From the NCBI GenBank assembly GCA_051294905.1, contig CM119371.1, forward strand, positions 13,580,001 to 13,644,000: DNA of 64,000 bases. Direction: 5' to 3'. Shown in pieces: positions 1-64,000 of this stretch. A program made the position numbers and the translations under genes. Positions within the stretch are counted from its first letter, which is position 1, and each line of letters begins with the position of its first letter. This DNA comes from Botryllus schlosseri. Taxonomy: Eukaryota. The notes beneath the pieces are model-generated. The model made no database searches and had not been told where the DNA came from. It saw only the letters and a program-made list of their open reading frames with translations.

Positions 1-1699
1 TTTTATGTATACAAGTTACGGTCTCTGCAGGCTCCACATTTTACGACTTATTTTCATTAGACGCAGGCAAGCGATTCTCAAGTTCGGAGCTATACGGAAA
101 CAAATCACTGGCATGTGCGCGTTCCGAAGTCGTAATTACGATTCAGCCCTATTCATGTCACTAGAATAAGGGTAATTAAACCGACAGTGAAACGCCGCCG
201 GCGTCTTATAACGTAATAATGTAAGCTGCGTCGGGTGCTGCTATAATGTTAGGAGCGAATATAGTAGAAAGTCCACGTCTGGACACCTGTAAGCAGGTGC
301 GCATACTACCGTAGTAAAACGCATAACAGATTTCACGCGAAAGTCGATATTGCTTTGTGATGATTTTGATGTTGTTAGAGTATGTATGTTCACGAAGACT
401 GCGATATCGCACGGATAAATACATCATAACTAATTATTCACTTGAATGCGACTTGATAATAAGAGAGAGAGAGATATGATATTCTTTCTCGCCTGCACCA
501 TCGAGATGCTTTGGCGACTGAGTTGCGATACGGCCCCATGAGGTCATCTAGTCTGCGCCCCCGTTTTTTTTCTCCTCCACGCTATCCGTGATTGCTGAGC
601 GCCTAGCAGGATAACTGCAGGATAACTCGAGTCTTTGGTATGACCCGGCCGGGGATCGAACCCACGACCTACCGCTCGAGAAGCCGGACGCACAACCATT
701 ACACTATCTCGCTCGGTCCCTAGAATAATATAAAATGCGATTTTGAGTGCAGACAGATCGCGGTTTCGATTTCCGAGGTCTCCACATTTTCAGCCTTATT
801 ATCAGCTCGCAGCACAACCGCTACCTGTATAATGTTTGCATGTCGAGTATAAGGGTATTTAACTCAGCACTAAAATGCCAACGGACTAGCCGCAGGGGCC
901 CGGTTCTCGTCGCTATAATTGAACGAACACCTTCGCCGCAGGTACGCGATCCCCGACGTTATAATGATAGGGACAAATTAGCCGCATGAAAGCGAGTCTA
1001 ATGAATATAACGACTGACAACAAGTTAGTTGAAAAGTAAAACTAATCGTGACCTATGCAAGACGGCGTGAAACAGCGCTTTCGCGCGATTCTTGTAGTGA
1101 CCACATTTCATACGATTCAGTCCTTTTCATGTCACTAGAATAAGGGTAATTAAACCGACAGTGAAACGCCGCCGGCGTCTTATAACGTAATAATGTAAGC
1201 TGCGTCGGGTGCTGCTATAATGTTAGGAGCGAATATAGTAGAAAGTCCACGTCTGGACACCTGTAAGCAGGTGCGCATACTACCGTAGTAAAACGCATAA
1301 CAGAATTCATGCAAAAGTCGATATTGCTTTGTGATGATTTTGATGTTGTTCGATACCGATTGGGAAGATAGGACTCCTAATTTCCTAACTAACTACATAA
1401 TCTCTCGTTACGTAGCCAGAAGCATAACGGAATATACGCAAAATCGGTATTGCTCTGCGATAATTTTGACCACTATGTTTTGATAATAACTTGCTTCCGA
1501 GAAATAAATAACATTCAATATACGTCAGATGATACTTTTCCTTGATATTCTATTATGTGTATTTAGGGATAATGCGACATCACTATGTTGGCGACAGGCC
1601 TGATTTGAACACACTAATTTTGCGAATTAAACTTATCGCCCAACACGGACACTCAATGAAGAGCACCCTGGAGACTCACATAAATGCTCCACAATTCTT
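1..1699. repeat. Left arm of a large inverted repeat (runs off the window start)
   Basis: Reverse complement of 7594-9285. Position 1 ttttatgtatacaag pairs with cttgtatacataaaa ending at 9285, and the inner end ccacaattctt (to 1699) pairs with aagaattgtgg (from 7594). The ORF track mirrors this (206..427- vs 8796..9080+; 747..989+ vs 8304..8546-). Confidence 0.95.
462..718 (-). mobile_element. Mirror copy of the same SINE in the left arm
   Basis: Reverse complement of 8575-8840, with gggatcgaaccc (B box), ccattacacta (A box) and an (AG)n tail. Confidence 0.75.
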
Positions 1700-1734
1700 G
1701 ACATATAATATACTGAGCATATAATAAGCTGACA

Positions 1735-3125
1735 AAACCTATACTTGAGTACTCCGAAATGTACAAGTACTTTACCTTTACACGACGTTTTTGTAAAATG
1801 AATACTAATTTTAATGAAAAATAAAAATTATGTACTCAAGTAGGTTTTTGTCTACACGCACCAACTACTCAAGTGTTTATGACACAGGAATGATTCATTA
1901 AGTATAGCGCAAGCCGGCCAAACCTATATTTGAGTACTCCAAAATATACAAGTACTTCGCCATGTACTCCCTCAACGTAAAAAGTGACTAGGTTGTAGAC
2001 TACTTTATCGATTTTCGAAGTTGCGCAAATACCAACCACAAACTTTGCTTGCTTTCAGAGCTGGCAACTAAATGCAAGACAGACTTTACGCAAAAGTCTC
2101 TATTCTGAAAATTTTATCGAGTTAATAGTTTAAAAACTTATACTTGAGCACTACGAAATGTACAAGTACTTTACCTTTACACGACGTTTTTTGTAAAATG
2201 AATACTAATTTTATTGAAAAAATAAAAAAATAAAAAAGAGCGAAAAATTACATTATATCCGGAACGCAACAAGAAAAATCGTATGAATTTGTAAACTACA
2301 TATTCATGACATAATAATAATTCTACTTCTATACTTTTTCATATTTTGTAACAATTTTAGTAGTACTTAAATAAAATTCGGAATATAAACTAATCGAAAA
2401 ATTCGGTAACAAATTTCGCATAGGCTATGCATACAAATGAGGAAAGTTACATCAACGCATGTAACTAATTGCATTATGTAGCTTGTAATTCATGCAAGTG
2501 TCGAAACATCTACACTGAGTCTTTTAAAGTAGATAGAATCGAAAAAACTAATCGAAAATATTTACGAAGTTTGGACGCGACATATTTGGGTTTTTAAAAA
2601 TTATTCATACCCATGATTCCAAACACTTTTAACAAACTTATGTTTTCGACATAAGATAAGCATGAAGTGTACAAATTTCGATGTTGCGCAAATAACACAA
2701 ACTTTGCTTGCTTTCAGAGCCGGCAACTAAATGCAAGATAGACTTTACGCAAAAGTTGCTATTCTGAAAATTTTGTCAAGGTAATGGTTTAAAAACTTAT
2801 ACTTGAGCACTACGAAATGTACAAGTACTTTATCTTTACACGACGTTTTTTGTAAAATGAATACTAATTTTATTTAAAAAAAACAACGGAAAATTACATT
2901 TTATCCCGGAACGCAACAAGAAAAATCGTATGAATTTGTAAACTACTTATTCATGACATAATAATAATTCTACTTGTACACTTTTTCACATTTTATAACA
3001 CTTTAAATAGTACTTAACAGTTTCAGTTTCAAATAAAATACGGAATATAAACTAATCGAAAAATTCGGTAACCACTTTCGCGTAGGCTATGCATACAAAT
3101 GAGGAAAGTTACATCAACGCGTGTT
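1735..3125 (+). repeat. Degenerate modular direct repeats
   Basis: Motif aaac(c/t)tatacttgag(t/c)act..aaatgtacaagtactt at about 1735, 1920, 2135 and 2793. About 2010-2460 is duplicated at about 2675-3120. Confidence 0.8.
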
Positions 3126-3219
3126 GAACTAGTTGTATCGAGTTATCTAATGATTTTTTCCTTACAGCAAAACAACTAGACTGCGTAACTACATTAAAAA
3201 ACGTATCTAAATGAGCTCC

Positions 3220-5180
3220 AGGGCATTGTGATTATGCAGCATACCAAATTTCATCACACATTTCATGATGGAAAAACTTCAAAACTAACGCAGTTCTATA
3301 GCAACTTTTGCCTAAATCTGTTTTCGGTAGCATGTACATATACATAGTCAGCTTTAATAACAGAATTACCATGCTAATATATGACTCCTAACCTTGAAAC
3401 TTGGTACGTAGTTGTAGGACATTGTGATTATGCAGCATACCAAATTTCCTCATGCATTTCATAATGGAACAACTTTAATACTAACACGGCTCTACATCGA
3501 CTTTTTGCGTACATTTGTTTTGCGGGAGCGTATAGCACGTACCTATACATTGTCAACTTTAATAACGGAATTACCATGCTTAACATTGAATCCCAACTCG
3601 AAACTTGATACGTAGTTCTACGACATTATGGTAATGCACCATGCTAAATTTCATCACACATTTAATGATGGAACACCTTTAAAACTAACTCAGTCGAATA
3701 CCGACTTTTACGCATATCTGTTTTGCGTGAACATAGCATATACCTGTACATAGTCAATTTTAATAGCAGAATTACCGTGTTAAACATTGAATTCCCACCT
3801 TGAAAGTTGGTACGCGGTTATAGGACATTATAACAATGCACCACACCTAATCCCATCACACATTTCATGATGGAACAACTTTAAAACTAACGCGGCTCTA
3901 CATCGACTTTTTGCGTACATCTGTTTTGCGGGAGCGTATAGCACGTACCTATACATTGTCAACTTTAATAACGGAATTACCATGCTCAACATTGAATGCC
4001 AACTCCAAACTTGATACGTAGTTGTAGGACATTATGGTAATGCACCATGCTAAATTTCATCACACATTTAATGATGGAACACCTTTAAAACTAACGCAGT
4101 CGAATACCGACTTTTACGCATATCTGTTTTGCGTGAACATAACATATACCTATACATAGTCAATTTTAATAGCAGAATTACCGTGTTAAACATTGAATTC
4201 CCACCGTGAAAGTTGGTACGCGGTTATAGGACGTTATAACAATGCACCATACCTAATCCCATCACACATTTCATGATGGAACAACTTTAAAACTAACGCG
4301 GCTCTACATCGACTTTTTGCGTACATCTGTTTTGCGGGAGCGTATAGCACGTACCCATACATAGCCAACTTTAATTACGGAATTACCATGCTTAACATTG
4401 AATCCCAACTCGAAACTTGATACGTAGTTGTAGGACATTATGGCAATGCACCATGCTAAATTTCATCACACATCTAATGATGGAACACCTTTAAAACTAG
4501 CGCAGTCGAATTCCGACTTTTACGCATATCTGTTTTTCGTGAACATAGCATATACCCATACATAGTCAATTTTAATAACAGAATTAGCATGCTAAACATT
4601 AAATTCTCACCTTGAACGTTGGTACGCAGTTGTAGGACATAATAACAATGCACCATACCTAATTTCGTCAGACATTTCATGATGTAACACCTTTAAAACC
4701 AACGCAGTTCTATACAGACTTTTGGCCAAATCTGTTTTTCCGTAGCGTAGCACGTACCTATACATAGTCAACTTTAATAAAGGAATTACCATGTTTATAA
4801 TCGACTCCCCACCTTGAAACTCGGTACGCAGTTGTAAGACATTATGACAATGCACCATGTCAAATTTTGTTACGCATTTCATGATTGAACAACTTTAAAA
4901 CTAACGCAGTTCCATACCGACTTTTACGGGAGCGTAGCACGTACTTATGCATACTCAACTTTAATAACGGAATTACCGAGATAAACATTGAAAGCGAAAC
5001 TTGAAGATTGGTTCACAGGTGTAGGACATTATGACAATGGAACATATCAAATTTCATCACACATTTCATGATGGAACACCTTTAAACCTAACGCAGTTCT
5101 ATACCAACTTCGCGTGAATCTGTTTGCGGAAGCGTAGCACGTACCTATGCGTGAACAACTTTAGTGATGGAATTACAGAT
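3220..5180 (+). repeat. Tandem array of about 10 units of 202-204 bp with an A/B dimeric higher-order structure
   Basis: Anchor gca(c/g)ca at 3237, 3433, 3636, 3838, 4042, 4244, 4448, 4650, 4852 and about 5039. Central spacings alternate 202/204 bp, and alternate units share diagnostic variants (ctaatcccatc vs ctaaatttcatc). Confidence 0.95.
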
Positions 5181-6579
5181 GTAATTAAGTTTCAACACTT
5201 TTACAATGATTCGTCTTGCTTCCTATAACATCCCACTCGATGCCCTCGTTATTAGGCTGTAATCTCAGCCTGAGCTATGTCTTGAAGCCTACGGTACTCT
5301 GCAAATTGTTTCGATTTATTCTGTCCGTTTCAATTTAAGATAAGGAAGCCCATTTCACTCAATGTATCGATGCCTACGGTACTCTACAAAATTTTCTGAT
5401 TAATTCTCCCTATGCTCATTTATCATAAGAAAGATGATTTGACACCTAAAGTACGAAATACTTGTTCGCTTGAGCTAAGCTGCAGCGCTTGGAGTGGAAT
5501 TTTACGGGGTATGTGGACTCATTTCGTAGGGCTCTATGCCATAGGAGCATACGTTACGCTCCAATTCGATTCCCACACATTCCATATAATTACTAACAGA
5601 ACCATTGAGTACCAGCCTTGATATTTTCCGTAGTACTAGATGGCATGTATACAATTTCATGACATCCGACAGTACGACGGAGACTATCAAAATATCGAAA
5701 GAAGCCCTCTATTCTTTTCTGAAATAATCAAGGTTTTATCAGGACTAGCCTTCATATAAACTCCAGCAGAATCACTAATAACCTCTTAAGTTTACTCAAT
5801 TTACTCTAATTTGATACTCGTGTACCAAATCCTTATTCTCCGCAAGTATGATAGAGGCTATCGCTCGATACTCAACGATTCGTAATTTTGCTGGAATACA
5901 AGTACAATTAGGGATTGAAAAGTAACTGATATAGGTGGTTATGTTTGTAGGATATTTACACTTCTACCTACCGGTTTTTCAGGAGAAACTACCTACTTTT
6001 AGGACTATATATTTTAAAGTAGTTTGAGGTTACGTTTGTATCACCTTGACAAATGCTATTATCAAAAACTGCTTTTGCTAAACTCTTACACTTTCACTAA
6101 ACTTCTACACTGAATCTTGTAAAGTAGATAGAACAGGAAAACTATTAACATAAGATAGGGAGAAGCACGCAAATTTCGATGGCATAAAAATGCCACAAAC
6201 TGCGCTAACTTTCAGAGTTGTTAAGTATAGTACTCGTACTTCTTGAGAATACCCAAGTAGGTTTTTTGCCTACATGCACCAAATACTCTCAAGTCCTTTT
6301 GATATTGGAGTACACCAACTTCATGATAGCTAGAGTATTAAACAGAAATAGACCTAGAGTACTAACGTTTTACTTACTCGGAAATGATTACTTCTATCTA
6401 ATTTTAAAGGATACCTCGTTCGAAGCGAAATTTTATGTGGTTTTGGATAATATCCAAGATGTTGGCTCACTTTGAAGGGTACTTCGTAAAACTCAAATAT
6501 TGCGCACTGAGAGTTCGCAAATTCTTGAAGTATTTCTGTTATTTTTATTGCGATAAGTCATTCTGCGGCGCGAAAATGC

Positions 6580-7590
6580 GTCGTAGGATATAGATGAAAC
6601 TAGCACCACTCATCGAGACAGCTGAAAACAGTACATTTCAACATTTAGTAGCAGTAAATTTCTAGTAAAGTACAAGAAGTGATGATTTCCGAGTGAGTTA
6701 AAAAGTAAGTATTGCAGGTATAGTTTACCCGAAAACCGAATACTCTGAAATAGAAGTAGATGCAGTGTAAATAGTTAATCACTTGATTAAGTATAGTGCA
6801 AGCAGATAAAACCTATACTTGAGTACTGCAAAATGCACGAGTACTTCGCTATCGACTCCCTCCACGTAATACGTGACTACGGTTTAAGACTGCTTTTACC
6901 GATACTCGTCGGTTTCAGTTTTAGATAGAATTCGGAAACCAAATAATTTCAAAAACATAAGCTAATTAAATGAATTAACTCGAATGTACTCTGCCGCGCT
7001 TATAAGATTAATTATAATATACTTATCATGTTACAGCGATTTTTCTAGCGTAGAAAATCTTTAAAATGTAGTAAGCAAGCCAATATGAAGATATTCGTTG
7101 AGCTGAATAAACATAAAAAATACTCTAGACTACTTTATCGGTACTTTACAGTTTCAGTTTTAGATAAAATTTGTCTCTTTCACCTATAATTACAACTCCT
7201 CGCTATCTAAACATGTTTAGAATATATTATTTGCGATGATACGAACCCGTAAAGTACTCAAGTAGCTTTTCGTAGGATATAGATGAAACTGACACCACTC
7301 ACCAAGACCACTGGTCCACTGAAAAAAGTACATTGTAGCAGTAAAGTCCTACTAAAGTACATGAAGTAATGATTTCCGAGTGAGTTAAAAAGTAAGTATT
7401 GAAGGTATAGTTTGGTCGAAGACCGAAAATCTCTGAAATAGAAGTAGATGCAGTGTAAATAGTTAATCACTTCATTAAGTATAGCGCAAGCAGGCCAAAC
7501 CTATACTTGAGTACTCCAAAATGTACAAGTGCTTCGCTATGTTCTCCCTCCACGTAAAAAGTGACTAGGTTTTAGACTACTTTATCGGTA
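6580..7590 (+). repeat. Direct duplication of a ~330-bp module (about 6580-6905 and 7270-7590)
   Basis: cgtaggatatagatgaaact...gatttccgagtgagttaaaaagtaagtattg...acctatacttgagtact occurs twice. Its 3' part also matches about 1895-2010. Confidence 0.85.
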
Positions 7591-7593
7591 TCT

Positions 7594-9285
7594 AAGAATT
7601 GTGGAGCATTTATGTGAGTCTCCAGGGTGCTCTTCATTGAGTGTCCGTGTTGGGCGATAAGTTTAATTCGCAAAATTAGTGTGTTCAAATCAGGCCTGTC
7701 GCCAACATAGTGATGTCGCATTATCCCTAAATACACATAATAGAATATCAAGGAAAAGTATCATCTGACGTATATTGAATGTTATTTATTTCTCGGAAGC
7801 AAGTTATTATCAAAACATAGTGGTCAAAATTATCGCAGAGCAATACCGATTTTGCGTATATTCCGTTATGCTTCTGGCTACGTAACGAGAGATTATGTAG
7901 TTAGTTAGGAAATTAGGAGTCCTATCTTCCCAATCGGTATCGAACAACATCAAAATCATCACAAAGCAATATCGACTTTTGCATGAATTCTGTTATGCGT
8001 TTTACTACGGTAGTATGCGCACCTGCTTACAGGTGTCCAGACGTGGACTTTCTACTATATTCGCTCCTAACATTATAGCAGCACCCGACGCAGCTTACAT
8101 TATTACGTTATAAGACGCCGGCGGCGTTTCACTGTCGGTTTAATTACCCTTATTCTAGTGACATGAAAAGGACTGAATCGTATGAAATGTGGTCACTACA
8201 AGAATCGCGCGAAAGCGCTGTTTCACGCCGTCTTGCATAGGTCACGATTAGTTTTACTTTTCAACTAACTTGTTGTCAGTCGTTATATTCATTAGACTCG
8301 CTTTCATGCGGCTAATTTGTCCCTATCATTATAACGTCGGGGATCGCGTACCTGCGGCGAAGGTGTTCGTTCAATTATAGCGACGAGAACCGGGCCCCTG
8401 CGGCTAGTCCGTTGGCATTTTAGTGCTGAGTTAAATACCCTTATACTCGACATGCAAACATTATACAGGTAGCGGTTGTGCTGCGAGCTGATAATAAGGC
8501 TGAAAATGTGGAGACCTCGGAAATCTAAACCGCGATCTGTCTGCACTCAAAATCGCATTTTATATTATTCTAGGGACCGAGCGAGATAGTGTAATGGTTG
8601 TGCGTCCGGCTTCTCGAGCGGTAGGTCGTGGGTTCGATCCCCGGCCGGGTCATACCAAAGACTCGAAAAATGGTATCCGCAGTTATCCTGCTAGGCGCTC
8701 AGCAATCACGGATAGCGTGGAGGAGAAAAAAAACGGGGGCGCAGACTAGATGACCTCATGGGGCCGTATCGCAACTCCGTCGCCGAAGCATCTCGATGGT
8801 GCAGGCGAGAAAGAATATCATATCTCTCTCTCTCTCTCTCTTATTATCAAGTCAAGTTATGATGTATTTATCCGTGCGATATCGCAGTCTTCGTGAACAT
8901 ACATACTCTAACAACATCAAAATCATCACAAAGCAATATCGACTTTCGCGTGAAATCTGTTATGCGTTTTACTACGGTAGTATGCGCACCTGCTTACAGG
9001 TGTCCAGACGTGGACTTTCTACTATATTCGCTCCTAACATTATAGCAGCACCCGACGCAGCTTACATTATTACGTTATAAGACGCCGGCGGCGTTTCACT
9101 GTCGGTTTAATTACCCTTATTCTAGTGACATGAATAGGGCTGAATCGTAATTACGACTTCGGAACGCGCACATGCCAGTGATTTGTTTCCGTATAGCTCC
9201 GAACTTGAGAATCGCTTGCCTGCGTCTAATGAAAATAAGTCGTAAAATGTGGAGCCTGCAGAGACCGTAACTTGTATACATAAAA
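7594..9285. repeat. Right arm of the large inverted repeat (may extend further right)
   Basis: Near-identical reverse complement of 1-1699, with only a few substitutions and two small indel/replacement differences seen. Confidence 0.95.
8575..8840 (+). mobile_element. tRNA-derived SINE, probably with a Meta-SINE-like central domain
   Basis: Pol III A box TAGTGTAATGG (8587-8597) and B box GGTTCGATCCC (8631-8641). These are followed by GGTCATACCAAAGAC...AAAAATGGTA...CCTGCTAGGCGCTCAGCA, which resembles the Meta-SINE domain as I recall it (not aligned), and a (CT)n tail. Confidence 0.75.
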
Positions 9286-10066
9286 TCAAGTTTAAAAATA
9301 TGAACGGATGAGTTATCTCTGAGCAATAGAGTAATATACCCGCCTATAGTTTAGTGGGGTATTGCTATAATGTACATCAAAACAATCGTTACAGACTCTG
9401 AATGTTACCAAGGTCATTATCACAAAAAATCATGCAGCAGAAGCGCTGGGATTATTATTATCAAGTCGCAGCGCTCAAAATCGCATTTTTTAATAATTAA
9501 TTAGTGATGATGTGTAGAATTTTGATATATCATCCTAAAACCACACCTAGTTCAGCGTTGTTCATAATATCCGTGAAAATTCAAAGTCCTAAATACACAT
9601 AATAATAATATCTGGCGAATATAGCCTTGTATGGACATCATAGTTTTTCGTTATCATGACAATAACTGAATTCCGTTAGCAAAGTGTTATTGCAGATATA
9701 AATACGCACATAAATCAATTGAATTCAAATTCACATTCACAAAAACGTGTTATCTGAGAGCTCATATTATCCGCCAAAATATAAAGTCCTAAATACACAT
9801 AATAATATTATCCGGAGAATAAAGCCTTGCATAGACATCATAGTTTTCGCACCACTGAATCACAAGGTGTCGCTTTGGCGGGCGCCAAACGATACCCATC
9901 CTACTACTTCGCATTTTTGGAGAAAGGCGGATCCTTTTGAGTAAAACCTTCTCTCCCTTTCCTAGGAGCCCTAGTCATTTTTGAATCCGCATGGATGCTA
10001 AAAGATTCAAAGAATTTTATTCCAAGCCACAAAGCCTATGCAAAATCATTTAACTTGCGTTGATGG

Positions 10067-11838
10067 CAGGGCTGTGGAGTCGGTAAATTTTACCACCGAC
10101 TCCGGCTCTGACTCCGACTCCACATATTTTCAATATACCGACTACGACTCCGACTGCAACAGTATAACCAATTTACTTCGAAAATTATATGCCACGGTGA
10201 CGGTTAAATGATTATCATATAAACAATAAACAAATGCAAACATCTGATTAACGGTGGCATGCAAAATTGTTTCATTGTGGCACCGCTCGAATTATTCACC
10301 ATGCAATTAACGTGAAGGAGTACCTTTCTAAATATTCTTCCACTTTTTCATGTATAAGTTTTTGCCACATGGACTCTCTAATATCGCAATATGTATGAAT
10401 CATTCAAACATGGCATATATCCAATCCGGTCTAATTGAAATGTAAATAAAAACCGAAGTGTATGTGGTGTGTATGAGTCAGCAACTAAACTGACTAATTT
10501 TCTCATTACACGCTATACTGATTACAAGGACTGCACTCTTACTTTACTACTAATAGACATTGGTCATTAAGGAAATTTAGGAAGTAGTCAAAGAGCATAG
10601 CCTATGTCTAGTCTATATGTACCTACTCAAGTATTCAAGGACTTGGATTTGCAGTCTTTCTTAATCATTTGTTCGACCTAAGCAGCTAAGCTACACTACA
10701 AATATTTTTAATTATGTCAAGTGAGAAGCATTGTTTGGTTATATTTACATCGATTTTAAAATTTAACAAAAGCAGCGGATGTATTTGCTCTATGATGGTA
10801 GTCTATAATTCCAAAAATGAACCAATTTGCGACTGCATCTTGAAGATGCATATTGTGATATTCTAACTGAATTGTAATTTGCAAATAATATCTAATTTTA
10901 TGTATACCAAGGGTGACCAACCTTTTCGACCAAAGGGACACGATTTATGAATCATTGCGCGGGCAACTAAAATGTTGATAACCTTTTCGTAGTTGTCCGA
11001 TAGGAGCGAACCGAATTAGGTAGCATTGCAAACAAGACTTCTAATACTACTCTTTGACATTGATAACAATTATGTCATGCAACTGTGTATAGTGTGCAGT
11101 CATGCCCTGGTAGCGCTATTTCAAAGGTAATGAATGAATTCTATCAATGAAGAAGTTATTTACATATATTGGGGGGGGGGGTCGTATCTGTATACCACTG
11201 GGCTGATTTGGCAAGGACAGGATTATTCGGCGTTTTATTATAGCAATATCGACGGTTTCGGTGAACATGCCTCTATCATTTTGTGCAAATTTTCCGTCGC
11301 CGACGATCTCGCTGCGAGCGCACAAGCGAAGTCGCATATTGGACGACACGTTATCTCGTAATTGCGAATATATTTTGACTCAATTCTGTGAATAGAGCGT
11401 GTTTATAATTTGCAGGAGGGGGCTCCAATACTAAAAAGCAAGAAATCTAATGACAATAAATCATGTAAAGTGCTGAGAAAAATTTCAAGTCAAATAAATA
11501 TGCTACGAAATGTTCTACTTTATGGTCAATGGTCATATACGAAGATCTGCGATAAATGTGGCTGGCCCCTGGTTACGCCAATACGTCAGAACTGATGTTT
11601 TAGTCATCATCAAATTTTGCGGCCTGGCTTATCAAACTTTGGTTGGCCGAAGTCGGAGTCGGAGTCGGAGTCAGGGTCATTTTCACAAACTCTGACTCCG
11701 ACTCCAACCAGTATTTTTTCCACGGCTCCGACTCCGGCTCCGACTCCAGCCACTATGGTGTTCACGACTCCGACTCCGCATCCATCAAACGAAAATTAGC
11801 AAAACTCCGACTCTAACTCCACCGACCCCATAGCTCTG
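10067..11838. mobile_element. Non-autonomous hAT-like element with (GACTCC)n subterminal arrays
   Basis: Termini cagggctgtggagtcgg / ccgaccccatagctctg. 8-bp TSD gttgatgg at 10059-10066 and 11839-11846. Confidence 0.9.
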
Positions 11839-12434
11839 GTTGATGGACGACGCTACGTCGCGAATCAGCTCCGTCATGAGGCCTGCTATCACTGTGATCT
11901 TCGTCATGATTCGAATCTTCGAACGTACCGCTGTTTGAAGTTACACTGAAACATCTGAATCATTGCTCGTGTAGCTGATAGCCGATATTATGATTATATT
12001 TCTTGCCAAATCCTGTAGTTTGCATTAAAATTGTCCTTTGATGATTGCCTTCCAAGTTAGATAAATGAGGAAAGCATCCATTTCGATCGATACCCGTGCC
12101 TTTTGCTCAAGCTCAATAATTCATTTGAACCTTTGGGTAGGCCTATGTAACTTATTATATGATCAGTGTGTCGCCGTGTGTATTCCTGACACGTATGGCT
12201 AAGCAATACGGCTAAAGTCGTGAAAAGTTGAGGATATATAGGCTGTATCCTGTAAAGAAAAACTTGACGTGAATGAAGCATTTTTGAGATCAGTACACCA
12301 AAATTAGCCAAAATCAAGTGAAAAATCAGAACCAACAATTTTGTCATTCAAAAAATTGTTCCCCAGTAATGTAATGTTCACCAGGCGATTTATAGTTTAT
12401 ATCATAGTGACAAAAACAAGGCATGAGTGAAACG

Positions 12435-12438
<4 letters not shown>

Positions 12439-12485
<47 letters not shown>
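12439..12485. repeat. (CA)n microsatellite
   Basis: Uninterrupted CA run. Confidence 0.95.
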
Positions 12486-12487
<2 letters not shown>

Positions 12488-12674
12488 ATATATTTGCATG
12501 TAAATTTACACACGCATGAATATGAAACGCCGATAATGACCAACATCAGACGGTCACTCCCAAAAATGACCTAAATCAATACAATGCAACATTTGAGCAT
12601 CCTTTTGTTGAGAAGACAGCTCATTCATCTCACCCAATTCTGTGGACACTATCTTCTCTTTTTCAATAAAACAG

Positions 12675-12982
12675 ACGACTTGGCATCCAAAGCCGCATAT
12701 CTCCTCCAAAGTTTCAAGGACCAATTAAAGGAAGTTCTACCTCCAGCTGAAAAACTGGATCTTTTGACGTCCCTGCAAGAGGCTGACGATTTTGATGTTA
12801 TGAAAGATTATGCGACAGATCTCGACCTATCGCACAAGGCCATTACATCCGCCTCAATGAGCATGTTATGTTCGTTGATTGGAAGATGCAGTACCATGAA
12901 ATCACTTACTCTCCGTAATTGCGGTATCGACAAGGATCTATTACTCGTTCTGGCCAATAGAACAGGGGATCTGCATATTAAG
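12675..12982 (+). CDS. NLR-like/LRR gene, first exon visible in the window (post-NACHT helical segment plus first LRRs)
   Basis: acag| acceptor (phase 1) and AAG|gtaacg donor (phase 0). Encodes ...AEKLDLLTSLQEADD...TDLDLSHKAITSASMSMLCSLIGRCSTMKSLTLRNCGIDKDLLLVL..., an RI-like LRR preceded by an LxLLxxLxE motif like that after the NACHT domain of NLRs. No NACHT domain is present in the window. Confidence 0.75.
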
Positions 12983-12994
12983 GTAACGTTATAC

Positions 12995-13100
12995 TAGGGT
13001 TGCCATACGTCCGGATTTTCCCAGACAAGTCCGGAATTTCACTGGTCAAACTGCATCCGGGGGGTAATTTCAAAATACGCCTAGTCCGGAATTTTGAAAG
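12995..13100. mobile_element. Left end of a TAGGGTTGCCATACGTCC hAT-like element
   Basis: tagggttgccatacgtccgg with tccgg subterminal repeats. A matching right-end type is seen at 44596-44693, but without a shared TSD. Confidence 0.6.
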
Positions 13101-13386
13101 CATTAATTAGGATGAAATTTGTTTTCGTAAATCAACTTAACCAATATTATTTTTAAGAAGATTTATGATACTTGGAAATTTATTCGCGCGTTGTTTCAAG
13201 TTTAATATAGAACCGCCGCCCTCACAACGAATGCAACAAAAAAAAAACATTATATACTGAAATAAGTCTAATTGTAATCGAATTTTAAGAGAACGGTGTA
13301 TTCATAGATTCGGTTAAGGCCGTTTGAATGATTTGGTCAAAAACAGTGGTTCATACATGAGTGCCGAACCTCGGTATGCTAAATAT

Positions 13387-14385
13387 TAGGGATGGTGTGA
13401 ACCTCTGAAAGGTTCAGGTTCGTGTGAACGCGAACCTTTTTGAAAGGTTCTGTGTGAACACGAACGTGAACCTCGTGACGTCACGTGACGTCATATTGCT
13501 AATTCCAACCCTATCTTCCAATGAAGTGATAGCCTATATTAATGTACACGATATCTAGCGAAGACTGGTCCACATAATGTCACAATGCTGAAGTACAAAT
13601 CGGCGTTTTAAACGTCGCTAAATGTATCAACAGCGGTAATCAAAGGATATAATAATTGCGTAAAATCAATACATTCCGTCGATTTGCCAACAATTTCGAC
13701 GAGGACTTACCAAGGAATATAAGCTTACGCCTTAACGGTCTTAGCCAGACCAGACAATGTGTTCGGAGTCTGAGTATTGCTACATTGATATGGAGCAGAG
13801 TGTACAACGGGTTTCAATACTCGCTACCGATACCACAAACAACAACAAGTTATGCAGCAGTAGCAAGCACCTTAATCGCACGGATTTGGTTTTAATGATA
13901 CAGTAAAGATATGAAGTCAAGATTGACCCCGTACGCCCGTTCGATTTTTTACATCAGAAGACGATATCAATGTCATTGATTGGTTGAATAAGCATCATTC
14001 GCTGACTACGTATATCGCTCGTGATGTTGTGTGATTGCGGGTCAAGCTCACAGCAGATAGTCACTAAATATTCACAAACGGAAAGCTGGTTATTCCGAGA
14101 AAATTTTTGCAACAAAGCAACAAAAACTTTTAAGGTTGTCGAGGTGCATGGTGCATGCTCGTTAAGCGTTGATTTTTTATGCTGCCGCAGCACCATGCAT
14201 GGAGTGGCCCGCAGTTGAAATGCAATAAATTTGAGCCAAAGATCTTATAATGGAGTGAAAATTACAATTTACCAAAAGGTTCACAGTGCAGAACCTACCA
14301 AGGTTCTGTTGTGAACACGAACCTCTAAATTTCCGAGGTTCACACACAGAACGCGAACGTGAACCTCACGTTCACACCATCCCTA
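13387..14385. mobile_element. hAT-like MITE, GTGAAC family, copy 1
   Basis: TIR tagggatggtgtgaac / gttcacaccatcccta. TSD ctaaatat at 13379-13386 and 14386-14393. Confidence 0.95.
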
Positions 14386-15340
14386 CTAAATATGCCTGTG
14401 AATATTGTGGGTATTCGGCATACCCGCAATTTCATCATCAGCACAACCTTGTTGGTCAATTGTGCGGTTGGAGAGGGGATAAAAACCTGATTTCGTTGCA
14501 CATGTAGATATGACGAGCACGAGCCGAGAAATTCCATCTCATCGTTGCTATGAATCGGATCAGCACATACTCGTTCTTTCGTGATCGTTTTTTAATCAGG
14601 TCGCGAAATTGGACAGTGTTATTGTGTATGCAATTATGCATGCGAATTGGAATTCATTCCTGCGCATGATCGTCATTCACTTCAGTGAGGATTTTCGAGC
14701 GTAAATAGGGGATGGCAGAAGAGTAGCCCAAAACGCCGTTACACTCAGCAAAAAATTGTCGCGGTGCGAGCTACTCGATGTGATGAAAGGACCCCATGGT
14801 ATTTCATGTTGGAGACTATGAATTACTGATTTGATACGCGATTTCCAATTTGTAATCATCTGTTTCGTAAATTCATTCTGGATGTCTGCTTGATATTTAG
14901 TATTCCCGGATTATCGCGCACTGTGACTTGTAAGTGTGCATTGTGCAATGTGCATACTGCATAGTTTAATTCGTTATGGGCATGGCGCAGTGTTTAATTC
15001 GATTCGTTTAAGCGGGAAAATATTATATTGCGATAAACTTGATCGACACCGGATGGACTAGTAACGAGTGCGCCAATACCGAACGTCAAACCAGTGGCCA
15101 TTTCAACAATTTGATACAAATAGAATTTCTATTGATGAGGTCGTGATATCAGCCCATATTGCTCTTACTACAGTTACAGTTGAATAATACACAGCAATGG
15201 CATGGAGTAAAGTGCGTTCTAGTGCAACTAAGTTGTTATCGACAATTGACAAGTATTCATAATGACGTCACAAGCCGGCACGGCGGCACCTATGTCTTCG
15301 TTGCTGCATCCGATGTTACTATGTTACTGGCAGTTGGCAG

Positions 15341-15400
15341 ACTCTTGATTACTATAGATAACTCTTGATTACTATAGATAACTCTTGATTACTATAGATA
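15341..15400. repeat. Perfect 20-bp tandem triplication
   Basis: actcttgattactatagata x3. Confidence 0.95.
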
Positions 15401-15435
15401 ACTAACCTACTGGTAAATTAGTAATCTATATAGAT

Positions 15436-16117
15436 CAGGGGGCCAACCTTTTCGGCTAAAAGGCCACATGAAATCAACGAAAGAGTGCGCTGCCCACTCG
15501 CCGCGCCAGGCGCGTAAAAATTTCAAAGTATATATTATTATTACTTGGGTATATTGCGGGTCGACTGTATACCGCTTGCTGGGCTCAGTTTGCAAGGACA
15601 GGACTATTCGGCATCTGGACATATCGATATCGAAGATTTCCGCTAATATACGACAATAATTTTTTGCCTACATTTCATCGTCGACGATCTTTCTGCGAGG
15701 GCAAACGCGAAAATACTTTTCCTCGTAATTGCGAATCTAGTTAAACTCAATTTGCTGAATCAGGCGTTTTTTTTTTCATTTTCAGGAGGAGGTAGGCTAG
15801 GCTACAAAGAAAGAAATCGTGTGACAATTAAACACGTGAAGCGTGAAGAAAAATTTAACTACTCTTTTAGTTTATTGTAATGTAAGATGATTTACTAGAA
15901 ATGTGAATGGACCCCGGATCTGCCAAAGCGTCGCAACTGATATTTTAGTCATTAACATCCCAAGTGTCGCGGCCGGACAAATCATATTTTTGGTTGGCCT
16001 TGCAAGCTCACCGTCTGAGCAATTCAATTTCGATAATATAATAGAATTTCGATGATATAATGGGAAGTTAGCTCGCGGGCCACATATGGCCCGGAGGCCG
16101 CGGGTTACCCACCCCTG
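15436..16117. mobile_element. Non-autonomous hAT (Charlie/Buster-like) element
   Basis: cagggggccaacc...ggttacccacccctg termini with gcgggcc subterminal motifs. Degenerate TSD atatagat / aaatagac. Confidence 0.7.
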
Positions 16118-16146
16118 AAATAGACAGAAACCTTCGATAGTTTTCA

Positions 16147-16282
16147 GAGCCGGAGCCGGAGCTGGAGCCGGAGCAGTGATAATAATGCGGCGCCGGAGCT
16201 GGAGCCGGAGCTATTGTATGATAGAAGAAAGCTCCGGAGCCGGAGCTGGAGCAATGCAAATTTACGACTGCTCCAAAGCCCT
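16147..16282. repeat. (GGAGCC)n array, right end of another hAT-like element
   Basis: Repeated ggagcc/ggagct ending in ctccaaagccctg. Confidence 0.7.
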
Positions 16283-18515
16283 GCCCACAACAGGTCAACA
16301 CGATCGACTTGACATCTCAGACTTTGAATACGACAACGTAAAAGACTGCAATACCTTATCCACGGCGGATATCAGATTCAAGCTCTTGAACAATCGCTCA
16401 CTTACACTTATGCATTTCGATATTGTTTCACTTTCCAGCCATTATGATGACTTTAGTGACATCATCTTCCAGTTGGACTCAATCCGCAGTATCATTGGTA
16501 TCTCTGAAACCAGACTGCCAGAGTGTCCCCCAACCAATATAGACCTCGATGGGTACTCATTTTTTCCCTCCCCATCTCCCCCCAGAGCAGGGGGTGTAGC
16601 CTTATATATCAAAACCTATTTACGATCCTATATAGTGGATTCTTATAAGTTGAATATTCCTGGCACTGACCAAGTATGGGTCGAAATTGACTCTGCTATA
16701 ACCAGTGGCCACAGCATCATAGTAGCAGTAATCTATCGACATCCCAAGTCATCTAGAACAGACTTTGTCATGGCTCTTGATCAATCTATCAGGAAGTTAT
16801 GCGCTGATAAGAAAACATTTTTCATCCTTGGGGATATAAATATCAACATTCTATCCCAATCTGCTTTTGAAAAAGACTATTCATTCATGCTAAACTCGCT
16901 AGGCACTGTTCCTATTATTACGCAGCCCACTCGTGTGACACACCATTCTGCTACTCTTATAGATCATATTTACACTAATCTCGATTCATATACAATATTT
17001 CCTTATGTTATGGAAAATGACCTCACTGATCATTACCCACTTGTTGCTGAAGTTCTAGTTAAATCGCCTGCAACTAATGCCACCAAGGTGTATAGAAGAT
17101 TCCCAACACTTGAATCGCGAGACTCACTGTTGCACGATGCATTTGACAAATTTGATAATGATAACTTTACCCCCTCTCGAGACACAACTTCAATGAGCAT
17201 ATTGCATTTGATAAATGAGCACATTCCTCTTCAAAAATTGTCACGAAGGCAGCGAAAGCTGCAATTTAAACCATGGATTACTTATGGCATCGTACGCTCT
17301 ATTAAAAAGAGAAATCTCTTGCATAAAACATGGTCCCTGAGTGGAACTGAGGGTGATAGAAAAAACATCAGTCATATGCCAATAAATTGAATCACATCAA
17401 ATCAAAAGCAAAGGAGTCATATTATATGAATTGCTTCAGCAATCATTATGGAGATCAAAGGCAAACTTGGCGTTTGATCAAACAGTTAATTAATGTAAAA
17501 CGTACTAATACAAATTTTCCACTTAATATCATCAAAGACGATGGCACCAAGATTAGTGACCCTTGGAGTATCTCACAATCACTCAATGAACATTTTGTTT
17601 CCATATGTGACAAGTTGGCCTCTTCTTGTGCCAATTACACTGATATATCCCCAGTGGCTTACTGCAGGTCAAGCTTAGATTACTTTTTTATAACTGACAC
17701 AAGTGAGGAAGAGATCTATGAAATAGTTAGAGATATAAAAACGGGAAAGGCTGAGGGTCATGATAGAATTTCTACCGAATTACTAAAAACTCTCATTCCT
17801 GCAATTGGGCCCACATTAGCGTATTATTGCAACCAATGTGTAGAATTGGCCATTTTCCCAGCTGCTTTAAAAATAGCCAAAATTACTCCTGTTCACAAAT
17901 CCAGAGCTAAAACTGACATGAATAATTTCAGGCCTATCTCAGTCCTTCCGTGTATTGCTATTTTATTTGAGAAACTCATCTATAAAAGAATGGTGACATT
18001 CTTTGAACGAAATCCCCTGATATCGAGCAGCCAATTTGGCTTTCGACACAACACCAACACAAATCAAGCCATCACTGATCTCATTACTAAACTCTAGGCT
18101 CTAACGATGTCTGCTGCAGTATATTTTTAGATTTGAAAAAAGCTTTTGACACGGTCAACCATTCTTTATTGCTTGAAAAATTACAGCGTTACGGTATAAG
18201 AGGTAAATCTCTGGAACGATTTCGTTCCTATCTTTCAAACCGCTTACAGTACATTGACCATCACATGACGTCTTCCTTTCAATAATCGAGACCGGTGTTC
18301 CCCAAGGCTCAACTTTAGGTCCAATTCTTTTTATAATGTACATCAATGATCTGCCAAATGCATCAAAGTTCCACACGACTCTCTTTGCAGACGATACGTG
18401 CTTATTTTCCCGCGATTCTGACCTAGCTTCTCTCCAGCATACAGTCCACTCTGAAATGGAAAACATTATCACTTGGATGAATGTCAACAAACTAGTAATT
18501 AGGGATGGTGTGAAC

Positions 18516-20065
18516 CAGAGTTGGATCAATTACATTATTTCAGTTCAATTACAATTACAATTACAATTACTTTCATGAATGTTTCAATTACATTACAATT
18601 ACAATTACTCCATGCTAAAAATATCAAATTACAATTACAATTACAATTACTCCTTGCATGCTTCAATTACATTACAATTACAATTACAATTGCTGCTGTT
18701 GAACATGTAATTGAATAATCATAAATTCAACCGTGCTCCTTGACAACCGTAGCGTCGTATTTAGCAACAATTCAAGTCTAGTTCAGATTGTGTAGTAATA
18801 AATGCGTTTATGTGCGTACATAGTATGCTATGTAAGATGTCATTGTGACGTAATATAAGCGTGTTTTGTATGCTCGGTAATTATGGCTCACGTAATTGGA
18901 AATGTAAAATGTTATTTACCTAATTTTCTATGGGTTAGGATTAAGGATAGGGTGCAGTATGTCGTTGAAAAAGTATTATAATATATGCACGTGTTGGATT
19001 TGCGTATATAGCATATAATTAAAGAAATAATATTATTTTTATCGAGGGACGTAGGAATTAGGATGAGGGGTAAAAACAAAACCGTGCTTTGTCAGATAAG
19101 ACGTTGGTCTGGTTAGTTAGCCAGACGAAATAACGATGCAGCATCGTGATCTGAAATCGTATTGTGGATTGCCAACCCACGGATAGATGCGCAAAATGTG
19201 AGTCACGGATGAATGCACCGACAAACGTACCGCAGAGCCGGCTAGAAGCAGCAAACTTTGTAGTCCTAGAGCTGGCGATCCATGCGTCCAAATTTGATGC
19301 ATCTGGTCTTTATCGTAATCTATTGATGTACTAATTCCGAAAATACAAAATAAAATCTCGTCAGGGCAATGTAACTGCTCCAAAATAGCCGTTTAAGGCC
19401 GACTGTTCTGAAAAGTGAGAGCGCTGCAGCAGCATGACCACAACAATTACCAATTATGCCCAGCGATTGTTCAGAACAATGCCGATTCCCAGACTTTCAC
19501 GACTATTTTGGGATGGTGCCATTGCCTGGAAATATACTTTTATTGCGGAATCAGTGCGACACTGGCTTTCGATTAGGAACATACATATCAAATTTCGACG
19601 TTTGGATCGCCAGCTATGGTACTATCAATTCTGCTGCTTTTAGCCGGCTCAGCAGTTGGCTTTTCGGCGTATTCAATCGTGAGCCACGTGTTGCGAATCC
19701 ATCCGTTGGTTAGTAATCTAAGAATTGTATACAATGGCAGCCGAGGCCAGCATAGCGGTAAAAATAAAAAAAACTTCGCCCGAAAGGGCGCAGTCAAGGG
19801 CTTCCGCGAATGGATCCACCAAATTCCTTGTCGACATTTAAAGAGAATGCATTATAAGTCAATTATTTTATGTTGTGCTTGTCCGGTCTCAATAGCAATT
19901 TAATGTAATTGAAATTGTAATTGAGCAAATTTTTTGTCAAATTACAATTACAATTACAATTACACAAAATAAAAATGCTTCAATTACAATTACATTACAA
20001 TTACATTGAAAAATGTAATTACTTACATTCAATTACAATTACAAATTACAATTGATCCAACTCTG
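18516..20065. mobile_element. hAT-like element with (ATTACA)n arrays, nested at the left TIR of GTGAAC copy 2
   Basis: TIR cagagttggatcaatt / aattgatccaactctg. TSD gtgtgaac at 18508-18515 and 20066-20073. Confidence 0.95.
19170..19720. mobile_element. Long-TIR (foldback-type) MITE of the TATAGATAACTAACC family, nested
   Basis: aacccacggatagatgcgca...ctggcgatcca...aaatttgat (19174-19298) is inverted at about 19588-19710, ending ggttagtaatcta. Related to 46492-47074. Confidence 0.7.
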
Positions 20066-22293
20066 GTGTGAACCTCTGAAAGGTCCAGGTTCGTGTGAAC
20101 GCGAACCTTTTTGAAAGGTTCTGTGTAAACCCGAACTTGAACCTCATGACGTCACGTGACGTCATATTGCTACTTTCAACTCTACATTTCAGTGAAGTAA
20201 ATAGCCTATATTAATGAACAGTGTACAGTACATGATACCTAGCGACGACTCGCGCCACATAATGTCACAATGCTTAAGTACATATTGACGTTTTAAACGT
20301 CGCCAAATCATTGCTACGTTGATATCGATCAGAATGTAAAACGGGTTTTGTATTTGGTACCGACATCACCCCATTAACAAGTGATACAGCAGTAGCCAAC
20401 AACCCAACCGCACGGATTTTGTTTTTATGACGATTAACTTATGAAGTCAAGATTGACCCAGTACGCCTGCTAGATTTTTTACATCAGAAAACGATATCAA
20501 TTTCATCAATTGGCTGAATAAGCATCATTCGCTGACTACAGCAGTGAGTCACTAAATATTCACAAACGGAAAGCTGGATATTTCGTACAAATTTTTGTAA
20601 CAAAGCAAGTAAAATTTTTGAGATTGTCAAGGTGCATGCTCGTTGTTGTGGATTTTTTACGCTGCCAGGGCCATGCAATGAATGTCGTACAAAGATGTTA
20701 TAATGAAGTGAAAATTGTAATATATGAAATAGGTTCACAGTGCAGAACCTATTAAGGTTCGTTTGTGAACGTGAACCTCTCAATTTCTGAGGTTCACACA
20801 CAGAACGCGAGTGTGAGCCTCACGTTCATACCATCCCTACTAGTAATAAACCCTTCCAAAACTCAGCTGTTGATTAGCAACAATAAGGCCCCGCCCACAC
20901 ACACGCCCACTTTTGCAATAACTATGCATGGCGTCACTGTGAAACCAACCGCCACTGTGAAATATCTAGGGATACACATTGAAAATGATATGTCTTGGAG
21001 ATCCCATATCGAATTGTTAGTGTCGAAAGTTTCTCGTTCTTGTGGTGTGCTGTCACGGGTTTCTCGTTTACTTCCCAGATCAGTTCTAAGAACTCTATAC
21101 TTTTCCATAATTCATCCTCACCTGTTATATGCTATTATTTTTTGGGCACAACTTTCAAAACGTACTTGCATGCCTTATCAGTGCAACAAAATAGAGCCAT
21201 GCGCTCAATATGCCGTCTAGGGCCACGGGATAGTGTTCAGCAAGCATACAGATCCCTCAACATAATAACAGTTCCTAAAATGTGCTCTTTATAAATCGCA
21301 AAGTGGATGCATAGATACCATAATGACAATATTTCCGATGCATTGTTAGGCCTATTTCTTCTCCAAAAAGACGTCCATATTTATAATACCAGGTCTGCTT
21401 CTTCTAACAACTACTTTATCCCACGTGTGTCTTCAATGGCTCAAAGATCCATTGTCTTTTTAGGACCAAAACTATGGTGTGAGATTTCAACTGAATTAAA
21501 AAATATGTCATTTAACGAATTTAAATATCATTATAAAAAGCAGCTCTGGCAATCATAACCTGATCGCTATTGTTTAGTTTCTTCATTCTCATACCATTGA
21601 GAGTTTGGTACCGTTTGTACTGTTTACTTGTTATTTTACCAACTGTTTAGTTACTACTTGTTATTATATAGCTAGATTGACAGCATTGATATGCCCAATC
21701 ATTAATTATAGATATACATATTATATGGGTTATGTGTAATTGGTATTGCATGTTGGCCTATATATGACTGTCTGTTTAATGTATGAGGTGACCAGCTGAC
21801 TTGAAGACCGAATGGTCGTATCGCTGGCCACCATTTCATAGCATTACTTTCTTACACCTGGAAATAAACTTCTGTCTGTCTGTCTCTCTGTCCCCTGCAA
21901 TAGTGGCCGGATGAAATCGTCGGGCGCTTCACTACATTTTATACGTCAACATCCACAAACTAAGGAACTATTTCAGTAGTGACACAAGTTCAGTATTTGG
22001 GTATTCATTTTATCCGTTTGATATAGGCATCTGGTATCTGGTCGTGCCGGCGCGAACAATTGTTGAAGTTCACGAGTAAATTCCGTCAGAAGTATTGGTT
22101 CGTAGATATGTTCCTACTAAATTTTTATCATTTCTGTGTCACGTGATCATCAGAGTTAGCGGTAAAGTGGTGGTGGTGGTCATGACTTCGAAAATGCATG
22201 CACGTGATTGTACATCACTAAGTTTTGTTCATTTCACACGGATAAGACTATTTATGATCCTAAATGCCGGTCCGCACCAGTACGTTGCTTATC

Positions 22294-22477
22294 TAGTGGT
22301 TCCTAAACTTTTATGAAACCAACATGAAAATGTTTCGTGGTCCACCTCAAAATTTGGTTAGCTGATTACTAAGAAAGGTCAGCACCTTTTTGGACCTATT
22401 TTAAAGCCCATCACGTTCAACATTTTCCCGATCGCCAGAAAAAGGGCTGTAAACAATTACCAGGTTGAGAACCACTG
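22294..22477. mobile_element. Short hAT-like MITE
   Basis: tagtggttcctaaac...ggttgagaaccactg termini. Confidence 0.55.
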
Positions 22478-22813
22478 TCTTTTACTAACAGCGTACAAAA
22501 GGCCTCCGCTCTCTTATAATCAAACTTGCATCAGTGAATGATGGTTTTTTATATTTATTCTGATTGTATCTTTCGACGAGAGAGGATTATCCAAATCAAA
22601 ATCAATATATGTTACACTAAATCGCGTGGAGAGCGAAGAAAAATTTCACGTAGCGTAAATTTTCTCCAAGCATAAATTTTCCCAAAAATATGTTATTGCT
22701 TTCGCGCAACTTAGCAGCGAACCTTTAAATATTGATTGCCACGAAATATCGCTCCGTGCAATAGTTGCGTCTGTGTGAATATCGGATTAAATCTATTGAC
22801 ATCCCTTCTAAAG

Positions 22814-22930
22814 ATTGAGGAACTCGATCTCAGAGGTAACATATATTGGACTGATCTTGATGTTTGGAAACGTGGACTACGACATCTGGAGATCGCTACG
22901 TTGGTCATCGATGCCCCCTGCGACGAACAG
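22814..22930 (+). CDS. NLR-like/LRR gene exon (phase 0-0)
   Basis: aaag|ATT...CAG|gtatag, 117 nt. Encodes IEELDLRGNIYWTDLDVWKRGLRHLEIATLVIDAPCDEQ, a canonical LxxLxLxxN LRR. Confidence 0.8.
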
Positions 22931-22996
22931 GTATAGACGAGCCTTCCGAATAAATGCTCTGGTATTTCGTCTTTTTCACGATTTCAATATGTTTAG

Positions 22997-23143
22997 AACC
23001 AGACTACTGCCGAACATCTCCTCCGTGTGTTAGATGCATCAAAGCCTTCGGTTAGGCATTTCATCATTGACCAAATCAAGAGCATTCGATTGGATATCAA
23101 AGACGTTGAATCACTCAGCAAGTTTGATTTGAGTCAGACATGG
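22997..23143 (+). CDS. NLR-like/LRR gene exon (phase 0-0); alternative acceptor possible at 23003
   Basis: Follows a 66-nt intron. tttag|AACCAG...TGG|gtacgc, encoding NQTTAEHLLRVLDASKPSVRHFIIDQIKSIRLDIKDVESLSKFDLSQTW. Confidence 0.65.
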
Positions 23144-23619
23144 GTACGCTATAAAGCTCATTTATTAATAACACATAGCTCCTCATTAATGATCTTCAAT
23201 GATGCATCAATTCTAATTTATTAACCAGGATTGGTGCCTCTCACTTACATGTTACCTGGAAATCGCTTGATCAGCAAAATATATTCCAAAGCGCGTAATA
23301 TGCAGATTTAGCCGCAATTGGCTGTGAACGTGACATTTCTGGTACATAGTAACTGAAAAATGTCCCTATCGAAGATGAGTATAAACTTGATTCGGATTAC
23401 GTGAAAAAACGAAATCAATATGACTGAATTTGATTGCGATCTTAACCAGATAGAATATCATGAAAGAATTAGGACTTTGATCGAGATATTTTGGATTACT
23501 ACGAAAACACGACTAGGATACTATAGGAATTTCGTCTGCGATATACTAACAGAATATTCATTTCAGATATTATACTTTCGTCCGAATCATTCAAACAACT
23601 AAACTTAATCGTCTTTCAG

Positions 23620-23854
23620 ATCAACCATCTCTCGGTAAAACCTGACGTCTAGACATTTCATATTGACATTTGGCGAAAAGCATTTGATGATATTTCATTT
23701 AATGTGTCTCATTGCCTAGTCGAGCAGCCAAAACAACACGTAATATCAAAGAAATAGCATCGCAATGAGAAATATATAACCATTCACTTCCACATATACC
23801 AAAATGGGAAGATCGATGTGAAAAGTTGGACCGATGCAGCAAAAGCTACTAATG
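23620..23854 (+). pseudogene. Dead paralogous exon (homologous to exon 35640-35972)
   Basis: tttcag| acceptor, then INHLSVKPDV*TFHIDIWRKAFDDISFNVSHCLVEQPKQHVISKK*HRNEKYITIHFHIYQNGKIDVKSWTDAAKATN. In-frame TAGs at 23650 and 23755; truncated by a hAT terminus at 23855. Confidence 0.7.
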
Positions 23855-26362
23855 CAGTGGTTCCCAACCTTTTTCGTCTCATGGGCCTCTTGGCCGATAT
23901 TTGAGCTAAAATTCCCCCCCACGAAAAAGTTGCCTGTGACTAAAAAAGGTGCTTTTTAACGCAAAACCATTTGTTGACTGAGCAATTAATGGCGAAACAT
24001 ATTCAGATATGTCTGAACTATATCGAATGCGAATCGCACTACACTTTGGTAAAGTATACAGTCAAATGTGACCTGTTTTTTACTGGTCAGGTAGCCGCTG
24101 AAGAAATATAAATCACCAAGTCGGCTTGCTATGGCCTTCAGTTGAATCGATGAATTTGGTATGTTTTTCAAGTTAGCTCATATGTTCGCTTAAAAAGTTT
24201 AAGAATTTCACCAGCGGCCTTGTGCTGAATTCGGCTCAACTTTTTCCTGCTTAGTAGCAGGGTTGTAATGACTCGAGTCATGACTCGACTTGAGTCAGAC
24301 TCGTGTAACGATTTTCTGATGACTCGACTTGACTCTGGTCATTCTGTCAAAATGCGGAAATGACTTGACTCGACTTGAACTCGAGCCATTGCGCATCACT
24401 CGAACCAAGTCATATGACTCGAGACTCAGACGGCTAAGACCGACATTTCATTATAATTTCGGAAAACAGTAAAGTAACCTCGCTTTTGAGATTGCGTCTA
24501 TTGGTACTGGTACTTTAAAATGCGACCAGAAACTGTTTAAAGTGAGAAAATTTAGTATATTATAAATGCGAACCATTCGATATCATCAAACAGAGTTATA
24601 AAAGTGGGTCTAACAAAACTTTAACTCAGTGGTTCCCAACCGAGAGAATTCCCCCCTTGGGGGGAATTTTGAATTTTTTAGGGGGGAATCTGGCTTTTTA
24701 TCGGAAGATACACTGGGTTCGCAAGTCGTTTACATTTTTATGGTATAGAACTGTTAAGTTGAAATTAGTTCTTCACAACTGTACGTTTCTTTGGCGGATT
24801 TTAAGATAGGTGTATGTTACACCGATACCTGATACACCCCCTGATAAAGTGAGGCTCGCGAGACGATTTCGTCGGGCCCGCGACCACTTCTGGACCAAAT
24901 TGCTACTAAGCAGGGTTCAACCAAGTCACAAAGCTCTGAGTCACAAGTCAACATCACTTTATAGTTGTGACTCATCAAGTCAAGTCGAATCATTTTCAAT
25001 TCACCACCGAGTCCAGTCCGAGTCCAAGTCATCGAGCAGATGATCGAGTCCAAGTCATGGTATTATGAATCTAGTCCGAGTCCACGTCATTGTGTTGACT
25101 GCTCAGTTTTCAGTTAAAGCAGTGGTTCCCAACCTTTTTCGTCTCATGGCCCCCTTGGCCGATATTTGAGCTAAAATTCCCCCCCCCCCCACGAAAAAGT
25201 TGCCAGTGACTAGAAAAGGTGCTTTTTAACGCAAACCATTTGTTGACCGAGCAATTAATGGCGAAACATATTCAGATATGTCTGAACTATATCGAATGCG
25301 AATCGCCCTACACCTTGGTAAAGTATACAGTCAAATGTGACCTGTTTTTTAGTGGTCAGGTAGCCGCTGAAGAAATATAAATCACCAAGTCCGCTTGCTA
25401 TGGCCTTCAGTTGAATCGATGAATTTGGTATGTTTTTCACGTTAGCTCATATGTTGGCTTAAAAAGTTAAAGAATTTCACCAGCGGCCTTGTGCTGAATT
25501 CGGCTTCACTTTTTCCTGCTTAATAGCAGGATTGTAATGACTCGAGTCATGACTCGACTTGAGTCAGACTCGTGTAACGATTTTCTGATGACTCGACTTG
25601 ACTCTGGTCATTTTGTCAAAATGCGGAAATGACTCGACTCGACTTGAACTCGAGCCATTGCGCATGAATCGAGACTCAGTCGGCCAACACCGACATTTCA
25701 TTATAATTTCGGAAAACAGTAAAGTAACCTCCCTTTTGGGATTGTGTCTATTGGTACTGGTACTTCAAAATGCGACCAGAAACTGTTTAAAGTGAGAAAA
25801 TTAGTATATTATAAATGCGAACCATTCGATATCATCAAACAGAGTTATAAAAGTGGGTCTAACAAGACTTTAACTGGAAACTGAGCAGTCAACACAATGA
25901 CGCGGACTCAGACTCTAGTCATAATAGCATGACTTGGACTCGATCATCTGCTCGATGACTTGGACTCGGACTTGACTCGGTGGTGAATTGAAAATGATTC
26001 GACTTGACTTGATGAGTCACAACTATAAAGTGATGTTGACTTGGGACTCAGCGCTTTGTGACTTGGTTAAACCCTGCTTAGTATCAATTTGGTCCAGAGG
26101 TGGTCGCGGGCCCAACGAAATCGTCTCGTGAGCCTCACTTTATCAGGGGGCGTAACAGGTATCGGTGTAACATACACCTATCTTTAAATCCGCCAAAGAA
26201 ACGTACAATTGTGAAGAACTAATTTCAACTTAACAGTTCTATACCATAAAAATGTAAAAACCTTGCGAACCTAGTGTATCTTCCGATAAAAAGCCAGATT
26301 CCCCCCTAAAAAATTCAAAATTCTCCCCAAGGGGGGAATTCACCCCCGGTTGGGAACCACTG
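23855..26362. mobile_element. Rearranged tandem pair of a composite hAT element (A, B-inverted, A, B)
   Basis: cagtggttcccaacc at 23855, 24627 and 25120; ggttgggaaccactg ending 26362. 23855-24626 matches 25120-25875 directly, and 24627-25119 is the reverse complement of 25868-26362. Contains a nested GACTC-array element with TSD cttagtag. Confidence 0.9.
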
Positions 26363-27067
26363 GTCTAGAGCAACATTTAATTTTTTTTTTGCGCTCGTAC
26401 CACTGTGCATTTCCGTCGCAACTTCTGATAAGGGACATTTCATCACTTCACTTCTCACACAAACAAACACAATCTTTGCCTATCAAATGATGCCTTGAAT
26501 TATGCAATTCACGACCGTAAAACGTATTTATTTACACCGGTCGGCCTACCATGCTCGGACTTGCATGTGCACCGAACTTTAAACGTCTTGGTGTGTCATG
26601 TTGCGAAATTTATATCCGACGACGAATGAACCTACGCCAGTAGGTTGCACGGCATATCCCTCACAACGGCTTCAAGTGATTGCAGTAATATACCGTTGTC
26701 TAATAATTGCGAAGACGAATTGACTCATTTCTTAAGTTTGGTTGGTTGAATAAGGGAAAATTGGTGCACCGACTACGAAGTCATTTCGCACCATGACTCA
26801 AGGGCCCATAATAAAGTCCACATTGTCAAGCAATCAGATGACTCGCCCGGTGGTATTTACAAATTCCACTACTTTTATAAACATTCTGGGGTCAGATAAT
26901 AAATTGTCCAGTACAAAACATATGCCTAATTGGTCGGCGGCTCTTTTAAGTGAAGTTCGGTGGACGTCGTATCTGCTGCACTGGATCAAGAAGTGTTCGA
27001 CCGAATATTTTGGAAATTAAATGATGAGTCGAGGAACGGTGCTGTATCGCGTCCAAAGCGCTTAGAC

Positions 27068-28238
27068 CAGAGGTCTCAAACACGCGGCCCGCGGGCCTCA
27101 TGCGGCCCGCCAGAGCATTTTGTGCGGCCCGCGACGACATTTCAGATTTTTATTAATTTGACAATATATAAGTGTCACATATCTTTTCAGGTTGTAAAGT
27201 GAAAATTCCCTCTTAAATTGCTCCGAAAGCTTACATTATTCATCAAACTTCACTTTCACATCAATTGCAAACGCTACCATGCAGTGGAAGATTCACTATT
27301 TCGCCACATTTCCAATTCATGAATTCTTGAGTTTGTGAGTTGGACTTGGACGCGACCTTTCTTAGAATTACTCAGACTCGGGCTAACTCGATGGCAAAAT
27401 GAAAATGACTCGAGTGGACTTGGAGTGACTCAGAATGCCGTGAATTTGTTAGAACCATGGACGCAACAAACTAATCGCGTATCAGGGGAATAGTAATAGA
27501 TCAGAAGGTCGCAGCTTGGTATTTTGCTAGCTAAGCAAGTACTTATGGCAACCATTGGCAATTTGTTGTTACATCTTGGGTCGCTAAACCATGTCATTAA
27601 GGCCACTTAAAGGTGCCGAGTACCGTAGTGGTACGCTCCAACGATGTAATAGCAATGGGCCGTTCGGAGTTCCGACATTTCAATCACTAGGACACATTCA
27701 TTAATATATTTATATTATATTTATATTTTTTTCTGCTCCTATATTTGAAGATATTTGGCCATGAGATTAATAGCCTACTCAGAAGTATACCCGAATCCTG
27801 GATTGGAATTACAATGCTCAACTTAAAAATGTTTTGATATCAGATTAGTCTATATTATTAATCTGTTAAATTCAAAATATTCATAGTAGCTGAAAAATTA
27901 GAACCCGATAGCTTTTATGATCGCATCATACATTTGTCCACACATATGGTGTCTATATCTTATAATTAATGTACATCAAGTAAGCCTACAACAACAATTA
28001 TATTCAAATAGTTATAAATGTGATGATTCTTCTCGTGCCAGGCGTAAATTGATACAGGAGTAAATCACATTTTGACGAAGAGTGTTTACTGTCAGTCTGC
28101 TGGATCGGCTCACTAATAATCGGCTACTAATAAGGCCTACTTGGAAAGACATTAGAATACCCCTATAAATGCTGCGGCCCGCGGCGTCGTCAAAACTGGA
28201 AAACTGGCCCGCGAGCACATTTGAGTTTGAGACCTCTG
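27068..28238. mobile_element. hAT (Charlie/Buster-like) non-autonomous element inserted in the LINE RNase H
   Basis: TIR cagaggtctcaaac / gtttgagacctctg. TSD gcttagac at 27060-27067 and 28239-28246. Removing it restores SDSLSALDAI. Confidence 0.95.
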
Positions 28239-29761
28239 GCTTAGACTATCCGAAAGAATGGCTATACTATTATGACTTGGCGGCTCGCATAATCCGGAGA
28301 CCCATTCCAGAGCTTTGTAGATCGCGAACAACTCTGCTGTAAATATAGATGTTGTTTTGGGCATTCGAAATTTCGAGGAAATGTTCAAAAGATTGACATG
28401 AAAACTACTACCACATCCGCTGTCCATTTTGGAGCCATCAGTATATATTTTTAAATATAAGTCATAGTTGGTTTCTACGTAGTCTTGACACTCACGTCCG
28501 AACGGTGAGTTAGGATGATGATAAGCCAAACTTCGAAGACATGTATCAACTTTTGCCGGTAGGTCAATCCATGGCGGAAGGGAAATTGGTCTGGAAACCG
28601 CAATGTCAAGTCCCCTTATGCTTGATATTTGAGTGTAGGCCTACATATTAAAAGTGGTAAACTTGATCGAATCTGGGAAAATTTCGTGCCAAGAGTTCTC
28701 GCATAGTGGCCGACATGGATGTGCTGGGTGAGATCGGACGTAGCACTTGTATATTAAGCAAGCTCTGCGGTGGCGAATGTGAATCGGTAATTCATTCGTT
28801 GTATGTTGGAGTGTACAAATCGGGGTGCTTTTCATTGCCCCGCAACAAATTCTCAAGGCGGCGTTTTGTATCCACTGGATACGGTTTGAATTGTATTTTT
28901 GGCTAAACATATATGCCTCAAAGCCATACTCGATCACTGACCTTATAAGTACTCTATAAATCGTTAATAAACATTCCTTGGACGCTCCCCAAGTGGTGCC
29001 ACCTAGGAATAGTAGCAAATTCAATCGTGCAACGCATTTCTCTGCAACTACATTGGTGTGCGCTTTATAGGATAATCGTTTATCGAATACGACCCCGAGA
29101 TATTTAAATTCATTACTGATAGGCACGGTTATCCCATCTATCAGTCGGATATCTGGTAATTTACGTTTTTTGGTGAATATGATAGAGGAGCATTTATTTG
29201 CATTTATTCGAAATCCCCATTTTTTACACCAATCTGACAACTTCTCCAATGACGCCTGGAGTGAATTGGCAACGTGTTCGATATTGAGACCAGTCTCCCA
29301 CAAACATATATCATCTGCGAATATATTGATGCTTGATTCAATTTGATCAGGCAGATCGTTCATCATGAGGTTGTACATGACCGGGCTTAAAACGCTGCCC
29401 CGAGGGAGGCCGTTTTCTAGCGGAAATATGTCTGAGTAAGAAGTCCCCAGGCGAACCTGAAATTTTCTATCTGATAAGAACGACCTCAGCCAGTCTAGTA
29501 CGTTTCCTCGCAAACCCTGACAGTGTAGCTTGTGGATTAGTCCATTTATCCATACCATGTCATACGCTTTCTCTAAGTCTATGAACACAGCTATTGCTGA
29601 TCGCTGGTTCCATATGGACTTGAAGACATCGTCATGTAGACTCATGATACAATCTTTTGCTGAACGTCTACTTCGAAACCCGATGAGCGCGGGATGGAGT
29701 ATTTTTTGCTATCGAGCCACCATTTCAATCTGTTATTGATCATTCGTTCGACACTCTTACA

Positions 29762-32000
29762 CAGGGCCGTAACAGCACTTCGCCAGGCCCCCCCAAAACT
29801 TTGGTCTTGGGCCCCCCATATGATGATAAACCGAACGTCTGGGGGGCTTCGCCCCCCAGACCCCCCTCAGGCTGTATCCTCTACGCCGTTAGCCGCTGCT
29901 TATCATCTTACATGGGGCTCCGTTGACTGAGTTCGCTTTTCTCGCCTAAACGCGCGAAGCGCGAAAAAATTCTGTAATTCGTGATTGAATCGGTAAATAT
30001 GATCGGGAATTGCATACGTAGGGGAGATGTGGTACCGATGGATCACTGGGACCGAAAATACTTTGAAAATTCTCTATGATAATTCCATGATTACCTCCGT
30101 GAACTTCTCTACAATTGCATGCTGGCAACATCTTTCCTCACATACAAAAAAATTCGACGTGCGCGAACTATGGGGTCTCTCACAGATGTTTTTGTTTTTG
30201 GGGGTGTAAAGTAAATTTAGATCGACATATAAATTTTTCTTTGCAACCTTCAACACGAACAAACCAGCAATCATTTTTATTGTGAAGTCTAGGGCTTGTA
30301 TCAGGCTATATAATGGCACCTATTATTTTTTTCAGTACTTTCCTTGAGTGGACTTTTTTTCGATTCATGTACAAAATTAGTAGGGTGGGGAGGGGACCGA
30401 TGATACAATAGCCAAATCAAGCAAAATAAACAAGCATACTAATCATGAAACAAATGAAACATGACTACATTCAGAAAATCTTTATGTAATAATTGTATAT
30501 GATGTTTTATCGCTATAACGAGGTCTTTGAAAGTCACACTGTCGATTTTCGGGCAATATGTATGTACCCTCAAATTTATAAGTCCGTGCCTAAATCGAAA
30601 CGTGATTTTATGACAACATTTGAGTCAATATTTACTCTATTATTTGACAGTTGCGACCGAAAATTCTTCTTTGGCTTGCTGTAGCTTAGATTATAATACT
30701 GAGCAAGAAAAGTTGTTACATCTGAGTTTTTTTAGGGTATATGTGTCATAGGTCCCCGGGTCGTGTGCCATTGGACCCACCGGGTGGGGACCGATGACAC
30801 GTTCGAGCAACAAATTTTAAACGTACATAAATATTTTTTGAAAAGACCGATATTCATGTATATGCGCGCGATAGGTAGAGCTTGTATCAAAGTGCTGAGC
30901 CAGCAAAAGATCTGCTGTTTTCGGCTGAACATTTTTGGGCCAGCGATCATTTTCCAATTTTTGATCCATCGGTACCACATCTCCCCTATTGCTATCAATT
31001 TTTACCCTCTCTCTGCTCACCTAATCAGATTTACAGGTAGAGCTGAGTGAGGCGTGTTTGAATAGGTAGGACTAGGACCCCTCAATAATAATTAAACATC
31101 TTCGGGCGTATACCCATTGACAGGAACGAATCAGCACTTCGTCAGGCCCCTAAAAAATCTTGGGTCTTGGGCTCCCATAGGGTGATAAACCGACCCCCAA
31201 TGACGTTCGCTTCACCACGAAATTAGTCGTAGTGTTTAGTGAGCCAGCGCCAAGCGCGAAAATTTTCGATAATTCATGATAAAATCGGTCAATAAGATCG
31301 GGAATTGCATATATATTGCTATCAATTTCTTGTCCTCTCTGTTCACGTAATCAGATTTACCGGCAGAGCTGAGTGAGGTGTCTTGGAAACTGTAGGGCCC
31401 GTTGCTATGACTCCGTAACATAATGTTATTTCGTGACCCCCTGTCTGCTATATCAAAAAATATAGAATCGCCCAAACGTAGGCTACTAAACTAAAAGACA
31501 CACACGATTTCAAATTCGCATTTCTTCACTGGTATATAATTTCCCCTGCGGGATGGTATTTGTCTTGTGAGGTTCACATTGCCAAGACAGGAACATTCGG
31601 CGCCAGTCATTTAGGCAAAGTTTTCGGTCAGCATAAGGGCGGTCCTTTTCGGCCAAGGTTTTCTCACTGCCGATCGTTCTAGCACATTTCTTGGAGTCGC
31701 TTGTTACATGGCCTAAAACTTTACATGTCTTGGTACATCGTGGCGCGATAATGACCAACGCTGATATGCCCATTTCCATAAATCTTGCTTATTTTTTTTT
31801 GGGGGGGGGGCAAGAGTACTCTAAAACCAAGATACGTGGCAACTTGAAATCGCGCGCAGCGCGAAAAATTTTCGAAAAAGTTGCATAAATTTTCAAAAAA
31901 TACTCCATAATTTATGTTAATGCACGAAATAATTTCGGGCCCCCTTCGAGCTCGCCCCCCCCCCAATTGGGGGGTTTGGGGTGCGGCAGTTACGGTGCTG
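29762..32000. mobile_element. hAT-like non-autonomous element inserted in the LINE RT
   Basis: cagggccgtaac / gttacggtgctg termini. TSD ctcttaca at 29754-29761 and 32001-32008. Internal direct duplication (about 29771 vs 31131). Confidence 0.9.
30019..30988. mobile_element. Tc1/mariner(pogo)-like MITE nested in 29762-32000
   Basis: Perfect 27-bp TIR taggggagatgtggtaccgatggatca. The paralogous empty site reads gggaattgcatatatattgctatc (about 31300-31323), consistent with TA insertion. Confidence 0.85.
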
Positions 32001-35000
32001 CTCTTACATAAATTGCTCGTGAGGGAAATGGGCCTGTACGAGGAAACGGATTCTTTCGGTTTACCAGGCTTGGGAATTGGTACAACGATAGCGTGCTTCC
32101 AAGATTGTGAGCATTTGCCGGTTCTCCACGTTTCGTTTATGATGCCGATCAGTACGGATAAGCAATCTTCAGGCAGGTTTGCAAGAATTTGCTGACATAG
32201 CCTACTCTGTCGATACCAGTGGCTGTGCTCTTTCGTGTTTTGAGAACATTCTTCAATTCGACCATTGTGAATTCTGAATTGATATCGACCGGTGACAAGC
32301 TACTTTGCACTGCAGCCGTTGCTTCGTTTTCGCGGAAGGATTTCTCAATCGAGAGGCGTTGGTTTCGAAATCTCGGATCGTAGTTTTCATCGCTGCTAAC
32401 AGAGCGAAATTGATTTGCTAGGGTGTTTGCGATATTTATGTCTCCTGTAAATGTAGCTCCGTTGTGCGACAACACGCTGATATGACTCGGCGAGATAGTG
32501 TAATGGTTATGTTTTCTTAGTCTCCAATATTGTTTTTCTGGCCTCTGCCCCGCGCCTTTTGAATAAGATTATGGCGTCTTCCCGGAATGTGAGCTTCATT
32601 TTTTTGAAGGCAGCTTTCTGCAACCTGATTGCCCGCGAGCAGGCATCGTTCCACCACGGCATCATGGGCTTTTTCCGGGACTTTGTTGTCGGGATACAGA
32701 TTGCGGCTGTGGAGATGAGTATTCTGGTGAAATCTTCCACCGTCAGCGAGTTTTGGGCTGACCCTTCAAGTTCTTGGTTGCACAGAATGGCGAATTTTTG
32801 CCAGTTGGCACGTTTCAGAGCCCTCGATTCAACATGACATTCAGGGGTCCGGTCGGTAGTTGCGTCGATTTCATTAATGATGATATAATGATCGCTGCCC
32901 AGCAGGCTGTCAGTGACCGTAGTAGAAATTCGGTGGGCAATGTCGGGAGTGGCCAGCGTCAGGTCAAGTATGCTATGCCGTTGCGTCGCGTTGAGGGAAA
33001 AGTTCACTCGGGTTGGCACGTCTGTGTTCAGCGCAACCAAATCCAAACGATCCATCGCCACGTTGAGGTGACGACCGTAAGATTTTGTGCGAATGCTCTT
33101 AAACATCGGATGATGAGCGTTGAAATCACCCAGATAAATGCATTTATTACTGTGTTGGGCGAAGATACGGTAGAATAAATCTCGTGACATAGTTCTTACT
33201 GGGGGTACGTAAACGTTGTGTATACGTGTCCCTTCTACCTCTATTGCTAACACTTCAATTGGCGAGAAACCGTGGAGAGGAATTTCAACGAATTTAATCA
33301 TATTGCTGATGAAGAAGCACACACCTCCACCATTAACGTCTCTATCTTTTCTTACGAGGGAGTAGCCATGTATAACAGGCACGTATTTGGACACTAGGTG
33401 AAATTCTTGGATGGCTATAATGTCGGGTTTCACAACCGAGTTTGTCAATAAGTGTTTCAATTCCTGTAGCTTGTGATATATACCACGACAGTTCCATTGA
33501 AAAATGGATAAAGGTGTCATGAAGGCGGCGATTTATTTCCCGGAGAATGTTCGTCGACTATATTGTGAGGCGGAAGAGAATCGTGGTGCGTCGCTTTCGT
33601 AAGATCCAACACGCCATCGGGTTGCGATTGTGTGGTGGGAAACCTAGTCAATTCTGAAGTGGGGAATCCGAAAATCCCTTCTGCTGATTTAGCGACTATT
33701 GCCTCTATGTCGAGTTGTTTACCTTGATTGAAATCAAGTAAAGTATTCTTCATAATATCCGCGATGAATTTGAAGAAGCTAGTTTTTGATATAGTGATCG
33801 TGTCGGATTGTATTGTGGCAACTGGTTCTTGCGAAGCAGGAGCCGGTCGCATGCATGTTGAGAGTGCCGCAGCTGGAAGTATCGTTTGATCCGCATAATG
33901 TGGGAGGTTATTGCTTGGCAATGGAGGAAATTCCTGTGGAGAGTGTATGTTTACTGTGGCCGTTCGCGTCTGTATCATTTTATTCGCCTCCCAATAATTA
34001 ACCTTTTCGTTCGCCATAATGGCATTGGACTTGTACCTCATGTCTGTAGCGTCTGCATCCTGTGTAGCCCGCCGAGTGTGCTTCACCGCAGTTTACGCAG
34101 CGGGGTGCATTCTGACATGCCCAGTACTCATGTCTACCACCACATTTAGTGCATCGTTGTGTACTTCTACAGTGTTTTGCCCGGTGACCGAATCGGCTGC
34201 ATTTGAAACATCTAACTGGAAGTGGCTTATAAATTCTCGTGCGAAATCACAAGAATCCTATCGGAACGACCGTTGGCAGTATTGTCGATGCAAAGCAAAG
34301 TAGAACCGAGTGGCTCGGGTTAAGTCCAGTACTCGAACGATATTTGAAGCGTCTAACAAACGTGATTTGGTGATCCATCAATGATTGCCTAATTTCTTCG
34401 TCTGACAGATCAAGAGGGACATCTGTAATTACACCCCTAGTCTCTTGCTGACGCGTGACAAACAACTCTGCTCGTACTTCTATTGGCGCTTTAGAGTCCC
34501 CTAGATTGTTTCAAGCAAGCAACTTTGCAACCTGACTTTGATTCGCGCATTTGAGACATAAGTCTCCTGAAGGGAGCACTCACACATCTTCATAAGATCC
34601 CTCGAGTGTCGCTCGTAAGTTGCGGTTTATTGTTATAGGGTTATATTGGCGAATTCCCTTGTTAATGCCTTTTATCACTACGGACTGGTTTGGCTGTGGA
34701 CAATAATCTTCTGGCGGTTTATCCTTAGACGAAGGGCCGACTACTTCGCTATCCGCGCTGCGCTTTGTTGACGACGCTCCACCCGACATCGGGCGGATGG
34801 TATTGCTACCCTACTACACTATCGAAGGATGATATCTCTTTGCATACGCTAACTAACAGTCTTTTAAGAAGGCAGACCTTTCGACCTTCCTGTCTGATGA
34901 AGCACACACCTTGCTATCTATCTTGCCTGTACGCGCAAACCCGCGTAGAAGAGCTCCGCTCACGACGGCGGTCAGACATCGAATCATTTCTTAAGTTTGA

Positions 35001-35639
35001 TTTTCATATTATCAGATCTTTTTGGGAAGATGGTGTCTATATTATAATCAAAAAGTTCACTGGCCATAAATTGCAAGTAATGCGAAGAGAATGTGCGAAT
35101 TGAAGAAGTCCGGCCCTTAAAAACTATCCCACATTTTATTTGCTTTCGAATAATTTTGGGTTCTATATAGCCTATAATTCCTCAATGCATCTCGTACCCC
35201 TTGCTTTCGTGCTTTGTACACCACGGAGTCCGCAGACTCAATAGTAATAACTCGTGGTCTAAAGCAGGGGTCCCAAACTCAAATTTGTTCGCGGTTCAAT
35301 TTCCCAGTTATTGCTATCGTCGCGGGCCCCATGATCAATCATAGGGGCATTCAATGTCTTTCCAAATAAGCAAGTAGGCCTTAATTGACGAGCGTAGAAT
35401 GACATTCCACACCCATCGTAAAAGTGTAATTTACTATGCAGCAATTCATGTCTTGAACGAAAAACACTCACATTTGAGGAAAAAATAAATAAAATCGTTT
35501 CTGGACTTGCTTTCGAGGCGCGTCTGTACGCTGTGATGTTGGAATTGCCGCAAATGTAGTGTATTTAAGCCTTGCCGTGATTGTGAATCAAACGTATATT
35601 TTATAATTATAGGAGAGTTTAATGCCCTGACCTTTCTAG

Positions 35640-35972
35640 ATCAAAGATCTTTGGGTACAACTTCCGCCTGGATCTTTGGATTCTGAGTGGCTTCAAACAA
35701 TTCAGCGGATTCGATGGAGTGTGACTCATTGCTACGTCCTGCCTCCTCAGCGCGCTTACGTAATATTTCGCGAAAGGTCACTTAACATTCGCAGATTTTT
35801 TGATCGTGACACTCCATGTTATGTGGATGTGGATGTGAAGAAATGGCTTGAAGCAGCGAAGATGTTGAATGAAGTGGATGTCGTGAAAAAAGTGAAGTTG
35901 TACTCGGATGCTAATATCGCAGTTGGAATTGACGATATTAAATTAATCGTTGAGTCAAGATGCCTTGGAAAG
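35640..35972 (+). CDS. NLR-like/LRR gene exon (phase 0-0)
   Basis: ttctag|ATC...AAG|gtacag, 333 nt open. Encodes IKDLWVQLPPGSLDSEWLQTIQRIRWSVTHCYVLPPQ...VDVKKWLEAAKMLNEVDVVKKVKLYSD...RCLGK. Confidence 0.7.
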
Positions 35973-36039
35973 GTACAGAAAATATTTTTTTCGTCTTATA
36001 ATATGGGTAAATATTAGTAGAATTAATTTGCATGCAGAA

Positions 36040-36600
36040 CAGGGGTTCTCAATCACCAGTCCATGGCAAGTTATAACTCCATGCCAGATGCTTGACACTT
36101 TTCCATTAATTGATAAAACAGCAACTTACAGATTGATTTACAGTTTGGAACGTATTTTCCGCATTGGGTTGTAGTAGAGAGTTCATGTTCTACATTAAGC
36201 GTACGTCACAATGGAGCAAGAATTGTACGAAACGGTTTTGGAAAAGTTACATGTGAAATCTACGGAGAATTGAAAAAACGTCGTTAAATCCCGACAGCGC
36301 AATTAAGAGACACATAGTATATTAGAGGGTGAAGAAAACAGCAAACCCGGATTTCTTCCAAAGGTTGCCGATCAAACACAGTGAAGTTAGTGTTCTTCAG
36401 CAAGAACTAAAATAAAACTACTTGTAAATATCTAATATGAAAAATGCAGCAATAAAGGCAGTTTCCAATATATTACATTATAGCGTACATTTCTCGCACA
36501 TCAGTTTAAGGATAGTTTTTATTTTTGAAGGTTCAGCGGTAAGCAACATTTGTGTTGGAGTTCTGGCAGTCCGCGAGGTCAAAAAGGTTGAGAACCACTG
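36040..36600. mobile_element. hAT-like MITE
   Basis: caggggttctcaa...ggttgagaaccactg termini. TSD is degenerate. Confidence 0.65.
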
Positions 36601-36679
36601 GTATAGAAACGTACCTCATGTATCTGTCACTTTCGCTATCCTTTTCGACCAGGGTGGCGTAATCAAAATCGGTTCAAAC

Positions 36680-37639
36680 TAGGGATGGTGTGAACCTCTG
36701 AAAGGTTCAGGTTTGTGTGAACGCGAACCATTTTGAAAGGTTCTGTGTGGACGCGAACGTGAACCTCATGACGTCACGTGACGTCATATTGCTAATTCCA
36801 GCCCTTTCTTTTAATGAAGTGATAGCCTATATTAATGTGCACGATACCTGGCTATGACTCGGGCCACATAATGCCACGATGCTGAAGTACATATTGGCGT
36901 TTTAAACGTCGCTAAATGTATCAACTGAGTTGATCAAATGATATAATAATCCCATAAAATAAATATCTTCCGACGCTTTGCCGACAATTTCGACGAGGAC
37001 TTGCCAGGGAATATAAGCTTACATCTTAAAAGTCTAGGCCAGACCAGACAATGCGTTCGGCGTCTGATTATTGCTACATTCATATTGAGCAGAGCTTAAA
37101 ACAGGTTTCTATACTTGCTACTGATATTACCCCGCAAGTTATACAGCTGTAGCCAACACCTCAATCACACGGATATGGTTTTAATAATACAGTAAACCTG
37201 CTATATTTGTTACATCAGAAAACGATATCAATCTCCTTTATTGGTTGGATTAGCATCATTCTCTGACTACATGTAGTGTATTTCGCTCGTGATGTTGTGT
37301 GATTGCGGGTCATTACCACAGCAGAGAGTCCCTAAATATTCACAACCGGAAAGCTGGATATTTCGAGCAAACTTTTGTAACAATTAAAGCAAGTAAAATT
37401 TTTGAGATTGTCAAGGGGCGTGCTCGTTTTGTTTTGATTTTTTATTCAGACAGCATCATGCATAGTGTTGAAATGCAATAAATTCGAACCAAAGAAGTAA
37501 TAATGACGTGAAAATTGTAATATACGAAAAAGGTTCACAGTGCAGAACCTACCAAGGTTCTGTTGTGAGCGCGAACCTCTAAATTTCCGAGGTTCACACA
37601 CAGAACGCGAACGTGAACCTCACGTTCACACCATCCCTA
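36680..37639. mobile_element. hAT-like MITE, GTGAAC family, copy 3
   Basis: Same TIRs. TSD gttcaaac at 36672-36679 and 37640-37647. Confidence 0.95.
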
Positions 37640-38135
37640 GTTCAAACCATTAAAACAAACCGGTCGGTGGTGCCGAGCGGGTGACAAAGTAGCTATGGAG
37701 TGTGGCAACGGCTCAAAGATACCGCGTCGGTAAACCGTTTCGCGGTCATTGTTTATAATCATAGTGACAAAAAACAAACGAAATTGCGTTAAGTAAATAT
37801 ATATATACATTATACGACCCCTTAATTGTGATTGTGAAGTACGAGCTGCAACCGAAATCTGACAAGGTATTGTGACAACTAAGAAGTTGATATTTTGATT
37901 CGGCCCTATTCAACGTTGGTTTACCGTTCTAGGGATAGCTTGCAGCTAGCTCTTTTGTCAATCGCGACAGGCACATTCGTATATTTTTATCTTCGAGAGG
38001 CAGTGCTGTCAGAGAAAAAGCACCTATATACGTTCCATAATATCGCAGAGGAATATTTCTCACGCGCGCGAAGAAATCTAAGGAAACATAGGTTGGGTGA
38101 AACACTTCAAAAATTCGACAACTTTACATCATAAC

Positions 38136-39161
38136 TAGGGCCATTTTTATATGACCTTAAAAAATCAAATATATGACTTTATTTTTGGGAAAATATGACT
38201 TTATATGACTTTATGCGAATATCGTGTATTTTTACATGTAACCAACGTCACTCATGGAACTGACGGGTAAAACATGAACAACAAAACAGTAATACGCATC
38301 CATTTTTATTTTAAACCACTGTTGTAGTACAGTTTCATGTAGTGTGGAATGTTGGAGTCTTTAAAGGTACGATTTGGACGTAAAAATGACTTTAGTAAGG
38401 AAAATGAGCGCTCCACAGACCCTGATGTTGGTTGACACATCAGCAGTTTTGCATACAGCGCTGGTGAAATGTCTTGTCTTTGTAGCTCCATAATTTGTTT
38501 CACATCGTTTTTGTCCAATCGTTTAATGTCATTTTTGAGCTCAAGCGGATATTTTCCGAATTCGATGGCATTTAGATCAGCATGAGCCTCTTTGATAATG
38601 TACGTACAACTTTCCACTTTCACTATCAAGTTTGAAATATTGTTATAGTGGAGGCATATTTCTGTTAACTCGTCAATTTTGGATCGTTCACTGAATCTTT
38701 GACGCTAGCTCTTTACAATAACTCCTTCAGCTTCCCATGCTTTGAATATTTCTTTCACTTGTGGAAGTCTCTGAACTTCAAATGACGTCCCACTTCAGTG
38801 CACAGAAGTAAAACAGATTGTGTAGCAACACAATGGAATGTGTGACCTCATATTGCAATGTGTGACCTCGTAGGTCTGCGACTGTAATGTTATATAGGCT
38901 AACCTAACAGTTTGCCTTCGTTCAATCAGAAATTGCCTTACTTTCTTAGTGCGTAATTGCTTCAATTGACACTTTTTATTTAAAGTATACAACAATATGA
39001 CTTTATAACTCAAATATGACCCAACCAGGAAAATATGACTTTATATGACTTTATAACTTTCTTAATATACCCATATGGATGCGGTTTTTGCGTTAAGATT
39101 GATTTCACGACTTACTGATGCATAGAAAAAAATATGACTTTAATGACTTTAAATGGCCCTA
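38136..39161 (-). mobile_element. Internally deleted hAT element retaining the transposase C-terminus
   Basis: TIR tagggccattt / aaatggcccta, ATATGACTT subterminal repeats, and degenerate TSD atcataac / atcatgat. ORF 38306..38629 has the hAT dimerisation motif PTSGSVERSFS. Confidence 0.85.
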
Positions 39162-40352
39162 ATCATGATCATAATACTGTTTCGTTATTAATGCGTCACA
39201 ATAAAGATCCTGCAACTCAATTTGACATTCCACTACGACCGATTCCACGCTAACACTCACTGGTGCAACAAAAGAACAAATTATTCTCCCCGAGTTAAAA
39301 AATCTTGAAATCCTGACCCGAGTTCAAGATGTTGTTCAGAGATGATTTTATCTGTGTATTGCTTCATATTCTTGATACCCATCATTTTTAATGATCGAAG
39401 AGATTGAAAATGGACCAGCGGGTTATAGGTTGGTGATCCTCACATTATTGCGAGCATAACAGATATACATAATTGGGCGAAGCCATGGATCGAACTCTTT
39501 TATTATTTGTTTGTAACACTGCCGTGTACGAAATCATCATCAGGCACAATAATAATAATATGGCTATAGGTAACATTCAGAATTGGTACAGGAGAAGGCT
39601 TACATCACAATTACAAGTTTCGCTTTCGATGAAGTCCGTATACTTCGAAAAATGTTCAAGTTTGTTTTATCAGTTGTGATAAAATCTTCTATCTCGACCA
39701 TACGGTTGTATCTACTCTGAATCTACTTGTAAACTGTCTTCCCGTCTTTACAATTTTGAGTGTAAATCAGAATTATTTCCGGCCTATCAAATCAGTTCCA
39801 TACACTGATTGCATGTACACGTAAAATCAGGTAATTTGTTCTAATTGAGGGTGGTAACGCGCGATTTTGACGATTTTATCAAATGAGCAATTTCCCGTGG
39901 TCACTGGTCAGTGATCACTAGAGCTTGTGCGCCGAATATGTAGGCTACTCAACTTTCGAATTTACGGTACCACTTGATCTCTACACACGGGAGTTGATTT
40001 AGTGATTCCCGGCAGTAATAACTTGGCGAACATTTAAAGATTTCGAATATCGCCTTGAATCACAATTGGCGACTTAACAATTGTCATCAGCATTCGCGGA
40101 CTTAAAAAACTTCGTGGGTCTCATGCGGCCTGTGTGCCAGCCTGCCAGGGTTAGTCTACTGAATGCAAATATTGGAGTGGTTCAGGTCAGGGCCACCATT
40201 CTGGGATTCACATCATAAAATATTTATAAAATAATATTTATAAAGGACTTCGCAGATAAGTGATTGTGATTATATGTGTTTTCGTTACGATCGTATGTAA
40301 TTGCACTCTTTTAGTTTTCTGGTGACTGATAACTACGTTCTTCCGGTTATAG

Positions 40353-40517
40353 GTGGGCAGACTAACAATCACGGATTCTCGAGCTCTTTCACCGGAAAAC
40401 CTGAATGAATTAGGTAGAATGATAAATATATTCGATGTTCGATACATTCTCCTTCTCACCGGTAGTCCCATGTTTCCTCTTTCATTGAAAGCCATCCAGG
40501 TTCCTGCTAAAATGAAG
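40353..40517 (+). CDS. NLR-like/LRR gene exon (phase 0-0)
   Basis: tatag|GTG...AAG|gtcagt, 165 nt. Encodes VGRLTITDSRALSPENLNELGRMINIFDVRYILLLTG...AKMK (degenerate RI-like LRR). Confidence 0.7.
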
Positions 40518-41067
40518 GTCAGTAAATTTGCTATAAAGGGAGTGATGTAGGTACCATATTTTTGTGGCTCAAATTTTGGACACTCTTTGGCACCTACTAG
40601 CGGGTTTTACAATGAGGTATGAACACATTGTCTGTCAATACGACGCTTTATCTATCGACTGCACAGGAGTGAAGTGGAACGTGGGTATTGAATTGGGCTT
40701 TCTCTAATATGAGCTATGGTGATTGCTAGGGTCTGCAGCAGATTTCTTCGTGAGCCGGAGGAAATCGCCAGTCGTGTGTTTGAAAGTCATGCTGTTAGGT
40801 CGGATCGGTTATCTGGTTGTATGTTATAATCAGGTCCGAATCTACATTTTCAGCCCTTTCTTCTCTCCCCCTAAAACAAAAACTGATCTTAGGTCCACCA
40901 TAAAGTAATCGATGTCACTTCTTGGGGCTTACTATATGCATATGTTTGGTAAATTTTGTGAATAAATGATGTCAATAATATTGGTTTTTCCATGTATTAT
41001 TATACAATTCACCAGCAGATTGCACATGTTCGCGACCTCATTTCCAATTTGAAAATGTTCCGTGGCC

Positions 41068-42023
41068 CAGTGTTGGGATCAAGTCACTACCTTCGAGTCA
41101 CGAGTCCTTTCGAGTCATTGTACATTTTGACTCGAGTCAACTCAAGTCAATCGATTTTCGAAGGTGACTCGAGTCAAGTCAAGTCACTCGAATTTTGGAG
41201 GTCACTCGAGTCAAGTCGAGTCAAGTCAAGTCACGAGTCAAGTCACAATTCAAGTCAAGTTGCCTTTTCGAAGTATAAGGCATGCTTACGTCATTGCATT
41301 TTGCTAGCTGTCTGAAATACAGATTATGTGGTAATTGATTCTGGACCTATGAACGAATATAGAGCTAAATATAAACGCAAGGAAGGCGCTTTATTGCTAA
41401 CATATACGTAGAAATGCTTAACTACGTAAGTAATTGCATGACCTCGGATTATAGTTACCAGCCAAAATAGAGAATAGAGAAACGAATTGATAAGATGCAA
41501 TACATTACCCATTTACAAATTGATATGATACAATCCCATCCTGCGACGATGGTTGAGGACTACATAAGCTATATTGGAGTTCAATTTCAATAAAACAATA
41601 GGTTTGGCTAAGTTAAGAACAGAGAACAGAAATCGACATTTTGCTATTAAATTACTTTACTATACTAGTTTACGACAACGTAAGATGTAAGCTTCGATCA
41701 CTTGGTTTGCGAACAATTTATTTGTGAGAGAATAATGGAGGCTCAGTAAAACGCACGATCATTGAATGATTGGTCGCTCTCATGGGTTAGCCTACACCAG
41801 CCTATCGCGTACAGTCCGAACATATGCAAGATGCAATTTTTATCGACATCGATTGCTTGATGACTCGAAATTGACTCGTGAATTTTGCTCCGAGTCACGA
41901 GTCAATCCACATTTTTGATACGCCAACTCAATTCAAGTCAAGTCATTATAACAAAGTGACTCGAGTCAAGTCAAGTCGTACGAAAAAGGTGACTCGAGTC
42001 TGACTCGAGTCATGCCAACACTG
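41068..42023. mobile_element. hAT-like MITE, CAAGT/GACTCGAGTC family, copy 1
   Basis: cagtgttggg / gccaacactg termini. TSD ccgtggcc at 41060-41067 and 42024-42031. Confidence 0.95.
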
Positions 42024-42659
42024 CCGTGGCCCCCCAGCTCAGTAATTGACAAGCAGATTATATTATAAGTGGTCAGCTTGCCCGGACTTACTCACGGCCT
42101 ATTTTGGAAGCTGACTACGTTCAACATCTTCGCGATCCCAAAAATAAAGGCAAGCTACCCCTAGGTTTAGAATAACTAGGCCTGGTGACATGTTCGACTC
42201 GACTTGAGGTTAACTCGTCTCCAGTGACGGTACGCGACGTCTCCGAGCAGACTCGCAAAAGCGCCCTGTTTACATGATCCTTGTATTGGTCAGGTTTTAC
42301 TGTGGACGACCGTGCTTCGCTATTACCTATTAATACAATATGTATTCGCAGTAAGTCTGGTGGTGGATAGTGGGCAATGAGCAAGGTCCCTCGACAATGT
42401 GTTTCGTCCAACCGGAAACGTGTCTTACCTCGGAATTGACGAGGAGATATACTGCTAATATTTGTCGGGGAAAACGATATTGTTTGGGCGATGCCTATAG
42501 CTAGGAAAACGTTTTGATTTTATAGGCAGCACATGCTGATGCGATGCGAATAAAAAAAGGTAATCAACACTTAAGTCACACGATTGTAAACCGCATGTCA
42601 CCCCTTGGTTAAAAAGGTTGTTCCCCTGTGTAAAAATACTTCCTTGTAGAGATGATGAC

Positions 42660-43174
42660 TAGGGCTGGGCAAAATCGAGTACCCGAGTGATTCGATTCTG
42701 AATCAAGTATTATGCTTCGAATCGAGTTGAGTATTCAAGTATCACTCATTATGACGTCACATCAAAATGTAATATGTCACAGTTCAAATATGTACCTTTC
42801 GTGCCACCACAAAGAATATAATGCCTGTTATCCATCACACTGAAGATACTTTGGTATTTCTTCGACCCTACTAGCGATTTTATTGCAGTTTGCGACAATG
42901 TTGTGGGTGGATCATGACTTCGGAAATATTTTTCCAGCAACGGTCGTAGCCCTGTACTATATGTTTCGTATGATGCGATACGGCCAATCAGTTTCAAGGC
43001 TTCCACAGTGGAAAATAGTATCGAAACCATAATTATCGTTGATAAAATAACTTTCGGTAACGAGAAGCGTATAATTTTAGTACTCGAAAAATACGACTTT
43101 TGCTACTCGACTCGAATCATTAAAATAATTACTCGATTCAGATTCGAGTACTCGAATCATTGTGCCCTGCCCTA
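42660..43174. mobile_element. hAT-like MITE with TACTCG/GAATC arrays
   Basis: tagggctgggca / tgccctgcccta termini. TSD atgatgac / ctgatgac (7 of 8). Confidence 0.85.
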
Positions 43175-43989
43175 CTGATGACTTTGATACAGCAAGGGCT
43201 GCAGAGACTTTATGAAAGCACCTGGTCACCAAGGCGGCAAGATACCAATCAGAAACTTAACAATACGAGTAATGTATATTATAGGCAACCTGTCATGAAA
43301 GGCCATATAGATCACTGCTACTAAACTACTCCCCACAAATTCATTACTTAAGAAGTGCCTATAAAAGCACTCACAAAACAATCACATATGCTACCATGAA
43401 TACAAACTAAAAAACAGTAGCATCAAAACTGGCAAGCTTAAAATCGTGAACACTGAGCACTCGCACGACCGCATCACATCAACAGAACATTAATCCACAA
43501 TTAAAACAAAGTAGTCATCCCTGGACTAAAACATTAACACCGCCGCGCTGCATCAACACCAGCAGAGATACAAACCTCCGTATCGTATTCATATCATCTT
43601 CTCGAGAGAGTCACAAGCTACACTCTTTCGCACACGCCCCCACGACAGTTCCGCCAGTTAAACAGTCTCTGTGAAGTGAATCAATCCATCATGTCTTCAA
43701 ATTTCCCATATCGATGCACAGCCGGTTCTTCAATCGGTTCAGGTAACCCTATTGCATGTCACAGTCAACTTCCGACCAATCTTCACACACCAGTACATCC
43801 CAAAAGTCTTCCGAACTGTAGTCTGTAGAAAAGGAACATTTTATCGTGCTCTCAATTGTCAGAGACATTGGTATGTGCCTGATGACTCACGACACAACAA
43901 CTGCTGCAGAGACGTCACTGCCGGACTAAAGAGTAGGTTAACACCATAGGGAATCGCTGGTACTGTCATTATTGTCAATATCGAGCACG

Positions 43990-44290
43990 GCTGCTACACA
44001 TGTACTGTTGTATTACCTGTATACCATAATGAGCATTTGTTCAATTTCAACGTAACCCCACTATCTCTTACCATATTTGCCCGATTTCCCCACAACATAT
44101 GAAAAACACGAATGACGATGCCATGAACCTCCGCAGCAAAACCAGTGTCGGAGGTCGAAAAGCGCCGAGTACTTAAACCGTTAGAAAACCACCTTACACA
44201 ACAGCTTGAAGCTCGAGTCGGCTTCAGGCAGTTTGCGTTTTTCTCTTCATCGAATACGAGATAGTAGGATCGACGGGTCAGCTTCAAATC
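43990..44290 (-). pseudogene. Possible highly decayed Gypsy-type RT fragment
   Basis: ORF 43994..44287 has KLTRRSYYLVFDEE (cf. KLDLxxGYxQLxLDEE), FAAEVH (cf. SAxEIFH) and GVTLKLNKC (cf. GLTLNxxKC) in the expected order, but no YxDD. Confidence 0.3.
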
Positions 44291-44595
44291 TGACTAAAAC
44301 CACCATGTAAATGCATGGGCCTACTGTCACTAAAGCATCCAGGCTTAACCAACTCTAGGAATATGCCATTATCTTGTATTTGCGATTACAATAAGATATT
44401 TTCAGTAAATGACGGTTATATTTATTCATTTCAGATTGCATGTTTTGCGACGGCTGTGGTCCCCATAATACATTAAATTACATTATATCCCGCACAGCGC
44501 GAAGGGAATTACTAGTAGCGTAAATCTGGTTAACAATAATAATTTTAATGTTGATTTACGAAAACAATTTGAGCCTACTTCAAGCCTTTAAAATT

Positions 44596-44693
44596 CCGGA
44601 CATTCGGTCATATTTTGGAATTTCCTCCCGGACACAGTTTTTACAGTGAAATGCCTGACATGTCCGGGAAATTCCGACCGTATGGCAACCCTA
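44596..44693. mobile_element. Right end of a TAGGGTTGCCATAC hAT-like element
   Basis: tccgg repeats then cgtatggcaacccta. Confidence 0.6.
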
Positions 44694-44727
44694 GCGTGAA
44701 GTAACTGAATTACATTGCTTTATTCAG

Positions 44728-44811
44728 ACCCGGGAATTCCATATCGTTACTGGAGGTGACGTGGAAAAGCTGGAATTTTTCATGTATCAGATAACTGATT
44801 CACCTGAGAAG
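44728..44811 (+). CDS. NLR-like/LRR gene exon (phase 0-0)
   Basis: ttcag|ACC...AAG|gtatta, 84 nt = 28 codons (typical RI-LRR unit length). Encodes TREFHIVTGGDVEKLEFFMYQITDSPEK. Confidence 0.6.
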
Positions 44812-45725
44812 GTATTAAATGAAAATAGTAACTTACATTTTAACTTCTCTTCAAAATTGCAGACCACAGTAGTCACAGTACATCCGCAGAATTTCATAAT
44901 TATGGTTTATATCGAATGTCACTGAGATAGATTGCGAAACAATTTACATTATGAGTCAATGGAAACATGGAATCTTTTCGTCTACCTATTGTAAATTCTC
45001 AACAGTCTATTAGGGCGAGAAAAATAGCAATTTTAAAACGAAATCGATTTGATCAAGGATGACATACCTAATTAGAAACAGAGTGTAAACGTCAAAACTA
45101 TCGCCCATGATTGGTCTTCTCAGATTGTATATCAAACATTATGTGTAGCTCAAGAGGGGTTAATGTACAACATGTGTTATAGAGATATTCAACTTTTTGG
45201 AGTCTCAGTTTGGTTCAAGCGACACTCCTTTCATTTATTATGACTGGTTGTAGCGGTATTATATTGGCAGACGAGGGCAAGCCGTAGCTGTTTTATATGT
45301 GATGCTGCTGCTAATGGAATTAAATACATCGAAAACGTAAATTAAGAAAGAATCCAATACTGAAAAGATTAGTATTGATTACGACGTGACCACCTCTAAG
45401 TTGACGGCTTCAGAATGCTATGCGAAATAGAATACTCAATGACATGAAAATACGACGGAAAATTCAACTCGGAGTCACGAGTCATTTAATATTCCTCCAA
45501 TTTGGAGTCCAAGTCCAAGCTGTGTGACGAACAAAAGTAATCCAGGTCACCCAACGCTGTTGTTGATGCAGGATTCATCGTGAAACGCATTCTGTCTTGA
45601 GGACGATGAATATTACTGCGCATCATCTATAATCTTGTTGAATTTAGACTTATGTTATTCAGTTTCATTACCGACCGCACTCGGATAAGTTTTCCTGAAT
45701 CGGACTATCAATAATGCCTTTGCAG

Positions 45726-45893
45726 ATAACATATCTTACTCTGAAGCTGTCGATCACAAGAAATCTCCCAGGCATTGCATTCGAGATCGGACAGTTCATT
45801 GCTAAATACTCTTTTAAAGTTTTAGTCTTCAAAAATATATGGCTTGACGAACTAGTCGGAAAGAAGGTGAAATTGGGATTGAACGGTTACCAG
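45726..45893 (+). CDS. NLR-like/LRR gene exon (phase 0-0)
   Basis: ttgcag|ATA...CAG|gtaagg, 168 nt = 2x28 codons. Encodes ITYLTLKLSITRNLPGIAFEIGQFIAKYSFKVLVFKNIWLDELVGKKVKLGLNGYQ. Confidence 0.7.
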
Positions 45894-46491
45894 GTAAGGT
45901 AATTTTTTATGCCAATGTCCATCGTAGACTGACTTGTATGCCAAACTATAACTGGGATAAACCACTAGGACATCGAAGTTTTCCGCCAAATGGTGACGAT
46001 CATAATATTTAGAGATTACTTTGTATATATAAAAACACCCAATTGAGCGGTATGGTCAGAAATGCGACGTAGCTGAAACAATTTCAGTTGCGGCTTCATA
46101 GTCCACTTCCCCATCGTCCGTAATGAATCCTAACTACAAACCCATGACAGTCAGTACACAGGATACACAGATCCACCATGAGATTGGACTGATAGTTGGC
46201 GTTGATTAAATGGGCATCATGTAAATATGATTTGGTGTCAAATTACATATTAAATTGAGGAAAAATGTTGGTAGCAACCATTTTCCGCGCAGTGGGTTTT
46301 GGATCGATGACGCTATAGAGATAAGCTGGAATCGAAAGTACCAGTCGTGAAAATTCTTCACCTGCAGTTTGAATAAGGTGGCTTCGTGAGGAAATGGATG
46401 CTGTTAATAATTTTTCTCACTTTTTTTTAGTTTGAGACCACGTCATATTAAGAACGCGATGCCCCTAAATGCTGTATTTCTGGCATCGAAC

Positions 46492-47074
46492 TATAGATAA
46501 CTAACCTACGGATAGATGCGCATCACGTGATTCACGGTCGAGTGATGCCACAGTCGCAGATTTGTTGTCGCTTCAGAGCATGAAACGGCAACGTAATTGC
46601 TAATCCCATAGATGACGACCCGATCGCTCAAATTTAATAAAATTGATCTTATTTGAAAGCTACAGTCGCGCTAATTCTGATAATATACATCAAAATCTGA
46701 TCAGGGCAAAGGAACCGCCTCGAAATACCCCTCAAAGTCTGAAAATCGGAATTGTTCTGAACAATCGCAACCACGCAATGACCATTGTTGTGGTCATTGT
46801 GCTGCATCGTTGCGATTGTTTAGAACAATGCCGATTTTCAGACTTTGAAGGCTATTTCGGGGTGGTTCCATTGCCTTGATGAAAATTTAATGTATATTAT
46901 CAGAATCAGCGCGACTGTAGCTTTCGAATAATATCAACGTTAATAAATTTGAGCGCTCGGGTCGTCATCTATGGGATATGTTTCACGCTATGAAGCGACA
47001 ACAAATCTGCGCATGTAGCATCACTCGGCCGTGAATCACGTGATGCGCATCTATTCGTACGTTAGTTATCTATA
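46492..47074. mobile_element. Palindromic long-TIR MITE (TATAGATAACTAACC family)
   Basis: tatagataactaacctacggatagatgcgcatcacgtgattcacgg is mirrored at the right end. Inverted similarity continues inward almost to the centre (about 46785). Confidence 0.9.
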
Positions 47075-47458
47075 GTCGAACAGTGGCACGGTGATATAAT
47101 ACTAGATATTGCTCACTCTCCTAAGCATGGGAATTGAGTATTAATTTCTAGTCGGATCACAGCTGAAGTCCAAAACAACTGGTAAAATCCTACCATGAGG
47201 TCACTATCAATATAGGAACTAATTTGTTGTTTTTCTAATTATCATGTATCGGTAATAGGGCTACCTGACTAACCTCTTCTACATTTCATTGATCATAAGT
47301 TAATAATGTAATTTTCGCTAAAACGAATACTTCGGAGTAGTTTGGTAACTCTCGATAAGTTTGAATAAAAAACTTCTTGCACTCGAACTCTATAGAAACA
47401 ATTACGACTGTCGCTACCCTTAAAGTACTGAATCTATTGCTCTTCGATTTTGTCACAG

Positions 47459-47527
47459 GTTGAATGGAAGGTCGCTGATTACATCTGCTTCGATTCAGAG
47501 TCTTCGAAGACTTCAGAGTCTTCGTAG
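47459..47527 (+). CDS. Probable terminal coding exon of the NLR-like/LRR gene
   Basis: gtcacag| acceptor. Phase-0 reading gives VEWKVADYICFDSESSKTSESS* (TAG 47525-47527). Confidence 0.5.
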   Translation, partial: VEWKVADYICFDSESSKTSESS

Positions 47528-48060
47528 TCTTCAGAGTCTTCGGACGAAAGTGACAACCATTACTGTTGTCCGATCTTTATGCAATTCATATGAACATTTG
47601 AATTCGCGAAATTATGTCGTATTGATGTCACTGTATATGGTAATTCCGCAATATATTATCGAACTACCTTCTTGATGAACTGTGATATTCGGAGAAAAAT
47701 AGAGCCCTTATTATTATTGTGGCCATTTCATGTGTAATCAGTTGGGTGCAATATTACATAACATAACATTGTTGAGTTATTATTTTTATCTGAACAAGTC
47801 ACACACAATGTACAATGCGATAAGACACAATGCGATGTCATGAACAGATAGGAGGATGTCGAACGACACGCATCAGTAGCGATCCTTTACTCTAACACCC
47901 ACCTCGGCCTAGAGTGCCCGATGTCACAGTTCTATTCGATGTTGATCTTCTTTGAAGCCAGGACCCTTTCCACTAGTTCTTTCCATTCCTTGTGAGTGCT
48001 TTCTTTCGTCGGGTCTTTTACTGGGCTTTTTTGTCGCCGTAAGAGTCATACGATCTAGAT

Positions 48061-48900
48061 CAGTGCTTATCAACCTGTGTGACGGTTCGCACTGGTGCGA
48101 ATGAAAAAAATTGCAGTGCGAATGACGAAGGTGGTGAAAATCGTCGAATAATTGTTAATTTATCTGACGTGGAATAATTCAAATAAACCTAATAGGAAAT
48201 TCAATGGAAGAGCAACTGTTGTAGTTGAGACGTAATTGTAAACACTTGTTTAACATTGAAACACCACTAATCGTAGCCTTAGTGAATAAATATTTTCGCA
48301 CTTTCACTATTACGTAATCCAAAGCCTGGTTTGGAAGCTGGTGAAGCATGCAGACATATACAGTGTATCAGCCCGTCTGAGCCTGCGACAGGCTGGAATA
48401 ATGACGTCAAATTCACTTTATGCTTTCTTTCGCTAAACTATCATCATATTTTCGTAATAACTATTCGATTAGCGCGAGGCACGAGGATAGTAGTAAATAC
48501 CGTCATCACAGACTCACATTTGCAATTTACAGTAACGCAAATTTTTACCCCTTCAAGGGTTATTAAAGTATGGACCGAATGGGTATAATTTTATGTCGAC
48601 ACTGTGCGAGAGCTATCTTTTAATATGTATGCAATATTTATTGAATTTATTGCGAAAATCCTGCGAGAGTTTTTACATATCCAAGGTCACTGTGTTGGGT
48701 ACTGTAGTAGGCAATAATCGAAACACGCAGAAAATATGGTTTGATCATGAGAATCAGCCGGCCTTCGGTTTGAATTCGTGATAATATTTGTCCGAATGTT
48801 TTTTCTTCTTCTTCTGGAAAACATGCACGAAGACCGTTGGGATGAACTATAGTGTAGGAGCAAGGAACGAATTAAGGCTTATGAGACTCATTAGACTCAA
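48061..48900. mobile_element. Left part of a GCGAAT-family hAT element (no right end located)
   Basis: cagtgcttatcaacctgtgtgacggttcgcactggtgcgaatg, colinear with 50383-50970. Confidence 0.75.
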
Positions 48901-50382
48901 ATATTATAACTTTCACCGCTGCGCACTTGCAGACGTAGTACTATATCGCTTCACGACAACGTTTCAAACAACTTATATCGACGGAAGTGCGTTTTCCTTG
49001 TTGGAAAGTTAAAAAAAAATTGCTGCCGTGCTTAGTATCAAGTGTTGCTGTATCCAGATTCCGAAAATACCTATAATGTTGCCTAAAATTGCCCGGTGCG
49101 TGAATTTGCATAGTATTCAACATCGGAAAAGTGCTGTGCAGATCACGGACTCCTTACGCGTGGGATTTATTATGTTGAATTATAGGCTACCTCTGACATT
49201 TGACTTGTTCGCTCATGAATGGTTTAATGTGCGGATGTCGTTATTGGTCTCGTGATGCCGATATAATCAGACTCACTGCGAGGTTTAAGTTGAGGTGAAC
49301 ATATGAAAGACGCAAATGAGAATTGGGACTCATAAATCCATGTTCATCATATCTTTTACTTCGGTCGTTTGGTGTCAAGTTACTATATAACTAAGTATCA
49401 GGCACTGGGCTGTTAAGCAGGATTGAATAATAAATTGCTGAGGCTCCGGCGCCCTCTTTTACCATAAATTAGCTTCATCTCCATCTGCAGATTCAGGCTT
49501 CAGCGCTAATTGATATCACTGGTCCACCTCCAGCTCCGACTCTGGCCAGCCAGTGGTTGATACCACCGGTTGCAGTATGGAGTATGTCATGCGCCATATT
49601 TGCAGCTATGAAGATGTGACTGCTGTGGTGTCAAATCCACACCAAAGAGGCAACAAATTCTAGTTTCGCAAAGGGTTGCTGTTAATTTATGTGAATTCGG
49701 ACAGTAGTAGCCTATAGCTGCACAACATCGTATGAAAAGCATCGGAACTATTTTTAAACAGGTAGTTCTAGCTCCGGCTCCGGCAACATGATAATTTAGC
49801 TCATGACAGGACAAAAGTGGGCAAACGTTTTTGTTCAGGGGCCTTGTTCAGAATCTGAAACTATTCGCGCGACGCACTGTAGCAGAGATTGCTAACCTGT
49901 GACCACATCTGGCGCCAGTCCAACCAGTAGAAGTCGATTCTGACCAAAATGAAATTTCAGTCATTTTTGAAAAAAATTGTATTTTGTCACTTCGACATGA
50001 CCCAAACTCGTGTTAAAGGCATGCCTGAAAGAAGGATGATGCTTTTCCCATGCACTTCCGTCTTGAAACAGGCCTGTGATAGAGTTTGGACTTTGGATAA
50101 CGTCATCGCCATTTAATGAAGAAATATGACACTGATTATCTGGAAATTACTCAACTTCATTGATGTAGACCTGTTTGGTGGTATACTTCCAAAATAAGAT
50201 ACATATTCACTATGAAATCATCGATCACGAAAAAAAAATGAACAGCAACAAGCAGGTAAAATACGGGTTGATGTATTTCTCAAGTGATAGTCAATATCTG
50301 GATGTATGTATTGCTGTGCCAATGTAGATTTCACGAAATCCAACCGAAACTTTGTGGCTGTAATTTTCACAATACATTATGA

Positions 50383-53134
50383 CAGTGCTTTTCAACCTGT
50401 GTGACGGTTCGCACTGGTGCGAATGAAAAAAATTGCAGTGCGAATGACGAAGGTGGTGCGAACGGTGCGAATGAAAATTCCGAATGAGTGCGAATGAAAA
50501 TCGTTAATAATTGTTAATTTTTCTGACATGGTATAATTCAAATAAACCTAATAGAAAAGGCAAGGGCCGTGTTACTGTTGTATTTGAGACGCAATTGTAG
50601 AAATATGTTTAATTTGACGCACCTCTAATCGTAGCCCTCACAAGCCGTAATGAATTATATAATCATTACGTAATCAAAACCTTGGTTTGGAAGCTGGGGT
50701 AGTTGCAGACATACAGTTATATTTGTTGAATTTATAGCAAAGATCCTGCCATAGTTTTTACATATCCAATTGCACTGAGTTGGATACTGTAGTCAATAAG
50801 CGAGACACGCAGAACATATGGCTAGACCATAAGAATCAGCGGTCCTTCGGTTTGAATTCATGATAAGATTTGTCCGAATTTTTTCTTCTTCTGGAAAACA
50901 CGGACGAAGACCGTTGGGATGAGCTAGTGTAGGGTTGTGCAACAAGCGAGTTCAGGCCTATGAGATTCATTCATTTTGAGGCCAACACCTTCTGCGTCGG
51001 ATCACATGAACGCGTGAAGTTTTGGCCAACATACCGCTGATGAAATGCGGAGCCGCTGATAAAATACGATGCCAAAAACATCAGCGGCGACAAAACCTTG
51101 GCCAAAAATCACCGTCGCTGAAAGGCCAAACCTTTCGATATGGATATGCTCCGTTGTCGGCACGGAATAGTCCCGTTCTTGCAATCTGAGTAGACAGTAG
51201 GCTAGTACAAATCAGTGTTGGGATCAAGTCACTACCTTTGAGTCACGAGTCATCTCGAGTCATTGCAGATTTTGACTCGAGTCAAGTCAAGTCAATCGAT
51301 TTTCAAAGGTGACTCGAGTCAAGTCAAATCACTCGTTTTTTGGAGGTGACTCGAGTCAAGTCGAGTCAAGTCAAGTCAAGTCACGAGTCAAGTTTACAAT
51401 CCAAGTTAAATTGAATTTTTGAAGTACGAGTGATGGTTCAAAGTCAGTATATTTTGCTAGCTGTGTGAAAGACAGATTACTTGATCATTTATCTTGAATG
51501 AAATAACGAATATCCAGTTAAATATACATGCGAAAAGACGTATCCCGCACGCAACGCACACGTAGAACTGCTAATAAAATACGCGAGTAACTGTACAGCT
51601 ACATGATACAGTCAGTTATCATCAGCCAGAATATATAGGGTCTAATGCGAAGCTTCGAGAAGTTGAAACAAATTGATGTGATACAATAGCCTACACTACC
51701 CGTCTAGACACCCCTGAGAATATAAACGCACAAACTATATTCGTCCGATTTAAATCATACAAGAGGGTTGGTGAATGTGTACACTGCGCAACATAAGCAT
51801 TGAACAGTCTAAGAAACAGAGAAACATTGCTATTTACTAGTTCGACGTACTAGTTCGATTTACTGCTACTACTTCGACAACGTAAGCTGTGATCGTTTAG
51901 TTTGCGGTCAATTTATTTGTGACGTAACAATAGAGGATCCATGTAATGAGAATCAGTGAATGACTGGTTGCTCTCACAAGTGACACCGGCGTATTTCGAA
52001 CAATCTGAACATACACAAGATACGGTGATTTAATCGACAGCGTTTACTTGATGACTTGAAATTGACTCGTAAATTTTACTCCGAGTCACGAGTCAATGCA
52101 CATTTTTGAAGCTTCTAGTCAAGTCAAGTCAAGTCATTTATCCAAAGTGACTCGAGTCAAGTCAAGTCAAGTCATACGAAAAAGTTGACTCGAGTCTGAC
52201 TCGAGTCAAGTCATGACTCGAGTCATCCCAACACTGGTACAAATGCGACACGCAGATAAATTTACTGCACCCTAATTTTAAATCGCGTGTGTTAGACATA
52301 TTTTATAGAGCTGTGTTTGGTAGAATTGTGGTGTACGCGTTCTGTATGTCATACGTGCTCGTAAAATCGAAGCATACTACTCTAATACTAAAATTTAATT
52401 CCTTTTCATAGGTGAGGTTCGGGTTGCGAGATGCCACAAAAATTCAGATTTTGGTGGAAGTCTTAAAATCTGCTGAAGCGTATTAAACTGCTATGAATAT
52501 TCAAGTTAGATTGAACTAAAGAGTCGATCTAACAGTATCGTGACTTTGTTTGATCTTCTCATATACTCGCTAGACAGAAAATGGGATATAGAAAATAAAA
52601 CATAACTCATGATGAAGCAACGTTTCATAAGGTAGCGAGCTCTAATATGCCTACTCTCCTTGACAGTATGGAGCTTATTTTCCAAGACATCAGGCACAAG
52701 CCTCAACCCAAGCATGTGGATTTTTCACCTTTTCGACAAACTGGAGCCTCCGGGACCTTTGTGTCATCTTTCAAAAGCGATTTCTGGCAGCAAGCATTTT
52801 TCATTCGCGGAAAACATGCTGTATTTTGGATAGGAGTGCAGAACAGCTCTTACGACCTGGCCATGCAAGCACTATGGTCGGCGTTATTGTACAAAATCTG
52901 CCGAGAAGCGTTTTAGTGAAATAGTTGAAATCAAAACGAGGGAAAAGAGTTGTCTTTTTAATGAGACACTTCATGGCGTAACAGCTATGGTAGCCAATTT
53001 GTTGCACATCCGAATATAATATTCTGATGTATCTTCATCTTCTTTTTGTATGGCAAATTTCGGTAGGCATGTGCGAATGAAATTTATTTTTCAAAAAAAG
53101 CGCGAATGAAGCTCAAAAAGGTTGAAAAGCACTG
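50383..53134 (+). mobile_element. hAT (Buster/Charlie-like) deletion derivative with decayed transposase
   Basis: TIR cagtgcttttcaacc / ggttgaaaagcactg. TSD cattatga at 50375-50382 and 53135-53142. The FWIGV..SYDLAMQAL..Y.IC.EAF..EIVEIKT remnant (about 52825-52940) resembles the Buster C-terminus. Confidence 0.85.
51213..52236. mobile_element. hAT-like MITE, CAAGT family, copy 2 (nested)
   Basis: cagtgttgggat / atcccaacactg. TSD gtacaaat at 51205-51212 and 52237-52244. Confidence 0.95.
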
Positions 53135-54748
53135 CATTATGATATTACGATAGTATATTATCTGGATTTTCAGCACTCCTATATTCCTCACTCACACGAA
53201 TTATTACTGATGGATGTGGTTTTAGACCAGGGATGGGCACACTTTTTTACTCGTGGGCTGCACTATATAAAATTGGGATACGGAGCCAAAATTCAATAAT
53301 TTTATTTGATTATATAGTGACCGACGACATGTAAATAATATATATGTATTTGTATGTTTAAAACAAAACAAAAATTGATTTGATGACAACGTACACGGGA
53401 CAGAAACAGTGACAATAATTTATAAGCTAGTCGTCTTCATTGTCAAAATTAGGGATGAACTGCGAGGAGCTCGATTCACTCTTTCCTGCGTTTTTCACCA
53501 GATAGGGTTGCTGGTGTTACTGCCTGCTGCAGGGGTGGGCAATTATTTTCTTCCGTTGGCCAAATGAGAAGTAAAAAATTTTTTACCTATATTCTCCAGT
53601 GTATTTTAATTTTACTTCTAAATTACATTCTTAATAAATTCTGCTCAGGGATTGTGTTGATGTTAAGTAAGAAGAAAGTTGCGGTTAATTAAAAATATCT
53701 ATTTGCTGTCATGATTCGAAACAATGTTAAACATGATACATTTTAACTCTCTTTAAGCCCCTACACGTTCTTCTATCAGGACACTAAAACAGTAGTTCTC
53801 AATTTTTTAGACAAGCCCCCTTTATGATAGTAAAAACATTTGCGCCTAGCCCCCCACCCCGCTATCAAGATATCACAACCAATGTTCCCTCTAAGCTGCG
53901 AGCGTGTGCAATTGCGCAGTGCTCACACGGTCTATGCGCACAGAAAATATAAGCTGCACACAAAAAAGCCGAAGTAATGACCTTTGTTTAGTCGTTACGC
54001 ACTGTTGTCCAAGAGACCGCGCAGTGAGTTGGTGAGTTCGCGCAGACTCGTGAAAAATTAAATTAGAGGGAACATTGATCACAGCATATTAAAAAGAGCA
54101 ACCAGAATGCTAGCAATCCCGACGGATAGTTTGATTGCAGGGAAGGTGTATGGTTTTTGATGACATAATTCTGTAATATCAAAGTCAGGATTGCTTACAC
54201 AAGCAAGGCTTACACAAGGCAATAACGTTACTGTAAGCTGGGAATAAATGGCGCGGAGCGCGAAAAAAAATTCATTCAACTTCAGCTTTGCGCCTCCCTG
54301 CAGATGCTTTCACTGAAATGTACCAAGCTTGTCTTGGTCGCTGCATTCCGAGCAGTGTGCAGCTCAAATAGCCTTGATTTTGAGCAAAGTCTGCAGTTTT
54401 TGTGAAATTCGCCCTCACTTGACCGAGTGTTTCGTGTTTTTGTCATAATTAAAATCCTTAATCTCGGCGACATGATCGGCAGAAACTAAAAGGACGAGTT
54501 TACCCCTAACTCCAGTATACAACTATTTAGTGCTCTAAACCTTCTTTGAATTTCAGCGTTCGGCTTTCTCTTTTTGACATGCCCGTTTATCCTTAATGGG
54601 CGATAGATATGATGAGTCATATAGTCATCGCGACCACTGATTGACTAGTTTTCCGAATTAGGGATTTGGAAACGACTCGCGTAACAATTTGAAACACATA
54701 CCGTATAATGCGTAATGTGACAATGGCAACAAAGAAGGCTCGACACTC

Positions 54749-55684
54749 GGATGGTGTGAACGTGAGTTTCCCGTTCGCGTTCTGTGTGTGAACCACCGAA
54801 ATTTAGAGGTTCGCTTTCACAAACGAACCTTGACAGGTTCTGCACTGTGAACCTTTTTTTATATATTACAATTTTCACTTCATTACAACATCCTTGGTTG
54901 AAATTTATTGCATTTCAACTGCGGGCCAATCTATGCATCGCGCTGGCAACATAAAAATCAACACTAAACGAGCATGCACTGCACATTGACAATCTCGAAA
55001 ATTTTACGTGCTTTGTTACAAAAGTTTGCACGAAATATCCAGCTTTCCGTTTGTGATTATTTAGTGATTCTCTGCTGGGAGATTAACACTCCACACAATA
55101 TCAAGAGCGAATGATGCTTGTTCAACCAATCAATGAAATTGATATCGTTGTCTGATGTAAAATATCTAGCTGGTCTACGGGATCAATCTTGATTTAATAT
55201 GTTTATTGTATCATAAAAACCAAATTCAGGCGATTGGGGTGTTGGTTACTGGTGTATAATTTGTTAATGGGGTAATATAGGTAGCAAGTATAGAAACCCA
55301 TTTTACACGCTGCTCAATATCAACGTAGCAATACTCAGACGCCGAGTGCATTGTCCGGTCAGGCCTGGACCGTGAAGGCGTAAACTTAAATTTCCTTGCA
55401 AAACCTCGTCGAAATTGTTGGGAAAGTGACGAAAGATATTGACTTTATGGGATCATTATATCATTTGATTTCCCCAGTTGATACATTTGGCGACGTTTAA
55501 AACGGCAATATATTAATTCAGCACTGTGGCATTATGTGGCCAGAGTCGTCACTCACATTATTATAGGCTATCACTTCACTGAAATGTAGGGTTGGAATTA
55601 GCAATATGACGGTATGTGACGTCATGAGGTTCACGTTCGCGTTCACACAGAACCTGTACCTTTCGGAGGTTCACACCATCCCTA
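54749..55684. mobile_element. hAT-like MITE, GTGAAC family, copy 4 (opposite orientation, one end clipped)
   Basis: ggatggtgtgaacgtgag...ggttcacaccatcccta. Reverse complement of copies 1-3. Confidence 0.9.
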
Positions 55685-57290
55685 GGAGGCAGCGTAATAG
55701 AGGCATAATAATGAACAGGCTTCAAACAAAACGATTTTCCGGTTTAGTTGTTACAGCCTATGGTTTTAGTTCACGCAGAGACATTCAAAAAGCAGGTTTA
55801 ATATTATGAATTCCAAGCAACCTTTCGCGGGCCGCACAAAATGGCTTCGCAGGCCGCACTTGGTCCAGGTCTGCCCTACTGTCATATAATGTCAATCCCG
55901 ATTGTATCTTTGAGTAGGTATTGGCCGGACTTATGTATCGGGACACATTAATTGACGCACACTGTAATGAATTATATAATAGGCATATTTACTAGAGTTT
56001 ATCTAGGGCACGGGATGTAAAACAATCCTGCAACAACTTATGTTATGTAAATCGGCTTTCACAACCGCTCCCGATAGTGTTCATGAACTAATTGCACCAT
56101 TTTGCGTAGAAGCTACATTGCCGGGGTGAATTAAGGTTCCATTAGCGTGTAGGCCTACCACTGTTTCGCATATTCTTGAATTGGTTTTGAACTCTTCACG
56201 ACAACACCCGTGGGATATATGTTCATATGAGCTTGTACATTTCGATCATTTCAACCAGTATTTTGCAATCCTTTTTAAAACAACGCCCGCTGGGCAACGA
56301 ACAAGGTATCAATCGCACCTTAACTCTTCCCCCCCGACAAAAATTTTTTTGTTTATTGCCATCACAAACGATGTTGTCGCTTATGGCATTTTAAGTTGAT
56401 CCGAATCATTGGCAACACGATACACGTTAATCCCGTCAGTCATAACTTTGTTGAAATTAAATAAGGAAGGGAGAGTCAAGGTCATTTCCATTCCAAGTCC
56501 CTATACTTCGTTGGGCTGAATTGGATACTCTTAACTTCCAAATGCTTGTTGGAACGCATCAAGCATCATATTCCTAGAGTAATAAGATCGACATCGCAGC
56601 CGCTCGATTTCTAAAACCTGGCATATCAATGCAAAAAGGCGTCAAACGGCGCATCATATAACCAAGTAACAGCGTGCAATTCATCCATCGTTCGACATTT
56701 ATTTGAGAACCCGGTTTGCGCCCCACGAGGTACTCTCTGCTCTGTCCTGGGGCAGATCTACATTGCACTTTACAGCATTGCAATCGACTTTCGTTGAACT
56801 GAACAATCCGGTCCTATGTCGACAGAAAGAATATTTGTATAACTTCAAGATTCCCCACTAGCTGCTGTTGTGCAGTTGTTGTGTGTCTTGCTATCAAAAC
56901 ACCGTTTCTTGTTTCTGTGTAATATTCTATTACATTTGCTGCGTTAATTCATTATCATGATATTATCATGTGTCTCACGCTCGCATTACTGTTTTACGCT
57001 ACCTGTTTTTATTTAGCTCAGTGTTTGCTATTGCTATTGTTGGGATCAAATCACTACCTTCGAGTCACGAGTCATTTCGAGTTTTGAACCGACGAACGTT
57101 AAATGCACACGCTGTAGCGCTCACATATACGTAGAACTGCTAACCTACCTAAATAATTTCATAACCTCAGTTTATAGTTACCAGCCAAAATAGAGAATAT
57201 AGAAACGAATTGATAAGATGCAAATACATTACCCACCTACAAATTGATATGGAACAATTCGAGCCTGCGCCAATTAAGAACTATGTAAAC

Positions 57291-59316
57291 CAGTGGTTCC
57301 CAAGTGCGGCCCCCAAAATATATTAGGAACTCGATTAATGACAAAAATAAAATATATATTATAAAATACTCCTGCTTGACTTGACCTCTGTGGTTTTTAA
57401 TTATAGAATTGCAGGAAAGTTGTGATTATAGACTGCTAACGTTATGTCACTGCTGTTTCAATGCAATGTGCCCTAACTTTCCAGTTGAACGAGCAGTAGC
57501 TATATAGATATAAACAGGTATTGATAACTTTCGAAATCGGAGGAAAATCTCTCCCTCGTGGTCGCTTAACTAAAAAAGAAACAGAGGCTCAACTCCCGGA
57601 AAATACAGTTTTTCTTTCACATTAACAGGTGGTTGACTGAAAAAAAAATCCCGGTCCAGCTCCGAAATAGCCGCCGTAGCGTTCCTACATTGCTGACTTA
57701 ATGTATATCAGTCGAATTTGGCCCTATATGTAACCAAAATCCTCAAAGAAGATGACAAAATCTCTAAAAATAAGACATTTGGGCGTCCTCCGAGGACACT
57801 TTAAAAACAATCAAAAAAGAGGACAAATCATCTTAAAAGAGGTCGTATGGTAATTGGTAACCCTATGATAAACTAGATGTGCATCACGTGACTCAGGGTT
57901 GAATACGCCGAGATGCATACTGCTTAGTCGGCTAAAAGCAGCATAATTGGTAGTCCTATATTCAGGGCCGTAACTGCTGCACCCCAAACCCCCCGATTGA
58001 GGGGGCCGAGTTCGAAGGCGGCCCAAAATTATTTCGTGAATTGGCATAAATCATAGAGTATTTTTTGAAAATTTATGCAACTTCTTCAAAAAATTTTTCG
58101 CGCTGGGTGCGATTTCAATTCGCCGCATATCTTGATTATTGGGTACTCTCCCCCAGAAAAAATACGCAAGATTTTATATAAATGGGCATATCAGCGTTGG
58201 CCATGACCGCACCACAACGCACCAAGACATATAAAGTTTTACGCCGTGTAACATGTGACTCCAAGAAGTGTGAACGATCGGCAGCGAGAAAGCCTTGGCC
58301 GTAAAGGACTGCTTTTACGGTGACCAAAAGCTTCGAAATACTAAAAACTTCGTTATATATACAAAATACATATAGGTTTATTTGTCCATATATAGGCACC
58401 TAAATGACTCGCGCCGAATGTTCTTGTCTTGGCAATCTGAACCTCACAAGACAAATACCATCCTGCAGGAAAGAAAATTATATGCCAGTGAAGAAATACC
58501 AATCTGAAATCGTGTGATCTTCCAGTTTAGCAGGTTTGTGCAATTCTAAATTTTTTGATATAGCATACATTAGAATGTCACGAAATAACATCATGTGAAG
58601 AAGTCATACCTAGGGGTCTGCCCACCCGAAGATGTTTAATTTTACGGGGTCTGCAGTTTCAAGACACCTCTCACTCAGCTCTACCAGTAAATCGGATTAC
58701 GTGGGCAAAGAGGACAACCACGCAATTCCCGATCTTATTCATCGATTATATCATGAATTATCGAAATATTCGGGCGTCACGCTGTCTCAATAAACAGTAC
58801 AACTTTAATTTCGTGACAAAAGCGAACAACGTCATGCGGGATCAGTTTATCACCCTATGGGAGCCCGTGGTCCTGACGAAGTGCCGTTACGTTCCTGTCA
58901 ACGGGTATACCCCCGGATATGTTTAATTCCTATTGAGGGGGCCGATACCTTTACAAACACACCTCACTCAGCTCTACCGGTAAATCAGATTACGTGAGCA
59001 TAGACAAGATGAAAATTGATAGCAATTCATGCAATTCCCGATCACATTGATCGATTCAGTCATGAAACTAAAGAAATTTCTCGCGCTTCGCGCGTTTAGT
59101 CGAGAAAAGTTGATTCACTCAACGGACACCCAATGCAGCAGATAAGTAGCGGTAAACAGTGTTCAGTTTTGAAATCTCGCCAGGGCAATAAAACTACTCC
59201 GAAATACCCATGATGACTGTTTGGGTCCGTTTCATAGCCGGAGTATTCGTGCGGCCCCGACCGTACTCTCAAATTCTAAATTTGGCCGTCACACCGAATA
59301 AGTTTGGGAACCACTG
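57291..59316. mobile_element. hAT-like element nested in CAAGT copy 3
   Basis: cagtggttcccaa / ttgggaaccactg. TSD atgtaaac at 57283-57290 and 59317-59324. Confidence 0.9.
57963..59160. mobile_element. Second, inverted and truncated copy of the 29762-32000 element, lacking the pogo-like MITE
   Basis: cagggccgtaactgctgcacccc... is the reverse complement of 32000 backwards and stays colinear to about 29890. Confidence 0.85.
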
Positions 59317-60545
59317 ATGTAAACTATATTCGAATTTAATTTCAATAAAGCAAGAGGTTTGGTTAAGGTCAGAACAGAGAAGAGAAATACACATTTTGCT
59401 ATCAAATTTCTTTACTATACTAGTTTATGACAACGTAAGCTGTAAGCTTCGATCACTTCGTTTTCGGTCATGTTATTTGTGAGAAAACAATGGAGGCTCA
59501 GAAAACGCACGGTCATTGAATGATTTGTCGCTCTCACGGGTCACACCAGCGTTTCGCGAGCCATCCGAACATGTGCAAGATACAGTGATTTTTATCGACA
59601 CGGATTACTTGATGACTTGAAATTGACTCGTGAATTTTGCTCCGAGTCACGAGTCAATCCACATTTCTGATACGCCGAGTCAAGTCATTTTAGCAAAGTG
59701 ACTCGAGTCAAGTCAAGTCATACGAAAAAGGTGACTCGAGTCATCCCAACACTGATTGCTATACGTTGAATTGTTGCTATGTTCTGGCTCCGTTGATGTT
59801 ATTTATAAATCCGGCATTATTGCGCCATAATTCTCCATTTGGTTTTGAATTCAGCTCTATTTTATATCCTTTATCGTTCCGGTAGCTCTAGATAAGTGCC
59901 ATGCGAAACGTTCACGAATTTCAATAAACGTTTATCATGAACGTACTTTTGAAAGCAGTATTCAAATTTTGAACCACCAACCCGTCATTCCCCCATTATG
60001 AAGGCTATCATTACCTGCGCCTAATAGACATTTCTGGTTAATAGTCTGTTCGTTGGAAGATTTAATAGTTAGAAAATTAGATGTTGAAAAGCAATCAACC
60101 TTCGAAGGTAGTTGATAACGATTTCTGTTGAAATGATCCGTAGTCCATATGCGATCGCGAGTAACGTGGAAGCATATTATATATGTATTCGTTTTGCCTT
60201 TCAATCAGTTAAAATTCCGTTAGTGTGCCGATAACTCTTGTAAAGAAGCATCTGAAAAGTCTTCGAGTTTTAATAAATGCTCTATTGCAATTGTTGTTGC
60301 ATTGAAACATATTAATTTATCCGTTTCTATTGCACAAATAGAGCTATTAATTTCCAGATTGTGCAAACGGGTGTATATATAGTTAAAGAACATAACGCTC
60401 CCTTAGACACCCGTGCCTCAAATCGTTCATACTATGAAATCATTATTTGGTGCCAAAACTTACCAGTAGACTACACGACATTCTAGAGTACTATATTTAT
60501 TTTCATGGCAGTGCCTATGTTTCATTCTTCCGCATCCATGACCAC

Positions 60546-63500
60546 TAGGGTTGTTCAGATTTGAAAAATTGTCAGGAAACTTCGACCATTGTGATCCAAA
60601 TGATGGTTTAGTACATAAAAACACTTTTATGAGCTATTATGGTCATCTTCATCGTGATCTTCCTTTTCCGCAAAGCCCCTAAAGATCCTGAGGTCGTTTC
60701 TCCTTACTACAGCTGATACACCAGAGTGTTTACGTTCACGCAGTGCTCCGTAGTGTTGACCGTGTAACCAGTTTGTAGCTTTTGTGAAGTTGTCAGTTGA
60801 AAACGGTTGTGTAGAAATAAGAAAGGGCAAGGTAATATATTTGTTTTCAAAATTGTACTTGAATGCTGACTTATAAATGTCAGATGTATCTCCGTTTTCC
60901 TTTTCAAAATCTGTCTATCGTGTTCATGGGAAGCATGTATTAGTTGCACGGGTAACACTTGTTTGTTATGGATCGTACATCGAGTGAGCGCCGTTGGGTT
61001 GCAAGTTGAGAACAAAGGCACCTAGTTTTTAGCCAGTAAATGCTATTGAAAGGTCTGTAATGTGTAATGTCAGTAATATTTTTCTCAATTTTAGTGTATC
61101 TTTAAAAAAACAAGTTATATCATTTGATGGTATAGTGCAATTTAGTTGAAGAAGAATGTCTGAAGAAAAGCGGAGAAAGGTTGTGTCAGACCCACCAAAA
61201 ACAAGATCAAAGTCGGGTCACTACTTGATCGGATATTCATCTGAGTGTATAAGTCATTCCAAGTTACCGACTCTACGTCAGGTTCTACAGTATTTGCTAT
61301 ATCTGAAAGAAAACTGCCCGAAGACTACCAAAACGCAAGAAGTTCTTCTTCAAACTGTTAAAGAGGTTGCCAAAGTATGGAATATGGCAAGAATACCCAT
61401 GAAACAATTGCAGAACATTGTTTCGATGCTGCGAAAAGTTCATGACACTTGGTATGATCTTAAAAAGAGCAAGGATCGGTCAGGTGATGTTGGGGGGAAG
61501 CGCCAAGCATTTTGTGATAAACTCGATAAGTTGTGGGACATTGGACATTCCGAAGCAATATCACTTATAAAAAATGATTCGCAGTTGTCGCCATCTCAAA
61601 AGAATGAAGACGTCGCATTTTATGAGGACCAACAGCATTCTCGCAGTGCACGACTCGCAGGAAAAGATAAGATCTTTGAAAGAAGCCAGGCACAGATTCC
61701 AACTGAGATCAGTGACGAACCAATTTCAGCATCTGCGAGCACAAGTTCTAGTGATGAATTTGTCACATTAATGTCCTCGTCATCTGGGGAGGAAACCAGT
61801 ACTCCACCCTCTGAATATGATGCTGCAATCAAATATCCATCATTTATTAAACTTCAAGCCCCAAGAAACTTGTTAGATGACAAACATATTAGTGATGTGC
61901 TGGACCGTCTAAAACTGACTGATAACCAAGCAACTATGCTACTTAGTGCTTTCATACAGGCATGCGGAGGGGATATTGACGACTTTGTGCTATCCAGATC
62001 AAGTATAAAGAGACATAGAGAGGCTAATCGCCTTGAGGTTTCGCATGAAATATTTGAATCATTCCAACAAGACCTACCCAATCATGCTGCTATACACTGG
62101 GATGGAAAGTTGACAGAAGACAGATTTGGAACAAGCTATGAAGCATTGGCTATGATATTGTGTTCTTATCCTCAGCATACAGATGGGATGTTACTTGGAA
62201 TTCAGAAGATTGATCATGCAACAGGCGAGATTCAAGCAAAAACTGCATTTCAATTGATATCGGATTGGAATCTGCAGAACTCCATTTCTGCATTGGTATT
62301 TGACACAACATCGAGCAATAGTGGGTGGAAAAAGGGGGCTGCAAAGTTATTGGAAGACCTCATAGGTAAAAAAATGTTGTATCATGCTTGTCGCCATCAT
62401 GTATTGGAGTTGGTAGTAAAGAGTGTTTGGAAATGTATCTTTGGATGTCAAACCACGGGTCCCGAAAATACAGTATTCAACAATTTCAAAAAAAACTGGA
62501 CAAAAATAGACAGAACTGCTCCAACTCGAATTTTGGAAGTCCCAGAGGATTACAGTGAGAGAGCTGCCAATGTCATAGCTCATTTGACACAAGCCTTCAA
62601 CAAAAAAGATTTCTTTACTAGGGATGACTATAAACTCTGCTTCATCAACACCTTAGCTATCTTAGGTGCTCAGTTTCGTGCAAATCATCAAAGGCCGGGT
62701 CCCACTCATCATGCCAGGTGGATGGGAACTATTCTATATTCTCAGAATATGTTCATGTGGGCTGATCAGATGCAATATTCAGAATGTTTCATTCGTCAAC
62801 TGAAACGCATGAACTTGTTTCTAAGTTTATTCTATGTTCCCGCTTGGCTGGATTGCAGCATTGGGCGCGACGCTCCAGGGAACGACTTGCGTTTCATTCA
62901 AGAGATGCACGGATATACAACTACCGACAAAGAGGTTGCTGAATCTGCTTGCAATAAGTTGATGAAACATCCATGGTACATTGTGGAAGAAACTGTGGTT
63001 TATGCCCTATTCTCGGAAAAAGAAAGTTACCATACCAGAAAAAGTATTGCAAGCCGGCTACTGGAAGTTGAAAAACCGCAAACCTATCGACGGGGACCAC
63101 CTGTTTTCTCGTCGGAGAGGACTATAGACGGGAGCACCACTTTGGCTGATTTAGTGGGCCCTCAGTCATGGCATTTGTTCATCGAATTTAAGTGTTCTGG
63201 AGAATGGTTGAATCAGCCTGTGAAACAATGGCCTGAGTATGAATCATACAAGATCATGAGTCGTTTTGTTAGTACTGTTAAAGTCGTGAACGACGCTGCG
63301 GAACGAGGAGTCAAACTCAACACCGACTATGCTGCTATCATCACAGATGATGAACTTCAGAAGAAAAGTTTGCTGCAAGTTGTTGCGCAACACCGCCAGA
63401 AGTATCAGAGCTTCAAAAAATCTGCACTAAAATTCATTTAAGCCCTGCCTAAAACTTGCTTAAGTGACTGGAGCATGCCGCGATCCATTTTTTTTGGTTT

Positions 63501-64000
63501 TTATGCTTACTAATTCATAACATATTTTCAGTGATAATAACAATTGTCGCAAGCCACGAAAATGTTATGATGTAGGCCTACTGATATTTTTGGCAATAAT
63601 CTGCTTCATAATTTGATTGTGCAAAATGTTCTCGCAATAAATTCATTGAGTTTCAGAAACATACATCTTCTTCACTTGACTCTATTCTTGTTTCAAGAGC
63701 AAGCCTAGTATCATGAACTTGTAGTACTTTCACAATGTTGCTCCATAGATATCCTTGTCATATTCCACTCTATGGCAACAGGAGAGTCCTGCGTTTTCGT
63801 CGTCTTCGAGCAGAAAGAGATTACTCAGTATTTTGCAAATGAACCGAATTTGAGGCGGAGACACTGACATTCCTACATTACATTCCTACTTAATAGTTCT
63901 TTCACCAACAGTCGCAAAGTAAAAGTCACCTGGAAATGCATGCATTTGTTTCATTCATACAACAGCTGTAGCAGTAGGCCTACAGATTACAACACATATT
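60546..64000 (+). mobile_element. Putative autonomous hATm-like transposon (right end outside the window)
   Basis: Candidate left terminus TAGGGTTGTTCAGATTTG at 60546, about 600 bp upstream of the ORF. No inverted copy found before 64000. Confidence 0.55.
61156..63441 (+). CDS. Intact hAT-superfamily (hATm-like) DDE transposase, 761 aa
   Basis: Uninterrupted ORF with IHWDGK (D1), FDTTSSNSG (D2), CRHH (CxxH), HHARW and VVNDAAERGVK (E). The subfamily assignment is from recalled motif similarity. Confidence 0.85.
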   Translation: MSEEKRRKVVSDPPKTRSKSGHYLIGYSSECISHSKLPTLRQVLQYLLYLKENCPKTTKTQEVLLQTVKEVAKVWNMARIPMKQLQNIVSMLRKVHDTWYDLKKSKDRSGDVGGKRQAFCDKLDKLWDIGHSEAISLIKNDSQLSPSQKNEDVAFYEDQQHSRSARLAGKDKIFERSQAQIPTEISDEPISASASTSSSDEFVTLMSSSSGEETSTPPSEYDAAIKYPSFIKLQAPRNLLDDKHISDVLDRLKLTDNQATMLLSAFIQACGGDIDDFVLSRSSIKRHREANRLEVSHEIFESFQQDLPNHAAIHWDGKLTEDRFGTSYEALAMILCSYPQHTDGMLLGIQKIDHATGEIQAKTAFQLISDWNLQNSISALVFDTTSSNSGWKKGAAKLLEDLIGKKMLYHACRHHVLELVVKSVWKCIFGCQTTGPENTVFNNFKKNWTKIDRTAPTRILEVPEDYSERAANVIAHLTQAFNKKDFFTRDDYKLCFINTLAILGAQFRANHQRPGPTHHARWMGTILYSQNMFMWADQMQYSECFIRQLKRMNLFLSLFYVPAWLDCSIGRDAPGNDLRFIQEMHGYTTTDKEVAESACNKLMKHPWYIVEETVVYALFSEKESYHTRKSIASRLLEVEKPQTYRRGPPVFSSERTIDGSTTLADLVGPQSWHLFIEFKCSGEWLNQPVKQWPEYESYKIMSRFVSTVKVVNDAAERGVKLNTDYAAIITDDELQKKSLLQVVAQHRQKYQSFKKSALKFI

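Follow-up and report, generated by a model that had tools for sequence, protein, structure and literature searches.

A lopsided inverted-repeat element with copied arms and a candidate Maverick/Polinton-type end near an NLR-like exon of Botryllus schlosseri

Results

Inverted arms and their shared SINE

The window analyzed here is a 64,000-nucleotide stretch of the Botryllus schlosseri genome (contig CM119371.1 of GCA_051294905.1, positions 13,580,001 to 13,644,000 of the forward strand). It was found that two near-identical inverted arms flank a 5.9-kb spacer at its left edge, as a first sequence-only reading had claimed; blastn aligned 1-1699 with 9285-7594 (minus strand) at 98.24% identity over 1707 columns. 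The left, short arm is visible at 1..1699 (minus strand). The right paired arm (7594..9908, plus strand, 2315 bp) forms the outer portion of a run from 1700 to 9908 (8.2 kb) that keeps one direction throughout, and the unpaired spacer (1700..7593, plus strand) is 5894 bp long. The arm alignment and blastn also bore out that both arms carry the same SINE at the same position and the same internal duplication, which is 243 bp long with 97.5% identity (137-379/1111-1353 in the left arm and 7940-8182/8907-9149 in the right arm).

The arms are identical at 1-431 and 768-1699 (932 bp). Three clean substitutions (left 512, 519, and 767) were found between them. The right arm has also lost a net 17 bp relative to the left arm (left 432-448), its SINE has an AG/CT tail longer by six bases, and a short stretch within the SINE (left 619-626) is replaced. 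In the non-SINE arm sequence, there is one substitution in 1415 bases, where independent drift predicts at least 10 (P ~5e-4). The six arm differences cluster within 327 bp around the SINE (post hoc P 0.0014, or 0.024 if they represent four events). This clustering is not predicted by simple drift after one copying event.

The SINE is of the tRNA type and lies at 462..720 (minus strand) in the left arm, the mirror of 8573..8840 (plus strand) in the right arm. It belongs to a very abundant family that is transcribed from the 5′ end. High copy number, unrelated flanks, a transcript start at the 5′ end, and a simple-repeat tail were all found: the depth peaks at 8574-8814, 78 contigs of the public run X1 have unrelated 5′ flanks at 8576, and 770 RNA reads have an adapter-like loose end at 8573. 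The tRNA-like head was judged by eye, and ARAGORN and Rfam gave no match to it. The SINE may resemble MetaSINE. According to PMC4824008, MetaSINEs are marked by a 66-bp Meta domain. A contig joint linking 8572 with 9448 agrees with a site free of the SINE, and a SINE-free allele is probable in other copies of the family. The SINE is unlikely to have inserted twice independently; its two copies are ~1-2% apart, while 3235 of 5750 RNA reads are only 90-95% alike. The AG repeat at 462 was considered as an (AG)3 Maverick end and rejected, being the SINE tail, beyond which both arms extend.

The sequence-only reading had also proposed that the arms were copied or homogenized after the SINE inserted, and this is supported. 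All five of the near-fixed differences listed between 7594-9285 and the rest of the family occur in both arms. Two of these rare alleles have a depth of 5.8 and 14 in X1, versus 122,735 and 52,568. Since the five rare alleles are present in both arms, copying took place between the arms, and the probable SINE-free state of other copies points the same way.

The spacer and its copy number

The spacer is modular and non-coding, as had been noted, with a 202/406-bp tandem array and no stop-free frame longer than 95 codons. An AT-rich module block (block A, 1700..3140, plus strand) includes a duplication of 86% identity (2013-2474/2676-3138) and has direct similarity to a second AT-rich block (block B, 6080..7590, plus strand), which has a high depth and its own duplication of 83% identity (6581-6896/7270-7583). 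The loose end of an X14 contig matches 1773-1802 in block A at 29 of 30 positions. Between the blocks lies a tandem array of ~202-bp units (3220..5176, plus strand), in which alternate units are more alike (406-bp higher order); the 202-bp unit and the arm modules have a ~60-bp motif in common. All long modules of 1700-9908 are direct, and a search at 33/50 or better gave no inverted pair there.

Depth was taken from the contigs of three public runs (X1, X6, and X14) from three studies, with the spacer covered at 5200-7593. Both the arm and this part of the spacer are high-copy in all three runs, on the order of 100-200, while a control flank (11948-12188) has a depth near zero or single-copy. 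X6 gave ~170-190 arm equivalents, with one bin as the baseline. The depth well above the unique flank in the three runs indicates a dispersed, many-copy family. In its tested part (5200-7593), the spacer is therefore no unique DNA and belongs to the same high-copy family as the arm. The arm-to-spacer depth ratio is 1.11-1.14 in X6 and 1.30-1.37 in X14, nearer 1 than 2, as computed from depths that one or a few contigs supply. Other measures gave ~1.6 (the three longest X14 contigs per region) and 1.1-1.5 (bin means). Summed depth is not a copy number, and these values were hand-picked and the bin means made by hand. None of the contigs listed spans the whole stretch.

No depth step was found at 7594, and no loose end lies at 7594 among the matches listed. 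No obvious homology is seen at the 1699/1700 junction. An imperfect 21-bp stem with an ~80-nt loop (1731..1852) adjoins this left junction; its DNA fold (z -3.14, 1 of 200 shuffles) is the strongest of 29 windows, but its 11-bp motif occurs elsewhere in both orientations. It is possible that the stem is a remnant of a palindrome center. Judged from the sequence, one arm, the long right one, probably measures 8.2 kb, with the spacer as its unpaired inner portion.

Boundaries and gene content

An element boundary at 9285 was not upheld, as this position merely mirrors the window edge and related modules continue to an end motif at 9901-9908. At the candidate right terminus (9901..9908, minus strand), a Maverick end motif of the (AGT)2 type runs over 8 bp, and a weak hairpin (z -1.85) lies just inside it. 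Maverick/Polinton elements have (AGT)2//(ACT)2 at their two ends, and the candidate here would be the right-hand one. The motif was looked for with such an end already in mind. The chance of such a motif in the 781-bp candidate zone is 0.002-0.018 for the 8-mer and 0.06-0.19 for the 6-mer. The read depth drops at 9538-10019, and no loose contig end lies at 9908 among the 24 listed, with 3190 further rows beyond these. From the Maverick target-site duplication length, a 6-bp duplication TCGCAT is predicted at 9909..9914 (plus strand), with its partner outside the window. The left end of the element also falls outside. If the right end lies at 9908, the arms are predicted to be 2.3 kb and the element 10.5 kb long, with the left end ~615 bp beyond the window. 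Long terminal inverted repeats, a Maverick/Polinton feature, are present (at least 1.7 kb, 98.2% identity), as are modular arms with tandem sub-repeats and a non-coding middle, a feature of classical FB, Tetris, and Galileo foldback elements.

The longest frame has 108 codons and has no Pfam match. I scanned 20 of the 36 frames of 55 or more codons, the others being mirror and near-duplicate ones, and none scored above the cut-off in Pfam or in PHROGs. In these scans, no Polinton core gene (protein-primed polymerase, integrase, ATPase, protease, or capsid) and no transposase was found within the element. ARAGORN found no tRNA. Rfam found no family; one mir-3817 match (E 0.056), far below the cut-off, lies on a neighboring repeat. 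Searches for relatives gave 0, 0, 11, and 0 loci in four scans of viral contigs, the 11 aligning over only 16-21 bases, and 0 and 3 loci in two scans of metagenome contigs, the 3 being chance matches. The two arms appear to belong to a single copy, ~10.5 kb long, of an abundant mobile element that lacks genes and has an end of Maverick/Polinton type.

The neighboring NLR-like exon and RNA

NLR-like exons had been reported near the element, and this is supported for 12675..12982 (plus strand), an internal exon of an NLR-like gene from the region after NACHT. HMMER found 35 homologues at E<=0.001, unlike a word-index protein search with the exon, which gave no match. Three of the ten homologues scanned have NACHT, and a fourth has an NLRC4 helical domain. 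By tblastn across the window, it was the sole exon matched, and no NACHT exon was found in the window. The element is probably located in an upstream intron of this NLR-like gene. One RNA run (~6% of reads) gave no sign of abundant dsRNA, with a depth of 0-4.3 per strand on the arm and spacer outside the SINE. No A>G excess suggestive of A-to-I editing was seen in this run, read without matched DNA (A>G at 21 and T>C at 27 places versus G>A at 41 and C>T at 22).

Discussion

What kind of element is this? The sequence-only reading had offered a giant non-autonomous foldback-type element or a palindromic segmental duplication. The latter, taken as a one-off duplication of host DNA, is not supported; the tested spacer part and the arm are both repeat-family DNA. 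Of the former, the mobile, non-autonomous nature and the copying of the arms stand, but the end seems to be of Maverick/Polinton type and not that of a classical foldback element. A literature search for the foldback element of Ciona gave no match.

Maverick/Polinton elements were reportedly described by Kapitonov and Jurka in 2006, and their mode of replication is not known to have been demonstrated directly. The element resembles those surveyed in PMC8097293 in its candidate (ACT)2 right-end motif and long terminal inverted repeats. In contrast, the core genes were not found here, the predicted repeats of 2.3 kb exceed the vertebrate maximum of 1,447 bp given in that survey, and the predicted size is 10.5 kb versus 12.7-24.6 kb. 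The butterfly Polintons described in 10.1101/2025.02.07.637071 likewise have ~2-kb repeats and inserted transposons and include polB-less forms, although their repeats contain capsid and protease genes, while the repeats here are all non-coding. The Drosophila elements Tetris and Galileo, as described in PMC4079207 and PMC3573991, share with this copy the long modular arms, ~200-bp tandem units, a non-coding middle, and arm-to-arm copying. Unlike Tetris, for which PMC4079207 gives 8-10-bp target-site duplications and a Mutator affinity, the copy here has a Maverick-like end motif and a middle that resembles the unpaired arm.

If the spacer is indeed unpaired inner arm, the copy would be a lopsided derivative of a gene-less palindromic Polinton satellite. 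The likeliest reading, which I hold tentatively, is that this copy of an abundant, gene-less, Maverick/Polinton-ended element was a near-perfect giant palindrome (~2 x 8 kb) and that, once inserted, its left arm lost ~5.9 kb on the inner side. The SINE and the rare point mutations would have entered one arm of an ancestral copy, other copies apparently being without them. Next, the two arms would have become alike; the simplest route is that a single strand folded back on itself and served to rebuild the element during helper-driven, protein-primed replication. The copying itself is observed, and the mechanism I infer. A helper Polinton integrase may have inserted the element into the NLR-like intron. 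A break at the palindrome center, resected on one side, would have left 2.3 kb of the left arm, and the inner right arm would have become the spacer. The arms later gathered the handful of differences seen today. A half-length of 8.2 kb, versus paired arms of 2.3 kb and a spacer of 5.9 kb, would fit such a one-sided loss. According to PMC8701086, long palindromes usually end with one-sided deletions that break the central symmetry. This palindrome center-break and the AAV snapback genomes of PMC10924063 show how one-sided loss or copy-back can produce an inverted repeat with a spacer of arm sequence; they are mechanistic analogues only.

The same family could have produced the shape during replication. 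A polymerase may have copied the long arm to the center and then, after a template switch, returned along no more than the outer 2.3 kb, after which the asymmetric copy-back genome was integrated. One event of this kind accounts for the shared SINE, the shared rare alleles, and the one-directional spacer, and PMC10924063 names asymmetric snapback genomes as a class found in preparations of AAV. Yet the junction is without obvious homology, and copy-back and chromosomal deletion are indistinguishable from one copy. I regard this origin as possible though somewhat unlikely, and the same grade is given to its corollary, namely that a defective copy-back genome of a gene-less Polinton satellite was integrated here as the lopsided form, and that the asymmetric 2.3-kb-arm products of this satellite are themselves mobile.

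Alternatively, the family may normally be built in this way, as a Polinton-type, non-autonomous element in which terminal repeats of ~2.3 kb enclose a 5.9-kb non-coding core and either panhandle replication or gene conversion prevents the repeats from diverging. The arm depth does exceed the spacer depth (up to 1.6 in X14), butterfly Polintons with ~2-kb terminal repeats are described in 10.1101/2025.02.07.637071, and a panhandle model for Polintons and casposons in PMC4046053. The X6 ratio of 1.1, the lack of a depth step at 7594 or of a loose end there among the matches listed, and the arm-type modules running in one direction through the spacer make this distinctly doubtful.

A classical Mutator- or P-type foldback element of the FB, Tetris, or Galileo kind, with arms homogenized by gene conversion and an end motif present by chance, is improbable. 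Such an element would share the modular arms, ~200-bp internal tandem units, and non-coding middle of Tetris (PMC4079207), the clustered arm differences fit conversion tracts, and Galileo is described as lengthening its repeats by copying internal sequence (PMC3573991). However, the 8-bp Maverick-type motif lies where the modules stop, at a chance of 0.002-0.018. An assembly error at 1699/1700, in which two alleles or the parts of a full palindrome were wrongly joined, would agree with the lack of a spanning contig among those listed and with the difficulty of sequencing long palindromes noted in PMC8701086; this is highly improbable, as each arm has its own independent changes, and the right flank occurs in X1 free of differences (records at 11730-12284), as do, with a low depth, the rare alleles of the arms. 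The chance is remote that the end of a solitary repeat fragment was copied by a one-off chromosomal inverted duplication. Although it would also place the SINE and the rare alleles in both arms, it would have to begin at the element's own terminus, and the DNA concerned is all of the repeat family and not host sequence.

This is one copy only, and its own weight is moderate. Most of the family is without the SINE and the rare mutations, yet both arms have them, which is sequence evidence for arm-to-arm copying. The lopsided shape could separate a chromosomal center-break from copy-back replication through the number of copies that have the same junction. If the copy-back origin is true, the element would be to DNA what defective-interfering genomes are to viruses, kept in the germ line of an animal. 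If the satellite is indeed re-made from one strand, any insertion in one arm would be copied to the other.

Architecture of the inverted duplication

It was found that positions 1 to 1699 match 9285 to 7594 in inverted orientation (98.24% identity over 1707 columns) around a spacer of 5894 bp (1700 to 7593), which bears out the large inverted duplication proposed in a sequence-only reading of this DNA. As that reading also held, both arms carry a tRNA-type SINE (about 462 to 720 in the left arm and 8573 to 8840 in the right arm) and a 243-bp duplication. The spacer, described there as about 5.9 kb, modular, and non-coding, consists of AT-rich modules in two blocks and a 202/406-bp tandem array, and has no frame longer than 95 codons. 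The arms are identical over 1 to 431 and 768 to 1699 (left-arm coordinates); elsewhere they show three substitutions, one short replacement, a microsatellite that varies in length, and a deletion of 17 bp net. By eye, the non-point differences at 619 to 626 and 432 to 454 resemble repair scars; one is an 11-bp tandem copy in place of neighboring SINE sequence, and the other, a deletion, can be read as two short losses, each at a microhomology. The SINE family has abundant short transcripts in the RNA run X23, starting at 8573 with matching that mostly ends at about 8662 (2386 reads), which suggests that the expressed form differs beyond the tRNA-like head.

Copying between the arms

Of 415 places where this copy differs from its family, 40 were listed, and five of these lie within 7594 to 9285. 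At each, more than 90% of the depth is on another allele in all three public DNA runs (X1, X6, and X14), and the left arm has the rare allele of this copy at 5/5. The X1 depth of the non-family allele (5.8 at 7767 and 14 at 7859) is near the single-locus level. Outside the SINE, there is one arm-to-arm substitution in 1415 bp, where at least 10 are expected by independent drift from the family (P about 5e-4). The arms were copied one from the other after the SINE had arrived, as the first reading had supposed. In X6, X14, and X1 (depth 2064, 25, and 28, respectively), a joint links 8572 to 9448; it most plausibly marks a SINE-free site, since 9448 to 9470 is similar to what follows the SINE. 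The joint's shorter side is only 23 letters long. All six arm differences fall inside a 327-bp stretch that takes in the SINE and its immediate surroundings (P = 0.0014, or 0.024 as four events; post hoc). Subsequent conversion of the remaining arm sequence, or exchange with SINE copies elsewhere, could cause this clustering, and arm divergence is therefore an imperfect clock.

Repeat family, polarity, and right end

Contigs of the three DNA runs and reads of X23 were aligned to 5200 to 12400. Over 5200 to 9537, leaving out the SINE and the 8815 to 9055 bin, depth was 4e4 to 1e5 in X1, 1.5e4 to 5.8e4 in X6, and 72 to 504 in X14; the baseline at 11948 to 12188 was 20.5, 38, and 0, respectively. 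The aligned spacer part (5200 to 7593) is high-copy in all three runs, as is the arm. Where a single contig or only a few supply the X6 value, it is about 7000, roughly 170 to 190 times the X6 baseline. This is read as 100 to 200 family copies, as an order of magnitude only, because summed depth is no measure of copy number and the type of run X6 is not recorded. Positions 1700 to 5199 are probably family DNA too, judging from similarity to the aligned modules and an X14 loose end matching 1773 to 1802 at 29/30.

Within 1700 to 9908, a one-directional run of 8209 bp, all similarities of at least 33/50 are direct and none is inverted. The exceptions to this polarity are an old inverted pair (6229 to 6411 and 7347 to 7533, 64%) and an 11-bp motif (10 forward and 6 reversed occurrences). 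A motif of about 60 bp common to the 202-bp unit and the arm modules follows the right arm's direction. From these similarities, the spacer looks like an unpaired arm. An imperfect stem at 1731 to 1852, adjoining the left junction (1699/1700), outfolds 199 of 200 shuffles and may be a remnant of a palindrome centre.

Position 9285, where the span given in the first reading stops, proved to be just the mirror of the window edge; arm-type modules run on to about 9866, and family contigs connect this end region with inner modules (e.g., 9849 to 7812). The minus strand at 9901 to 9908 is AGTAGTAG, which includes (AGT)2, the commonest Maverick end motif in vertebrates (PMC8097293). The motif was searched for with a Maverick-type end already in mind; in the 781-bp candidate zone, its chance is 0.002 to 0.018 for the 8-mer and 0.06 to 0.19 for the published 6-mer. 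No loose end at 9908 was seen among the 24 rows listed of about 3200. If 9908 is the end, the predicted arms are 2315 bp, the predicted element is 10,524 bp, its left end would lie about 615 bp beyond the window, and the predicted target-site duplication is TCGCAT.

Origin of the lopsided form

A Polinton helper would drive the element, and both arms would be re-made from one folded strand, comparable to the panhandle model described in PMC4046053. The inner left arm would then have been lost. I tentatively favor a one-sided centre-break deletion in the chromosome as the origin of the lopsided form, at somewhat less than an even chance. In a 15.4-kb transgene palindrome, rearrangements were mostly deletions breaking the central symmetry, though small, according to PMC8701086. 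One-step asymmetric copy-back, which would make the lopsided form at once, is unlikely. A stable family with 2.3-kb arms, built like this copy, is slightly less likely again; it predicts an arm-to-spacer depth ratio of 2, whereas a palindromic family predicts 1. Hand-picked values gave 1.11 to 1.14 in X6 (5 vs 5 values), which speaks against such a family, and 1.30 to 1.37 in X14 (9 vs 12 values). Bin means taken by hand gave 1.1 to 1.5, and a hand estimate from the three longest contigs of X14 in each region about 1.6. The excess over 1 counts in favor of the stable family; the hand-picked values lie nearer 1 than 2. Jointly, the Maverick-ended readings are quite probable. A classical foldback element is improbable, an assembly artefact marginally more so, and a one-off duplication is the least credible.

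Genomic setting

The NLR-like exon noticed near the structure was recovered at 12675 to 12982 with 35 homologues; NACHT was present in 3/10 and an NLRC4 helical domain in 1/10 of those scanned, and the exon match is positioned after NACHT in two homologues (P0033 and P0034). Since no NACHT exon was found within the window and the exon's acceptor falls mid-codon, the element is probably intronic, in a gene beginning further left. In the single RNA run, whose aligned region lies short of this exon, arm and spacer had background only, with no A>G excess. This result does not refute the long dsRNA that, in the first reading, would form if the structure were transcribed within an intron. Further plus-strand exon-like stretches lie at 22814 to 22930, about 22997 to 23123, and from about 23622 onward, the first translating to a 39-residue LRR-like piece.

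Other repeats were also found in the window. A high-copy repeat at 10067 to about 11850, with imperfect inverted ends and unrelated left flanks at 10067 in 112 X1 contigs, resembles a MITE that carries a nested insert. A second rearranged repeat (23850 to 26362) has the form A-B-A'-B(reversed): 23850 to 24626 recurs directly at 25115 to 25875 (93%), and 24627 to 25119 recurs inverted at 25868 to 26362 (94%). Two broken LINE-like elements with endonuclease- and reverse-transcriptase-like frames by eye lie at 16119 to 21540, broken up by nested repeats, and at 28152 to 34092. A dispersed repeat of about 950 bp has four copies (13387 to 14385, 20064 to 20842, 36680 to 37639, and 54749 to 55655; 71 to 85% identity). 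An intact 763-codon frame at 61150 to 63441 is DNA transposase-like by eye, and a Pfam scan of it gave nothing above the cut-off.

Comparison with known elements

Architecture is shared with Tetris (PMC4079207) and Galileo (PMC3573991). Among the top 5 to 25 listings of each search of open-access papers, none described lopsided forms or gene-less palindromic Polinton satellites, which is weak evidence of absence. The element resembles Mavericks in its Maverick-type end and long repeats, but no genes were found in it: 20 of its 36 frames of at least 55 codons were scanned and gave no Pfam or PHROGs match above the cut-off. Thus, it is not a Maverick, and may act as a Maverick dependant.

Follow-up and report, generated by a model that had tools for sequence, protein, structure and literature searches.

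Invertebrate chordates lack antibodies, and the route by which their expanded families of NLRs diversify is an open question. The window analysed here, a stretch of 64,000 nt of Botryllus schlosseri DNA, raised this question for a single gene, as an earlier note had described eight GT-AG exons joining in frame from position 12675 to 47527 and had read them as the LRR region of an NLR-like receptor and a candidate exon-shuffling or alternative-splicing system. Our own reconstruction of the full list (the note named only some of the eight) bore out this exon model, with AG/GT ends throughout and no internal stop on joining (Table 1). The statement that most exons open on a strand-like motif could be made exact: IEELDL, IKDLWV, VGRLTI, TREFHI and ITYLTL all lie at plus-strand AG acceptors (22814, 35640, 40353, 44728 and 45726, respectively), corresponding to five of the seven downstream exons. 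Phase 0 applies to each of the seven downstream introns, and the internal tail exons are all phase 0-0, as are the tail exons of sister genes (among candidates preselected for phase 0 and AG/GT ends). The all-phase-0 layout had been taken as a sign of diversification, but it is the norm in this family and has a vertebrate parallel, so that it is no such sign by itself.

Table 1. Features of the gene; positions are those of the window unless prefixed L086.
Feature	Position	Strand	Size	Remarks
Small exon	L086:5093-5170		78 nt, 26 codons	phase 1-1; precedes NACHT exon
E1	12675-12982	+		acceptor phase 1, donor phase 0; predicted end of the helical domain plus the two initial RI-type LRR strands
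Cassette 1 exon A	22814-22930	+	39 codons	canonical LxxLxLxxN strand at start; splice rank 3/182
Cassette 1 exon B	22997-23143	+	49 codons (47 via second acceptor 23003)	weak donor
Dead cassette	23620-23857	+		pseudo-exon pair; overlooked by the earlier note
Cassette 3	35640-35972	+	111 codons	single exon: A part 35640-35759, 63-nt stretch, B part 35823-35972
E4	40353-40517	+	55 codons	probable degenerate two-repeat module; splice rank 5/182
E5	44728-44811	+	28 codons	probable single degenerate repeat; splice rank 4/182
E6	45726-45893	+	56 codons	probable degenerate two-repeat module; splice rank 1/182
Putative last coding exon	47459-47527	+	22 codons + TAG	

The note had further predicted an upstream NACHT exon joining the phase-1 acceptor at 12675, and such an exon was found at C1:13575559-13576959 (L086:5559-6959), ending 3 kb ahead of the window. 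This exon is intact, matches PF05729 (E 1.9e-17; 64.1 bits, cut-off 26.7), carries Walker A and B motifs (GQPGSGKT and FFDGLDQ), finds NLRP7, NLRP3, NLRP2 and others in the PDB, and has a phase-1 donor compatible with the acceptor of E1. The winged-helix/helical region behind the NACHT (PF17779) scored 23.3 bits with a cut-off of 23.1. Together with the small exon, the full set comprises ten exons and 955 codons in frame with zero internal stops. Further upstream, neither a CARD (6 matches genome-wide) nor a Death domain (124 matches genome-wide) was detected in C1:13.27-13.58 Mb, and the NVIGGNQ-type N-terminal motif of four sister genes was not found for this gene in searches with up to one mismatch genome-wide and up to three in L086. 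A putative N-terminal motif exon with a phase-1 donor lies near L086:4413-4447; no start codon was located. Among named proteins, the nearest are NLRs of Styela clava (31-33% identity). Four Logan proteins with 41-51% identity each consist of one NACHT exon and lack a tail; none of 481 candidates among longer proteins matched E1.

E1 itself belongs to a sequence type with 44 genome matches (itself included). Its profile matched ribonuclease inhibitor (RI; E 7.6e-8), NLRP3 (1.9e-6) and NLRP1 (2.6e-6), aligning residues 625-683 of NLRP3 in the helical domain region, and LRR_6 was matched by five of 30 E1-type exons at E <= 0.1. The predicted model (pLDDT 78) is helix-strand-helix-strand-helix, and the top five Foldseek rows were LRR proteins or their complexes, at E 0.1-0.5 with none <= 0.001. 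By profile and predicted fold, E1 is an ordinary RI-type LRR start, and provides the proximal C-terminal LRRs of an NLR. Judging from sequence, the eight exons are probably the genuine 3′ tail of an ascidian NLR gene.

Splice-site matrices built from 78 exons, all of sister genes, served to weigh the downstream exons. Window positions 13000-64000 contain 182 non-overlapping candidates of 25-62 codons that are open and phase 0, and among these exons 45726, 22814, 44728 and 40353 took ranks within the first five (Table 1; hypergeometric chance about 6e-7). Repeats overlap none of the eight exons, yet make up at least 41% of the span (a lower bound). E3-E6 were also considered as transposon pieces, and this was rejected at 0% repeat overlap.

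The mid-tail unit is a 90-residue cassette of two exons, A and B. In cassette 1, exon A has homologous sister exons (E 1.5e-7 and weaker), exon B likewise has homologs in sister genes, and the 66-nt intron between them contains an in-frame stop. The donor behind exon B, at 23144, scored –4.1 with the family matrix, whereas all six sister donors scored 3.4-11.4, and this junction is therefore the weakest link of the model. Nevertheless, the donor occupies the homologous place and retains –1G, +3A and +5G of the general consensus. It is one of three odd splice sites in the gene, the other two being both sites inside cassette 3.

Behind cassette 1 in the window lies a dead cassette, recognised by profile matches (A, E 2e-15; B, E 6e-5). 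Its exon A (23620-23739) has a TAG in frame at codon 11, its 63-nt intron ends in AA where AG is expected, and in its exon B, starting at 23803, a transposon-like insertion at 23855 interrupts the sequence after ca. 18 codons. The end of this insertion is a repeat occurring several times in the window, and the remainder of exon B beyond it was not found in the window. The acceptor of the dead A exon is still good (6.0), and identity to the nearest sister cassette is 45%. The cassette has hardly decayed and would therefore have died recently, and decay alone is also compatible with a young pseudogene.

Cassette 3 (profile matches at E 1e-14 for its A part and 5e-18 for its B part) runs through as a single exon. 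Its 63-nt stretch, an intron in the sisters, has AT for an acceptor and a degenerate donor and is open in frame; the sister introns at that place measure 52-111 nt and are open and in frame in two of 37 cases, and the A donor score of –4.2 is lower than that of all 41 sister A donors. The small intron thus seems to be read through as coding sequence. Alternative in-frame introns inside cassette 3 amounted to 48 GT-AG pairs, none of them with both sites strong (best sums 6.2 + 1.0 and 3.1 + 3.3). In total the gene holds two live cassettes and one dead one, with a stop, a lost acceptor and an insertion falling together in the dead cassette and the remaining 955 codons open.

These lesions could also be read as those of a young pseudogene or a shortened gene, in which translation ends early and the distal exons are disused, either because donor 23144 is read through (stop 26 codons on) or because the dead A exon, with its stop at codon 11, is included. 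The weakness of that donor, the good acceptor of the dead A exon, the loss of two B-exon acceptors within one gene and the acceptor at 35794, which is strong (7.7) but out of frame and would bring a stop if used, are all in line with this reading. So are contigs of run X1, which touched two cassette 3 bins (depth 0.75 and 3.9) but not the E4 and E6 bins. The bins with E4 and E6 were empty or almost so in four runs aligned to 35300-48300, but this weighs little, as the alignment was swamped by repeats and only 6-13% of three raw runs was read. No RNA dataset was listed for E1; three runs of one study, guessed to be RNA, contained 0.37-0.43 of its words. Against early termination stand the 955 codons free of stop or frameshift, the top-ranking splice sites retained in E4-E6, the concentration of coding lesions in one cassette, and the homologous position and conserved consensus bases of donor 23144. 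We therefore regard a young pseudogene or a shortened gene as unlikely.

The distal exons are less well connected. First-look, word-based genome searches with E4 and E6, each giving one candidate, found only the exons themselves, so that within the reach of these searches E4 occurs in this gene alone. Compared with Styela modules, E4 showed a weak in-register match (P 0.05) and E6 an in-register match to an atypical module (P 0.0034 before multiple-test correction), while E5 had no significant homology in Pfam, the fetched sister loci or the Styela modules. The putative last exon was placed by an acceptor score of 6.3 and by its frame alone, a homolog search for it in the fetched sister loci came back empty, and AATAAA occurs behind it at 48182 and 48285. 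Homologs of E4 to the last exon were found neither in the fetched loci nor in the 6 kb behind the cassettes of one sister gene.

In agreement with the statement that the distal repeats have drifted far from the LRR consensus, Pfam LRR matches were absent from all seven exons scanned (22997 was left out). This might indicate that the cassettes and distal exons do not derive from LRRs but are a different kind of repeat or domain, grafted on after the first LRRs. In support of such a graft, cassette profiles gave nothing significant against Pfam and PDB (best E 0.69 and 0.086), a search of 1.84 billion representatives yielded eight matches at E <= 0.001 (five fragments of the same family and three unrelated repeat proteins), and an atlas search with cassette 3 and E6 returned only leads scoring < 0.9. 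The cassette 3 model was of low confidence (pLDDT 53, pTM 0.32, helices only, from 33 mostly half-length alignment rows), and Foldseek found no fold match for it. However, cassette 1 opens on the full LxxLxLxxN motif with the LRR asparagine retained, and hhalign identifies it as a homolog of the later cassettes (probability 92%, P 5e-7); moreover, each cassette shows three hydrophobic-x-x-hydrophobic-x-hydrophobic strands ca. 30 residues apart with predicted helices between them. In addition, five of the top ten window matches of a Styela LRR-module profile (among 424 candidate loci) were exons of this gene, none significant singly. LRR profile comparisons gave P 0.003-0.05 across about 34 comparisons, in which two shuffled-column controls produced an artefactual 99.6%. 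An LRR nature of the cassettes and E4-E6 is thus only suggested by sequence, and we consider a grafted domain very improbable.

The gene belongs to a subfamily of 12 genes among at least 94 NACHT loci, with 49-57% NACHT identity to its 11 sisters. As anticipated by the earlier note, paralogs differ in exon content without frameshift: the sister genes at C1:11.58, 11.41, 17.13 and 12.49 Mb and at C12:3.15 carry at least nine, six, six, five and four cassettes, respectively, compared to the two live and one dead cassette here. Exon A spans 39-41 codons and exon B, which opens ahead of a predicted helix, 47-54. From the strand and helix pattern, each seems to hold ca. 1.5 repeats, and since a B exon directly follows in 38 of 41 sister A exons, the working unit would be the A+B pair. 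In the cassette tree, some groups are shared by position between genes and others have expanded within genes. Three units of the 11.41 gene follow one another at a spacing of 470 nt. The middle unit is a mosaic: to the left of its break it agrees with the third unit at 32 of 35 informative sites, and to the right with the first unit at 133 of 143 (0 of 20,000 permutations). In recent cassette copies of sister genes, selection is purifying on the whole, with dN/dS of 0.137/0.256 and 0.204/0.446. The note had proposed a dN/dS test, and diversifying selection at the predicted binding face was not found in sister cassettes: exposed strand positions gave dN/dS 0.191/0.355 and 0.213/0.519 in two sets of seven and six copies, and variation was not enriched there (p 0.34 and p 0.55). 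This test took strand positions from the motif and used sister cassettes, the window's exons having no close copy.

The pairing of A and B also bears on the claim that any exon can be skipped, which holds for the reading frame but not for the unit. In its strong version, regulated or stochastic skipping of phase-0 exons would create an isoform repertoire from one gene. The seven phase-0 introns would permit this, a human NLRP3 LRR exon is skipped in about one third of transcripts according to PMC6642158, and two predicted isoforms of one Styela clava gene (P0009 and P0010, annotation models) contain unequal numbers of 53-58-residue modules. Skipping of single exons, however, would probably disrupt the repeat register, few parts are interchangeable, as two live cassettes stand next to three private exons, and the skipped NLRP3 form is described in that paper as inactive, and hence an off switch rather than a new specificity. 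At low exon coverage, the 15 of 134 joints displayed for the four runs in 35300-48300 all fell within repeats and included neither a skipping joint nor any other exon-exon joint. Such a repertoire appears highly unlikely to us.

We rather propose that the locus is the 3′ part of a working ascidian NACHT-LRR gene, encoding a short N-terminus, a NACHT ATPase, a helical domain and an LRR-derived solenoid that degenerates C-terminally. By analogy with known NLRs, this tail may restrain the ATPase and sense a ligand or perturbation. Its middle would consist of 90-residue two-exon cassettes of about three strand-helix repeats each and, because both introns are phase 0, whole cassettes could be gained and lost in frame. 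Gain would proceed by unequal crossing-over between tandem copies, as seen in the sister gene, and loss by decay to pseudo-exons that are presumably spliced out in frame, as the dead cassette suggests. Variation would then be germ-line birth and death of cassettes with the exon pair as unit, and the present copy would be a short, eroded one, with one normal cassette, one dead, one read-through intron and three private exons. A bolder version, which we regard as unlikely, is that the 12-gene subfamily remodelled its LRRs into a 90-residue repeat recognised by no searched library, the rapid turnover of which (tandem gain, crossover mosaics, pseudo-exon death and intron read-through) makes individuals differ in sensor length and surface, with pair-wise skipping and the retained intron perhaps adding isoforms. 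The dead cassette and lost acceptor could be polymorphic between colonies, in which case the locus would be a directly testable case of receptor repertoires differing among colonies.

The literature search, mostly at title level and so not implying absence from print, revealed no paper on exon cassettes in ascidian NLRs. Ascidian NLRs are NACHT-LRRs or NACHT alone in the text available from PMC11508797, where 'NLRC' proteins without an N-terminal death fold agree with the lack of a CARD or Death match near this gene; exon structure, cassettes and a family of ca. 100 loci are not mentioned in that text. The NLR-like proteins of Styela clava (P0001-P0010 and P0023-P0025; e.g. 'protein NLRC3-like' and 'uncharacterized protein LOC120339924') align over ca. 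555 residues of NACHT and helical domain at 29-31% and have no death-fold Pfam domain listed. Their tails are arrays of 53-63-residue modules with an LRR strand first and mostly Lys last, resembling the exon borders here, but these modules are two-repeat units mostly keeping the LRR asparagine, and the 90-residue two-exon cassette was not found among them.

Short frame-preserving LRR exons are known from vertebrate NLRP, NOD and NLRC genes and ribonuclease inhibitor (Hoss et al. 2019, PMC6642158). With these, as far as the consulted sections of that paper describe them, the present gene shares a single large NACHT exon and, behind it, short LRR exons that preserve the frame and have fixed borders, sizes of 28 and 56/57 codons, and the possibility of in-frame gain, loss or skipping, the last of which is documented there for NLRP3 and follows here from the frame only. 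A vertebrate exon in these sections equals one or two whole canonical repeats, whereas here an exon pair holds about three degenerate ones; A and B thus depart from the rule of whole repeats per exon with one fixed border, while E4-E6 (55, 28 and 56 codons) fit it. Varying sister copy numbers, the dead cassette and the lack of a detected PYD or CARD further set this gene apart. The candidate immune receptors of the brown algal ROCO family likewise duplicate and rearrange LRR exons (Teng et al. 2024, PMC11378527), and copy-number change and recombination among repeat exons are also found here (at least four to nine cassettes versus two live and one dead, and the mosaic). Those receptors have a ROCO GTPase and a single LRR in each exon, and both diversifying selection and alternative splicing are reported for them; neither was found here. 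Because frame-preserving LRR exons are a known design principle and neither a splicing repertoire nor positive selection was found, the surprise for a specialist is moderate. For annotation, the locus warns that such tails are invisible to Pfam and contain pseudo-exons. Cassette turnover would be a lineage-specific twist on this known gene design, of which the locus and its sisters together display the germ-line steps: gain by crossing-over, a mosaic, the death of a cassette within a seemingly intact gene and the apparent turning of an intron into coding sequence.

Eight exons could be reconstructed on the forward strand (see table), as the earlier note had proposed, with phase-0 introns throughout downstream of the first exon and with each of the five motifs quoted there placed at an AG acceptor. 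Together with two exons upstream of the window, they join into 955 codons with a single terminal stop. When scored with splice-site matrices derived from 78 sister-gene exons (sister genes being close NACHT-bearing relatives in the same genome), four exons of the gene ranked 1, 3, 4 and 5 among 182 non-overlapping candidates, and a chance origin of the three homolog-less distal exons is therefore very unlikely. The exon series in the window is a real feature.

Exons, dead cassette and Death-domain inverted pairs (window positions, or contig positions where a contig is named)
Feature	Position	Strand	Remarks
Exon E1	12675-12982	+	phase-1 acceptor
Exon (cassette 1, A)	22814-22930	+	phase-0 intron after
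Exon (cassette 1, B)	22997-23143	+	phase-0 intron after
Dead cassette	23620-23857	+	stop in A; AA for AG ahead of B; transposon end 55 nt into B
Exon (cassette 3)	35640-35972	+	111 codons, phase 0
Exon E4	40353-40517	+	phase 0
Exon E5	44728-44811	+	phase 0
Exon E6	45726-45893	+	phase 0
Last exon	47459-47527	+	phase 0
Death-domain inverted pair	C4:20656892+/20667428-	both	Death-domain matches
Death-domain inverted pair	C5:25440527-/25450416+	both	Death-domain matches
Death-domain inverted pair	C12:17220158-/17243607+	both	Death-domain matches

The introns are indeed transposon-filled, with LINE and DNA-transposon pieces and a repeat content of at least 41%. We take 28155-34810 (reverse strand) to be a non-LTR retrotransposon that insertions have broken up, in which gag-like zinc knuckles occur alongside endonuclease, reverse transcriptase and RNase H-like pieces, and 16119-21555 to hold more LINE fragments. 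At 61150-63438 (forward strand) lies an intact single-exon ORF of 763 codons, with no Pfam match over cut-off, which is by resemblance a putative DNA-transposon transposase.

The gene is an NLR. A NACHT exon of 467 codons (L086:5559-6959, on the upstream stretch), ending 3 kb upstream of the window, carries intact Walker motifs and matches Pfam NACHT and NOD2_WH over cut-off. The expectation of upstream NACHT and death-fold exons was thereby borne out for NACHT, whose phase-1 donor is compatible with the acceptor at 12675; for CARD or Death, no match was found near the gene, in agreement with the ascidian NLRs that PMC11508797 states to be without N-terminal domain. A 78-nt exon (phase 1-1, strong splice sites) lies 388 nt before the NACHT exon. 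The assembly, 495.5 Mb in size with the window at C1:13580001-13644000, holds at least 94 NACHT matches, with 11 close relatives at 49–57% and another at 44%; among named proteins, those of Styela clava come closest (31–33%), which makes the animal a probable ascidian. NLRs, with large expansions in invertebrates, are defined in PMC9505182 by a nucleotide-binding domain plus LRR, and the gene has both in its NACHT and proximal LRRs.

A short NVIGGNQ-type motif, present upstream of four close sister genes, was looked for and not found for the window gene. At L086:4303-4447, a short ATG frame and a same-frame stop are followed by a candidate exon of 35 nt whose donor is phase 1 and which could be the N-terminal motif exon of the gene; it encodes NIVQVG, which we take to resemble RHIM cores. 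In ten predicted NLR-like proteins of Styela clava (P0001-P0010), the N-terminus consists of repetitive sequence in which Asn, Ile, Val, Gly and Gln abound, and the Pfam domains listed for these proteins include no death fold. Of the 124 matches to the Death domain in the genome, most are near-identical open frames of ~100 codons on many contigs, many of them in inverted pairs about 5–24 kb apart, and the ORF looks to be carried within long terminal inverted repeats belonging to some family of mobile elements. The intron between NACHT and E1 contains a 1.7 kb stretch twice in inverted orientation (1-1699 and 7594-9285; 98% identity), both copies including a 243-bp inverted repeat of their own, possibly a foldback element, with a 202-bp satellite (3220-5176) in between. 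What is presumably a hAT-like transposase fragment (L086:480-2929, reverse strand) lies upstream of the NACHT exon.

E1 is an ordinary LRR start: its profile matches ribonuclease inhibitor, NLRP3 and NLRP1, helices flank two strands in its model (pLDDT 78), and its best fold matches are LRR proteins, none individually significant. Directly downstream, the tail contains a two-exon cassette of exon A (usually 39–41 codons) and exon B (47–54 codons), with a 52–111 nt intron between them. Among sister-gene candidates with AG/GT ends and phase 0, B followed within 200 nt in 37 of the 41 A exons of the fetched stretches, with a B-like match in one more; the three A exons with no B detected are all of the first-cassette type. 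Judged by motif, exon A follows the order strand-helix-strand and exon B the order helix-strand-helix, the pair amounting to roughly three repeats of 30 residues; a weak model of the cassette, which yields no dependable fold, has helices as well. The first cassette keeps the full LRR motif including its asparagine, which is gone from later cassettes, and is homologous to these with a probability of 92% in profile comparison. Styela LRR modules gave weak, in-register matches to exon B (P 0.0036 and 0.0058) and E6 (P 0.0034) among ~34 comparisons. An LRR origin is therefore likely. No copy of E4-E6 was detected elsewhere.

Cassette 3 comprises A, 63 nt and B in one exon. The inner stretch has AT at the acceptor position and a donor score under all 41 sister donors, and is open in frame, as are just 2 of 37 sister introns. 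A fixed read-through, adding 21 residues between repeats, is the simplest reading; other outcomes are conceivable, given further cryptic sites and an acceptor at 35794 that is strong but out of frame.

The dead cassette died recently, because its closeness to sister cassettes (45%) equals that of live cassette 3 (40%) and its codon-position pattern is still present. A working gene would need 23143 spliced to 35640 past it, which phase 0 would permit. Two copies of the element responsible for cutting the dead exon occur in the window (23850-24626 and 25115-25875; 93% identity). They alternate with an inverted pair formed by a different element (24627-25119 and 25868-26362).

Comparison of four sequencing runs with 35300-48300 revealed no exon-exon joint among 15 listed out of 134, and exon coverage was too low for this to weigh for or against splicing; contigs of one run (X1) reach the cassette 3 bins at low depth, the E4 and E6 bins being empty or nearly so. 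Immediately downstream of the last exon, a repeat (47756-48044) that would overlap the 3′UTR reaches depths in the thousands in RNA runs and is probably a SINE-like element transcribed from other loci.

Exon content differs across paralogs: five sister genes carry at least 9, 6, 6, 5 and 4 cassettes. In a tree of 41 cassettes with weak deep nodes, some groups are positional and common to several genes, and others expanded within genes. The gene at C1:11.41 Mb has three units at a spacing of 470 nt, of which the first and second are alike even in introns (98% and 88%). Within exon A of the middle unit the ancestry changes: left of the break 32/35 informative sites match the third unit, and right of it 133/143 match the first (0/20000 permutations). 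Such a mosaic, broken within an exon, is what unequal crossing-over of tandem units leaves behind, and exon swapping through introns is not the cause. The dN/dS check suggested in the earlier note gave no sign of diversifying selection: dN was below dS overall in recent sister copies, with no excess at exposed positions (assigned by motif). The predicted Styela isoforms P0009 and P0010 differ in tail-module number.

Human NLRs are described in PMC6642158 as having LRR exons that are 28 or 57 codons long and preserve the frame, one of which is skipped; brown algal ROCOs, according to PMC11378527, have shuffled and alternatively spliced LRR exons. In contrast to the vertebrate NLR layout, the window gene has a two-exon, roughly three-repeat unit, and its family shows turnover of cassette copy number.
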